DNA of 64,000 nt from Heteronotia binoei (Eukaryota): the NCBI RefSeq assembly GCF_032191835.1, contig NC_083233.1, positions 9,796,001 through 9,860,000 on the forward strand, in the 5' to 3' direction. Of the stretch, positions 1 to 64,000 are shown piece by piece. How positions within the stretch are numbered: the stretch's first letter is position 1; every line of letters starts with the position of its first letter. The position numbers were made by a program, and so were the translations under genes. Below the pieces are notes generated by a model. It had not been told where the DNA came from and searched no databases. It saw only the letters and a list, made by a program, of their open reading frames with translations.

Positions 1-248
1 TTTCATGCAGTCAATGGAGTACAGTGAATCATAACCCCCCCCCCCCCCTCTATTCTATCTCATGGTCCATAGCACAGAATATAGGGAGTTGGCCACCTCT
101 GCGGGGTGATGCTACAGAAGGTGTTTTAAAGAGGCGTGGGTGGGATTATCTCCCTGGTTTTGTCCTTCTGGTGTGCAAAAGCAGGGAGAAAGCCCCATTG
201 TCCATGCCTCTTGGGGTCTCCAATAGGTGAAGGAGGAACCTTTCCTTA

Positions 249-800
249 CATAAGAACATAAGAGAAGCCATGTTAGATCAGGCCAATGGCCCATCCAGTC
301 CAACACTCTGTATCACACAGTGGCAAAAATTTTTTATATATACACACACACTGTGGCTAATAGCCACTGATGGACCTCTACTCCATATTTTTATCTAAAC
401 CCCTCTTGAAGCTGGCTATGCTTGTGGCCGCCACCACCTCCTGTGGCAGTGAATTCCGCATGTTAATCACCCTTTGGGTGAAGAAGTACTTCCTTTTATC
501 CATTTTAACCTGTCTGATCAGCAATTTCATCGAATGCCCACGAGTTCTTGTATTGTGAGAAAGGGAGAAAAGTACTTCTTTCTCTACTTTCTCCATCCCA
601 TGCATTATCTTGTAAACCTCTATCATGTCACCCCGCAGTCGACGTTTCTCCAAGCTAAAGAGTCTCAAGTGTTTCGACCTTTCTTCATAGGGAAAGTGTT
701 CCAGCCCTTTAATCATTCTAGTTGCCCTTTTCTGGACTTTCTCCAATGCCATAATATCCTTTTTGAGGTGCGGCGACCAGAACTGCACACAGTACTCCTT
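249..800 (-). mobile_element. CR1 LINE 3' end (ORF2 C-terminus plus tail), 5'-truncated
   Basis: Minus ORF 378..1010 contains [32 protein letters not shown]...[19 protein letters not shown], the CR1 ORF2 C-terminus. The CR1 tail (cataagaacataaga on +) lies at about 249. Boundaries approximate. Confidence 0.9.
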
Positions 801-829
801 GCTTTGAGGTTGTTTTGAGGAGAGGCACC

Positions 830-1050
830 GGATGCTATGATGAAAACATGGTGCCTCTACCAGCTTGCCCAGAACCCCAGATACCCACGGATCAATTCTC
901 CATGATACCCTGTGGGAATCAATCTCTATAGGGAATAATGGAGTGCCCAGCAGACATTCCTCCCCCCTCTCTGCTTTCAGATGACCCTGAAGCGGGGGGA
1001 GGGCCTCCAAACTGAGGGATCCCCTGCCCCCACCTGGGGATTGGCAACCC
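830..1050. mobile_element. Partial hAT-type MITE (TAGGGTTGCCA-TIR family)
   Basis: Ends in ...ggggattggcaaccct, matching the end of full copies at 26028-26528, 31360-31867 and 34806-35305. Confidence 0.75.
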
Positions 1051-2036
1051 TCTCTCTGCCTATCTATCTGTGTCTATCTATCTGAGTTGGTCTAGCTAGG
1101 ATCTATCGATCCTGGTTTCTAACACTGAATTTTTATTTTTATTTTTTAAATTCATGTCATTTTGCTCCATTTATATATAAAACCAAGCCAGCCCAATCCT
1201 GGCTGTGCTTCTCGCTCTCTCTTTTCCAAGAGATCTCATTTGCCTTCCATTCCATCTCTGGGAAAGTGGGGCCCTCCGCTTCGTCCTCACAACAGTCTTG
1301 CGAGGTAGTCACAAGTACCCGCGACTGGGTGAAAGTAACTTTATTCTTATCACTTTTTTATTTGTTTTATTTTTGATTTTTGTGTGTGACATCAGAAGCA
1401 ATGGCATGCCCCACCGGGGACACCCCCCCCCCCCCCCATTTTCTGGTTGCAGGCCACTCTGGCCCACTTATGGAAGGATGAGCATTTCAACACAGAGGGA
1501 ATGGCCCCTGAGTTCTAACATTCTAAGCATTAAAGCTCCAGGACGGGTCGACTGCCTTCTCAGCAGTTTTTCTGGAAAGGGCCAAGATTCAACAGACAGT
1601 TTTAACCCTAGGCTGACACACACACACACACACACACCTGCACCTGCACCTGTTGAACATGGGATCCACCTGTATAGATTGCCACCCTGGCCAACTTCCC
1701 GCGGAGCAGGGGCCGTTTGAACACAGAGGGGTTTGCCTCTGAGTAGGTACGCTCAGCTTGATGCTCCAGGACAGAGGTCTGTCTGTGAACCAGCTGCCAG
1801 CGTACAAGAGCTAAGTGTAAAGAAGTCACCGCCTGTACCTGCAACAGAGGTGAACAAGCTCTTGGCCTCTCTGCATTCTGCAGAGTCCCTGGGCTGTTGT
1901 CTACCACTTTTCCTGCCAGGCTTCTGACTTAACAGGGCTCCCACTTGTCTGCTTCTCCCCCCCCCCCCAACTCCACAGGGGTTGTCCTCTGGCTAGTCTT
2001 AGCTTCATAGGCAGTTTGTTGGGGCTTCCCCTGCCC

Positions 2037-2545
2037 TAGAATCATCGAGTTGGAAGGGACCTCCAGGGTCATCTAGCACAATGCAGGAAACCCACAAATA
2101 CCTCCCCCTAAATTCACAGGATCCTCATCGCTGTCAGATGGCCATCTAGCCTCTGTTCAAAAATCTCCAAGGAAGGAGAGCCCACCACCTCCCGAGGAAG
2201 CCTGTTCCACTGAGGAACCGCTCTAATGGTCAGGAAGTTCTTCCTCATGTTGAGCAGGAAACTCTTCTTATTTAATTTCAACCCACTGGTTTTGGTCCTA
2301 CCTTCCGGGGCCACAGAAAACAATTCCACACCATCCTCTATATCGGGTGGCCAACGGTAGCTCTTCAGATGTTTTTTGCCTACAACTCCCATCAGCCCCA
2401 GCCAGCATGGCCAATAGCTGGGGCTGATGGGAGTTGTAGGCAAAAAACATCTGGAGAACTATCGTTGGCCACCCCTGGTCTATATGACAGCTCTTCAAGT
2501 ACTTGAAGATGGTGATCCTATCACCTCTCAGCCGCCTCCTCTGTC
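2037..2545 (-). mobile_element. CR1 LINE 3' end, interrupted by a MITE
   Basis: Translates to [69 protein letters not shown]. Near-identical to CR1 ends at 48868-49300 and 60400-60760. Confidence 0.9.
2344..2477. mobile_element. Palindromic hAT-like MITE nested in CR1
   Basis: Self-complementary (gggtggccaacggtagctc...gttggccacccctg). Flanked by ctctatat / gtctatat (7/8 match to an 8-bp TSD). Confidence 0.8.
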
Positions 2546-2665
2546 CTTTAGAGATAGTCTGACTATGAATGACAGGCAATCATTCAATGGGCACATATGG
2601 GGGACAGCCTTGGGGTAAGACTGCCTGTTGGATTTCTGCCTTTCTCAGAAAAACTGTTTGGAAAG

Positions 2666-2951
2666 TGTAATGTGCTGAGTTCTGAGACGTTTAAAAGCCA
2701 ATAAAGAAGGCTTTATTGGCAAGTACATCACAAAGACATGGCGGGCCGGGTCCCCGATTATATACATCTCCCGGAACAACCCCCTTACCTGGCCGGGTCC
2801 AATCCTGGCCAATTAAACTTCCCGTCACAGATCTTCATAGGCAGAGTGCATTTTTGTCCTTACATCCAGCGACCTGCGGTTTCCCTCTGGTCACCTCTGT
2901 GCGCACGTGCACTGTGTTTTAAATTCAGGGACCGAATTGCAAGACACAACA
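2666..2951 (-). repeat. 3' LTR of the Gypsy element
   Basis: Direct repeat of 6832-7101. Adjacent polypurine tract on the minus strand at 2952-2971 (ctcctccccc...ctccc on +). Confidence 0.92.
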
Positions 2952-3316
2952 CTCCTCCCCCCCCCCCTCCCAGTTCAAGAAACATAGTATTTCAAATAAG
3001 CCAGTGGCCTTCATTCCCTGCTCGACCTCCTAGGTTCGCTCTGGGGAGCCAGAGCGGCTGCTGTTGCTGGTTCCTCATTGTGGGGCAAAGCCAGAAGAGC
3101 GCTGGTGCCTGCAGCCGCTCCGGGGGCTCCCCTTGCCCCCCCACTGGGGTGGGGTTGCTCCAGCCATTGTGGGGCCCCTCCGCCACAGGGCTGGCGAGGC
3201 CGGCACCGGCTGGGTGGTTTCTGGCGGCATGACCGCTATCACCCTGCTCCCTCCGGCTCTGCTGGTTCTTCCGGCAAGGTGCGACGGCGCAGCTGATCAA
3301 TGTGTCCCCGGAGGAG

Positions 3317-6300
3317 CTAGCCCCCTTCTGAAGAGACCTTGTAAGAGCGGGACCTGGTGACCCGCAGCACCCGGGCTGGTAACCACTCCAGCCCACTTGC
3401 AAAGTTCTTCACATAGACCGGGTCCCCTGGAAAGAACCCCCTAGCGCCTTCTCTTGTCTTGGGGAAGCTGTGGAGGTCCGGGGCCTGGTCAGGATTCAAC
3501 CTATCTAGCCTAGTGGCTAACCTTCTACCCATGAGCAGCTGGACAGGGCTTAGGCCGGTGACTGGGTTGGGAGTGATTCGGTTCCCAAAAAGAAAGGCTG
3601 CCAGCCGAAGGTCCCAATCTCCCTGCACTATGCAACCCAGGGCCTCCTTGGTGGTGCGCACCATGCACTCTGCTTGGCCATTGGTGGCTGGATGGAAGGG
3701 AGTGGACCGTTTGTGTCAGATGAGATACCTATTCAGGAACTCCTGGAAGTCCCGGGAGGTAAAAGCGGTACCATTGTCCGTGACTAAGTTCTCGGGGATC
3801 CCATGGGTGCAAAAGACCCTCTGTAGGGCTCTGACCATGGCCACGGTGGAGGTTGAAGCTACGGGAATCACCTCCAACCACTTTGTGTAAGAGTTCACCA
3901 GGATAAAGAATATTTGGCCCTGGTATGGCCCCGCGAAGTTTAGGTGTAGCCAGGACCACGGCATGCGATTGGACTCCCAGCGGTGGACGAGGGCGCTGGG
4001 CGGATCTGGCTGAGACTCTTGGCAGGGTTGGCACCTTCTAACCCACCCCTCTATCTCTTCGTCCCTCCCTGGCCACCAGACATAACTACGCACCAGGGCC
4101 TTCATACGCACTATCCCCAGTTGCGTCTCATGCAAGGCTTCGAGCACTTGCTTCCGAAGTGGGGGGACGTCTGCGTGTCCCATTGCTTTGCGGGGGTGGT
4201 GGGGTGAACTAGCTTATACTTGTACAAATTGAGGAACTGGTTCCACCACAGGATGCGCTGTGACAGGATTTGTGGCATCTGGCGGTCTGGGGTGAGGAGG
4301 CCCAGCAGTGGCTTGTGGTCTGTGGCAATCGTGAAATGCCTGCCGTACAGGTAGTCGTTGAATTTGTACACGCCTGCCATGATTGCCAACGCCTCCTTGT
4401 CGATTTGGGCATAGTTACGCTCCGCGGGGGTCAGGGTCCAAGAGTAGTAGGCCACGGGGACTTCCCTCCTATCTGGGAGTTGGTGACCCAGGATGGCGCT
4501 CACCCTGTACGGGGAAGCGTCACAGGCTAGTATCATTGGAAGGGACTCATCAAAGTGGTGGAGCACCACATTGGAAACCAGGATGTCCTTTACTGCCTGA
4601 AAAGTGGTGGCCTGCATTTTCCCCCAGACCCACGGGACATGTTCATCAAAGAGCCTATGTAGGGGTTCTGCGAGGGCGGCTTTGTGGGGCAAGAAGGAAT
4701 GATAAAATTCAAGAGTCCCAAGAAACTTTGTAACTCCACCTTGCACATGGGGGCCGGGGTGTGGACTATTGCCAGGGTGTGGACTATTGCCTGGTCTTGT
4801 AGGGTGTATTCCCACGGCATCCACTGCAAACCCGAAGAACTCCTCCCTCGGCACCCCGAGAGAGCACTTCTCTCGTTTCACCTTAAGTCCTGCAGTCTGG
4901 AAGTGGCGGAGTACCTCTCGCAGACGGCAGCTGAACTCCTTGGCATCTGGGGCGGCAATCAAAACGTCATCGAAAAAGGGTTGTTCTCCAGGAATCCCTC
5001 TGAGGAGAGAGTCCATTATGCTCTGAAAGATTCCCGGAGCCACGCTTACCCCAAATTGTAACAGCCACACCTTGAAAGCCCCCCTGTGCGTCACTATTGT
5101 TTGAGCCTCCACAGTCTCAGCGTCCACTGGGAGCTGCTGGTATGCTTGGACCAGGTCCAACTTCCCCAAAACCTTAGAGCCAGCCAGGGCTGTGAGGACG
5201 TGACTGACTACTGGGACGAGGTACAGGTTGTCCTGGAGCGCTTTATTTATTGCGCATTTATAGTCTGCGCATATGCGCACGTCCCCATTTGGCTTCACCG
5301 GAGTGACTATGGGGGTCTCCCATGCAGTGTAGGAAACCAACTCTAGCACTCCCTGGGCCACGAGGCAGTCCAGCTCCGCTTCGATTTTTGGCTTTAAAGC
5401 GAACGGAACTCGCCTGGGCTTCAGCCTTATTGGTCTCACGTGGGGGGACCACTGAATACCTCCGGGAATTCCCGGCACACATTTTCAAACTTGTGCGTTT
5501 GTAACTGCTGCACCCTTACTATTTGTATGCCCAGAGGTCTGAACCAGGCCAGACCCAGTAATGTGGTGAGCTGGCGCTTGACCACAAGTATGTCCAAGGC
5601 CCCCTTAAAGTTATTGAACTCTACCCTCACAGTGGCCCATCCCAAAATCCGTACGGGGTTTTTCTGGAAGTCCCACAGTATGAAATCAGCAGGCTGCAAC
5701 GGGGGCCAGCTGTGGGGGCAGAGTTTTCATAGGGACTCCTCTGATATTATGGAGATGGAGGATCCCGAGTCCAGCTCCATTATGCAGGGAGAACCCTCAA
5801 TTTGGACCGACACTTTGACCTTATTGGGGGTGTCCAGGGGCAAATTAATTACTTGGATGCTGGTTGATGCGGTCGTGTGAGCGTCCGTCGAGTCGTGGTG
5901 TGTGGACTGGCGCCTGTGGGTGGTCTTGGTTCTGCAAGTGCATGTGATGTGGCCCACTTTTCCGCAGCTCCTACAATCTGCATTGCAGTAGGGGCAGTCC
6001 CGTCGCTCGTGTGGGTCTCCGCAGCTGGCGCACTTTGTGCTGGCGGGCCTCTCTGTAGCTTACGGCTGGGTGGAAGATTTCGGCCCGTTTCCTGGTTGGC
6101 GGTGGAACTGGTTTGCCTCTTCCTCCTTGTGGTTACCTGACATCATCTCCACGTGGTGGACGGCTTCCGACCGAGGGCTAGAGTGAGCCTTGGTGGCTCT
6201 CTCAAATGCGGTGGCTTCATTGAAGGCAAGTTGGAGGGTCAGATAATCCTTTGTGAAAAGCTTTTGCTGTAGCCTTTCATCCCGGAGGCCCCAGACAAAT

Positions 6301-6686
6301 TGATTCCGCGGGGCTTCCTCCAGCTTGTTGAAGCTGCAGTTTCCAGCGATTTGGTGGAGAGCAGCCAGGTAGATGGCTGCCGTCTCTCCCGCCTCCTGAT
6401 CCCTCTTGTGGAACAGGAATCGGCAGGCGATGATGGATGGCTGGGGTAAGAAATGTCTGGTCAGGAGTTTGACTACCTTCTCGTACGTTTTCGCGGTGAC
6501 TTTCGCAGGGGCAGAGAGACCATTGGCTATCTTGAATGTGGCATCCCCGCAGACACTCAAGAGCACGTTTTGCTTCTGGCTGTCATCCGTTAGCACGTTC
6601 GCCCGTAGGTAGCAGTCGACACGCTCCACATAAATCTCCCACCTTTCGGGTTTGGCGGGGTCGAACTCTGCAATGTGGCCCGTCAT
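3317..6686 (-). pseudogene. Gypsy gag-pol coding region broken into several frames
   Basis: ORFs 6060..6686 (gag), 5727..5957 (Zn knuckle/protease), 5436..5699, 4111..5478 (RT/RNase H), 3716..4183 and 3317..3664 (integrase) are collinear but in different frames. Confidence 0.9.
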
Positions 6687-6812
6687 CCTGCTCGGCGGTT
6701 GCTCCGGTGGCAGCGGGCACTTCTGCCCCTCTGGGCTGCATGCCTTCTTTGTCTCCAGCCAGATCGGCGATTTCCCAACGGGGGAAACGAGCTGCCCGCT
6801 GACCCAGCTAGG

Positions 6813-6830
6813 ATCCCATCCTCATCACCA
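6813..6830 (-). promoter_or_regulatory. Primer-binding site, probably tRNA-Ser(GCT)
   Basis: Minus strand reads TGGTGATGAGGATGGGAT just inside the 5' LTR. It complements the vertebrate tRNA-Ser(GCT) 3' end (...ATCCCATCCTCGTCGCCA, recalled) apart from two CpG-type transitions. Confidence 0.7.
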
Positions 6831-6831
6831 G

Positions 6832-7101
6832 TGTAATGTACTGAGTTCTGAGATGTTTAGAAGGCAACTTGCTTTATTAGCGAGTACATCACAAAGACAA
6901 CATGGAGGGGCCGGATGCCTGATTATATACATCTCCCGAAACAACCCCCTTACCTGGCCGGGTCCAATCCTGGCCAGTTATGCTTCCTGCCACAGATCTT
7001 CATAGGCGGAGTGCATTTTCGTCCTTACGTCCGGCGACCTGCGGTTTCCCACTGGTCACCTCTGTGTTGTAAATTCAGGGACCGAATTGCAAGACACAAC
7101 A
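6832..7101 (-). repeat. 5' LTR of the Gypsy element
   Basis: TGTAATG...CACAACA on +. Homologous to 2666-2951 with substitutions and indels. Confidence 0.92.
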
Positions 7102-7513
7102 AAGTCAGTAGACTGACTCAAAGGCAAGCCCTTCTGGGCTCAATGGATGGGACTCATACATAAGAAGGCTTGGAGTTCAGCCTTTATAGCCATATCCCAT
7201 ACATGTTGGCCTGGAAGCAGCAAGAAAATGTGTGGCTTGGTCACATATGCTAAATATTGGACACAGAGATGTGTTCCCAAGTAATTATCCCAATGAGCAG
7301 GTGGTTATCAAGCAGGGAGCTCTGCTCACCATCCTAGGGCTTCCTTCTGAGTGAACACACGCTGGTTTGTTACTTCGGTGCACACATAGCTGGTGTGGAG
7401 CTCTCCCCAGTGAATGGATGACTGAAGCTGGAAAGGGCTAGTTGTCCTGGTGGGTCCATCACAGCTGGAGCAGGTGAGGGTGGTTTGTGGAGATCTTGGG
7501 GATGGTCCAGAGG

Positions 7514-7546
7514 CCAATTAGGAACATCAGTTGGGGCTGCATAAAA
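7514..7546 (+). promoter_or_regulatory. Putative ShL-1 core promoter (CCAAT 7514, CATAAAA 7540)
   Basis: Same arrangement relative to the ATG (about 45-90 nt upstream) as the TATA boxes of the other paralogs. Confidence 0.45.
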
Positions 7547-7621
7547 CCTGGCTGGCTAGAGCCATCTTTTGGGTGTTTTGTTGGGCCTTTCTTTTAGGGG
7601 GAGAGGGTGTCTTTGTGAGTT

Positions 7622-7937
7622 ATGGGGCGTGGGGGTCTGTATGTTCTTGTCCTCTTGGGTCTGTTTGTGGTTGCAACTGAAAGCAACAAGGCTGCTGGGG
7701 CTGGCTGCTGGGTGAAGGGGAACAATATGACCATCCACCCTCAACAATGCCCAGCAGAGTTTCCGGATGCAGACCCCAGGTTTTGCTGCCGCCTTTGCTA
7801 TGGTCCCAACTGCTGCATGCCCAGGAGGCCCCGGGTGAACCAAGACAAGTGTCCCCCTATGGCCCGGCTGTATTGGCCTATCCGAGATCGCAGAGCAGCC
7901 CCTGATCCGGAGATTAGAGGGACTCGAAAATGGGAAG
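7622..7937 (+). CDS. Shisa-like gene ShL-1, exon 1 (signal peptide + 8-Cys domain)
   Basis: MGRGGLYVLVLLGLFVVATES signal-like N-terminus, then C-x13-CP-x10-CC-x2-C-x4-CC-x11-CP. Donor GAAG|GTAAGA at 7937/7938, phase 1. Confidence 0.85.
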
Positions 7938-8469
7938 GTAAGATGGCTTCCGTGTTCTTGTAATTGTTGAAGTTGTTTAAGCTAGGGAACTCTGATTTTA
8001 TTCGGGGGCTTCATTTATTTTCTGTCCCGCCCTCCACAAAAAAATAGCAGACTCTAAATGGGGTTATATTGTCCTTCTCTGTTTTGTCCTCACAACAACC
8101 CTGGGAGGTAGGTTGGGCAGAGAGTTTGTGAGTGGCTCAAGGTCACCCAGCAAGCTTCTGTGGCAGAGGGGGGAGGTGAGCCCGGATCTCCCAGACTCCA
8201 GTCGGACCCTCTAATCACAGCACCGCTCTTGTTTTCTTCCCAAAGGGTCAAGAGTCCTTCCCGCCTCCCTTCCCTTTGCAGCCTTACCGGCCCTTCCCTT
8301 CAAAGATTGCCAGCTCCAGGCAGGGAGAAAAGGGGACAGAACAAACAGCCCAACACCCAAAAGCTTGCTATGTATATATGATGGTTTGTCCTTCCCTTCT
8401 TCAGCGGCCTTTGATTTTTTGCCTCTCAAAAACTGGACTGATGTATAGCATTTTAGGCCACTCTCCCTT

Positions 8470-8672
8470 TAGGGTTGTCAACCTCCAGTTGAGACCCAGA
8501 GATCTTCTGGAATTGCAACAGGTCACAAGGCTGCAGACATCAAACCCCCCTGGTGAAAATGCCCCTTGGAGTTGGGGGCTCTATGGTAGGACACTCCACT
8601 GAGGTCCCTCCCCTCCCCAGAGTCCACCCACAAAACCTCCAGGAATTGCCCACCTGGAGCAGGCAACCCTGG
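8470..8672. mobile_element. Short hAT-like MITE (tagggttg...gcaaccct family) in the ShL-1 intron
   Basis: TIR-like ends. Similar short copies occur near 9500-9780, 18500-18700, 29190-29405, 47085-47265, 49835-50040, 50485-50695 and 55990-56175. Confidence 0.6.
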
Positions 8673-9044
8673 GGGGCAAGAGACCCCCCCCCCATGCTAA
8701 GTTTGACGCACTAGCCATGGTTCAGTGGCAGAGCCTCTGCTTGGCATGCAAAAGCCCCCTCCCCCCGCCCCCACACAGTGCCTGGCCTCTGGAGTAGGAA
8801 GGATCAGGCCCAAGACCTCGTTTCTGCCTGCAGGGGAGACAGTGCAGGCCTTTTGCACAGGAAGGATTCTGCCCTTGGATCCGGGAGGGCTGCCAGCTCT
8901 GGGATGGTTTGGAGGCGGAGCCTGGAGATGGGGGAAGGTTGGAGGGAGGGACTTCCGCAGGATAGAATGCCCCTGAGTCCACCTTCCAAAGCAGCCGCTT
9001 TCCCCCAGGTAACCCAAAAAGAGTAACGTGGAAAATGGAGCAGG

Positions 9045-9499
9045 TAGAAAGCACTAAAGCATCCACGATAAGCCAGCCTCAAGAATAAATAATTTCTATT
9101 CATATACAAAACATAGAAACCTTGTGCCGTTGTTACTCTGCGGAAAGGATTGAGCTATTGCCATGTATAATGTTATAAAAGATACTGAAGCTTGTAGAAG
9201 CCATGTGTGAAACAGTGCCCTGTGGCGTCAACGTGGCTTGCTGTCGTAATGATCTACACCGGTTACTTCTAGAGAAGAACTGGAGCATTGCTCTCTGTCT
9301 TCATGGCTTGTCTTATCACATTCCGGACCCTTCTCTACGAAAACAAGAACTTTTATTGTGAACTTTGAACTTACGGGACTCGGATGTGATATCATTGCAC
9401 CTTTGTAATAATTATCGCACAAGGTTTCTGTGTTTTGTATATGAATAGAAATTATTTATTCTTGAGGCTGGTTTATCGTGGATACTTTAGTGCTTTCTA
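9045..9499. mobile_element. Non-autonomous DNA transposon with 83-bp terminal inverted repeats
   Basis: 9045-9127 and 9417-9499 are reverse complements (3 mismatches). Termini are TAG...CTA, flanked by AGG on both sides. Confidence 0.85.
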
Positions 9500-9899
9500 A
9501 GGCTGCCAGATCCCCCGGCCGGTGATGGGGGTAGAGCGGGTGGATCCAGGTTGGGGAGATCCTGGAGATCTGTGGGCGGAGCCTGGGAGGTAGAATGTTA
9601 CGCAGCCCCCCACCCCACCCCCAGCGGGCATTTCCTTCCCTTGGGAACTGGTCTCTTGGTCTGGAGGTCCCCAGGTCCCACCTGCAGGCTGGCATTCCTG
9701 TCTCCTGGGGAGCTGATCTTGGCCATCTGGAGATCAATTTTATCAAGGGGGCATCTCTCAGGGCCACCTGGAGTTTGGCAAGGGGTGTTTTTGCAGGGGG
9801 TGGGGGGTGGTGACGGTATCAAAGGGAGGTGAAAAATGCAAGGGACTGGGTTGGGGTGTCTGCAAGGGTGATTGACACGGGCTTTCTTTCTGTTTTCAG

Positions 9900-10813
9900 T
9901 TTTGTGTTATCTTGGCATCCTCATTGGACTTTTGGCACTGGCTGTCATCTTTACAGCCACCAACTGCTACCGACATTGCAAAAGGTGCTTGAAATTCTGC
10001 TGGAAACTCTGCCTCAGAGAGGAACAGGCCCAACCCAGAGTCAACATCCCGTCTTCCAGGGTCCTTTTTCACAACCCTCCAAGGTCCAACGATCTCTCTG
10101 ACTTCCTTCTTCAACCCTATACTATACCTAGGGGAGACCCACCACCATACTCTCTGGTAGACCCTCAAAGAACCCGTGACTTGCCACCCCCATATCCTGG
10201 ACAATCTGCAGAAGACCCTCAAGGAATCCGTAACTTGACACTGCCATATTCTGAAGGACCTGTGGTGGCATTCCACCATTCAAGATCTCAAGCACAAGAT
10301 GATACGGTGGTCCTCTTCCCTGTGCTGGTGGCCCCACCAGAGGCAGCTGCATCTGGTGGTGTCCCAAAGGAGGTGTCCGTGACTGGCAGTGCCCCAGACA
10401 AGGTGGACAAGCTGGAGGCGGCTGCAACTGGCACTGCCCGGGAGGAGGTGGACTGGCCAGAGGTGGCTGCAACTGGCGGTGCCCCAGAGGAGGTGGACTG
10501 GCCAGAAGCGGCTGCAACTGGAGGTGCCCCAGAGGAGGTGGACTGGCCAGAGGCGGCTGCAACTGGCGGTGCCCCAGAGGAGGTGAACTGGCCAGAGGCG
10601 GCTGCAACTGGCATTGTCCGGGAGAAGGTGGACTGGCCAGGGGTGGCTGCAACTGGCACTGCCCGCGAGGAGGTGGACTGGCCAGAGGCGGCTGCAACTG
10701 GCGGTGCCCCAGAGGAGGTGGACTGGCCAGAGGTGGCTGCTTCTGGCGGTGCCCCTAAGGATGCAGACTTGGAGGTAGTGGTTTCTGGTGGTGCCCCCAA
10801 ACTTCCAGAATAA
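9900..10813 (+). CDS. Shisa-like gene ShL-1, exon 2 (TM helix, Cys cluster, PPPY motifs, acidic repeat tail)
   Basis: Acceptor ctttctttctgttttcAG| at 9899, phase 1, joins exon 1 in frame (G+TT = Val). TM VLCYLGILIGLLALAVIF, then CYRHCKRCLKFCWKLC, DPPPYS and LPPPYP. TAA at 10811-10813. Confidence 0.85.
10396..10790 (+). repeat. In-frame 45-bp coding minisatellite, about 8-9 units (EEVDWPEAAATGGAP)
   Basis: Repeated gaggaggtggactggccagaggcggctgcaactggcggtgcccca with no frame-breaking indels. Confidence 0.95.
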
Positions 10814-10823
10814 TCAGGATGCC

Positions 10824-11008
10824 CAGGGCTTTTGTTGGTAGCAGGAACTCTTTTGCATATTAGGTCACACACCCCTGATTTAGCCAATCCTCCAAGAGCT
10901 TACAGTAGGTCCTGTAAAAAGAGCCCTGTAAGCACTTGGAGGATTGGCTACATCAGGGGGGTGTAGCCTCATATGCAAAGGAGTTCCTGCTACCAAAAAA
11001 AAGCCCTG
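10824..11008. mobile_element. Palindromic hAT-like MITE in the ShL-1 3' UTR
   Basis: cagggcttt...aaagccctg termini with internal inverted symmetry. Flanks are aggatgcc / aggacacc (6/8 match to an 8-bp TSD). Confidence 0.75.
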
Positions 11009-11646
11009 AGGACACCAGTAACCAACTTGCAGACTTGTTTTAATGGAGAGGCTAGAAATCCTGCCTGCTGCCTAACTGTGGCTTGCTTTTAGGGTCAAGA
11101 AAATAGAGTCATCACTGATGCTTCTTTTAGGTTTTAAGGGGTTTTTCCATGATTCTGCTTTTAGGCTTAAGGGTCTTTGTTTTTCCCTGTGATCATGCTT
11201 TTTAAAACTTTGTATTAATTAGGCTTTTATCCACACTTGTGTTTTAGTACTTTGCTTGCCCAATGTTGTTGTCCTTCTTGCCAATGGTTGACTGTGACAA
11301 GGGCGAATGAAGAAGTAGCTGAGTGTTCCCCTTCCCATCAATATCACAGCTCTGAGGAGCTGATCTTGGAGATGGAAGCTCCATTCCACCTGGGCATCAC
11401 TGCAGCTGCCTGTCTCTTAAGGGGGACAGAGTTCAAATGGGGTGTGTGTGTTGGAGGATCCATATCAGCTCTGCCCTCTTGCTTTACCATTGCAAGGAAA
11501 CAAGCTGGCTTGGGTGACCCTGAGCCACCCGGGCTGCGTCTGGTGACGTCACAGAATTTTCAGCAATGCTTTGAATGAAATGTTTGTTTGAATTGTCTGT
11601 TCTCAAATTGGCTTGTTCTTTCTGTAACTGTCTGAACCAAATTACC

Positions 11647-11652
11647 AATAAA
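11647..11652 (+). terminator. Putative polyadenylation signal of ShL-1
   Basis: AATAAA followed by a GT-rich downstream segment, about 830 nt after the stop codon. Confidence 0.6.
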
Positions 11653-12539
11653 AGTCTTGTGGTCTGTCTTCTCCTTTATGTGGCTGGTGGCCCTGATCTT
11701 CCTTATGTCTGCATTTTGCTCCTGCTGGAAGCAGCCAGTGGCCATCCGGGGGGATTGCTTTTGGGAGTCTGGCGATGGCACCGCCCAGGAATACAACTTG
11801 GTGCCCAAGAGGGTCTCCCTGCCTCCCTCTCTCCCTCCCTCCCTCCTTTCCTCCCTCCCTCCCTCCTTTGGGCCCTCCTGTTTGTTGCTTCAAGGTCTTG
11901 GGGCTCCAAGAAAGGAGCAGAGTTGGCGGGTTGGGGGTGGTGGTGGTTGAAGGGAGCTCCAGTTTCCAGGAAGGGGATCTCCATGTGCCTTTTGCACTAA
12001 CTGGGTTCACTGTGGAGGCACTAGTTGGGTGCACTTCAAGAAGGCAAAACTGGTTTCTTTTACATCACCACATTTGCTCCTCAGTGGGAACCCAGGCTAG
12101 CTTCTTTCAATGTTCTCCCAAGATGCTGGAGATCAGGGGCTGTCAGTGGACTGGTTGCAAATAAAATCATTCCTGCAAAAGGATCCAAGCTGTGCCCTTG
12201 GAGCCATTTTTGTAGTTTTACCGCAGGGCTTCCTCCTTACTTCACAGCCCAAAGCCATTCAGCTTTGGCTTCTTCCATCCACACTTCAAGGATATGCTTA
12301 AGAAGTGAACATTTTCTCTTTCCCCCTGAGGATGGCAGCCTCCAGATGTCGGCTTCTGTGCAGTTCTCATCAACTCAGCCTCTGTGATGCATATCAAATA
12401 AGGTGTTTATTGAAAGAGATACATGTTCACAGCATGAGACATTTTTGTTAGAACTGCCCACCTATCATAGAGGCAGGTACTTATAAACTATGCATGGCAG
12501 TTAACATAGGTAAGCAATTCTAGCCGTGCAAGAAAAAGT

Positions 12540-12820
12540 GAGCGTGGTGTACTTCAGGGAGCTATTCTCTTGCCAATGATGTTTAGCATCTATGTACACC
12601 CCCTTGCCTAGATTGCTTGAGGTTTTGGGCTGAGTTGTCACCAATATGGGGATGATACCCAGCTCTATCGGTTGATGGATGGCCACTCAGATTCCACCCC
12701 ACATCATCTGACCAGGGCTTTAGAAGCTGTGGCTGGATGGTTGCGACAAAGCTGGCTGAAGCTCAATCCAGCTAAGATGGAGGTCCTATCCTTGAACAGA
12801 GGGGAGTAGAGTCGGGCTTC
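12540..12820 (+). mobile_element. Degenerate LINE (L2-like) RT fragment
   Basis: Decayed remnants resembling GVPQGAILSP..F.IY and CHQY.DDTQLY. Recognised by eye only. Confidence 0.45.
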
Positions 12821-12824
12821 CAAC

Positions 12825-13338
12825 TAGGGTTGCCAAGTCCGATTCAAGAAATATCTGGGGACTTTGGGGGTGGAGCCAGGAGATTTGGGGGGTGAGGCCA
12901 GGAGACATTGGGGGTGGAGCCAGGGTGTGACAAGCATAATTGAACTCCAAGGGAGTTCTGGCCATCACATTTAAAGGGACAGCACACCTTTTTAAATGCC
13001 TTCCTTCCACAGGAAATAATGAAGGATAGGGGCACCTTCTTTTGGGGCTCATAGAATTGGACCCCCTGGTCCAATCTTTTTGAAACTTGGGGGATAGTTT
13101 GGGAAGAGGCACTGGATGCTATACTGAAACTTTGGTGCCTATACCTCAAAAAACAGCCCCCCCCCCGAGACCCACGGATCAATTCTCCATTATTTCCTAT
13201 GGGAATAATACTCCATAAGAAATAATAGAGTTCCCAGCAGACATTTCTCTCCCCCTGCCCTGCTTTCTTGTGAGCTTGAAAGGGGGAGGGCCTCCAAACC
13301 GGGGGATCCCCTGCCCTCACCTGGGGATTGGCAAACCA
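12825..13338. mobile_element. hAT-type MITE, about 500 bp
   Basis: Starts TAGGGTTGCCAAGTCC. Body is homologous to 26028-26528. Right TIR degenerate, no clear TSD. Confidence 0.85.
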
Positions 13339-13864
13339 AGAGGGATGAAAACAGTGAGGTTAGGAACAGGAGAGAACCGTGCTCTACTAAAGAATAGATT
13401 AGTTATGTGAAGTTGTTTCTGAGCAATGCTGAAATACTTCTGAAAACGAGATGCAATCAATGCAGGATGTCTCATTCTCTTCAGTGCTCAGCACAACATA
13501 GTTTATAATGTACAACAAGCACTCTTGCAGTTTACAATATATATTTACATGAAGGCAATTGCCAATTTACAATTTAATGAGAGAGTCCACTCAGAACAAA
13601 GACTCCAGAAGGTGCAAAGTCCTGATAGATGCGAAAAAAGCCTCTCCAAATCAGTAATGATGTTGCCAACGAAGTCAAGGTTACTTTGCAGAAAATTAAG
13701 GCAATGTCTTTATATGTGTAGCTGATATGAAATGCAGCCGATAACACGTTGCCTAAGTTTACAAAGCCGTGTTTTGGTGCCAGCTTTCATCTGATCATTC
13801 ACTTCATATTATCTGGAACCAATGCTCACAGCAGTATAAGCGCAGTTAGTCAGCTTCTCCAAAG

Positions 13865-14815
13865 GGCATTGGAGCACCTCACAGTCCTCCCTGGTTCTCG
13901 CCACCCTGAACAATTTAGTGTCATCTGCAAATTTAACGGCTTCACTGCTTACTCTCAGCTCCAAATAATTAATGAACAAGTTAAAAAAGCATTGGACCAA
14001 GTCCTGCAGCGCCTCACAGTTTACCGCCTTCCATTGTGAAAATTGCTCATTTATAATCTCACTCTCTAATTTCTGTTAATTAACCAGTTTTTAATCCACA
14101 GGAGGACTTGCCCTCTTCTCCCATGACTGCTGAGTTTGCTTAGGAGCCTTTGATGAAAAACTTGATCAAGAGCTTTCTGGAAGTTTTGGGAAACAAATTC
14201 TACCAGGTCACCCTTAACCAATTTGGTACTCAATTTGTTCACTTCCTCAAAGAACTCTAAAAGGTGAGTGAGACAAGATCTTCCCTTACATAATCCATAC
14301 TGGTCCTTCCTCAATAGCTTTTGTTCATCAATGTGCCTACTAATTTTATCTTTAATGACGGATTCCACCAATTTACCCAGTGTTGACATTAGACTGGTAA
14401 AGGTAGTCCCCGCCCTGAGCTAGCACTAGTCATTTCTGACTCTGGGGTGACGTTGCATCACGACTTTTTCATGGCAGACTTTTTCATGGGTTGTTTGGCC
14501 TTCCCCATTGCCTACACTTTCCTCCCAGTAAGCTGGGTACTCATTTTGCCAATCTCGGAAGGATGGAAGGCTAAATCAACCTTGAGCCGGCTACCTGAAC
14601 CCAGCTCCCACCAGGATCGAACTAAGGTCATGCACAGAGCTTGGACTGCAGTACTGCAGCTTACCACTCTATGCCACAGGGCTGTTGACATTAGACTGAC
14701 TGGCCTGTAATTTCCCAGCTATCCTCTGGAAACTTTTTTTAAAAGATGGGGGTTATATTAGCCACCTTCCAGTCCTCAGGAATGGAGGCAGACTTTAATG
14801 ATAGACTGCATGTTA
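13865..14815 (-). mobile_element. CR1 RT fragments, interrupted by a Sauria-type SINE
   Basis: KFADDTKLF (13809..14000) and LGKLVESVIKDKI...GRSCLTHLLEFFE (14066..14389) are CR1 ORF2 motifs. Confidence 0.8.
14396..14685 (-). mobile_element. Sauria/Squam1-type SINE
   Basis: ggtaaaggtagtccc...gctgggtactcatttt..ggaaggatggaaggc..actgcagtactgcagc on +. Homologous copies at 28828-29122 (minus) and 25045-25265 (plus). Confidence 0.8.
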
Positions 14816-15539
14816 AAACTGTGCCTGTTGGATTTCCGTCCACTTCTGCCCCAATGTTTTGGGAAGGAATGGAATCCAGCTGGCAAGCGTTGCCCTGTCA
14901 CATCAGGGTACCAAAGCAAACTGTATGGATACTGGAGCATAATGCTCAGTATGTCTGCTGAGAACTCAGTCCAATACGCGTTGCTTTCAAGTAAGTATGC
15001 TTAGATTGCAGGTGAAAATTCTGATCTCCCGTCTGTTTGCTTGAAAGTAAATCCCAAGGAGACGTTATCCGAAGGTATGCAAGATGTTCCCCCAATCCCA
15101 TGCTTGTTTAATCAGAAGTAAGTCTAGCTTTGTTCAATGGGATTTACTCCTGAGTATGGTATGCAATGCTTACTGGGGAGTAAATCCTATTGAACTCAGA
15201 GGGGCTTACATCGGAGTAAAACATGGATAGCTTGCCACGATGTAATCTTATGCATATTTACTTGGGAGTGCTATTGTACATAAGGCTGACTTCTGCATAA
15301 ATACACATTGGGTGAAACTGGTATTTGGGACTAAGTCCCACTGAATGGAGAAACACAGATGTTGGTCTCTGCTCCCCTAAGCAGTGGAACCAGACCTGCT
15401 GATTTTCTCTTCAGACCTGGCGTTTCTGGAACCACCTGGGTCAATCCTGCCACAGGCAAGTGTGGATGGTTGAGGTACTGCTTAATGACTGAGACTCATT
15501 AGGTTTCTAGTCCTCATTAAGGAGAGCTTCTTGGGGAGG

Positions 15540-15546
15540 TATAAAA
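15540..15546 (+). promoter_or_regulatory. TATA box of ShL-2
   Basis: TATAAAA 92 nt upstream of the strong-Kozak ATG at 15632. Confidence 0.6.
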
Positions 15547-15631
15547 GCTGCCAGGGAGGGGCTCCTCTTTTGTGTTCTTTGGAGCATTTCTAGAGTTGTT
15601 ATCGAGTTGTATGTTAGAGCAAGCTGGTGCG

Positions 15632-15932
15632 ATGGAGAGAGTAGGGTTGTGTTTTTTTCTGGTTTTGTTTCCAGGGGCTGTCTGGGCAGATGAAATATGT
15701 TATAGGTGGACTGAGGGGGTGCCATACCCTGTGGAAGTCTTTCACTGCCCAACACAAGAGGATAGGGCTGGTGTCAACTTCTGCTGTGGGACTTGTTACG
15801 CCCCCTTCTGCTGTTCATCTGAAGAGACTCGGCTGGATCAGGACCAGTGCCCTGGAAGTGTTCAGTGGAATGCAGGCAGCCCGCATCTGATGACCAACAT
15901 CTCTGAGGACCTGCTAACAGCAACTACCCTGT
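15632..15932 (+). CDS. Shisa-like gene ShL-2, exon 1
   Basis: MERVGLCFFLVLFPGAVWA signal, then EICYRW..FHCP..NFCCGTCYAPFCCSSEETRLDQDQCPG (8 Cys). Donor T|GTAAGA at 15932/15933, phase 1. An in-frame ATG at 15611 is an alternative start. Confidence 0.88.
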
Positions 15933-15947
15933 GTAAGACACCCCATT

Positions 15948-16152
15948 CATATGAACATATGAAGCTGCCTTATACTGAATCAGACCCTTGGTCCATCAAA
16001 GTCAGTATTGTCTTCTCAGACTGGCAGCGGCTCTCCAGGGTCTCAAGCTGAGGTTTTTCATGCCTATTTGCCTGGACCCTTTTTTGGAGATGCCAGGGAT
16101 TGAACCTGGGACCTTCTGCTTCCCAAGCAGATGCTCTACCACTGAGCCACCG
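15948..16152 (-). mobile_element. tRNA-derived SINE (family A) in the ShL-2 intron
   Basis: Minus strand gggagggacggtggctcagtggtagagcatctgcttgggaagcagaaggtcccaggttcaatccc (A/B-box head) with a catatgttcat tail. Further copies near 32372-32584, 35905-36000, 47893-48060 and 48073-48285. Confidence 0.85.
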
Positions 16153-16234
16153 TCCCTCCCTGTTCACTCTTGGAAGGTTGGAAAGAATTTGAAAGAGACC
16201 TTATTTTTTCCAGAAATGCCACCTTTCTGAGTTG

Positions 16235-16864
16235 TGTCTTTTTCTGTCTTAACTGAGTACGTTTGGATCCCTGGGTAGCAGCACAGAAGGCAACAGGACA
16301 TAGAGAGGAGGTGTACAGGAAGTTGTAATTCCAGGAGATTCCAGTCCCCGCATGGAAGTTGGCAACCTCTACTTCTTTTGCACTTGTGAATGTGACTTGG
16401 AAAGGAGAGGGAGGGGAGGGGGCTTTCTTGGCAGCAGGGGAAATGGAAGATCTAAGCGTTGGCAGTGGGGCTGGGCAAGGCAGAGGGAAGACGTACTTTG
16501 TGCAGTGGCCTCTGGTGATTTTTGACATGGGTCTCTGCTCTATTTTCTGTCTATTTTTCTGTCTTAACTGAGTACATTTGGATTCCTGGGTAGCAGCTCA
16601 GAAGACAACAGGACATAGAGAGAAAGTGTACAGGAAGTTGTAATTCCAGGAGATTCCAGTCCCCGCATGGAAGTTGGCAACCTCTACTTCTCTTGCACTT
16701 GTGAATGTGACTTGGAAAGTGGAGGGAGGGGAGGGGGCTTTCTTGGCAGCAGGGGAAATGGAAGATCTAAGCGTTGGAAGTGGGGCTGGGCAAGGCAGAG
16801 GGAAGACATACTTTGTGCAGTGGCCTCTGGTGATTTTTGACATGGGTCTCTGCTCTATTTTCAG
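16235..16864 (+). repeat. 315-bp tandem duplication of the 3' end of the ShL-2 intron
   Basis: gtcttaactgagtac at 16246 and 16561, and gtctctgctctatttt at 16531 and 16846, give a period of 315. Confidence 0.95.
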
Positions 16865-17211
16865 CTAACTTTATCGCTGCCATGCTAGTGTTTGGGGTAA
16901 TGGCCATTGTGGTCCTTGATGTTTTCCTGTGTTGCTATGTGATCCTGCACTGCTCACATGCCCGTGATGAAGCTCGACAGCGGAGCCAAGCCACAGAGGA
17001 CAGAGACCCTTCAAGCCATGACTCTTCTCCAAGAGGATACCTCTATCATCTAAAGCGCCAGCTTAGTAACCTTTCTATGAGAGTCGGTGTCGACAACCCA
17101 CTTTGTTCTTATGGTGCCTGCGATGACCAAGTTGTGCCACCTTCTGCAGAGGACACTGCACCCCCCCAGGACTCCTCCCTCCCATATGCAAATACACCTG
17201 TCTGGTTCTAG
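16865..17211 (+). CDS. Shisa-like gene ShL-2, exon 2
   Basis: Acceptor tgctctattttcAG| at 16864, phase 1 (T+CT = Ser). TM FIAAMLVFGVMAIVVLDVFLCCYVIL. Tail ends SLPYANTPVWF, with TAG at 17209-17211. Confidence 0.85.
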
Positions 17212-18332
17212 AGGCTAGAAGGGCAGGGATGAAGTGGTCTTCTTATCCTCTCTAGCAGCTGCTTCTGGTCACTTCTAGAGCCTCCCTTGCCAAGAAAATA
17301 ATCAGTAAGCATATCTGCTTGGGTACCCACCTCTAATGGAGAGGTTTAGGTAGGCCTGTTTGCAGTTTGGCTGTAGCATGCTTTTAGGATCAAGGAAGAG
17401 AGAATTTTTTTTATTATACTTTTAAGATGGAGAAATCTTGTATGTTTTTTTTAAAGTATGTATTAGTCTTTTTAAAAAGTCTTGAATTTTAGTGCTTTAT
17501 TGTCCAAAGTTCTTGCAAATAGCGTTTTGTAGTAAGGTTGAGTGCAGAGGAACTGAAGCTCCATTCCACCTGGAAATCCCTGAAGCTGCCTGCAGCTCAA
17601 GGAGTTGAAGTCAAGGGGTGTCTCAGGCGGACTCCTTCCTTCTTATCCAGGCATGGGAATTAGCTGGCCTTGGTGGTCATAAGATTCCACTGTGTGTTCT
17701 CTCCTTCAGTGGTACAGTCCTGCAGTGCTTTGCCCTGAAGTGAAACACTCGCCTGTTTTTAAAGGCAGAGCCCCCTCTTCAGGCCTAGTTTTAACAAAAA
17801 CGGTGGGGTTGCTTTGTCCAAAACACAGGTGGTGAGAAAAGGAACAAAGAAGGGGATGCTGTGTCCAAAGTGTCGTTAATCACAGTTCCGTCCCTTTACT
17901 AGCAGAGCTCATTCCGTGCACATTTCAGCGGTGTCACATTTGAGCCACCAGTAGGCAAAGGGTTGCTGTGCCAGCAATGAACTCTCTTTAACATCTGCTG
18001 TATGAGGGGAGGTATTGGAGCACCACGGGGCCATCTCTGGATGCATTTCCTCCTCCTGGGTGACTGTGCTTCAGACTGGCTTACCTGGGAAGAAGCCTTT
18101 TCCTTGCTGTCTGTACCTGAGCTCAAACATCTGCTTGCCTGAGTCAGGGGATGCTGGAAGCTCTGAGGATTTGGCCCACTTGGGTGTGCAGTGGAACACT
18201 CTTGAATATTCATCCTGTTGAGAGAAAATGGGCAGGCAGCAACAGAGGCCTCCTGCATAAGTCATCTGTTGTACCATTCTCAGACGTCACTTCCATAAAA
18301 CAATTCTCTGTGACTGTATGTACTGTACTAGC

Positions 18333-18338
18333 AATAAA
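18333..18338 (+). terminator. Putative polyadenylation signal of ShL-2
   Basis: AATAAA at the end of a UTR that shares blocks with the ShL-1 and ShL-3 UTRs. Confidence 0.55.
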
Positions 18339-18917
18339 TTTGTATCGCTTGTATCTTTCAATGGCGGTGTTGCGTCTTGTTGTTCAGATCCCCGTACAAG
18401 ACATATCTCTTGTTTGACTTTTATTCCACTTTCTGTTAATACCGCTTATAAATTATGCTCATTTGTGGGATGTATTATATGCAGTCCATTGATATAGGAT
18501 ATGTTTGATATCTCCCAGGTGGCGAAATCCGGGAGACTTGCAGGAAGAGCCTGGACCGGAGAGGCCCGTTTGGGGAGGGAGCTCAGTAGTCCACCCTCCC
18601 AAGCAGCCAGCTTCTCAGGGGGAACTGATCACTGTAGCCTGGAGATCAGTTGTAATTCTGGGAGATGAGAGACCCCACCTGGAAGCTGGCAATCCTAGTA
18701 TAGGAACATTCAACACTGCGTTGTGAAAAGTCTCTTGGGAATGGAGACCTGTCTTCTGCAAAAAGCCTTGCTTCCAGATCTCCAAATGTGGCTGGAATGT
18801 GGTTTCTTCTGTGCCCATAACCTTATTTTTCCTTGTCTGTCTTGTGAATTTTCCCATCAAGTGATGACATGTTCATTCTCCAAACATGTTCCCACCCTAA
18901 ACACATACGATACAAAC

Positions 18918-19269
18918 AGGAAGGGATGGTGAGCTCAGTAGTAGAGCATCTGCTTGGGAAGCAGAAGGTCCCAGGTTCAATCCCCGGCATCTCCAACTAA
19001 AAAGGGTCCAGGCAAATAGGTGTGAAAAACCTCAGCTTGAGACCCTGGAGAGCAGGGGAGGGACGGTGGCTCAGTGGTAGAGCATCTGCTTGGGAAGCAG
19101 AAGGTCCCAGGTTCAATCCCTGGCATCTCCAACTAAAAAGGGTCCAGGCAAATAGGTGTGAAAAACCTCAGCTTGAGACCCTGGAGAGCCGCTGCCAGTC
19201 TGAGAAGACAATACTGATTTTGATGGACCGAGGGTCTGATTCAGTAGAAGGCGTCTTCATATGTTCATA
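18918..19269 (+). mobile_element. Dimeric tRNA-derived SINE (truncated left monomer + full right monomer)
   Basis: Junction GAGACCCTGGAGAGC|AGGGGAGGG at about 19053, identical to the junction at about 44844. Confidence 0.85.
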
Positions 19270-19942
19270 AGACAAAGTTTAACCTTGAGTTATGGTTCTA
19301 CTATACATATACTTAAAGGACATTAGTCAGTTTTGCATTAGCAGAAGCATCATGGCTCCACTTTCATGGAAAACTAGTGTGTGCTTGTCCCAGCATTAAC
19401 TGTTGTTGACTAGACCACACAGTGCTAGGCTGGAATAAGAATTAACTAGTCTTAAATATGTCCCAAGACCCTGTGTTAGCAGGAAATCCAGTTTTAGCTC
19501 TGATCATTTGTGTAGACAAGTCTACAAAACTTGCATCCTGCATATCAGTGAAAAAGGAATTGTCTCATTAGACACCAAAGGAAGACCTGTTCCCCTGGCA
19601 ACCACTAGCTGATGTTAAGCAGCTTTCTTTTTTCTTGGTCTACTGTCTCAAACAGATTTGGGTATTTATATCCCCTGTTTCTCTACAATGGAGCCCTAAA
19701 GCAGCTCACAGCAGCCTCTGAAGGAGGTTAGGCCGAGAAAGACTATCCCATCCAACAAACCTCCCTGCCTCTCTCCCCATGGCCTCCCTGATAGCACAAT
19801 GCCACAACCCGGCTTCATTCTGGTCTCCTCCACTCTGCCATTTCCCCAGCTAACCTTTTTGAGATGTGGTGACCAGAACTGTGCGCAGTGTTCCAAGGAG
19901 GCTGTACTGTCTGGGCTTGTCTCAGATCTGTTTTATTTTCAG

Positions 19943-20425
19943 TCCATTGCAGGATGATCCCTAGACCCCCCAAACCGATGGCATATTAGACTGGCAGAGT
20001 GCTCATGGCACAGAGGACTGATGTGCTGTGGAGAATAAAGTCACACACGGAGCCTTTTATCTTAGGAAACAAACGTGTGTCTAAAGCACCATTGAGTCAC
20101 TGCCAACTTATGGCGACTCCCGCAAGGGAGAAGCAGAGGTGGTTTGCCATTGCCCTTCCTTGGTGCTCTCTCCCTTCTAAGGAATGACCCCACTTGGCTT
20201 CTGAGATCTGCTGCTATCTGGGCTGTGCCATGCTGCCCCACCCGCTGTGCAAGATCTTTTGTGTACCAGAGACCCCGCCTTCCATATGCAGCCATTTCTG
20301 TTCAGTTTCATCTTAATGGCCTCTGGAACACAGGGGGGGATGTGGTCATGGGCTCTCCTCCAGCTGTCATTTTGCATATAGCTATTTCTGGTGGCACCCC
20401 AGAGCCAAGCTTGTCAATGGCATAA
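19943..20425 (+). pseudogene. Possible orphan remnant of a Shisa-like exon 2, disrupted by a SINE (about 20075-20235)
   Basis: Acceptor-like tgttttattttcAG at 19942. The 3' part reads RLPYAAISVQFHL...GDVVM...AISGGTPE*, aligning by eye with ShL-1 TLPYSEGPVVAFHH...DTVVL...AASGGVPKE. No TM segment or partner exon 1 found. Confidence 0.4.
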
Positions 20426-20574
20426 GAAATTCTTTCTGTCTTTTTCTTTCTGTCTTTCTGCCTTTCCTTGTATCTCTCTCTCTCTCCTTGTATCTGTGTG
20501 TGTGTGTGTGTGTGTGTGCGCCTGGAAGTTGTGGTGACCTCTGGAGACTCCTATTGGAGCATGGAGGACATTCA

Positions 20575-20862
20575 GAGAAGAAGATGAAGATGAAGAAGAT
20601 ATTGGATTTATATCCCGCCCTCCCCTCCGAAAAGTCTCAGAGCGGCTCACAATCTCCTTTCCCTTCCTCCCCCACAACAGACACCCTGTGAGGTAGATGA
20701 AAATATTGGATTTATATCCCACCCTCCACTCCGAAGAGTCTCAGAGCGGCTCACAATCTCCTTTACCTTCCTCCCCCACAACAGACACCCTGTGAGGTAG
20801 ATGAAGATATTGGATTTATATCCCACCCCCCGAAGAGTCTCAGAGCGGCTCACAATCTCCTT
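20575..20862 (-). repeat. Tandem copies (about 2.5) of a Squam3-type SINE 3' unit
   Basis: About 100-bp unit gatattggatttatatccc...gagcggctcacaatctcctt...acagacaccctgtgaggtag, repeated. Confidence 0.85.
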
Positions 20863-21667
20863 TGGACTTGGCAACCCTATCTCAGAGCCAGGAGTCAACT
20901 GTGTTAGTCTGTTGCTGCAAAATAGTAAAGAATCCAGGAGCACTTTTAAGACGAACAAATTTTATTGTAGCAGAAGCTTTTGAGAAACACAGCTCTCTTC
21001 GTCAGATGCCTCTTGAAAGCTTCTGCTTCAATGAAATTTGTTCGCCTTAAAAGTGCTGCTGGACTCTCTACTATGCTCAAGAGAGGCATTTTTCTCTTTC
21101 CTGAAGATCTGAGGGGTAACCCTGTACCCACTTAATTTCTCCCTGTCAAGGGTGCTGCCAGATCTCTAAAAAGAAAGCAGGCAGGCACCCGATTTGCCAG
21201 TGGACTCCACTGAGTGGAGCTAGCATAGGTTGGTTCCCTGTCCAAACTGCATCATGAAGCCAGAACCACAGGGCTGGTGGCCAATAGTTAACAAGCTTAC
21301 TCAGAAGTAAACCTCATGGACTTCAGCAGTTCCCAGGAAAGTGTGCTGACACAGCCTTATGGCAAAATCCCAGGCATACTCAGGAGTTATGCTCCACTGC
21401 TTTCAATGGGATTCACTCTCAACTTAATGTTCATTGAAACAGTAATGACTTGGAATGATTACACTGTAGTTTCCTCAGAAGAAAAGGTAAGATGTGTGGC
21501 CCTGATCCCCCTGTGCATGATTAACAGAGGAGTGTTCAATTTCATGCAAGGGAATTCACTCCAGAGTACAGAGGTAAGTCACATACAATTTGCTGGCAAT
21601 TAATTTCCAAGTAAAAAAATGCAGTGGAGAAGCCATTCAAACTGCAGCCCAGTCCCACTGAATATAG

Positions 21668-22366
21668 TGAAGCCAGTTTGGTGTAGTGGTTAAGTGTGCG
21701 GACTCTTATCTGGGAGAATTGGGTTTGATTCCCCACTCCTCTACTTGGACCTGCTGGAATGGCCTTGGGTCGGCCATAGCTCTGGCAGAGGTTGTCCTTG
21801 AAAGGACAGCTGCTGGAGAGCCCTCTCCAGCCTCACCCACCTCACAGGGTGTCTGTTGGTGGGGAGGAAGGTAAAGGAGATTGTGAGCCGCTCTGAGACT
21901 CTTCGGGGGGGTGGGATATAAATCCAATATCTTCATCTACCTCACAGGGTGTCTGTTGTGGGGGGGGGGGAGGTAAAGGAGATATTGAGCCGCTCTGAGA
22001 CTCTTTGGAGTGGAGGGTGGGATATAAATCCAATATCTTCATCTACCTCACAGGGGTGTCTGTTGTGGGGGAGGAAGGTAAAGGAGATTGTGAGCGCTCT
22101 GAGACTCTTTGGAGTGGAGGGTGGGATATAAATCCAATATCTTCATCTACCTCACAGGGTGTCTGTTGTGGGGGAGGAGGGAAGGTAAAGGAGATTGTGA
22201 GCCGCTCTGAGACTCTTTGGGGTGGAGGGTGGGATATAAATCCAATATCTTCATCTACCTCACAGGGTGTCTGTTGTGGGGGAGGAAGGTAAAGGAGATT
22301 GTGAGCTGCTCTGAGACTCTTCGGAGTGGAGGGGAGATATAAATCCAATATCATCTTCTTCTTCTG
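21668..22366 (+). mobile_element. Squam3-type SINE with five tandem copies of its 3' part
   Basis: tRNA-like head gccagtttggtgtagtggttaag...gggtttgattccccactcctc. acctcacagggtgtctgttg recurs at about 21839, 21939, 22046, 22149 and 22257. (TTC)n tail. Confidence 0.85.
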
Positions 22367-22478
22367 CACACATCTAGTAGAGGTTATGGATGCAACAACC
22401 CTCTCTTGGCAGGAAACTTAGCTGGGAAGTAGCTGATCCCCGCCCCCCTCTCCTCCAGGTGTTAGTTATCTTTGGGGG

Positions 22479-22571
22479 CCAATTGCTGGTGGGGCAAATG
22501 AGAGTGATTGGACGGAAACCAGCTAAGTCTCTAGTCCTCAGTAAGGGCATTTTCTCGTGGGCAGTATAAAT
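22479..22571 (+). promoter_or_regulatory. Putative ShL-3 core promoter (CCAAT 22479, TATAAAT 22565)
   Basis: TATA 76 nt upstream of the ATG at 22641. Confidence 0.55.
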
Positions 22572-22640
22572 GTGGCTGAGAAGAACCCTTTCCTGAGCTC
22601 TATTTATTTATTTATTTATTATTTATTGGGCTTAATTCAC

Positions 22641-22953
22641 ATGGGTGGTTCTTGGCGCAGCTACGGGGAGAGTTGGACTGTGCATCTGGTTTTGCTGGTG
22701 TCTCTCACAGCTGCTGTGGCTGGGCCTGGGGGAGAAATCTGCCACTACTGGACTGCAGGAGCAGAATCACCAGCTGGAGCCTTCCAGTGTCCGGAACCAG
22801 GAAAGCGGGACAACGCGGGGGACGCATTCTGCTGCGGGACTTGCAGTGTGTCCTATTGCTGCTCGTCTGCAGATGCTGGAGCCCGGCTGGAGCAGGAGAG
22901 GTGCCCTGGCAGTGACCGGCTGCTGGTCCCCTTTGTGCCACCAGCTACCCATC
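22641..22953 (+). CDS. Shisa-like gene ShL-3, exon 1 (most SHISA2/3-like copy)
   Basis: GEICHYW...FQCPEP...GDAFCCGTCSVSYCCSSADAGARLEQERCP resembles the recalled SHISA2 pattern GEYCHGW..FQCPE..GDATICCGSC..YCCSSAEARLDQGGC. Donor C|GTAAGC at 22953/22954, phase 1. Confidence 0.88.
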
Positions 22954-23177
22954 GTAAGCTTGCTTTCTCCACACCTAGTTGTGGTGGGGGGTGGGGGAGG
23001 GGTCTGAAAAAGACCTTTTATACAAAAGGTGATTTTGGTAAAACGTTTGAGTCCCTTTAAGTCCAACAGTGCGTGCACATGAAAGCTTAGCCCCGGAATA
23101 AAACTTCGTTGGTTTTAAAGTTGCCGCTGGACTCCAACTTTGTTCTGCTGCTTCAAACCAACACATCCATCCCCTTG

Positions 23178-23455
23178 AAGAAGATGATGGTTTTGGATTT
23201 ATATCCCACCCTATACTCTGAGTCTCAGAGCGATCACAATCTCCTCTACCTTCCCCCCCCCCCTCACAACAAACACCCTGTGAGGTAGGTGGGGCTGAGA
23301 GAGCTCTTACAGCACCTGCCCTTTTAATGACAACTCCTGTGAGAGCTTTGGCTAACCCAAGGCCATTCCAGCAGCTGCAATTGGAGGAGCGGGGAATCAA
23401 CCTGGTTCTCCCAGATAAGAGTCCACACACTTAACCACTACACCAAACTGGCTCT
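23178..23455 (-). mobile_element. Squam3-type SINE
   Basis: Reverse complement of the 21668 head and body. Similar copies near 40760-41010, 43820-44010 and 50050-50310. Confidence 0.8.
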
Positions 23456-23574
23456 TGGTAGTTATCTTGGTAGGTAGTTATCTTGGTAGCTAGAGTGGTG
23501 CTTCCTTTCCTTCCATTGCAGATGAGTCTGCTGATCCTTCCTAGCCCTCCCTTTTTCCTGCCCAGGTGTACAAG

Positions 23575-24085
23575 AAAGTAACAAAGACGACTACAAATGG
23601 AAAAATTTCCAAAAGAAGATAGAACTTTAATCTGGTACTTGCTCTCAGCCACTAGGACATTGTATGCGCAATTGTGGAAGCAAGAAAAAATACCAGAGAA
23701 ATGGGATTGGATTATAAAAGTTATGACATGGAGTGAAATGGACAAATTAACAAGAATATTAAGAGACTATGACTTAGACGTTTTTAAGATGGAATGGAAA
23801 AAGTTTAGAAGATATGTAGAAAAAGAGTGGAAAATAAGAGGACATTGGACAATCTTTAATAATTAAGTTTTAAAAAGAAGAATATAATTTTTTGTTTTAA
23901 TAGTTAAGAGTACCTTTAAATATTTGCATTTTAAGTAAAGAACACTGGCGGGGGTCAAGTAATGGGGGGAGGGGGTGGGTAGAATGTCAAATATGGGGTA
24001 GATAAAAGAAGCTCTTTTTTTAAAGATGTAAGATATAGATTTATTACCATATGTTGCCAATAAAATTGTTTTAAACTCAAAAAGA
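23575..24085 (+). mobile_element. L1-clade LINE 3' end
   Basis: LLSATRTLYAQLWKQEKIPEKWDW...EWKKFRRYVEKEW, then an AT-rich UTR, AATAAA and an A-rich tail. Second copy at about 43365-43760. Confidence 0.7.
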
Positions 24086-26027
24086 AAGAAACAAAGACAG
24101 ACAGACATGAAAGAAAGGCACGAAACAACAAACATGCCTTATCTTGAGCCAGATATCAGTTTTTGTCTACTCAGATGCCTATCGGATTATTTTATCTGGA
24201 GATGTTGAAGACTGAACCTGGGACCTCGTGCCTGCCAAGCAGATGCTCTACCACTGAGCCACAGCCGCCTAGCTTTCCCCCACTAGTTTAACCCTTTAGT
24301 TATGCAGCTGCATCCCTCTATAGAGAGTGTCAAGTGGGTAGTCTTGTTGGTCTCCAGTAGAAGAGCGAGGCTGGAGTCCAGTAGCACCCTAGAAACCAAC
24401 AAGATCCCCACGCTATTATGCTTTAGAGAGTTACAAGAAGAGGGAGCTTTGGTTCTGTGAAGCTGACACTCTGGAGATCTGGGGATAAAGTGGAATCAAG
24501 TTGCAGCTGCCTGTAGGTTTTCCAAGGCAAAAGGTGGTTTGCTGTTGGCAACTCCCATTCAAGTACTAACCAGAGCCGGCCCGGCTTCGCTGTCGAGAGT
24601 CAATGAGCTCAAGCTAGCCTGGCCCATGCAGGTTAGAGAATCTAGCTGGTCTTTTGGGTATCGCTGGACTTGAACTTTATATTCTCTATCTAGATTAAAT
24701 GGTAACTTGAGTGCAGAGTTGCTAACAATCTGGAGAGGAAAAGATCTGTCCCTGTATTGACCACGTGAAGCTATTTATGTCCTCGCCTGGAAAAACTCCA
24801 CCTGCCCATTTTGACGTCTTATTAAAAGGACAGGGCAACTTTCGACAAGCTTGGTTCAGTCCTGTCCAATGGGATGCTGGGTGAGGCTCTGCTGTTATTG
24901 GGAGTTGTCAAACTGGCCTGGTCTTTTGAAACAGAGGCTTAACTTGTGGCAATGAACAGCAAAAGCTCTTTGTGGCCAGGAATTAAATAAACCCACCTGG
25001 TCAATAACATCCTATTCAACCTCCGTTAAGAACAGGGCACTTCTTTCCCCATGGCACAGAGTGGTCAGCTGCAGCACTGCAGTCCAAGTTCTGCTCACAA
25101 CCTGAGTTTGATCCCGGCAGAAGCTGGGTTCAGGTAGCCAGCTCAAGGTTGACTCAGCCTTCCATCCTTTCAAGGTCAGTAAAATGAGCACCCAGTAAAA
25201 AGTCTGCCAAGAAAACGTTATGATGTGACGTCACCCCATGGGTCGCTAATGACTCGGTGCTTGCACATGGGACTATCTTTATCTTTACTTCTTTCACCAG
25301 GCAGTTGGCAACCTAAACAGCATCCAGATTCCTTTAGAAAGTTCCTAAGTGGACCATAAAAGGAACGGCTTGCCCTCTTGCCGAGTCCCTGGCACCTTGT
25401 CTTCAGAAATATGCTGTTTCTACTTAACCACCCTGTTTCATGGGTGTTGGTGGCTCTTGGTTCTCCACAAATAGGTTTACTTTCCTTTAAAACCATCTGA
25501 GTCGGGGCCTGCTATATCCTCTCACTTGTGGAGTGAGCTGGGCTGCATTCTCTTTTTTTGGTTTTCAGTTCGTTGCCATGGATTACAGAGAAAAACAACC
25601 TTTTCCTGCCTGGTGGAGGTGGTGGGAAGTGCTCTCAAGTTGCAGCTGATTTAGGGTGGCCCTACAGAGTTCTCAGGGCAAGAGGTGGTTTGCCAGGGCC
25701 CTCCCATCCAAGTAGCGACCAGGTCTCCCTTTTCTGTCTGCCTTCTCCAGACTCTGCATACTTGGCTGAATCTCCATCATGTCATGCAGCACCCCTGCGC
25801 TTTTGCAAAGAAACTGTTTGGTAGCCTTTCACTTTAGGGAAGCTCTCTAACCCCTGGGTTGCCAACTCTGGACTGGGACGTTCCTAGAGATTTGGAGGTT
25901 TGTTTGCTATCAGATTTCTATCAGACTTCACCAAATGCAGTCCTAAATGAAACGTCTCTGGAGAAGCTGGGGGGGAGGGGAGGGAGACAGGAAAGAATCT
26001 GATTCTCCTCTCTGAGAAGGATGGGGG

Positions 26028-26528
26028 TAGGGTTGCCAAGTCCAATTCAAGAAATATCTGGGGACTTTGGGGGTGGAGCCAGGAGACATTAGGGGCGGAG
26101 CCAGGAGCAAAGGTGTGACAAGCATAAGTGAACTCCAAAGGGAGTTCTGGCCATCACATTTAAAGGGACGACACACCTTTTCAATTCCTTCCTTCCATAG
26201 GAAATAATGAAGGATAGGGGCACCTTCTTTTGGGGCTCATAGAATTGGACCCCCTGGTCCAATCTTTTTGAAACCTGGAGGGTATTTTGGGGAGAGGCAC
26301 TAGATGCTATACTGAAAATTTGGTGCCTCTACCCCCAAAAACAGCTCCCCCAGATCCCCGCGGATCAAGTCTCCATGATTTTCTGTGAGACTAAATCTCC
26401 ATAGGGAATAATAGAGTTCCCAGCAGACATTTCCCTCCCCTCCCCCCGCTTTCTGATGACCCTGAAGCGGGGGGGAGGGCCTCCAAACTGGGGGATCCCC
26501 TGCCCCCACCTGGGGATTGGCAACCCTA
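26028..26528. mobile_element. Intact hAT-type MITE with a perfect 8-bp TSD
   Basis: TAGGGTTGCCAA...TTGGCAACCCTA flanked by GATGGGGG on both sides. Confidence 0.92.
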
Positions 26529-26714
26529 GATGGGGGTGTTTTCCTGGATGGGGGGGGAGACAGGCCAGTTCCATGGGCTGGAAATGAAACTGGGGGGTGG
26601 GGAGAGAGACCAGCCCTTCCTCAGTCCCTAGCCTCTCACTCCCTGCTGGAGTCTGGGGACCAGGGGAGGGACACGGCAACCCAACTAAGGACTCTTCTCT
26701 GTCTTTTTTCCCAG

Positions 26715-27175
26715 CTTACCCGTATTCATTCTACATTGGTGTGGGACTAACCGCAGTTGCCTTGTTGGCTATCATGGCTTACCTTATCTACTTAAAAATC
26801 TGCCTGCCACTGAGGACCTGGGTTCGAGTTCACCAGCAGGTCCGTCAGCAGGAGATGCCTCTTTCGAGGGTTTCTTTCCAGGACCCTTCTCCAACCTTCA
26901 CTTACAGTCTTGGTTCAAGGCTCCGGAGCCCTAACCCACCTCCCCTTTACCAGGCCTTGACAGCCATTCGACTCACAAATCCTCCTCCTTCAGCACAGAT
27001 GGGCCCGCTCAGTCCAGCCAAGTGGACTCTGGTCTCTCAGGGGATGATGCAGCCGGTTCCTCTCCTGCAGCAGCTCTTCTGGATCCAGCTGCCTCTGGGG
27101 GGACTCCAGAACCAGAGGAATAAGCGACCAGCTCATGTCATGGGGTGCTTGTCTGCATGGGATAGAGTCACATAG
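26715..27175 (+). CDS. Shisa-like gene ShL-3, exon 2
   Basis: Acceptor ctgtcttttttcccAG| at 26714, phase 1 (C+CT = Pro). TM FYIGVGLTAVALLAIMAYLIYL. MPLSRVSFQDP matches ShL-1 IPSSRVLFHNP. PPLY motif. TAG at 27173-27175. Confidence 0.83.
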
Positions 27176-28144
27176 GGGTTTTTTTAGGGTCAAAGAAAGG
27201 AAGAAAGGACAGTGCTTTTAGGATGAAGGAAACTCAGCTGCTACGATTATGCTTTAAGGACATATATCGACTGAGATGATTTTTATTCCTTTTAAATGGG
27301 GCACTGCCTGTCTGAAGATGTCCTTTGCTCTCTTTTCCATATAGTGTGTTGGGGTAACAGGAAAGCTCTCCCCTATTCAGTGAGGTACTTTAAAGGAACT
27401 CTCCATGGAGACAAGCACTCCTGTTGTCCCACTGAAGCCTTATTAAAGACAAATGAAAATCGTTTCCTTTTGGTTTTCAAATGAGTTGAGTGTGGCTGTC
27501 CTTGTCGCAAGTCCTCACAGGGCACACTAGAATGGTTTGCTTTAAAGTTACAAATGTGCAATCAATGTTCGGGGCTCCTCTCCTCCCTCCAACTGGACCA
27601 GAAGTGATTTCTCCGCCTCTGAGCTTGGAAGGCCCTGCCTCTAAGGAAACATCTTGTGTCCATGGGGTTACTTGTCTCCCACACATGGGTGGTGGGAAGA
27701 AAAAATGGATTGGAGGACATTTTCTGCAATGCCTTTTGTTTTCCAATCGCAGCCTTCCCTTTATGGGCAGAACTTCTTCAAGGATGTTCCATGGAGTCTT
27801 GTCTGAGCTGTGAGTAGGCAAAGTGCAGCTGTGCTTTCAACTAGCTCTTTACAAAGAAACTGCTGTATAGGACCAAATATTCTTCAACATTCTCCCAGGT
27901 GGCTTGGTCAGCCTGGCTTACCTGGGAAGGATGATCCTTGACGGTCTGTTTGGGAGCTCGAATGCTGTATTCCTTTCTCTGGAGCTGCAGGGCGATGCGC
28001 CCCGTGGCATATTGCCATCATCTCTAACTTGGGCATTTTGGGAACTTTTTAATGTTGGTGGGACAACATAGGCGAGCAAGCTGTGTGCGCCTTCTGAGTG
28101 TAGTGTGTCTGATACAGCTTTGTGATTGTTCCGGCTGAACTGTC

Positions 28145-28150
28145 AATAAA
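28145..28150 (+). terminator. Putative polyadenylation signal of ShL-3
   Basis: AATAAA followed by GT-rich sequence, downstream of a UTR block shared with ShL-2. Confidence 0.55.
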
Positions 28151-28827
28151 GTGTGGGGTGTTGGCCTCTCGAACAAGTGTTTGCACAGATTTCTGACTCC
28201 CTCACTCCAAACCAGCCAGTCTCAGTTGCTTGTTAATGCAGTCCAATTCATTCTTCTTAGCATGACTCCCAGATTAGCCTTTTCTTGTTCAAACCACCAA
28301 TTTAGTGCTGGAACAGGAATGGGGAACAGCAAGCCTCATTTCACAAAAGTCTTGGATCTGGCTTTCCAGAGGGGGGGTCCCCTGTTTGGCTGGGTCTGTA
28401 ATCTGAAAAGGGCATAGCCATTCACCCCCCTACAGCCCCAATGTGGAGCTGATACCTTTCCTGGCCCCTGCCATGTGCTTTTTAGACAGTGGATGGGGCC
28501 CAGGTTTGGGGGGGGGGGAGTTGCCCACAAGACATCTGATCGGCTGTGCAGACGTTTTGAAATTGCTTTGGCAGCAGCTGTCGCTACACTACAAGGATCT
28601 TCACAGTGTGACTGAAGGGGAGCCATACTGTGATTGACCCTGCCTCCTGTGGCAGCCGTTTTGTGGCAGTTGTTTTGTAGCTGGGCCCACCATGCTGTAC
28701 CAGAACTCAAAGGTGCCTGCAAAAACGCTGGGAACCCCTGGTGCTCTACAGGCTAAGGCAAGCAAAAATGGGAGGTTTTTCCTTGGGGCTTTTGCTGTAC
28801 CTATAATAGAAGCTAAGGTTAAAAAAG

Positions 28828-29122
28828 GGTAAAGGTAGTCCTGTGCGAGCAGCAGTCGTTTCCAACTCTGGGGTGACGTTGCTTTCACAACGTTTTCATA
28901 GCAGACTTTTTACAAGGTGGTTTGCCATTGCCTTCCCCAGCCATCTAGACTTTCCCCCCGGCAAGCTGGGGACTCATTTTACTGACATCAGAAGGATGGA
29001 AGGCTGAGTCAACCTTGAGCCAGCAACCTGAACCCAGCTTCTGCTGGGATTGAACTCAGGTCATGAGCAGGGAGCTCAGACTGCAGTACTGCAGCTTTAC
29101 CACTCTGCGCCACAGGGCTCTT
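28828..29122 (-). mobile_element. Sauria/Squam1-type SINE
   Basis: Homologous to 14396-14685. Confidence 0.8.
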
Positions 29123-29572
29123 AGAAGCTAAGGTAGTTTTGTGCAAATGGAGCCAGCATAGCATTTTCCCCCACCATGCAGGTCTTTCCAGGTTAGGTTT
29201 GCCAAGCTTCAGGTAGGGTCTGGAGATCGCCCAGAATTGCAAGCGGTCTCCAGGTGACAGTGATCCGTTCCCCTGGGTAAAATGGCTGCTTTGGAGGGTG
29301 CACTCTGTGACATTATACCCTACTGAGCTCTGCCCCCTCCCCAAATCCTTTCCAGTCCTCCCCCCCATCTCCAGGAATTTCCCAAGCCAGATCTGGCAAC
29401 CATGGCTTCAGTAGATAGCAGCCTTGAAGGAACTTGAAGAGTAACACACTAACGGAGAGGGAAATTGCTGAATTACAAATTGTTACGAAACCTGGAACAA
29501 ACACCTCCCCAGGACTGAACAGGATATTGGTGTGTTTTTTTAATCTCATTACATATGCTAAACCCACTTTCA

Positions 29573-29785
29573 CCAAGTATGGCTGTATATCCACAGTATT
29601 CCAGTGTATTTCTCTTTTAGGATAGTGTAAAAGAGTATGGCTGTGTAAAACCAAGTATGGCTGTATATCCACAGTATTCCAGTGTATTTCTCTTTTAGGA
29701 TAGTGTAAAAGAGTATGGCTGTGTAAAACCAAGTATGGCTGTATATCCACAGTATTCCAATGTATTTCTCTTTTAGGATAGTGTA
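29573..29785. repeat. 78-bp tandem repeat, about 2.7 copies
   Basis: caagtatggctgtatatccacagtattcc at 29574, 29652 and 29730. Confidence 0.95.
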
Positions 29786-31359
29786 TCAGAATAATGTTTT
29801 TGTATTGACATACTCAAACAATGGATATTGGCTGTTTATCTCATTACATATACTAAACCCATCTTCCACTATATTTTAATGTATTTTTTTTCTAATGGCA
29901 AACTAGTATATATTTATGTCACATGTTAAAAGGTAAATTAGTTGGACAGGAAAAACGTCTGGGAAAGAAATGCCCTCATTTTGACCCAGGCTTATTAGCA
30001 ATAGAATAATTAACACACATTCTCACATTCTGACACGTTACTATTTTATTGGCTTTCCACACTAATGCAACCCAGAGCGAAGGTTTTCTGAATTTGCTAA
30101 TTTTACTATTCTGCTATTGGATTTTAACTTTGTACCACTTTGCATTCCAAACCCCACCGGCTCTATGTAGCTCTGCTCACTGTATCTCATTCCTCGTCTG
30201 AAGAAGTGTGCCTGCACATCAAAGCTTACATTCTGAATAAAAGCTTGTTGGTCTTAAAGGTGCCACTTGACTCCTGCTTTGTTCTACTGCTTCAGACCAC
30301 CACGGCTGCCCACCTGGATCCAATTAATTTCTGAATCAGCTTTCTAGCTACAGTTGTCAGCTCTGGTTTGGAAAAAAAAAACTGGGGGAACACCGGAGGT
30401 GGGGTGGGAACAGACTTCAATAGGGTGTAATCCCAGAGAGGCCTCCTTCCAAGGCAGCCATTTTCTCCAGACGAAGTGACCTCTACCACCTGGAGATCTC
30501 CAGCCCCTGCCTGGAGGTTAGCAACCCTGTTTCTAGCCTACAGTCAGGGTTGCCGGCTGCTTACAGGAAAAGAGTGCTGCCCCTTTCATGGCTGTTGCTT
30601 AGCAGGTGTTGTTATTTACCTCCATGTCCTGCAAAGCTGCTTCTGCCCTTTGCCACGTATGAGGGCTCTCTTAAAGAGACAGGATGTGTTTCATCAGATC
30701 TATGGCAACAACCCTATTGCCCCCCCCCCAGTCGGAATAATGAGGCAAAGACATGTGTTGGGTGAAAATCAGGGCCACTTTATTAACAATGAACTGTGTG
30801 GGGCGAGAAAGCAAGACAAGCCCGGGGAGAACCTACCCTGCCTTGTCTTGAACAGGGCGAGCCAGCCTGTCCCCGACACAAGCCATCAAGGCGGCTACTG
30901 CCGGGCAGCTGGATCTAGGCTGCCCCCCCCCCTCTTCCCAGCCTCCCAATCACAGGAGCTTTACAAGGCGAGGGCAGCCGCTGGCCGGCCCCCCACAACA
31001 GAGAGCCGTACAGCCCAGCTGCCGATGAAGCTGACCAGAGCCCTGAACAGGAAGACCTCTGGGTGCTCACCGTAACATCATACTATGCCCCACCTAACTC
31101 CAGCCAGTGACCAATTAACCAGCCTTAACAGGGTACCAAACAACCCTAATCGAACAGTGCAAGGTAGGCGAAAAACAACCCAACCAGGGCCAATCAGTTG
31201 GGATGAAAAAATTCCTACCTGGCCCGAAAACCGGCGACTGGCTAATCCTGCACTATTGTTGGGTGGGAGGGAGGGCCGAAAGACGCCGGGAGCAACTGCG
31301 TGCTCCTGGACAGAGGTGGGGGCTTATCAAGCCTCTGGCACCCCGCCCTCCTCAGATCC

Positions 31360-31867
31360 TAGGGTTGCCAATCCCCAGGTGGAGGCAGGGGATCCCCTGG
31401 TTTGGAGGCCATCCCCCCGCTTCAGGGTCACCAGAAAGCGGGGGGAGGGAAGGCAAATGTGTGCTGGGAACTCTATTATTCCCTATGGAGATTTATTCCC
31501 ATAGAAAATAATGGAGAATTGCTCCGCGGGTATCTGGGGCTCTGGGGGGGCTGTTTTTTGGGATACAGGCACCAAACTTTCAGTATAGCATCTAGTACTT
31601 CTCCCCAAAATACCCCCCCAAGTTTCAAAAAGATTGGACCAGGGGTCCAATTCTATGAGCCCCAAAAGAAGGTGCCCCTATCCTCCATTATTTCCTATGG
31701 AAGGAAGGCATTGAAAAGGTGTGCTGTCCCTTTCAGTGTGATGGCCAGAACTCCCTTTGGAGTTCAATGATGCTTGTCACAGCCTTGATCTTGGCTCCAC
31801 CCCTAATGTCTCCTGGCTCCACCCCCAAAGTCCCCAGATATTTCTTGAATTGGACTTGGCAACCCTA
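31360..31867. mobile_element. Intact hAT-type MITE with a perfect 8-bp TSD
   Basis: TAGGGTTGCCAA...TTGGCAACCCTA flanked by TCAGATCC on both sides. Confidence 0.92.
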
Positions 31868-32990
31868 TCAGATCCCCAGATGGACGAGAAGGCCTGTTAG
31901 CCCCCCATCCGTCCGGGGAGGCAAAAGCGGCCCCTGGCCTTAGCCGTGATGGCGGTGCGGCCGGGAGGGGGCCGGATTATTCTCCCACTGTCTCTGACAC
32001 AATTGTTTTGCCCTTATGCCAAAGTCAATGTGTGTGAGTCTTTGCCACCTCAAAGACTCCTGTTTTGGGCTAAAAATGCTTCTCAAACGGTACCAGCCTC
32101 TTGGGAAGGTCAGCCTGGAATGTGCATCTTGTTATTAATACAAATGAGAATACCCTTGTCGAGTTTGTCTCCATATTCAACCCCATGATTGTGGAAGTTT
32201 TCCTCCTATCTTAACCAGCCTGGCTTCTCATGCCTCCTTTACCGAGGTCTGCTGGGAAACTCCTGAAGATTTGGGGGTGGAGCCTGGGGGAGACAGGGAC
32301 CTCAGAGGGAAACAATGGCATAGAGCTCCCCCTCGGAAGAATCCATTTTCTCCAGGGGATCTGATTTCTATATGAACATCTGAAGCTGCCTTATACTGAA
32401 TCAGACCTTTGGTCCATCCAAGTCAGTATTGTCTTCTCCGACTGGCAGCGGCTCTCCAGGGTCTCAAGCTGAGGTTTTTCACACCTCTTTGCCTGGACCC
32501 TTTTTTGGAGATGCCAGGGATTGAACCTGGGACCTTCTGCTTCCCAAGCAGATGCTCTACCACTGATCCACCATCCCTCCCCTATAGTATAGAGATGACC
32601 TGTAATTCCCATGGGATCCCCAGGTCCAACATGGAGGCTAGCATGCCTAGATCTTGTAACTTAAGAACTTGCCTTTCAACACATAGTAAACCACAGAATG
32701 CCAATAGCTGTGAATAAGTAATAAAAAGCACAATAATATACCAATTTTTACAACAATTCATGCGTCCAAATTAATATATACGACATAGGTACAGTGTATT
32801 ATAGAAAAGCTCTCATAAATATCCTTAAAGTGTAAGCGTCTTCTCAGCCTCTCAAAAGAGCAGGGGGAAAGTGCTTGTGCAGAACCTATGTTTCTTAAAG
32901 TGCATGAAGTCTTTTGTCAATGTCATTCATCAGTTTCCATTCAAAGGCTGATATTCATAACGGCGGCACTGGCAAATTGCTCGGCCTCTG

Positions 32991-33207
32991 ACAGATAAAC
33001 TGTTTTCGCACACAGCTCGCCTCGCAGTCACAAGCCTGCTCCCTCCGCAGCGTCTGTCGGATTTCCCACCATCTGCGCCGGAGTTACAGGAAGTGCTGCG
33101 GCTTTTGCGTAGCAAATGTAAACTGGGGTGGGAAATCCAACCGGACGCTGCGGAGGGAACAGGATTGTGACTGCGAGGTGAGCTGTGTGCAAAAACGGTT
33201 ATACTGT
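32991..33207. repeat. Long inverted repeat (about 80-bp arms, 56-nt spacer), probably a palindromic MITE
   Basis: 32991-33070 is the approximate reverse complement of 33127-33207. Confidence 0.85.
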
Positions 33208-33639
33208 TGACCTCTGAAGCCGTTTCCTTTGAATTCTTTCTCAAAGAGGCATTGCATACAACGTCCATATTATTCCAAGATGGTCAGCATTGTCTCAAGC
33301 AAAATTTCTTGGATGGGAGACCACTAAGGAAGTCCAGGGTTGCCACCCGGAGCCAAGAAATGCTTGAGACCCTGGAGAGCCACTGCCAGTCTGAGAAGAC
33401 AATACTGACTTTGATGGACCAAAGGTCTGATTCAGTATAAGGCAGCTTCATATGTTCATATGTTCTCTCATGCCTGGAATGCCCTGTGGTGGGGTTGGCA
33501 TGAGTCAGCTGCGACTTAGCAGCACGTTCTTCTTCTTAGCTGGGCAAGATCCAGCTTGGCTCACTTCCGCTTGAGCACAGACAGGCTGGGCAGATGCAAA
33601 AGTGTGGATTGTGCTCTCCTTATTTAATAGGCCTTAGAA

Positions 33640-34705
33640 CAGGGATGTCAAACTCATGGCCTGGGGGCCGAATCAGGCCCCCAGAAGGCTCCAATCAGAC
33701 CCCTGAGAAACTGGCTGTCATCTGCTTCCTTCCTTCCCCCTCTCTCTCTTACTTCTTGCTGCATAACAGCTTGCTTTGCCAGGCTTGCTCAATCGCACAG
33801 AAGCTACAAAGCAAAGCCTCTATTTTCTCCATTTGCTGAGGCTCCTCCCTTGGGGAGGAGGGAGAGCTTGCTTTGCCAGGCTCTCTCAACTGAACAGCAA
33901 AGCCACTAAGCCAAGCTTCTCTTCCTTCTATTGGATAATATAAGGAAATCACCGGAAACAATGTAACTTTCACAAAACCCCGCACAAATATATTTAGTGC
34001 AAACTGAGTTGAACAAAAAGAACAGAACACTGAGTGTACAGTATAAGTAATGTCCCCACAAAGTCTTTCCACAGCCTAAAAGTCAGCTTCTTCTAACAGA
34101 CACAGGGGTGGGCAAAATCCTTTGAACTCAGCGTTCGACAACAAACGGCACAGAGAAAGTAAGGAAGAACCGCTTATTGCAGGACTCCTCGCGATTTCGA
34201 TAGAATATCCTTCATCAGCCTCCTTCTCTCAACGTTATGCGGAGCCTTAGCTAACTTTCTTTACACATGGATTAACACATGCTCTTCTACAGGTGCTGCT
34301 GGCTCTCCATTGAGCATACCCGTTCCATTGTTCTCCATTGAGTACACGGGTTCCAGTTGTGTTTATTATCTCTTCCTTCTATTGCTGAGGCTCCTCCCCT
34401 TCCTGGTCCCCTGGGGAAGGAAGGAAAGAGCCAGAGCTTCCTTTGCCCAGTTCCCTGGGTCCCATGGGAGAGATACAAAGAAAGCACCTTGAAGACCAAC
34501 AAGTGCTAAGGTTTTAAGCATGTTTTAAGGGGTTTAAAAAAAAAAAAAAACAGTTGTGTTTGTGTCCTTTATAATTTTTTTTTTTTTTATCTCTACTACC
34601 TAGTCTTAAATAGGCACACACACGGCCTGGCCCAACATAGCTCAGCCCAACAAGGTCTCATTTATGTCAGATTTGGCCCTCGTTACAAATTAGTTTGACA
34701 CCGTG
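33640..34705. mobile_element. Old hAT-like non-autonomous element with an internal insertion
   Basis: Termini cagggatgtcaaac...gtttgacaccgtg. TSD degraded. Confidence 0.5.
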
Positions 34706-34805
34706 GCTTAATATGAGTGCCCTGGCCTGGATTGGCCACGTAGCCCAATTTTGTCAGATTAAAAGGGGAACTGAATTAGATGGATTTACGGAGGATAGTT
34801 CTATC

Positions 34806-35305
34806 TAGGGTTGCCAATTCCCAGGTGGGGGCAGGGGATCCCCCGGTTTGGAGGCCCTCCCCCCGCTTCAGGGTCGTCAGAAAGCGGGGGGAGGGGAGGC
34901 AAATGTCTGCTGGGAACTCTGTTATTCCCCTATGGAGATTTATTCCCATAGAAAATCATGGAGAATTGATCTGCGAGTATCTGGGGCTCTGGGGGGGCTG
35001 TTTTTGGGGGTAGATGCACCAAATTTTCAGTATAGCATCTAATGCCTCTCCCCAAAATACCCCCCAAGTTTCAGAAAGATTGGACCAATTCTATGAGCCC
35101 CAAAAGAAGGTACCCATATCCTTCATTATTTCCTATGGAAGGAGGGCATTGAAAAGGTGTTCTGTCCCTTTAAATGTGATGGCCAGAACTCCCTTTGGCG
35201 TTCAATTATGCTTGTCACAGCCTTGATCTTGGCTCCACCCATAATGTCTCCTGGCTCCACCCCCAAAGTCCTCAGATATTTCTTAAATTGGACTTGGCAA
35301 CCCTA
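34806..35305. mobile_element. Intact hAT-type MITE with a perfect 8-bp TSD
   Basis: TAGGGTTGCCAA...TTGGCAACCCTA flanked by GTTCTATC on both sides. Confidence 0.92.
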
Positions 35306-36366
35306 GTTCTATCAGTGGCTACTACCCTGGTGACTAAAGGGAACCAAAAAGAGAAGTGAAAAGAAACTCAGCCAACCAAGCAAAAACCTCCAAAAGAAGA
35401 TTAGAGTACTAGTAAGGTCCCAAAAGTTAAAAAACAGCAAGAGTTAAAAACAAAGGTACAGGTGCTTATTACAAAAACATATTAAAAACCTTGTAGGGGC
35501 CCAAATGAAGCCTCATGAAATCATCAAAATGACAACTGCACCAAAAGGAACTAGTATGTAAGGCCTGAGGCGTTTCAGCCTGCACAGGCCTCCTTTAGAG
35601 GTCAAACAGTACAAATTACAACATACAACAAGGTCCCTGTTACTCTTGTAAGGCAAGAAACACTTAATATAGGATCTAAAATGGAATGTTCCAATTTGGA
35701 AATGATTCCTCCCCCCCCCCCCCTAAAAAAAAAATTCAGAGGCCACAAACGTATCTTGGCTTTATGTCAGCAGCAATTACATATGCTGGAAACAGTAATA
35801 TTGCCAATAATATTACACCTTCCAGTTTGGGTCCTAATAGCACAAGTAAAATTCCCTTATCGGGGCCAGTGATAAGGCTTCATTTAGGCCCTATGAAGTT
35901 TTAATACGAACATATGAAGCTACCTTATACTGAATCAGACCCTTGGTCCATCAAAGTCAGTATTGTCTACTCAGACTGGTAGCAGCTCTCCAGGGTCTCG
36001 TTTTGTAATAAACACATGTACTTTTGTTTTTCGCTATTGCTGTTTTTAACTTTTGGCCCCTTCCTAGTACTCTAAACTTCCTTTGGAGACTAAAGAGAAC
36101 TACCATGTCCAGAGGCAGGCAACCTCTGAATCCCAGTGCCAGGAGGCAACACCAGGAGAAGGCCTCGGCCTCCATGCTCTGTTGTTGGCTCTCCAGAGGA
36201 AGTGATTGGCCACGGTGTGAGACAGGATGCTGGGCTATTGGTTTGATCTAGCGGGGCTTTTCTTAGGTTCTTCCATTCTTCTGATCTCAGAAGCTAAGCA
36301 GGTCAGCCCTGGTTAGTGATTGGATGGCAAACCACCAAGGAACTCCTATGTCGCTACTCAGAGGCC

Positions 36367-36882
36367 AATCCCAGGTAGGGGCAGGGGATCCCCCGGTTTG
36401 GAGGCCTCCCCCTGCTTTACGGTCATCAGAAAGCAGGGGGAGGGGAGGGAATTGTCTGCTGGGAACTCTGTTATTCCCTATGGAGATTTATTCCCATAGA
36501 AAATCATGGAGAATTTATCCATGGGTATCTGGGCACTGGGGGCCCTGTTTTTTGAGGTAGAGGCACCAAATTTTCAGTATAGTATCCAGTGGCTCTCCCC
36601 AAAACACTCCCTAAATTTCAAAAAGATTGAACCAAGGGGTCCAATTCTATGAGCCCCCAAATAAGGTGCCCCTATCCTTCATTATTTGCTATGGAAGGAA
36701 GGCATTTAAAAGATGTGCGGTCCCTTGAAATGTGATGGCCAAAACTCCCTTTGGAGTTCAATTATGCTTCCCTGCTCATTGCTCCTGGCTCCACCCCAAT
36801 GTCTCCTGGCTCCACCCCCAAAGTCTCTTGGCTCCACCCCCAAAGTTCCCAGATATTTCTTGAATTGGACTTGGCAACCCTA
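36367..36882. mobile_element. hAT-type MITE with left TIR lost
   Basis: Body and right TIR (ttggcaacccta) homologous to 34806-35305. Confidence 0.85.
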
Positions 36883-38555
36883 GCCAGACATGGCAAATCA
36901 CCTTTGAAAGTCTGTTGTCTGCCTCAAAAACCTTACACGGTTGCCATAAAACAAAGCAGCAGACAAGCACACCTTTAAGACCAACTCAGTTTTATTCAGA
37001 ATTTAAGCTTCCGTGTGCTCTTAAGCAGACTTCATCAGACAAAATGGGAATGGCAAGCAGCAGTTCTTAATATAAGTGGGCAGTGAGTTGGTACGTAGAA
37101 TCATGGGGATGTTTTTAGCACATTAAAAGAATCACAAATCTACACGGTTGCCATAAGTTAGCTGTGACTTGATGGCACTTTCCACCAGCACTGAGCAGCA
37201 CCTGACACTTCCACCTGCAGTTGGCTTGCCAGTTATCTATTTGGGGGGGGGGAGGGGGACACTTTTTCCTCAGGCAGTCTGGCTCAAGGCTTTCAACAGG
37301 TCAGTCTCTACATATGCATACAACACAGGGCCTTCATTCTCTCCAGGTGCGTTGGCAACCCTGTATGTAGGGTGAAGGCTGGGCTGGGCCTGTTTCTCCC
37401 TGACATGGCAATTTTCATACTGGAAGGAATTACTTTCTGTTTCCTATTAATGTGGAAACCCCCCCCCCCCACACACACAGTTAAGAACATCAGAAGAGCC
37501 CTTCTGGATCAGGCCAGTGGTGCATTGAGTCCAGCATCCCGTCTCATACAGTTGCCAACCAGTTCCTCTGGAGGGCCAACAACAGGGCAGAGAGGCCGAG
37601 GCCTCCCCCCTCATATTGCATCCTGGCACTGGGTGATGGGGGAATTCCGGAAAGAGCCACATGTGGCTCCCCAGTCACAGTTTGGCCACCTCTGATCTAG
37701 AGGAAGTGGCTGGCCACTGTGTGAGATGGGATGCTGGACTAGATGGGCCATGAGTCTGATCCAGCAGGGCTCTTCTGATGTCTATTTTCTCAGGAGTCGC
37801 TCTGTTCTTCAGACAGCAATCTGAGCTCTGGGTGCCTGTTCTGGAGCACAATTGACACTCCCCAGAGTTGCCAGCTTTTGAAGTGGTCCCACTCTCTGCC
37901 CCTTTAATATCGGTTTGGTCCGCAGCAAATACCAGGTGGCCTTATTTCTCTCTATGCCATGAAAAGCTTCAGCTGCTTGTTTTCACACATTAAGGCTCCC
38001 TTAAAGGAACCCTTAAAGGTCTGGCTAGCCTGACCTCATCTGATTGCAGAAGCTAAGCAGGGTGGGCTCTTGAATGGGAAACCACCAAGGAAGTTCAGGG
38101 TCACCAAGGAAGTTCAGGGTGCAGACAGATGATGGCAAGGCTCCTCTGAACTTCACTTGCCTTGAGAACTCCTTGCGGGCTCACCACAAATTGGCTGCAG
38201 ATTGATGACATTTTTCTTCAAGTGTGTTGGCAACCCTAAGTTGGGCACAATAACAAAAGTTGATACTTCCTGTCAACTAAAGTGTCCCACCATGTTTTAA
38301 AGGCAGCATCCTATGAACAATGTGTGTTTACATATGCTATACATAAGGCACAAACCCCAAAAGTGGTGTCAGAAGAGTGTATGTAGGAGTTCATTTCTGA
38401 TCCCTTGGCATTTCACCTTCAGCAATATAAAGCACTAGCCTTCTACTGAGTCAGGCCTTTAATTCATCGATGCCATCTTTGCCAGCTCTGACTGGCAGGG
38501 GGTCTCCAGTTGCCCCTCACCTCCTACCTGATCCTCTTGAACCCAGGGCCTCCTG

Positions 38556-38697
38556 CATGAGCGTTGCTACAGCAATCTCTTGGTGATGCTCCAACCAAGA
38601 TACCTCAGGGCAGCAATGAATCAGACATGAGCGTTGCTACAGCAATCTCTTGGTGATGCTCCAACCAAGATACCTCAGGGCAGCGATGAATCAGACA
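38556..38697. repeat. 70-bp tandem duplication
   Basis: catgagcgttgctacagcaatctc at 38556 and 38626. Confidence 0.95.
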
Positions 38698-38699
38698 AT

Positions 38700-39615
38700 A
38701 TTGCCACAGCCCACTCCCCTAAGTATTGCTTCGGGCAAACGCCGAAGGATAAAGGGACACAAATCTAACATCAAGAATCACAAAATTGAGAAACTTTTAG
38801 AACACTTCAGTCTTCCAGGACATTCAATGGGTGACCTCAATGTAGCTGTTTTATTGCAAAGGAACTTCAGGAACAGATGGGAATGGGAGACTGGTGAATT
38901 ACAAGTTATTACAAACTCAGACGTATGGACCCCCAGGACTTAACAGATATTGGCTTCTTATCTCACTACACGCTAAGTCACTCAGTTCTCAATTATATCC
39001 AGTAATCAAACTTTGTTGGTCTTGGAGGTGCCATTGGACACAAACTTAGTTCTCACATCTGCTTTTTAACTGCTTTATTATCCATATACCAACTTACCAT
39101 AGCTTACCTAATGTGTTATTCTGACCTCAGCTGTATTTATTGCTAAGTTACTTAGGCATCTTGGCTCTAATTGGCTCTTCCTGGGAAACCCCACTCACCG
39201 TGTAATATTTGAGGAAATCTGCGCAGTGTATCTGAATTAGTGTACATACTAAGTCTCTTTGTTCTCGCTTGTACCCAGAATTGAACTTTATTTGTCTTGT
39301 AAAGTGCCACTGGACTTAAGCATCATTCCTATACCTGTTTGTTATCTCTTGCATTTGTATGCTAATTTACTGCCATTCATTAGATCTTTCTTCCATTCTA
39401 TCTCAGCTCTAATCGCACCCAATATCTTGACTCTAAAAGGCCCTTCCTGACAACCCCCATCCCTCTCCTATAAGCAGTGGAGGTTCTGCTCCATCTTTCT
39501 GAAGAAGTGTGCCTGTACACAAAAGTTTATACCATGAATAAAACTTCAAGGTGCCCCCCTGGACTCAGGCTTTGTTCTGCTGCTTCAGACCAGAAGGCTG
39601 CCCACCTGAATCTGG
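38700..39615 (+). mobile_element. Penelope-like element 3' fragment (GIY-YIG C-terminus and terminal repeat)
   Basis: RIKGHKSNIKNHKIEK..EHFSLPGHSMGDLNVAVLLQRNF..R..RE.AEL is typical of the Penelope endonuclease tail. The terminal motif gaagaagtgtgcctg...aataaaact..ggtgcc.ctggactc recurs in short form near 20920-21065, 23065-23160, 30195-30330, 36965-37050, 46790-46920 and 55690-55885. Confidence 0.7.
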
Positions 39616-41589
39616 GCTGCCTTCTAATGGTGCCCTCCTTGACCAAAATATCCCAGGGTGGCCCTGAACCAGACAAGATTGCCACAGGCCTGGAATCTAG
39701 AGCAGGATCTTCATTATGAGGGGAGTTCCCCCACCCCAGAAATCTTCAAGGGACCCGTAAGTCTTGTTTGCGAGGGCTTTTGATGGGGTATGAACAGCAG
39801 GCATCTTTTGGGGGGGGGGTTATTGTATTTGGTTTTAATCTGTTGTTTTAATTATTACTTATAAGCCAAGAGGAAAATTGGTGTACATTTTTTATAACTT
39901 TAGGGTCTCCTGCTGGCCTAGAAAAAACATCCTGCTCCTTTAAGAGAGGCTGCATGAGTAGAAATATGCAGTTTGAATCTTTTCATGACATGGAGCTAGA
40001 CCATGGGTGGCCAAACTGTGGCTCAGAAGCCACGTGTGGCTCTTTCACACTTATTGTGTGGCTCTTGAAGCCCCCACTGCCCTGTCAGCAGACTTGGAGA
40101 AGGCATTTCTTTCTTTAAATCACTTCTCCAAGCCAAGCCAGCTGGCAGCTTGGAGAATGCATTTAAAGTCAAAGTTTCTTTCTTTCCACCTCTCGCTCCT
40201 CCCATCTATTTGCCTTCCTTCCCTCAAACATCTGATGTTCATGTCTTGTGGCTCTCAGACATCTGACATTTTTTCTATGTGGCTCTTGACCCCTGAGCTA
40301 GACAACATCATCTGGAGCCACATATGCCACTTTCACACATCTTATGTGGCTCTTGAAGCCCCCCCCCCCGTCAGCCAGCTTGGAAAAGGCATTTATTATA
40401 GCTGGTGGCTTGGAGAATGTATTTAAAGTTAAAGCTGCTTTCTTTCCTCCTCTCTCTCCCTCCCCCATCTATTTGCCTGCCTGCTTCCTTCCTTCCTTGT
40501 GGCTCTCAAACATCTGACGTCTATTCTATGTGGCTTTTATGTTAAGCAAGTTTGGTCACCCCTGATCTGGACTTTGCTGCAGATCAGACTGATGTTAAAG
40601 GGACAGCGAGAGGGTCCAGTGTGCTAGGACAGGGGTCCCCAACCCCTGGTCCATGGACTGGTACTGGTTTATGGCCTGTTAGCAACCGGGCCATGAGTTG
40701 GATAATTATTTAATTATATATTACAATGTAGTAGTAGTAGGAGTAATTAATAACAAGATCAACAACAACACATCGGATTTATAGCCTGCCCTCTACTCTG
40801 AATCTCAGAGCAGCTCACAATCTCCTTTATCTCTTTCCCCCACAACAGACACCCTGTGAGAGGTGGGGCTGAGAGAGCTCTTATAGCAGCTGCCCTTTCA
40901 AGGACAACTCCTGTGAGAGCTATGGCTGACCCAAGGCCATTCCAGCAGGTGCAAGTGGAGGAGTGGGGAATCAACCCCAGTTCCCTCAGATAAGAGTCCA
41001 TGCGCTTAACCACCACACCAAAATAAAGTGCACAATTGTATCATCCCGAAACCATCCCGCCCCCCCCCCCCCCCCGGTAGAAAAATTGCCTTCCACAAAA
41101 CCGGTCCCTGTGATCCTTTTTGGCACCACTGTGCTAGGAGGATCACAGTCTTGAGAGCCAGTGTGATGTGGTGGTTATAGTGTTGGACTAGGCTCTGGGA
41201 GCCCTGGATTTGAATCCCCACTCATCCCATGGGAGCCTGCTGGGCTAGTCACATGCTTTCAGCCTCAACTACCTCACAGGGTTGTCGTGAGGATGAAAGG
41301 AGAGGAGGATAAGGATGACCCAACAAGCCTCGTCCTCAAGACGGGGTACAAATGAAGCCAGTTAATAAATAAGCCTTCTAGCGCAATCCCATGCCTACTC
41401 AGGAGTCTGTCCTGCTAAGTGAAATGGCATACACTCCCTTCCAAGGAAATGCGAGTTTACTGAACGAGCACACAATTCGCTGTGCACCTCCAAGTCCCTC
41501 AACAAGGTGACTGGCAGAAATTCCAGCCTCATTCAAAGGTGTTTGCTTGCAGGTGCGTCTTGCCTACTTAGCAATTACACCTCCCAAGT

Positions 41590-42350
41590 ATGGCTACACA
41601 AAACAGATTCGGAAGCGGCAACCCCACGACCCTTTCTTCAAGGGCAAGCCCCGTCACGGCACTCCCGAAGGCTCACGTCCAACGCAGCCGTGCCCGGGGC
41701 TCTTCCCGGCCGCCCTGTGTCCTTGGGGGCCAATCGCTGGGCGGCGAGGGGCCCGCAGGGGCACGGGATTGGCTGGGCCCTTGTGGAGGGGCGGGGGCGA
41801 GGAGGCAGGGCGCCAGTCCTCATGAAGTGGAGCCGCTCGGGCCGCTATAAAAAGCGGCTGCGGCGGGCTCCGGCTTGAGACTTGCCGGCCATGGAGCAGC
41901 AGCGGCGGTGGCGCTGGGTTGCGGGCCTGGTGGCGCTGCTGGCGTGTTGCCTGCGGGGGGCGCTCGCCTTCGAGGTGGACGAGGAGTGCTGCGAGTGGTG
42001 GGCCGAGAGCGTGGAGTGGCCGGTGGGCGCCAGCGAGTGCCCCGTGAACCCCGACGACCTGCAGGAGACCTACTGCTGCGGCCTCTGCTTCGCCCAGCAC
42101 CAGACCAACGTCCCCCAAGGCTGGCTGGACGACGTCTGCCCCGTCGACGATCCCCTGCCTGCCGCGTCTGGCTCGGCGTCGAGCTCCGGCGGGGGTAAGG
42201 CGGCTGCAGCCCGGGGGGGGGGGGGAGTCCAGCCTGTTGGGCAGCTTTCCTGCCTCGACGGGCGGCTCTGCGGGCTCCTTCGAGGAAGCGGCGCCGGGCA
42301 GCCCTTCCCGTCCAGGATGCCTTCCCGGGCGTGGCCTCCTTCACCCCGGG
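41590..42350. promoter_or_regulatory. CpG island with ShL-4 promoter (CCAAT 41730, inverted CCAAT 41768, GC box 41788, TATAAAAA 41846)
   Basis: The only long CpG-dense, very GC-rich stretch in the window. It covers the promoter and exon 1. Confidence 0.8.
41891..42194 (+). CDS. Shisa-like gene ShL-4, exon 1 (7-Cys variant)
   Basis: Kozak gccATGG. Signal MEQQRRWRWVAGLVALLACCLRGALA, then ECCEWW..SECP..TYCCGLCFAQHQT..WLDDVCP. Donor G|GTAAGG at 42194/42195, phase 1. Confidence 0.82.
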
Positions 42351-42352
42351 CT

Positions 42353-42839
42353 TAGGGTTGCCAATCCCCAGGTGGGGGCAGGGGATCCCCTGGTTTGGAG
42401 GCCCTCCCCCCGCTTCAGGGTCATCAGAAAGCGGGGGGAGGGGAGGGAAATGTCTGCTGGGTACTCATGATTCCCTATGAAGACTTATTCCCATAGAAAA
42501 TAATGGAGAATTTATTCACGGGTATCTGGGGCTCTGGGGGTCCTGTTTTTTGAGGTAGAGGCACCAAATTTTCAGCATATTATCCAGTGGCTCTCCCCAA
42601 ATTACTCCCCAAGTTTCATAAAGATTGGACTAGGGGGTTCAATTCTATGAGCCCCGAAAGAAGGTGCCCCTATCCTTCATTATTTCCTATGGAAGGAAGG
42701 CATTTAAAAGATATGCCGTCCCTTGAAATGTGATGGCCAAAACTCCCTTTGGAGTTCAATTATGCTTGCCACCCCCAATGTCTCCTGGCTCCACCCCCAA
42801 AATCCCCAGATATTTCTTGAATTGGACTTGGCAACCTTA
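42353..42839. mobile_element. hAT-type MITE in the ShL-4 intron
   Basis: TAGGGTTGCCAA...TTGGCAACCTTA. TSD CCCGGGCT at 42345-42352 and 42845-42852, with a 5-nt slip between TIR and right TSD. Confidence 0.88.
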
Positions 42840-44712
42840 CCTTACCCGGGCTGCCCACTTTCTGGGACCTGCGTGTGGCTCTCCTTGGAAGCCGGTGGGG
42901 GGGGGGGATCCTGTCCCTGCTGCTGCCCTCCCCTGGCCGCCTGGCAACTCGAGCAGAGCAGCCAAAGGCCTTGCGGAAGTCCTGGGGGGGGGGGGCTGGA
43001 AAGGGAGCGGCTGGCTCTGCTGTTGGGCCTCCAGCTACTTCTGCCTCTGAAATCACCTCCGTGGTGGTTCCATGGATTCTGGCAGTTCTGCTCCCCGTGC
43101 ATGAGTTGACTTGCCTTGGGAGCTGCCTGTGCCGGTGGCCGCTCCATCCCGTCCCCTCGGGCTTCCGCGGTCTCAAGGTGGGGCGCATTCTCCGTCGTGT
43201 CGTGCGCCCCTGCAGGTCGGTAAAGAAAAAGTTGCGTGACTTTTCTCTACAGGAAGATCCCCAGCCCCTGCGTTGTCTTTAGTGTTGCCAACTCTTGGCT
43301 TGAGAAATTCCTGGAGGTTTGGGGGCAGTGGCTGGGGTGGGTGGACTTTAAGCGATGACTTCACCTATGCTAGGACGCTGTATGCGCAGCTGTGGAAACA
43401 GGGAAAAATACCAGAGAAATGGGATTGGATTGTGAAAGTTTTATTGTGGAGTGGGATGGACAAATTAACGAAAACCTTAAGAGACTTTGATTTAGATATA
43501 TTCAAAAAGGAGTGGAAGAAATTTAAAGGATATATGGAGAAAGAGTGGAATGTTAAAGGACATTGGACAATTTTTTAGCATTAATGAGAAAAGAAAAATA
43601 ATGAACTTGGTTAGTGGTACCTTTATAATGGAAACTAAATTTTGTAACTTCGGGGAAGTCAAATATTGGTGGGAGGGGGGGTTGAAATATCATATGGGTT
43701 AGTATAGAAAAGAGACAATTAAGTACTGTAACCATATGTTATTAATAAATTGCTAAAACACAAAGTGATAACTTCACCTAGAATCAATTGAGCTGCCATG
43801 TTGTCCAGAGGAGAAGATTGGTTTTATACCCCACCCTTTACTCGTGAGTGGCTTACAATCGCCTTCCTTTTTTCTTTCACCACAACAGACGGTCAGTGGG
43901 GGGCTGTTAGAGCTCTGGGAGAATTGTGACTGATGCAGGGTCACACCAGCAGGTGAAGAAATGGGGAATCAAACTCAGTTCTTCAGACTGGAGTCCATTG
44001 TTCTTAGCCGGTGCACCAAGCTGATCTCTGAAGTCTGGCGATCAAGTGTGGTGTTGTGGTGAAGAGTTTGGGAGTTGCGTCTGAGAGACCCAGATAGCTC
44101 CTTTGAAGCTTTCTGGGTGGCCCTGGGCCCAGTCACCCACTCTCAGCCTAGCCTGCCTGCCTCACAGGGGGTGTTGTGAGGGTAAAATGGAGGATGGGTG
44201 AATACTGTAAGCTGCTTTCTAGGAGGACTTCAGACCCTGCCTGGACATTGGCAACCCCATTGCTTGCCTTTTTCTGGCTCAGTATGTGGAACAGAGCAGC
44301 CAGGATCAAGAACTGAAGCACCTGGTTCTCTTGTGTATCAGGAAACTCCTTGTGCCTAAGTTTCCTGGTTGGTTTTGCTGCTTATCCTTTTGGCTCTGGA
44401 GGCCTCTGCTACTGGGACTGGGAAAGTCTCTTCCAATGAGCCAGGCTCCCTGCAGCATCCAGCTCTGGAGGCGCCTGAGGCCGAACTGGGAGTGGGGGCG
44501 GCTTTCAACACTTGGAGAATATTTTGAGCCTCTGAAGTTCACCTCGTACCAAATAGGATCTTGCAGATGACTTCTTTCCATTTCTTTCCTGTAGAAAGAG
44601 AAGCTTTAGGCTGGCATAGGCACCCTTAACCGGGAACTGTGCAAAAGTCTGCTTCTCTCCCCACCACCAGTCAGTACTTCCTAATGTGGGGGGTGGGACG
44701 GGCCTCACCTCA

Positions 44713-45278
44713 AGGGGAGGGACGGTGGCTCAGTGGTAGAGCATCTGCTCGGGAAGCAGAAGGTCCCAGGTTCAATCCCTGGCATCTCCAAAAAGGGTCC
44801 AGGCAAAGAGGTGTGAAAAACCTCAGCTTGAGACCCTGGAGAGCAGGGGAGGGATGGTGGCTCAGGGGTAGAGCATCTGCTTGGGAAGCAGAAGGTCCCA
44901 GGTTCAATCCCTGGCATCTCCAAAAAAGGGTCCAGGCAAATAGGTGCGAAAAACCTCCGCTTGAGACCCTGGAGAGCCGCTGCCAGTCTGAGAAGACAAT
45001 ACTGACTTTGATGGACCGAGGGTCTGATTCAGTATAAGGCAGCTTCATATGTTCATGTTTTGGGGAGGGATGGTGGCTCAGTGGTAAAGCATCTGCTTGG
45101 GAAGCAGAAGGTCCCAGGTTCAATCCCTGGCATCTCCAAAAAAAGGGTCCAGGCAAATAGGTGTGAAAAACCTCAGCTGGAGACCCTGGAGAGCCGCTGC
45201 CAGTCTGAGAAGACAATACTGACTTTGATGGACCAAGGGTCGGATTCAGTATAAGGGAGCTTCTTATGTTCATATATA
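44713..45278 (+). mobile_element. Head-to-tail array of tRNA-derived SINEs (dimer + monomer)
   Basis: Heads at about 44713, 44845 and 45062. The first monomer is truncated at the same point as at 18918-19053. Confidence 0.88.
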
Positions 45279-45490
45279 TGTTCAGTGAAATACAGTTGAG
45301 GAGGAGGAGGAGCTATTCTGGATCACCTCGTTGGGCTGAACTGGTTTTATTCTTCTCTATGCCAAGCTTCTCCTGGAGAATGTGGGGGCTCGCTGGTGGA
45401 GGGAGGGGGAGGAGGCAGCCCTGTGGCCTGGAATGAAGATGGGAGTGAATAAGGCTTCTAATGATACTCTTCTGTCTCCCCCCCGCCCAG

Positions 45491-45882
45491 GTTTTTGGGG
45501 CTCCGCCATCGCTCTGATTGTCCCAGCAGTTTTCCTGATCCTCTTCTTCTGTGCCTGGCTGTGGCTGAAGGACACCCCCAGGGGCCCTGCCGTCGGTTCT
45601 GGCTCCACCAGAGGCTCCTCTTCCTCCCGGCTTCGGTCCTGTTATGGTGTCCGTTCAATGCCAAATGCGCTGAAGTTCATGCTTCCCACCTCCAAACCCC
45701 AGGACTCGCCCGCTCTCTCTGAAAATACTCATCTTCAGTTCTGTCAGCCAGCTGGGGCGAATGATGGCGTCTTGAGTCCTGTGGTGGTTCTGGGGCCCCC
45801 GGAGGAGCCTGTGCCTAGCGAGGCCCTGGAGGAGCCTGTGCCTGGGGGGCCCCCAGAGGAGCCTGCCTTGCCAGCCGAGTAA
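45491..45882 (+). CDS. Shisa-like gene ShL-4, exon 2
   Basis: Acceptor cttctgtctccccccc.gcccAG| at 45490, phase 1 (G+GT = Gly). TM FWGSAIALIVPAVFLILFFCAWLWL. Tail ends with (P/L)EEPV repeats. TAA at 45880-45882. Confidence 0.82.
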
Positions 45883-46205
45883 CCTGTGAATCCAAGTTGA
45901 CTTGAGGGCTGACCTCGGATGATGTGTCTGCATGTCGTGCAGTCACACAGCTTGTTTTTAGAATCTTTTTAGGGTCCAGGAAACATGTGAGATTGTGCTT
46001 TTATTATAGGCTAAAATGAGGGGGGGGGTTCCTTTTAAAATGTGTCAGGACATGCCCAAAGATGTTACTCGCTGTTGTTGTGGGTGGTGTGTTGGGCTGA
46101 CGGGGAAGCACTCCCTCCTCCCCCAGCTCACGGAGGCGTTTTGAAAGGGTGGGTTTTATGGAACGCTGGAGGCCACCTCGCTGGAAGCTGTGTCTGTTTG
46201 GAGTA

Positions 46206-46211
46206 AATAAA
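46206..46211 (+). terminator. Putative polyadenylation signal of ShL-4
   Basis: AATAAA about 325 nt after the stop codon. Confidence 0.55.
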
Positions 46212-47573
46212 GAATCTACAGGGAAAAAAGTACTTGTGCCGGCTCTTCTTTACACTATGATGTCAGGGTATTGTGTGCTAAAGGTCTCCTAATCTGAGCC
46301 TTTGAAGACCCAAGTTTACAACCTCTCCTCTCCCTGGCTTAACTAGTCCTGCCCTGGCCCAGTCTGCTCTGACCTCAGAAACTTAAACAGGGTCAGCCAC
46401 GGAAATAGATCAAGGCAGGTAGTTGTGTTAGTCTTTCTGTAACAGTAGGATAAAAAGAGCAAGCGTCCAGCAGCACCTTGAAGACTAACTTGAGGCAGGG
46501 CAGGAGCTTTCTGTGAGTCCCTGAAGAAGTGAGCAGTCTTGAAAGCTCCTCTCCGGCCACCAATTTGTGTAAGTCTTTAAGGAGCTGCTGGACTCCTGCT
46601 CTTTCTACAGGGTCAGCCATGGGCAGCATTTGGATGGGAGACCATCAAGGAAGCCCAGGGTCACTACGCGCAGGCAGGCAGCAGCCAACCACCTCTGCTC
46701 ATCTCTCTGGGCCTTAAACATCTCTCTGTGACTTGACGGCACTTTGCAGACAAAACCAAAATTTCAACAAGACGGGGCGATTTTACAGAGATTTAGGTGG
46801 GCAGCCGTGTTGGTCTGAAGCAGTAGAACAAAGCAAAGTCAAGAAGCACCTTTAAGACCAACAAAAGTTTTATTCAGAATGGAAGCTTTTGTGTGGCTGC
46901 ACACTTCTTCAGGTGAGGAATGAGGTGCAGGAAGGAGAGCTACGTACAGCTGGTGGGATTTAGAAGGCAAAGCGGCAGTGCAGCAGCTTGACTAACGCTG
47001 GGCGGTCAGGGCCTCAAGCGGGTGCAGAGCTTGAAGGACGGGAGCCACTGATACCCAATGGGCCATCCTGAGGCCAGGGTTGCCAACTTTGGGTTCTGAA
47101 GTACTTGGAGATTGGGGAGGGGGAGCCTGATGAGGGTGAGGTTTGGGGAAGGACTTCAAACCACCATAGAGTCCACCATCCCAAAGTGGCTGTTTTCTCT
47201 AGGTGGATCTGGAGGTCAGTTGTTACAGCAGGAGATCACCAGCCATCGCCTGGAGGTTGGTAGCCCTTCCAGAAGGTCTCAGGCGTCCTAAGAACACAGT
47301 TGCTTGTTAGGAGGGAGGGAATTTTAAGCAAGCAAAGCAGGTCTTATGAAATAAAGTGTGCTTCTCCCAGTAAGGAGAAGTATTGTTCTGCCATGGTTGC
47401 CCAGTATTGTTCTGCCCAGTATTCTGCCATGATTGTTGCTCTGCTTCTCTTGACAGAAAGAACAAGCGCAGCGGCCTTCACTGCTCTAGCCAAGCCAATG
47501 ATTTTTTTTACCATTTAGGTTGCTTTTTGCCTGGGTGGAAACTAAGCGATGGTGCAAGTTCGCTGCAGTGGGC

Positions 47574-47849
47574 TATAAAATGGGAGCAAGAGGCGGGCAC
47601 GTGATGGGGAGATTCACTTGGTCAGTTTGGCCAGACAGACTGGATTTTTTTTTTGTCTTCGCTGCAAATGCCGTTTTACAGAACGGATGCGCCAGGCACA
47701 GGCTGGGGGAAGCAGAAGCAATGAACTCGCTTTGCGTGTGCACACAGCCAGCCACATCTTTCTAGAAGAGAGCCATGTGCAGGTGGTGTTGCCTCTCTGA
47801 GGAAGGAATGGGAGCTTGCTTCCCCGGGGTTTTTTGGAGTAGCACCTGA
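47574..47849 (+). pseudogene. Possible decayed Shisa-like exon 1
   Basis: TATAAAA at 47574 and ATG at 47604. One frame reads MGRFTWSVW..FFFVFAANAVLQNGC...LCVCTQPATSF*KRAMCRWCCLSEEGMGACFPG, with CCLSEE resembling ShL-2 CCSSEE. Cys spacing is imperfect and there is an in-frame stop. Confidence 0.3.
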
Positions 47850-48867
47850 CGTCTGTAGTGCTTCCCCCTTTCCTGCAGACACACTGGTGTTCGAACACAT
47901 GAGGCTGCCATACACTGAACCAGGCCAGTGCTCTGTCAGAGTCTGGTCTTCTCAGACTGGCAGTGGCTCTCCAGGGTCTCAGGAAGAGCTCTTTCACATC
48001 ACCTACTGCTTGATTCTTACTGGAAATGCCAGGATTGAACCTGAGACCTTTTGTGTCCCAAGCAGATACTCTCTGGGGAGGGACGGTGGCTCAGTGGTAG
48101 AGCATCTGCTTGGGAAGCAGAAGGTCCCAGGTTCAACCCCTGGCACCTCCACTAAAAAGGGGTCCAGGCAAATAGGTGTGCAAAACCTCAGCTTGAGACC
48201 CTGGAGAGCCGCTGCCAGTCTGAGAAGACAATACTGACTTTGATAGACCAAAGGTCTGATTCAGTATAAGGCAGCTTCATATGTTCTCCCACTAAGCCGT
48301 GGCCCTTCCTCCTTTAAGCTCTCAAGCACCAACCCAGCAGAGCTTGAAGCACAAAAGAGTTTTATGTTCTGGTCTCTCTTCCAGGTGACTGACAACCCTG
48401 TGTAGCAAACGTATCTCCCCAGTAGCCTGTCTTCTAAGCCGTTTACAGTTAACAGTGGCTCTGTGCGCAGGCAGCTCATTCCAAGCTGTGCCTTGTATTT
48501 CCTGTGTCTCCCACAGTGGGTCAGACACAGCCAGAAAGGGGCTCTTTGACTGTACCAGACAGAATATTTTATAGCGACTGCTCATTGCTGTGGAAAAGGG
48601 TAATATCCTATTGCTGAAAAGCACCACTAACAAGGCTGATCAGAAAAGTGGATCTAAGAATGCCACATAGAAGTAGAAATATATTGTTTCCTCTTGGATA
48701 ATTTTGACGCAGGAAGCCCTGCTAAATGGTTTCTGCAACTAAGCGGAGTTCTGAAAAATGGGCCTTTTTAAAAAGCAGGTGCACAAGAAAGAGAGAGCAC
48801 CCCAGAACCTTGGATGGGAATGAATTGCAGCTGAGACTGCAATATCCCTGCAAATTCTGAGCTTAAC

Positions 48868-49790
48868 TATGTTATGGAATCAGAGTTGGAAGGGACCTCT
48901 AGGGTCATCTAGTCCAACCCCCTGCACAATGCAGGAAACTCACAAATACCTTCCCCTAAATTCACAATATCTTCATTGCTGTCATATGGCCATCCAGCCT
49001 CTGTTTAAAAAGCTACAAGGAAGGAGAGCCCACCACCTCCCAAGGAAACCTGTTCCACTGAGGAATCGATCTAATGGTCAGGAAGTTCTTTCTAATGTTT
49101 AGCCGGAAACGCTTTTGATTTAATTTCAACCCATTGGTTCTGGTCCTACCTTCTGGGGCCACAGAAAACAATTCCACACCATCCTCTATATGACAGCCCT
49201 TCAAGTACTTGAAGATGGTGATCCTATCACCTCTCAGCCGCTGCCTCTCCAGGCTAAACATCCCCAGCTCCTTCAACCTTTCCTCATAGGACTTGGTTTC
49301 CAGACCCCTCATCTTTGTCGCCCTCCTCTGGACCCGTTCCAGCTTGTCTATATTCTTCTTAAAATGTGGTGCCCAAAACTGAACACAATACTCCAGGTGA
49401 GGTCTTACCAGAGCAGAGTAAAGCGATACCATCACATCACATGATCTGGACACTATACTTCTGTTGATACAGCCCAAAATTGCATTTGCCTTTAGCCACC
49501 GCATCACACTGTTGACTCATGTTCAGCGTATGATCCACTAAGACCCCTAGATCCTTTCCGCACATACTACTGCTAAGACAAGTCTCCCCCATCCTATAAC
49601 CATGCATTGGATTTTTCCTACCTAAATGCAGAACTTTACATTTATCCCTGTTAATATCCATTTTATTGATTTTAGCCCAGTTTTCCAGCCTGTCAAGGTC
49701 ATCCTGTATCCTCTTTCTGTCTTCTACTGTATTTGCAACCCATTCCGATTTAGTATCATCTGCAAATTTAATAAGCATTCCCTCTATGTC
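48868..49790 (-). mobile_element. CR1 LINE 3' portion
   Basis: ORFs 49437..49778 (KFADDTK..DDLDRLENW) and 49013..49507 ([17 protein letters not shown]). Confidence 0.92.
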
Positions 49791-51109
49791 CTCTCCTGTA
49801 GTTGTGTGCTGAGACCTTTGAGCTTAGACCTTAATTCCTAGCCAACCTGCAGGTGGGGGCAGGAGATCTCCTGGGATTGTGACTGATCTCCAGGCAACAG
49901 AGATCTGTTCACCTGGAGAAAATACGAAGGTGGGCTCTCTAGCATTGGCACCCCATTGAAGTCCCTCCCTTCCCCAAACCCCACCCTCCTCCACCCTCAA
50001 ATCTCCAGGTATTTCCCAAACTGGAGCTGGCAACCCTAGATGCAGAGCTTCAATGTGGCCTGGGGAAAGGGATTTGTATTCTAGGAGAACTGGGTTTGAT
50101 TCCCCACTCCTCCTTCACATGAAATCTGCTGATGCGACCTTGGGTCAGTCACAGTTCTGGCAGAGCTGTTGTCTCAAGAGCAGTTCTCAAAAGAGCGCTC
50201 TCAGCCCCACCTTTCTCACAGGGTGTCTGTTGTGGGGAGAGGAAGGGAAGGAGATTGTAAGTCTCTCTGAGATTCTGGGTGGAGGATAAATCCAACTTCC
50301 TCTTCTCCACCTCCCCTTCCTCTTCTCTTCCTGCATTACTTTCCAGAACAAATGACCCCAGGCAACCAGTTTGCCCTACTTGGGATACTGATGTGTAAGC
50401 TTTTGTGACCCTGTGGGTACCTTTGGCATTCTTACACGGGATGGTGGGCACAGCCACAAAATGGCTGCCATACACACACCTAGACAGGGTTGCTAGCTTC
50501 AGGTTGGGAAATACTTGAAGATCTGAGGGATGGAGCCTGGGGGGGGGGGGGAGGTGAGGTTTGGGGAGGGAAGGGACCTCAGGAGGGTAGAATGCCTCCA
50601 AAACAGCCATTTTTCTCCAGGGGAACTTGTTTGTCTGGAGATCAATGCTAATAGGGGGAGTTCTCCAGGTGCCACCCAAACACTGGCAACCCCCTATATC
50701 CATAAGTAGTTTGTGTGTCGGGGAAAAGAGGGGTAATTTTTAAAAAAAGCACTGGGAAAGAGAAGTGAGAGAGAATAAAACTGATACTAACATAAGCTGC
50801 CACCTCAGCAGTGACATTTTAATCAGCACCCCAATCAGATCTCCAGTGCCCTATCAGAAGTTGTGCCAGGCAAGAGCTCCACCTACTTCCAGAAAACACT
50901 TGGTGGACACCAGCTAAGGTGTCTGGATGCTGTGGATGCTGCCACTGCAAGCACCATGGTGGGGACCCTGATGTAGACTATTAGTACACAAGTACCTCGC
51001 AAACATGCATAGCTTAAAAAAAAATAGCCCCCAACTGCAGAGTCTGTAGTTTTGGTTCTGTTCATGCAAGGGCTACAGTTAGGATTGCCACATTGCCCCT
51101 AGCCACCGG

Positions 51110-51908
51110 TGTTACACCTCAACTAACCTTTTATTGGGCAATATTAATATTTCTTAGCTCAAAATGGTGAGTCTACGAGAGGTGAGGTGAGCAAGGATCT
51201 CCGTCAATGTTTATGGAGATAGACCCCTGAAAATCCTTTGGTTAAATAATGGATTTTATTATAGGTATTGGTTTTCAAATAGTTACATCCCAATCAAACA
51301 ATTTCAAGCATACAAGAGGAATACAGTGGTTAGCTGAATAAGTGTGGATGAGGGAGAGGTGATACAATACCTAGATCTTGCAGAGTAGGCTCAGTCAGAG
51401 GAAACACAAGGCCTCTGGAAGGAGATTTCTCTTGAGAAGAAGGCGGGGTGAAGGCAGGAAGGGATGGAGGGAGGAGAGGATGGAGAAATCTAATCCTGAC
51501 AGGTAGGATTGCCTGTTTTCTAGGGTAAATTACGTCACATCAAGCGATTCAATTACCCAATGAGGAAGCAGAGTGTCACACCAATGGAAAATTGGAGTGT
51601 CATATGTTGACTATTCAATCAGAGATCATTGTATCATAAACCCATACCCCAATAGAGGAATTTTAATTACACTGACCAAATGACTTTTTATGGCCCGGTT
51701 TTTCCAAACTGATTCCTTTGAAGCTCCCCAAAAGCGATAGATTTCTCCCTTAACATCAAACATGAATAGGCATCCTTCAAGTGTTCAGGAGATTGGTTGG
51801 CTTTGATAGCCTTAGCAGTAATTGAAGAAAAATAAAAATTTTGTTAAAAGTTAGATTCCCTGGCAGAAATGTGAGACCAGTTTACAGGTATATCACACAT
51901 TCACAACA
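51110..51908 (-). mobile_element. Possible solo LTR (about 800 bp)
   Basis: TG...CA termini (tgttac...cacaaca) and a minus-strand AATAAA. No TSD found. Confidence 0.4.
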
Positions 51909-54900
51909 AGATGGCCACTTAACCTTTAGCCTTTGTGTTTCTGCTGTCTTGCCCTGAAGAATAACAGAACATATATATACAAACCATTTGTTTGTGTTGC
52001 AGGGGTTCTGGTAACCCTTATATTGTTTTTATGTTTTGATAACAGGACGTCAAAGGTTTCCAAAAGAAGTGAAGGAACTTTTACAGCTCTGCCCCTCTCT
52101 GGGCCTGGAATTCTTCATTTCCAGGAGCAGGAAGTTGGATGTTCTTTAGCCTTCCAGCACATCCACCACGTTTGCCCATTCTGTGAGCCAGACTTGGCAT
52201 CATGCCAGCCTGCTTGGAGCATAGAAGGAATTGGATTTGTCTCCCTTATGTGCAAGAAAGACCATTCCAATTCAAATGGGCATTGCTGTGTCATTCTATT
52301 CTAGGGTTACATTGCAATATCACATTCCAGGGGTGCATGGCTTGGGAATCAGTACAGGGGTGTCTTTCTGGATATCAGTTTCCCCCTTGAAAAATGGAGG
52401 CAAACTCTCAGTGAGACTTTTTTTTCACACCAAGGTACAACCATTCACACAACAAAATGGGATTCAGCAAAAGAAATACAGAGATATATTTACATTGATA
52501 CAGTTTCCTCTTGTGTTTTAGCTAGATACCAGATCCAGGCTGGGAAACTCCAGGGGAACTGATCTCTCTAGTCGGGTTATGAGCTGTAATTCCAGAGGAT
52601 CCCCAGGCCCTGCCTAGAGGTTGGCACCACCAGATGTTCTTGAGATCTGACCATCTGCTATTAAAGCCAGGGTGCACTGATGCTCTTCTCTCTTAACAAT
52701 AATGTTCTGAGGGTAGGGGACTGACGGCAGCCAGGTGGGAGCTCAGCCACACAGTTTTGCCTATTTGGTTTTCAAACAGTGGCGTCTGCTTGTTCCTTAA
52801 TACTTCTGCGGGGCTGATCTGTTATAAGAGAGGGTGGTTAACAAAACCAAACCAAACAGAAACTCTCCATCCAGAGAGGACCTTTAACCACAACTCTCAG
52901 CTTTCCTTACGAGTTAATGCTGGCTCATCTCATTTTGTCAAGTTTATCTTTGAATTATGATTTTAATACCTTGGTCTGACTAAGATCTGCTGCTGCCTGC
53001 GGGGGGTGGGGCTAGGCTTCCGAGGAAGACATCGTCGGGCTTCTTTCCCCGTTGGCATGCCGTCTGCCGTGATGCCAAGGCAGCAGCACACTTGGCCGGA
53101 AGGATTTGATCCATGGGGCACAATCTACCGGGGAGTTCTCGTGTATAATGGCCATGGGAATAAACTGGGCCTACCGGGGCACACAACAGCTGTCCAGTGT
53201 TGCTGTTTTTTAAACAATTCTAAGGCTGGCAAGTAGTCCGTGTTGTCTTATATGCCAAAGGAGGAGTGCTGCCCCTTTGGACTCCTATATTTACAGCACA
53301 CCTGTGGGGAGCAGAAAAATAAGTGGAAACTCAGCTACATTTTTCACACTCCTCTGGCTAGAAAGTAAGATTCAATCGCTGTTGCAAGGATGAATTTGTA
53401 ATTACATGAAGTGCCCTGAAAGGATGTTTTCCAGGTGGACCAAGCAAGGTGTTAATTGCAGGTGGGCATCATGCTGTGCTCAGGCCATCTGCATTCAAGC
53501 ACCGGCGTGAAAGATTCCGCTTGATCTGCCCCGCAGAAGACTAGCTTAGGGTGACCGACAGGTCTGGAGAAGAATGTCCTGGCCCTTTCATTGAGGCTTG
53601 ATATTTGACAATGGGCAGCTGAAGCTTTTCACAGCAGGGAGGTAATAAATATCAGCTGGTCAATAGCATCCCATCCATCCTCTATTAAAGGGACACAACC
53701 CCCCCCCTGCTGGGGGTAGGGTAGTGAGGTACAGTGCCATAGAGCTCGCCCTCCAGAGCATCCAGTTTCTCCAGGGGAACTGAGCTCTGGAGATAAGCTG
53801 TAATTCTGGGGGCTGCCCGGTTAAACCTGGATAGGGTTACCAGGTCTGGGTTGGGAAATACCTGGAGATTTGTGGGGATGAAGCCTGAGAAGGGGAAGGG
53901 CATCAGTGGGGTATAATGGCATAGAGTCTGCCTTCCAAAGCAGCCATTTTCTCAGGTTGAACCAATCTCTGTTGCCTGGAGATCAACTGCAATCCCCGGA
54001 GATTTCCTCTCCTGGGATCGGCAGCCTTCAGCCTGCAGGCTGGCATCCCTGTCTCCTTGCTGCCTGACCCCACCCCTGGGATTCCTCCCCACTCCTCTTG
54101 AGGAGGGTCTGAAGGCCAGCGATGTGAAGGGCAGATAATTACTTGTCAGAAAGGTTAATCAGTGAGTTCATTACCATAGCAGGAGATGGACTTTCTTGTT
54201 CCCCTGTCCGATTCTAGAGCTCTGTGAAACTGTGATTCTATTTGTATGATAATATATCCAATTTCAGGCTGGAATGGCTCAGAAATAGACATGGGCTTAT
54301 TATCGAACAATGCTTTCAGGAACGCAGCTCTGGGAGTGCTGTCCTGCTGCAACAGGGAGTCAAGAAATCAGGGATAAAGATCTGTCTTGATACTGTTCTA
54401 CAGTGTAAATTTGGAGAGGGCCCAAACAACCCCAATTCCTGTTTTCTTATGCTGTTAGCAAGAGCAGTCCGAGCTTCTTCACAAGAGGTCATTTGGCAAC
54501 TGATGCCAAACTGGAAAATTAGAACGGGACTTAATTAGAACTAGAAAATCAGAATTGATGTGGAAAATAAGAATGAAGAAACCAGAGAAAGCTGCTCATC
54601 CGTCATCTGGAAAGTTTGTTCCTGAGTTGGGCCACTCCAGTCTAAAAGGACCTCTGCCTGAGACCCTGGAAAGCCTTTGCCAGTCTGAGGAGACAACACT
54701 GATGGGATGGGCCAAGGGGCCAATCAGCAGAAGACAGCAGCTTCTTATGTGGCCATCTGTGGTACAGGGGAGAATGCCATGAGGCAGCATTTCCTCGATA
54801 GGGCTGTAAACCACCAGACAGGACCTCAGTATCTCCTGGAATTACAGCTGGCAGAGCTCAGTTCCTCTGGAGTGAACGGCTGCTTTGGAGGGTGGACTGT

Positions 54901-55256
54901 ATAGGATGGGACCTTGCCAAGGACCCCCTCTCCAGGTGCCACCTGCAAATCTCCCAAGAATTTCCCAATCCAGAGTTGACAACTCTGTTCTTCCTGAAAT
55001 ACAGGCCTTGAATTCAGTAGGAGCTTATAGGAGCACAGCTCCTGAACCTTTTGACGGCCCCCCTCCTCCTCCCCACCTTGTCCATTGATTAGTATGTGTA
55101 TCTGCATATCAATCCCTGGATGAGCTCCAGCACCTATTTTTCTACAAAATGACCCTTGCTCAAGAATATCTCAATAGCATGCCAAGAGAGGCTAAGCTAA
55201 CATCTTGCTTTCTGTCTGCACAGAATTACAGTCCTTAACTGGGTTCAGGTGGGTGG

Positions 55257-55681
55257 TGTCAAGACGTGGAACTTCAAACAGAGACGGATCATAATGTAGC
55301 AAAATTAGTCCATTTATTTGAGAACGTACAGTCTAGCAAAGTAGCAAGTTGAGTTTGTGCATTTCAGAGAGGGGAAACAATACAGCATTCTCACATGCTT
55401 GGAGACAGTCGGCGCTTCCCATACTTTCTTATCTCTCTCCCAGGAAGCTACCCACTAGTTACCTTGAATATGCTAACTTCAAAGGACCAGATGGCTTTTA
55501 GGCCTAGTGCGAAATTCTTCTCCTTGCAGTTAGGAATTGCCTTGGGGAAAAATGCATATTGCTGTTCTCACGGTTAGTAGAAGCAGGGAACACAGCATAG
55601 CAGAATACAATATGGGGTTAGTCATGTCAAGTAGCTACACTCTACCAGTTACAGTACTACAGCTAAGTTACATGTCTGACA
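55257..55681 (-). mobile_element. Solo LTR
   Basis: TGTCA...TGACA termini with TSD GGTGG/GGTAG (4/5). It splits a Penelope-type terminal fragment whose halves rejoin. Confidence 0.8.
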
Positions 55682-56349
55682 GGTAGTTGTGTCGGGCTAA
55701 AGCAGCAGAACAAAGTTGGAGTCCAGGGGCACCCTGAAGACCAACAAAGTTTTATTCAAGGCATGAGCTTTCTTGTGCACAAACACTGCTTCAGATACGC
55801 ACTGTATCCGAAGAAGGGTGTATGCATACAAAAGTGTATACCTTGAATAAAACTTTGTTGGTCTTCAAGGTGCCCCTGGACTTAGTCCAGAAATAGTTAC
55901 ACTATGCAACAAGGTTTTTTTGGGGGTGGGGTGGGTTTAGACATGGCTATATGAGGTCTCCCCTGGCCACAAGCAGGGGATGGGCGGCAGGGTTGCTAGT
56001 TCCAGGTTGGGAAACTCCAGATTTGGGGGTGGAGCCTGGGGAGGAAAGAGACCTCAGTGGGGTAGAATGCCACAGAGTCCACTCTCCAAAGCAGCCATCT
56101 TCTCCAGGGGAACTGATCTCTGTATCTTGAGATTAGCTGCAATTCCAGGGGATCCCCAGGTCCCACCTGCAAGCTGAGATCCCACCATGAAGGGATGTTT
56201 TATGTACTTTCTTTTTTTAAACCCTTTTCATACTGCTGCTCAGTGAAAAAGTTCCTGAGGTGATGTAAGCAGCTGGGCTGCCATTGGAGATGAAGGTCAA
56301 GAAGGTTTGCCCAAATATTGTAGGTGTGATAAATAAGGAAAAAACAGGG

Positions 56350-56865
56350 GGGGGGGGACACTGGAAAAAGTGCAGAAAAGGGCAACTAGAATGATTAAAG
56401 GTTTGGAACACTTTCCCTATGAAGAATGGTTAAAACGCTTGGGGCTCTTTAGCTTGGAGAAACGTCGACTGCGGGGTGACATGATAAGAGGTTTACAAGA
56501 TAATGCATGGGACGGAGAAAGTAGAGAAAGAAGTCCTTTTCTCCCTTTCTCACAATACAAGAACTCGTGGGCATTCAATGAAATTGCTGAGCAGTCAGGT
56601 TAAAACGGATAAAAGGAAGTACTTCTCCACCCAAAGGGTGATTACCATGTGGAATTCACTGCCACAGGAGGTGGTGGCAGCTACAAGCATAGCCAGCTTT
56701 AAGAAGGGATTGGATAAAAATATGGAGCAGAGGTCCATCAGTGGCTATTAGCCACAGAGTGTGTGTGTGTGTGTGTGTATACACACATATATTGGCCACT
56801 GTGTGACACAGAGTGTTGGACTGGATGGACCATTGACCTGATCCAACATGGCTTCTCTTATGTTC
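56350..56865 (+). mobile_element. CR1 LINE 3' end
   Basis: [31 protein letters not shown]. Same subfamily as 249-800, with an internal (TG)n. Confidence 0.9.
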
Positions 56866-57289
56866 TTATGTAGTGTAAAAGTCAAGTGGAAAACCAAAAC
56901 CTCTGTTCAGACCACTACACAAAACCACTCAATGCACTCAAGACGCATTAAAACAAAACAGTTTATGTCTCTCATCTATAAACTCATATCAATATGCAAC
57001 ATACAATATTCACATATGCCCAAAGCAGAAAGGTGTGTCAAATCAATCATTAGAAGTCCCAAAGTACAAGTTCCTAAATATGCAAGTCTCACTCCTGCTA
57101 CAGTAATTTCCTCTTCAGTCGGGATGTATTTTCCAAAGTTCCTTAAGGAGTGGACCAGTGATCATATAATGGAGGCGTTTCGAAAAGCCAAAGAAGGACA
57201 GGTTTCCAGGTATAGTATCGCATTTTTAATGGTTCTTTATCCAAACTGTATTGGCTTCTAAGTGGGACCCAATCACAACAATATGACAA

Positions 57290-58530
57290 CAGTTTATACT
57301 ATTGGGTTCAATAGGTCCTGACCACTCTTTCTTCCACAGTATGAAGGGGAAGCTGCTTTTTCTCTGGATGGATGAAGTTCCTCCTGCTGCTGCTGCAGGA
57401 TCTGGATTGAGTCGAGGGCTTCATCCTTCCTCAGTGGCCTCCCTGCCACTGGTTCCGTCTCCTCATCCCCGCTGTCTTGGGAGGTTTCTTTCCAGTAACC
57501 TCAAATCAGATGGGGAGTTTCTCTCTCAATTTTCCCTTTCGAGTGACTGGCCTACAAGAACGTGTGTCCCTTCGCACAAGTGGTCCCCCCCACCATGTTC
57601 TTTTATCATGAACCCAAATAATCTCTCTGGGCTCTTATGGTCAAGCCCCATGACATAGGTCACAATCCCTCCTTCCTCTCCCCCTCTCTGTGGCTGGCCC
57701 ACTTAATCTGTTCCTCGGGGTTTATTTGCTGAGGGAGGAGCTGAGGAGAGCCCGTTGGCAGGGCTGTCTGAATACGACAGTCCAGGAGCCATTTTGAGAG
57801 AGGGGAAATTCTCTATCTTCCATCACATCAGCCCTTTCTCTATGGATGTGCATTCTCCTCAAATGGTGCCTTGGGACTTCTGCTACTTTCTGTTGGATGC
57901 TGGGAATATAGTCTATAAATTCTTGTATCCCCCATTCCCACATTCTTCCAAAACATTGCAGGCAGTGTGGGGTCATCCAGTCTTTAGTAAGGGAGACAGG
58001 GATTGAGGGTTGATGGTCTACTCCTCTCATACAACCTAAGCCAATGAAAGTCTTGGAGACGTTCACATGATACCTATGATACCCATAGCTTCTTTTGCAA
58101 TCAGATGCTCACAATGTTCTTTCTTTTCTTTTTTACTGTTAAGGCTGACATGTGTTGCGAAACCTATCTTTGTCTTGTGTGATGCTGTTTCATTGTTAGG
58201 CCGGTTACAAAGGACACCTTGAATGCCTTGAGGAAGCAAAGTCATTCCCTTTTGGAAGCCTTTGGGTGTGGAAAAGATCTCAAAGCAAAGTCTTTTCAAG
58301 CAATATCTCTCCATTAGCCGTGTGGACTTATCTGTGCAAGGCATTGTCCCAATCTGCTGTTAGCATTGCATTTGGAGAAGAATTTGGCTTTGCTCAGCCA
58401 TCCCAATGTGTGTTCCACTGCTGGCATTGGGTGCTGTTCTTTTCCCACACTTCTACTTAGCTGGGCCAGATCAGCATAGATCCTTACATCACCATTTGGC
58501 TTCCTGGTAATACTAACCACAGGGGCACAT
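57290..58530 (-). mobile_element. Heavily deleted Gypsy remnant (RT/RNase H fragments, PPT, LTR)
   Basis: KPNGDVRIYADLAQLSRSVGKEQHPMP..LSKAKFFSK (58314..58520) and RYCLKRLCFEI..AKEAMGII (58063..58344). Minus-strand purine tract at about 57665-57690 precedes TGTGAC. Confidence 0.7.
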
Positions 58531-59222
58531 CAATGACCCTCAAGGAGGGGTTTTTCAGGCTATAGGGGAGGGACTGACCAGGTAATAAGAGAAATTGAAA
58601 AAAGGAAAATAAGGACTAAAGAGCACACGGGGGAGGGGGTTGTTAGAACTAAGAACCTAATGATTACTAAGAGCCAGCATGGTTTTCTCAAGAACAAGTC
58701 ATGTCAGACTAACCTGATCTCTTTTTTTGAGAAATCTTGCTGGATTGGGGAAATGCTGTAGACATCGTTTATCTTGATTTCAGTAAGGCTTCTGATAAGG
58801 TTCCACATACTATCCTTGTTGACAAGTTGGTAAAATATGGTTTGGATCCTGTTACCGTTAGGTGGGTCTATAACTGGTTGACAGATCGCACCCAAAGAGA
58901 GCTTGTGAATGGTTCCTCATCCTCTTGGAGAGGAGTGACAAGTGGAGTGCCTCAGGGATCTGTCCTGGGACCTGTTTTGTTCAACATCTTTATCAATTAT
59001 TTGGATGAAGGAATAGAGGGAATGCTTATTAAATTTGCAGATGACACTAAATTGGGAGGGGCTGCAAACACAGAAGAAGACAGAAACAGGATACAGGATG
59101 ACCTTGACAGGCTGGAAAACTGGGCTAAAACCAATAAAATGAATTTTAACAGGGAGAAATGTAAAGTTCTGCATTTAGGTAGGAAAAATCCAATGCATGG
59201 TTATAGAATGGGGGAGACTTAT

Positions 59223-59622
59223 TGTCAACCATCTTGTTTCTTTCTTGGTATAGCTGTATTGTTAACTGTTATTCTAATGTATTGCACATTAAAGCCATGT
59301 AACCTCTTTCTTAGTTCTCACTAGCAGCAAAAGCAGGAATGCCCTCTTTGAAGATAAGGCCTCCTAGGACACTTTCCCAGGCTGAACCTGGACCCAGGAT
59401 GTTGCTAAACCGCAAGAATAGATAAAGTAGCCAGCGTGTTAATTTCACACGCCTGTGTAAGAATTCCTAAGATACCTTTGATGTGCCCCCTTAAAGATAG
59501 TATTCTATAGTTACACTGTATCACTTCCAATCTGGTGCCTACCCGAGCACAACGAATTATCAATAAACCAAGACTTTGTTTCAAAATCATTGACTGGTTA
59601 TTTTGAGATCTGATGCTTGACA
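59223..59622 (+). mobile_element. Solo LTR nested in CR1
   Basis: TGTCAA...TTGACA termini, perfect 5-bp TSD CTTAT, AATAAA near the 3' end. Confidence 0.9.
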
Positions 59623-59645
59623 CTTATCTTAGCAGTACTATGTGC

Positions 59646-60085
59646 AATAATAATAATAATAATAATAATATAAATTTTATTTGTATCCCGCCCTCCCCAC
59701 CGAGGCAGGCTCAGGGCGGCTAACAACATTTCATAAAACATACAATAATAGATAAAAACCTTAATTTAACGATATAAAACTTTACATTTAACAGCATTAA
59801 AAACCCGTTAATACACTTAACAGCATTAAAAACCAGTTAATACACTCAAAATAACTTAGTCTGACAGTGCCGATAGTGTTTGATGCTAATTCTGTCAGTT
59901 CCTATGATCTATACAGTTTACACAGCGGTATAGTCTTTAGTTAGATCCTTGGTTAACAGCTTTCTTCAGCAGTCCGAATATGCAAGTTTAAAGAGGATAG
60001 TCTTGCAGGCCCTGCGGAACTGGTCAAGGTTCCGCAGGGCCCGCACCTCCTCAGGGAGCTGGTTCCAAAGGGCAGGGGCCGCGAT
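59646..60085 (-). mobile_element. LINE (probably L2) 3' end with a (TTA)n tail, nested in CR1
   Basis: (AAT)n then tttatttgtatcccgccctccc...ggctcagggcggctaac on +. The CR1 frame resumes right after it. Confidence 0.6.
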
Positions 60086-60764
60086 TGAAAAGGATCTAGG
60101 GGTCTTAGTGGATCATATGCTGAACATGAGTCAATAGTGTGATGCAGTCGCTAAAAAGGCAAATGCAATTTTGGGCTGTATCAACAGAAGTATAGTGTCC
60201 AGATCATGTGATGTGATGGTATCGCTTTACTCTGCTCTGGTAAGACCTCATCTGGAGTATTGTGTTCAGTTTTGGGCACCACATTTTAAGAAGGAGATAG
60301 ACAAACTGGAACAGGTCCAGAGGAGGGTGATGAAGATGGTGAGGGATCTGAAGACCAAGTCCTATGAGGAATTGAAGGAGCTGGGGATGTTTAGCCTGGA
60401 GAGGAGGCGGCTGAGAGGTGATATGATCACCATCTTCAAGTACTTGAAGGGCTGCCATATAGAGGATGGTGTGGAATTGTTTTCTGTGGCCCTGGAAGGT
60501 AGGACCAGAACCAGTGGATTGAAATTAAATCAAAAGAGTTTCCGGCTCAACATTAGGAAGAACTTTCTGACCGTTAGAGCAATTCCTCGGGAGGTGGTGG
60601 GCTCTCCTTCCTTGGAGGCTTTTAAACAGAGGCTAGATGGCCATCTGACAGCAATGAAGATCCTCTGGATTTAGGGGGAGATGTTTCTGAGTTTTCTGCA
60701 TTGTGCAGGGGGTTGGACTAGAGGACCCTAGAGGTCCCTTCCAACTCTATGATTCTATGAAGAA

Positions 60765-63700
60765 ATGGGGAGGGTGATTAAATTGTTCTGCTTGAATGTA
60801 AATGGCTTGGCCTTGGATGTTAAACGTTATAGACTAAATAAACAGTTAAAGGATTTAGGAATAGAGGTATTATGTATTCAGGAAACAAATAAAAGCAAAA
60901 GGGATTTGAGACCATTATTAAACTCTTAAGTATGGAGTATGAATATAGAATCAAGAGGAATTTAAAAAAACAAGTGGCTATTTTATTTCATTCTAGATGG
61001 AATATTAATATTTTGGAACATTTTAAGGATAGAGAGGGAAGATTTTTTTTTTAATTTAGCATGAATGGTAAGATATATACATTGGCAAATATTTATGCAC
61101 CTAACAAAGGCCAAAACTTATTTTTGAATCAAACTTTTCAATGGTTGTAATCTTTCTATGAAGGGGAATTATTAATAGTAGGGGATTTTAATACTGGTAT
61201 TTCAGATAACAAGAAATTGAATTTTAAAAAATGGAGACTTAAATATATGACTCTTTGCAAAGGTATAAAACGTTTTCTTGTATATACCATATATTAATAA
61301 AAGAATCTAATGATATGAGAATTAGTAGGGTGGAAACAGGGTCGATATGGATCTCTGATCATGCACCAATTACCATAGAGGTAGAACTGAATGAGGAAAG
61401 GAAGGTTAAACAATGGAGATTTAACCCTAAAATAGTCTTTCAACAGAAGGATAGGGAGGATTTATTAAAGGGAATGGAGTATTTTTTAAAGGAAAATAAG
61501 CAATCTGAAGATAAAGGTATAATATGGGATGCTGCAAAGGCAGTTATTAGGGGAATATGTATTACTAAAAACATTCTGTTTATGAAGGAAATAAATATTA
61601 AAAGAGCAAAAGTTGAAGGAGATTTTAGAGCTTCAGAGGAAGTTACAAAAGAAATATGAAAGGCAAACTCAGGAACGGTTGAATAAATTGAAAAACAAAC
61701 TGCAGGAATTGGACCTTACCTCTGTGAAAAAGAGATATATTAGTAAAAAATGAGTATCAAAGAAGTAATATAAATACAATGAAGAGGTTGGCAAACTATT
61801 TGAAGAAAAGAAGGGGAAAGCAAAGGATAGGGTATGTGAAAAATGCAAAGGGAAATAAGGTTTTAAGGATAATAAGAGAGATTTTTGCTAAATATTACCA
61901 AAGGTTATTTAAAGCAGAGGAAAGTAAACAATTTGATGAAGTTATAAGGAATAAAATTAAAGAAGAGAAGTCGATAGAATTAATTGATGATATTACACAA
62001 CAAGAAATCTTAAATGTCATAAATAATTTTAAAAATGGGAAATCACCAGGTCTGGATGGTGTCAGACATTGGAGAACATTGCTATGATGCTATACTGAAT
62101 GTACTATATAACCTGCCTCTTGACATGACTAACTCCATTTTGAATTCTAATTACTAACCATGTAGCAGAGGCCTTGCATATCAAACGGCCTCAGAGATGT
62201 TACTAACCCCCGCTGGGAATTTCCTTGCATAGCACTAACAAAAGCAACAGTCTTTTGAAGATAGCAGGCCTCAAGGAGAACCAGCAGGGCTCCTCCGTGT
62301 GAAGAGGAGTCACAAGTGATAAGATGTGGGGAAAGTGTTACTTGTAGCCTAGAAGTGTGAGAAAGCTCTATTGTTTAGAATTGCTTTGATGTAATGGTTT
62401 AAAACTGTATGCCTGTGAACAGAATGTATCAGTTTCAATGACTGCCTAGCCAGAACTTTGAGATATCAAATAAACGCCTTAACTTTTGCAACAAATGGAG
62501 GTCCGTTTACTTTGAAAATTCCAACGTCTGACAGATGGATTTACAGCAGAATTTTATAAAATGGTGGGAGATTTGATAGTTCCGGAATTACAAAGGTTAT
62601 GTAATAAAATTTTGAATAAAGGGAAAGCTCTGAACTCTTGGAGGAGGATAGAAATTATCACAATAGCAAAACAACAGAGAGATCCTGAGGATCCTAATTC
62701 ATATAGAACAATAAGCTTGGCAAATCAGGATTATAAAATTTTTGCAAAGGTCTTAGCAAATAGATTGAAGAAGCTATTACCAAGTCTAGTAGGAGAAGAT
62801 CAGTATGGTTTTGTGAAACGAAGGTATATAGGTCACCCTATAAGTAATGTGATCAATGCTTTATATCATGGAAATAATAATAAGATTGCTCTTTTGAAAT
62901 TGGATGTATATAAGGCATTTGATACATTAAATCATGAATGCTTGTTCCAAGTATTACATAAATTTAGTTTTGAAGGACCTTTTGCAAATGCAATAAATGA
63001 AATTTATAAAGAAGGGAGAGCAGTGATTAAAATAAATGATGGACATACTGGGGAAGTATTGATACTGAGAGTAGTTAAGCAAGGGTGTCCTTTATCCCCA
63101 ATGCTATTTGTTATAGCTATGGAACCCTTGGCAGACAGAATTAGAAATAGTATTAGAATACAGGGATTATAAAGTAGGAAACAAGGAAATTAAATTGAAT
63201 TTATTTGCAGACGATATATTATTGGTCTTAGGGAATCCTCTAGAAGTGCTGAAAGAATTAGTAATAGTTTAGAAGACTTTAAAGCACGTTCAGGTTTGGA
63301 AGTAAATAATAAGTCAGAAATAATGTTTAGCAAGAAAGATTTAAAGGAACAAAAAGAAATAGCAAAGTTAACAGGTATGAAATTAGGAAATAAGAAATTG
63401 AAATATTTGGGAGTAATAATAAAAAAAATGTTAAGAATTTGATGGGGATAAATTATAAGATAATATGGAAGAAGCTACCAAAAAATTTAAATCAATGGAA
63501 TAAGTATTTGAGTATACTAGGGAAGATTAGGACACTTAAAATGTTTATAATACCTAAGATGATGTATTTGTTAAATACCAAAATAGATATTTAAGAAACA
63601 GTTAGCAATGTGGGATAAGGCATTATAAATTGGGTTTTTGGAAAAAAACAAGCTAGACTATCAACGGAAGTGATATATTTGTCAAAGGAAAATTTAGGAT

Positions 63701-64000
63701 GGGGTATGCCACAGTTGGAAGGATATTATGAAGCCTTTCAAATAAAAATGTTGTTGGAATTGGATGGTAAAAGTAAGGATAAATGGGTCTGATGTTAAGA
63801 TTGTATATATAGAGGAGTAGGCAGATTTGGAATATTTGCACAAAGATTAAAAAGGAGATTGAGGCCCAAGAGAGTCAGCATTAAAAATATGGGGGGTGAG
63901 GGGGAGAAAGCAGGTTAAGTGCATGCCTCCACTTTCAAAGTGGGCACCACTTGAATCACTGAATGAGGAATTTAAAAATTTTGAGGCAACTTTTTTGAAA
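60765..64000 (+). mobile_element. L1-clade LINE ORF2 (endonuclease + RT), decayed, running off the window
   Basis: LNVNGL, CIQET, LIVGDFN and SDHAPI (APE endonuclease). KSPGLDG/FTAEFYK, YRTISLANQDYKIFAK, VKQGCPLSPMLF and LFADD (RT). Several frameshifts and stops. Confidence 0.9.
62060..62533 (+). mobile_element. Solo LTR nested in L1 ORF2
   Basis: TGTCAGAC...GTCTGACA termini with a perfect 5-bp TSD GATGG. It splits SPGLDG|FTAEF. Confidence 0.93.

What the first reader, a model, noticed from the sequence alone, without database searches (positions are those of the whole stretch)
7622..47849. Tandem array of highly diverged two-exon Shisa-like membrane-protein genes
Seen: four intact same-strand genes, each with a TATA-type promoter, exon 1 (301-316 nt; signal peptide + CP..CC-x2-C Cys domain), one phase-1 GT-AG intron, exon 2 (TM + juxtamembrane Cys + Pro-rich or acidic tail) and AATAAA. 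All four hand-splices stay in frame to a stop. Known: this architecture is the Shisa/STMC6 adaptor family (Pfam Shisa PF13908). As I recall, SHISA2/3 are two-exon, conserved, non-clustered genes that modulate Frizzled/FGFR maturation. Inference: this is a lineage-specific birth-and-death expansion of a SHISA2/3-like ancestor whose members no longer look constrained like SHISA2/3. Such clusters are typical of immune, gamete-recognition or secretory-tissue receptor families. I know of no description of such a cluster in squamates, but could not search.
Basis: partly seen in the sequence, partly recalled or inferred. Interest (0 to 1): 0.85.

Follow-up and report, generated by a model that had tools for sequence, protein, structure and literature searches.

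The report
Fast-evolving squamate Shisa-like gene cluster
This gecko window holds four intact neighbouring genes of a Shisa-type membrane-adaptor subfamily seen so far only in lizards and snakes; it evolves far faster than the classical Shisa genes, already carries automatic database names, and turned up in no paper I could search.

Summary
Window 7622-45882 (Heteronotia binoei, CM063335.1 at about 9.80-9.86 Mb) carries four intact, same-strand, two-exon genes. Each has a phase-1 GT-AG intron between a signal peptide plus Shisa_N cysteine domain and a transmembrane helix plus disordered tail.

- **Annotation:** RefSeq already models all four, as 'shisa-1-like', 'shisa-3-like' and an uncharacterized LOC. 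The name of the fourth model (g1) was not retrieved.
- **Family:** g2 and g3 pass Pfam Shisa_N. g1 and g4 fall below its cut-off but match a SHISA1-3 profile at 97-98% hhalign probability.
- **Not SHISA1, 2 or 3 proper:** the gecko's own SHISA2 lies on another contig. A 100/99-supported split separates 46 such sequences from the canonical genes.
- **Distribution:** every member I could name is a squamate, often several per contig.
- **Age:** g1, g3 and g4 have gecko orthologues, and g2-g3 adjacency is shared with Sphaerodactylus, so the paralogues are old.
- **Rate:** orthologues are 37-50% identical within geckos, against 95.5% for SHISA2. dN/dS is 0.66-0.73.
- **Turnover:** Paroedura carries a dead, inverted g2 copy.
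- **Origin:** the tree favours amniote SHISA1-like genes, but AU tests do not exclude SHISA2 or SHISA3.
- **Expression:** unproven. g3 exons had zero reads in three RNA runs.

The function as a PPxY-bearing receptor-trafficking adaptor is inferred only.

The parts
7622..7937 (+). g1 exon 1 (316 nt): signal peptide plus a complete 8-Cys Shisa_N-like domain
   Evidence: ATG after an upstream stop and a GT donor. Pfam Shisa_N scores 19.4 bits, below the cut-off of 22. hhalign of the g1 orthogroup against canonical SHISA1-3 gives 97.6% probability, E = 3.7e-12. A RefSeq gene starts here.
9900..10813 (+). g1 exon 2: transmembrane helix, 5 juxtamembrane Cys, two PPPY motifs, acidic repeat tail, stop codon
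   Evidence: AG acceptor, in frame to the stop. Motifs. The first PPPY is conserved in the Paroedura, Gekko and Sphaerodactylus orthologues.
10382..10755 (+). 45-nt x 8.3 tandem repeat encoding 15-aa acidic units in the g1 tail
   Evidence: Tandem Repeats Finder. The 349-aa RefSeq model equals my 409 aa minus 180 nt placed somewhere in this repeat. Repeat number and type differ among gecko orthologues.
7540..7546 (+). CATAAAA, a TATA-like variant about 80 nt upstream of the g1 ATG
   Evidence: No canonical TATA box within 400 nt upstream.
15632..15932 (+). g2 exon 1 (301 nt; RefSeq uses the in-frame ATG at 15611): signal peptide plus 8-Cys Shisa_N domain
   Evidence: Pfam Shisa_N 46.8 bits, E = 3.1e-12. 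100% identical to XP_060106141.1 'protein shisa-1-like'. TATAAAA at 15540.
16865..17211 (+). g2 exon 2: transmembrane helix, CC..C juxtamembrane Cys, tail with a conserved C-terminal motif shared with the Sphaerodactylus orthologue
   Evidence: The AlphaFold2 model has a helix over residues 99-152 at pLDDT above 90. AATAAA at 18333.
22641..22953 (+). g3 exon 1 (313 nt): signal peptide plus 8-Cys Shisa_N domain
   Evidence: Pfam Shisa_N 44.5 bits. TATAAAT at 22565. Orthologue P0007 in Sphaerodactylus, clade support 100/99.
22390..22542 (+). Alternative 5' coding exon used by RefSeq 'shisa-3-like isoform X1'; it replaces the signal peptide
   Evidence: tblastn of P0006 against the window. No reads in three RNA runs over 22500-22542; depth in the 22300-22499 bin was not resolved from the adjacent tandem repeat.
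26715..27175 (+). g3 exon 2: transmembrane helix, one juxtamembrane Cys, Pro-rich tail with one PPLY motif
   Evidence: 100% identical to residues 133-284 of P0006. ATTAAA at 27442 and AATAAA at 28145.
41891..42194 (+). g4 exon 1 (304 nt): signal peptide plus a modified Shisa_N domain with 7 Cys (doubled first Cys, second CC pair lost)
   Evidence: Pfam 15.8 bits, below cut-off. hhalign of the g4 orthogroup against SHISA1-3 gives 96.7% probability, E = 3.6e-10. The same Cys pattern is invariant in the Gekko and Paroedura orthologues. 100% identical to XP_060105497.1. TATAAAA at 41846.
45491..45882 (+). g4 exon 2: strongly conserved transmembrane helix, then a Ser/Pro/acidic tail without PPxY
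   Evidence: dN/dS over the transmembrane and juxtamembrane stretch is 0.22, against about 1.0 in the tail. AATAAA at 46206 and 47350.

Best explanation
**Shown.** The window holds four intact paralogous genes (g1-g4) of a rapidly evolving, tandemly arrayed subfamily of the SHISA1-3 branch of the Shisa family. Every member I could name comes from a squamate.

Each gene encodes a type-I single-pass membrane protein with these parts, in order:
- a signal peptide;
- a cysteine-knot-like Shisa_N ectodomain of about 55 residues, with 8 Cys in g1-g3 and 7 Cys in g4, which has lost the second CC pair;
- a transmembrane helix encoded at the start of exon 2;
- juxtamembrane cysteines;
- a disordered Pro-rich or acidic tail.

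The paralogues are old, because gecko-wide orthogroups exist. Each orthogroup keeps its own ectodomain signature, while the stalks and tails change very quickly. Copies are lost or inverted between gecko lineages.

**Inferred, at roughly 40-50%.** Like the characterised Shisa proteins, each paralogue would use its ectodomain and transmembrane helix to hold a client membrane receptor in the secretory pathway or at the cell surface. The tail would then recruit cytosolic machinery that controls the client's maturation, trafficking or degradation. In g1 (two PPPY) and g3 (one PPLY) that machinery would be WW-domain NEDD4-type ubiquitin ligases. g2 and g4 lack PPxY and presumably use other conserved tail motifs. 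The different ectodomains suggest different clients.

**Favoured but not proven.** The ancestor was the amniote SHISA1-like gene.
For: **Gene structure**
- Canonical splice sites and intact spliced reading frames.
- Identity or near-identity with RefSeq models.
- The same two-exon, phase-1 structure in relatives.

**Family**
- Pfam Shisa_N for g2 (46.8 bits) and g3 (44.5 bits) against a cut-off of 22.
- hhalign of the g1 and g4 orthogroups against canonical SHISA1-3: 97.6% and 96.7% probability.
- A profile of the four exon-1 peptides hits the solved mouse Shisa3 N-terminal domain, 5M0W, at E = 6e-11.
- The AlphaFold2 model of g2 matches 5M0W with TM-score 0.61 on the target. The top 29 Swiss-Prot structural matches are all Shisa proteins.

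**A distinct squamate subfamily**
- Only 159 hits among 1.84 billion representative proteins.
- All 25 members of the divergent group that could be named are squamates, several per contig.
- In the IQ-TREE analysis a 100/99 split separates 46 cluster sequences from the SHISA1-like, SHISA2 and SHISA3 sequences.
- The H. binoei SHISA2 gene is on a different contig.

**Age and turnover**
- Orthogroups of g1, g3 and g4 each have 100% support.
- The g2-then-g3 order is shared with Sphaerodactylus.
- The units share no DNA-level similarity.
- Paroedura has g1, an inverted g2 pseudogene with at least three stops, then g4.

**Rate**
- Gecko orthologues are 37-50% identical, against 95.5% for SHISA2 between H. 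binoei and Eublepharis.
- dN/dS is 0.66 for g1 and 0.73 for g4 at dS of about 0.67. It is lower in the g1 ectodomain (0.39) and the g4 transmembrane stretch (0.22).

**Adaptor motifs**
- 24 of 53 cluster members carry PPxY in the tail. SHISA1 and SHISA2 have none and SHISA3 has one.
- The first PPPY of g1 is conserved across geckos.

**SHISA1 side of the tree**
- The cluster groups with hare and bird SHISA1-like sequences, support 100/91.
- SHISA2 plus SHISA3 form their own clade, support 100/98.
Against: - No transcript evidence was obtained. g3 exons had zero depth in three RNA runs, about 10 million reads sampled from each, tissue unknown. No RNA run was listed as holding the g1, g2 or g4 sequence.
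- g1 and g4 fall below the Pfam gathering score.
- None of the four carries the [C/Y]CC[KQRT]C juxtamembrane signature of SHISA1-3 (against PMC10531659).
- High dN/dS, especially in the tails and in the g4 ectodomain (0.89-0.99), is also what relaxed constraint on the way to gene loss would give.
- g2 and g4 have no PPxY motif.
- No client, ligase interaction or cellular location has been tested for any member.
- About half of the divergent-group sequences could not be named, so non-squamate members are not excluded.
- AU tests do not reject placing the cluster with SHISA3 (p = 0.22) or with SHISA2 (p = 0.17).
- Synteny with a SHISA1 locus could not be established.
Confidence: 0.75

Rival explanations
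1. The four genes are simply the gecko orthologues of known conserved amniote Shisa-family genes (SHISA1, SHISA2, SHISA3, or relatives such as TMEM92, WBP1 or VOPP1) at a conserved locus.
For: RefSeq names them 'shisa-1-like' and 'shisa-3-like'. The best tree attaches the whole group next to amniote SHISA1-like genes.
Against: - Canonical SHISA2 of the same gecko sits on another contig and is 82-95% identical to other vertebrates, whereas these genes are about 25-30% identical to it.
- A 100/99 split separates them from all canonical SHISA1-like, SHISA2 and SHISA3 sequences.
- Four to five or more copies per squamate genome lie on one contig.
- There is no Pfam hit to any family other than Shisa_N.
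- The subfamily juxtamembrane signatures are absent.
Confidence: 0.05
2. The genes are decaying or non-functional duplicates, or gene-prediction artefacts, that happen to keep open reading frames. The high substitution rate reflects lost function.
For: - dN/dS is 0.66-0.73 overall and about 0.9-1.0 in the tails and the g4 ectodomain.
- No reads fell on g3 exons in three RNA runs, and no RNA run was found holding the other genes.
- The Paroedura g2 copy is a pseudogene.
- g4 has lost two framework cysteines.
Against: - Reading frames of 215-409 codons, splice sites and intron phase are intact in species separated by dS of about 0.67 or by saturated synonymous sites.
- Each orthogroup keeps long invariant ectodomain or transmembrane blocks: 29 invariant columns in the g1 group and 36 in the g4 group, including the altered Cys pattern.
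- dN/dS is 0.22-0.39 in those blocks.
- pN is below pS for g2 against Sphaerodactylus.
- TATA boxes and poly(A) signals are in place.
Confidence: 0.1
3. The array is a recent, gecko-specific birth-and-death expansion from a SHISA2- or SHISA3-like ancestor.
For: - g1, g2 and g4 fall in a weakly supported (81/81) gecko-only group.
- PPxY motifs resemble SHISA3 rather than SHISA1 or SHISA2.
- AU tests do not reject a SHISA3 or SHISA2 affinity.
- Copy content differs between Heteronotia and Paroedura.
Against: - Paralogues are only 26-32% identical and share no DNA-level similarity.
- g1 and g3 orthologues exist in Sphaerodactylidae, and g2-g3 adjacency is shared with that family.
- Divergent members occur across squamates. 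One orthogroup (92/91) spans an amphisbaenian, iguanians, a cordylid and a python.
- The best tree puts SHISA2 plus SHISA3 in a separate 100/98 clade.
Confidence: 0.1

Closest known systems
SHISA1 (Xenopus Shisa; 'shisa-1-like' of amphibians, fish, birds and lagomorphs)
   Same: - Shisa_N 8-Cys ectodomain with the extra insert between Cys2 and Cys3 that marks SHISA1-3.
- Type-I topology.
- Two-exon gene with a phase-1 intron before the transmembrane helix; the hare gene is built the same way.
- The best tree places the cluster next to amniote SHISA1-like sequences, support 100/91.
   Different: - No CCC[KQ]C juxtamembrane motif and no C-terminal PDZ-type ending (motifs as listed in PMC10531659).
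- Many copies in tandem instead of one.
- Much faster evolution.
- PPxY motifs in many members, none in SHISA1.
- Orthology is not established: AU tests are inconclusive and synteny is unresolved.
SHISA3 (solved N-terminal domain, PDB 5M0W)
   Same: - Same domain. The exon-1 profile hits 5M0W at E = 6e-11, and the g2 model superposes with TM-score 0.61 and 33% identity.
- RefSeq calls g3 'shisa-3-like'.
   Different: - SHISA3 is a single, conserved gene with a YCCTC juxtamembrane motif, which is absent here.
- The tree puts SHISA3 with SHISA2 in a 100/98 clade away from the cluster, although AU gives p = 0.22.
SHISA2
   Same: Same domain, topology and gene structure. Its known role as an antagonist of Frizzled and FGFR maturation in the endoplasmic reticulum is the template for the mechanism inferred here (PMC10531659).
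   Different: - H. binoei has its own SHISA2 on another contig. It is 95.5% identical to that of another gecko and 82% identical to mouse.
- The cluster genes have no CCCRC motif.
- The ATP8A2-SHISA2 synteny described in PMC10531659 was not seen here; RefSeq annotates no other gene across window 5.6-55.9 kb.
PY-motif transmembrane adaptors of the wider Shisa-like (STMC6) group: SHISA4, SHISA5, WBP1, VOPP1, TMEM92, CYYR1
   Same: Small single-pass proteins with a Cys-rich ectodomain and PPxY tails that engage WW-domain proteins or E3 ligases (family knowledge; PMC6125347 and PMC11399591 discuss WBP1/VOPP1 with WWOX and CYYR1 with WWP1). g1 has two PPPY motifs, g3 has one PPLY motif, and 24 of 53 cluster members have PPxY.
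   Different: - The profile search returned no sequence that was identified as one of these families: every hit that could be named is a SHISA1/2/3-type or squamate-cluster protein, and Pfam hits only Shisa_N.
- g2 and g4 lack PPxY.
- WW binding has not been tested.

Membership tests
Shisa family (Pfam PF13908 Shisa_N) | N-terminal cysteine-rich domain with the pattern C*C*CC*C*CC*C, recognised by the Shisa_N profile | tested here: met
   - g2 scores 46.8 bits and g3 44.5 bits against a cut-off of 22.
- g1 scores 19.4 and g4 15.8, both below cut-off, but their orthogroup profiles match canonical SHISA1-3 at 97.6% and 96.7% hhalign probability.
- g1, g2 and g3 have all 8 Cys.
- g4 has 7: it has lost the second CC pair and doubled the first Cys.
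Shisa family (Pfam PF13908 Shisa_N) | Fold of the solved Shisa N-terminal domain (mouse Shisa3, PDB 5M0W) | tested here: met
   - The g2 model has pLDDT of 80-91 over the domain.
- Its best PDB match is 5M0W: TM-score 0.61 on the target, 33% identity, 54 columns.
- The top 29 AlphaFold DB Swiss-Prot matches are all Shisa proteins.
- The sequence profile hits 5M0W at E = 6e-11.
- Only g2 was modelled.
Shisa family (Pfam PF13908 Shisa_N) | Type-I single-pass topology: signal peptide, ectodomain, one transmembrane helix, Pro-rich cytoplasmic tail | tested here: met
   Hydropathy finds an N-terminal segment and one transmembrane segment in all four proteins. Tails are 8-15% Pro. The AlphaFold2 model of g2 has helices over residues 8-19 and 99-152. 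No dedicated signal-peptide predictor was available.
SHISA1-3 clade | Long insert with a 'PExxDxxDA'-type signature between the 2nd and 3rd conserved Cys (PMC10531659, citing Pei and Grishin 2012) | tested here: met
   The insert is present in all four. The motif is clearest in g3 (PE...D..DA) and degenerate in g1, g2 and g4.
SHISA1-3 clade | Two coding exons with a phase-1 intron between the Cys domain and the transmembrane helix | tested here: met
   for the window. The same structure holds in the hare SHISA1-like gene and in the Paroedura, Anolis, Pogona and Sphaerodactylus relatives.
SHISA1, SHISA2 or SHISA3 orthogroups proper | Juxtamembrane signature [C/Y]CC[KQRT]C (CCC[KQ]C, CCCRC or YCCTC) | tested here: not met
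   g1 has dispersed C-x3-C-x2-C-x3-C-x3-C. g2 has CC-x5-C. g3 and g4 have a single Cys. Signatures as given in PMC10531659.
SHISA1, SHISA2 or SHISA3 orthogroups proper | Phylogenetic placement inside one of the three orthogroups | tested here: not met
   A 100/99 split separates all 46 cluster sequences from the 22 canonical ones. Which orthogroup they derive from is unresolved: AU p = 0.22 for SHISA3 and 0.17 for SHISA2, while the best tree is nearest to amniote SHISA1-like sequences.
SHISA1, SHISA2 or SHISA3 orthogroups proper | Conserved synteny (SHISA2 next to ATP8A2; the caecilian SHISA1-like gene next to an MTMR6-like gene) | tested here: inconclusive
   - RefSeq annotates no other gene across window 5.6-55.9 kb.
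- The Anolis member has a BTB-Kelch neighbour.
- The caecilian SHISA1-like gene has a myotubularin-related neighbour.
- The hare and bird loci show no neighbour within 10 kb.
PY-motif transmembrane adaptors (STMC6 sense) | Cytoplasmic PPxY or LPxY motif that binds WW domains of NEDD4-family ligases | tested here: inconclusive
   The motif is present in g1 (two PPPY) and g3 (PPLY) and absent from g2 and g4. The Gekko and Paroedura g4 orthologues have LPPxY in a stretch deleted from H. binoei g4. Binding cannot be tested with these tools.
Shisa family function | Retention or degradation of client receptors (Frizzled, FGFR, AMPA receptors) | not testable with these tools
   This needs cell-biological assays.

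The most novel reading that the evidence does not exclude
Squamates turned the SHISA1 gene, which the literature regards as absent from amniotes, into a tandem family of rapidly diversifying receptor-regulating adaptors. Each paralogue's ectodomain would track a different, fast-changing partner, such as immune or gamete surface receptors or viral envelope proteins. This would be the first Shisa subfamily shaped by an arms-race type of selection rather than by developmental constraint.
Probability: 0.15. Interest if true: 0.7.

Novelty: new variant of a known kind. Interest (0 to 1): 0.5.

Why it matters
Shisa proteins are known as slowly evolving, single-copy regulators of Wnt, FGF and AMPA receptor maturation. 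A subfamily that is multi-copy, tandem, squamate-restricted so far, and diverging about ten times faster in protein sequence than SHISA2 shows that the same small adaptor scaffold can follow a very different evolutionary course.

It offers natural variants for asking what the Shisa ectodomain recognises. It also bears on whether SHISA1 was really lost in amniotes. The practical finding is more modest: the genes are already in RefSeq under misleading automatic names ('shisa-1-like', 'shisa-3-like', 'shisa-2 homolog', 'shisa-5-like'), and no expression or function is known for any of them.

Tried and rejected
**Searches that gave nothing useful**
- The word-index homologue search with g2 returned only g2 itself.
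- The same search with a 54-sequence squamate profile returned only 4 proteins.
- The search with the mixed 120-sequence profile was dominated by canonical SHISA2 and SHISA3. It was useful only as a source of reference sequences.

**Fifth copy.** tblastn and a Cys-motif scan of all six frames found no further copy or relic in the window.

**Expression**
- Two run searches listed no RNA run as holding the stretch.
- The single read-laying run, on g3 at 22300-28299, gave zero depth on both exons and no 22953/26715 junction. All reads lay on intronic transposon copies, on both strands.
- This is no verdict on expression. The tissue is unknown and only about 6% of each run was read.
- g1, g2 and g4 junctions could not be tested.

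**Synteny.** The look-ups around Paroedura, Anolis, Pogona, Sphaerodactylus, caecilian, hare and bird genes gave no shared flanking gene. The Anolis BTB-Kelch gene has no counterpart in the window.

**Other look-ups**
- P0004 sits on a 2-kb Logan contig that reads like unspliced genomic DNA, so it is not transcript evidence.
- P0079 is not on record.

**Phylogeny.** The first quick tree was unreliable: a constrained tree scored higher than the free one. It was replaced by a careful search.

**Literature**
- No paper combined Shisa with squamates, and none mentioned the LOC identifiers.
- The key family paper, Pei and Grishin 2012, is not held in the library.

**Earlier scan notes.** There was nothing on this locus.

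**Other families.** WBP1, VOPP1 and TMEM92 were considered and rejected. There is no Pfam hit, and none was identified among the named profile-search hits.

Full report

Yes. I took the first ATG after an upstream in-frame stop and spliced at those sites. This gives exon 1 lengths of 316, 301, 313 and 304 nt, all 3n+1 and therefore phase 1. The open frames run to stops at 10813, 17211, 27175 and 45882 and encode 409, 215, 257 and 231 residues.

Each protein has the following:
- an N-terminal hydrophobic segment;
- the CP...CC-x2-C motif;
- a strongly hydrophobic transmembrane segment that starts at the exon junction;
- 1-5 juxtamembrane cysteines;
- a Pro-rich or acidic tail.

Promoter and 3' signals are as follows:
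- g2, g3 and g4 have canonical TATAAA(A/T) boxes 45-92 nt before the ATG.
- g1 has only CATAAAA at 7540.
- AATAAA or ATTAAA signals follow every stop.
- The stated end of the finding, 47849, is not a poly(A) signal.

tblastn with all eight exon peptides finds no fifth copy or relic in the window.

**2. Independent support for the gene models**

An exhaustive profile search with the four exon-1 peptides returned proteins identical to g2 and g4 and nearly identical to g3. These are RefSeq models of Heteronotia binoei:
- XP_060106141.1, 'protein shisa-1-like' (g2, which uses the in-frame ATG at 15611);
- XP_060105497.1, 'uncharacterized protein LOC132579263' (g4);
- XP_060105289.1, 'protein shisa-3-like isoform X1' (g3).

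The window is CM063335.1 at about 9,796,001-9,860,000.

The g3 isoform X1 model swaps the signal peptide for an upstream exon at 22390-22542.

g1 is annotated with the same start and stop but as 349 aa. The 180-nt difference can only be a gap placed inside the 45-nt tandem repeat of the tail, and seven equivalent GT..AG placements fit.

No other gene is annotated between window positions 5.6 kb and 55.9 kb. The rest of the window is transposon-rich.

**3. Which family?**

- Pfam Shisa_N (PF13908) is hit above its cut-off of 22 bits by g2 (46.8) and g3 (44.5). g1 (19.4) and g4 (15.8) fall below it. No other family is hit credibly.
- Profiles of the g1 and g4 gecko orthogroups match a profile of canonical SHISA1, SHISA2 and SHISA3 with 97.6% and 96.7% hhalign probability, E = 4e-12 and 4e-10.
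- The four-sequence exon-1 profile hits the one solved Shisa domain, mouse Shisa3 N-terminal domain 5M0W, at E = 6e-11.
- An AlphaFold2 model of g2 has pLDDT of 80-91 over the ectodomain and above 90 over the transmembrane helix. Its best PDB match is 5M0W, with TM-score 0.61 on the target and 33% identity. Its top 29 Swiss-Prot structural matches are all Shisa proteins.
- g1, g2 and g3 keep all eight framework cysteines.
- g4 has lost the second CC pair and doubled the first Cys. Its Gekko and Paroedura orthologues have the same arrangement, so it is an old, maintained change and not decay.

**4. These are not SHISA1, SHISA2 or SHISA3 themselves**

The gecko's own SHISA2 lies on a different contig of 195 Mb.

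I ran a careful IQ-TREE analysis of 68 sequences with the LG+C20 mixture model. A split with 100/99 support separates 46 divergent sequences, including g1-g4, from 22 canonical SHISA1-like, SHISA2 and SHISA3 sequences.

None of the four carries the juxtamembrane [C/Y]CC[KQRT]C signature that marks SHISA1-3 (signatures quoted from PMC10531659).

I could put names on 25 members of the divergent group. Every one is from a squamate:
- the geckos Paroedura, Sphaerodactylus and Gekko kuhli;
- Rhineura;
- Liasis;
- Anolis;
- Pogona;
- Lerista;
- Hemicordylus.

Often four or five of them sit on one contig. Their automatic names are inconsistent: shisa-1-like, shisa-2 homolog, shisa-2-like, shisa-3-like, shisa-5-like, or uncharacterized. 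About as many members remained unnamed, so 'squamate-restricted' is a well-sampled impression and not a proof.

Pogona shows another tandem stretch, including one unannotated Shisa-type exon 1.

**5. Age and dynamics**

- g1, g3 and g4 each sit in a gecko orthogroup with 100% support. The g1 and g3 groups include Sphaerodactylidae.
- The nearest relative of g2 is a Sphaerodactylus gene. That gene lies directly upstream of the g3 orthologue on the same strand, which is the order seen in the window.
- The paralogues are 26-32% identical and share no DNA-level similarity.
- So the four genes were already separate in the gecko ancestor. One non-gecko orthogroup (92/91) spans an amphisbaenian, two iguanians, a cordylid and a python.
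- Turnover is real. In Paroedura the g1 orthologue is followed by an inverted g2-like exon 1 with at least three in-frame stops, two of them at framework Cys codons. The g4 orthologue comes next, with no g3 between them.

**6. Rate and constraint**

| Comparison | Protein identity |
|---|---|
| Cluster orthologues within geckos | 37-50% |
| SHISA2, H. binoei vs Eublepharis | 95.5% |
| SHISA2, H. binoei vs mouse | 82% |

Nei-Gojobori dN/dS between H. binoei and Paroedura, at dS of about 0.67:

| Region | g1 | g4 |
|---|---|---|
| Whole gene | 0.66 | 0.73 |
| Ectodomain | 0.39 | 0.89 |
| Transmembrane and juxtamembrane | 0.28 | 0.22 |
| Tail | 0.86 | 0.99 |

For g2 against Sphaerodactylus the synonymous sites are saturated, and pN (0.41) is below pS (0.76).

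Reading frames, splice sites and intron phase are intact across these distances. Each orthogroup keeps long invariant blocks. So the genes are under selection, but far weaker or more changeable selection than on classical Shisa genes. The tails also evolve by gain and loss of short repeats.

**7. Origin**

In the best tree the cluster groups with hare and bird SHISA1-like genes (100/91), and SHISA2 plus SHISA3 form a separate 100/98 clade. This fits descent from the amniote SHISA1 lineage.

However, AU tests do not reject joining the cluster to SHISA3 (lnL difference 15.4, p = 0.22) or to SHISA2 (22.5, p = 0.17). Long branches are in play as well.

Synteny did not help:
- The caecilian SHISA1-like gene lies beside a myotubularin-related gene.
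- The Anolis cluster member lies beside a BTB-Kelch gene.
- The other loci show nothing within 10 kb.
- The window's own flanks hold only transposons.

**8. Expression**

This is the weak point. No indexed RNA run was listed as holding the sequence.

I laid three raw RNA-seq runs of the species, about 10 million reads sampled from each, on 22300-28299. Depth was zero on both g3 exons and no 22953/26715 junction appeared. All reads fell on intronic repeats, on both strands and with mismatches. The tissues are unknown, so this is no verdict. The other three genes could not be tested.

**9. How it probably works (inference)**

Shisa proteins are transmembrane adaptors. The ectodomain and transmembrane helix engage a client receptor, and the tail recruits cytosolic partners. 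SHISA1 and SHISA2 hold back Frizzled and FGFR maturation in the endoplasmic reticulum. PY-bearing relatives recruit WW-domain ligases (PMC10531659; the family view of Pei and Grishin 2012, cited there but not readable here).

In this cluster, 24 of 53 members carry PPxY in the tail, against none in SHISA1 or SHISA2 and one in SHISA3. g1 has two PPPY motifs, the first conserved across geckos. g3 has one PPLY. g2 and g4 have none, but each keeps its own conserved tail or transmembrane motif.

My best reading, at about 40-50%, is a set of paralogue-specific regulators of membrane-protein trafficking or degradation, some acting through NEDD4-type ligases, with clients unknown. Nothing here tests an immune, reproductive or antiviral role.

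**10. Novelty and verdict**

Full-text searches found no paper that links Shisa genes with squamates or that mentions these loci. The literature I could read states that shisa-1 is absent from amniotes.

The genes themselves are already in RefSeq under automatic names. So this is a real, ordinary-looking gene cluster that belongs to an undescribed, fast-evolving, lineage-restricted branch of a known family. I class it as a new variant of a known kind, of moderate interest.

Noticed in passing
window 3320-6821, minus strand: Open reading frames of an LTR retrotransposon lie just upstream of g1: gag-like with a CCHC knuckle (5730-6821), reverse-transcriptase-like (4114-5484) and integrase-like (3320-4213). 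They are described only.
   Followed up: no
window 49016-49823 (-), 58731-60671 (+), 61243-63169 (+): LINE reverse-transcriptase fragments. The last 4 kb of the window is AT-rich (GC 0.34-0.37) with strong positive GC skew.
   Followed up: no
window 16239-16862 (g2 intron): A 315-bp unit is duplicated in tandem (96% identical) and ends 2 nt before the g2 acceptor. The upstream copy has CTG where the downstream copy has the CAG acceptor, so only one acceptor is usable.
   Followed up: yes
window 10382-10755 (g1 tail): The RefSeq g1 protein (349 aa) is 60 residues shorter than the straightforward splice (409 aa). The gap must lie inside the 45-nt repeat. It could be a repeat-number allele in transcripts or an alignment artefact.
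   Followed up: partly
L002 16347-16574, minus strand (Paroedura picta): An inverted g2-like exon 1 with at least three in-frame stops, two of them replacing framework cysteines. It is an unannotated pseudogene between the g1 and g4 orthologues.
   Followed up: yes
L006 4684-5010 (Pogona vitticeps): An unannotated Shisa-type exon 1 lies between two annotated genes of the Pogona cluster. The neighbouring 406-aa and 231-aa models have no Pfam hit and may be further diverged members.
   Followed up: partly
L007 (Lepus europaeus) and L009 (GCA_001604755.1, which I recall as a bird assembly): Canonical SHISA1-like genes exist in lagomorphs and in this record. PMC10531659 says shisa-1 is not present in amniotes. 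The hare gene has the same two-exon, phase-1 structure.
   Followed up: partly
window 18922-19189 and 44846-45273: Copies of a tRNA-derived SINE sit as tandem pairs, one pair inside the g4 intron. The same element attracts most RNA-seq reads laid on the g3 intron, on both strands.
   Followed up: no
P0269 (Gekko kuhli g1 orthologue), alignment A5 columns 100-150: The stalk between the Cys domain and the transmembrane helix carries about six tandem copies of an 8-residue APGAETTA unit that the other geckos lack. This is a second, independent repeat expansion in this orthogroup.
   Followed up: no
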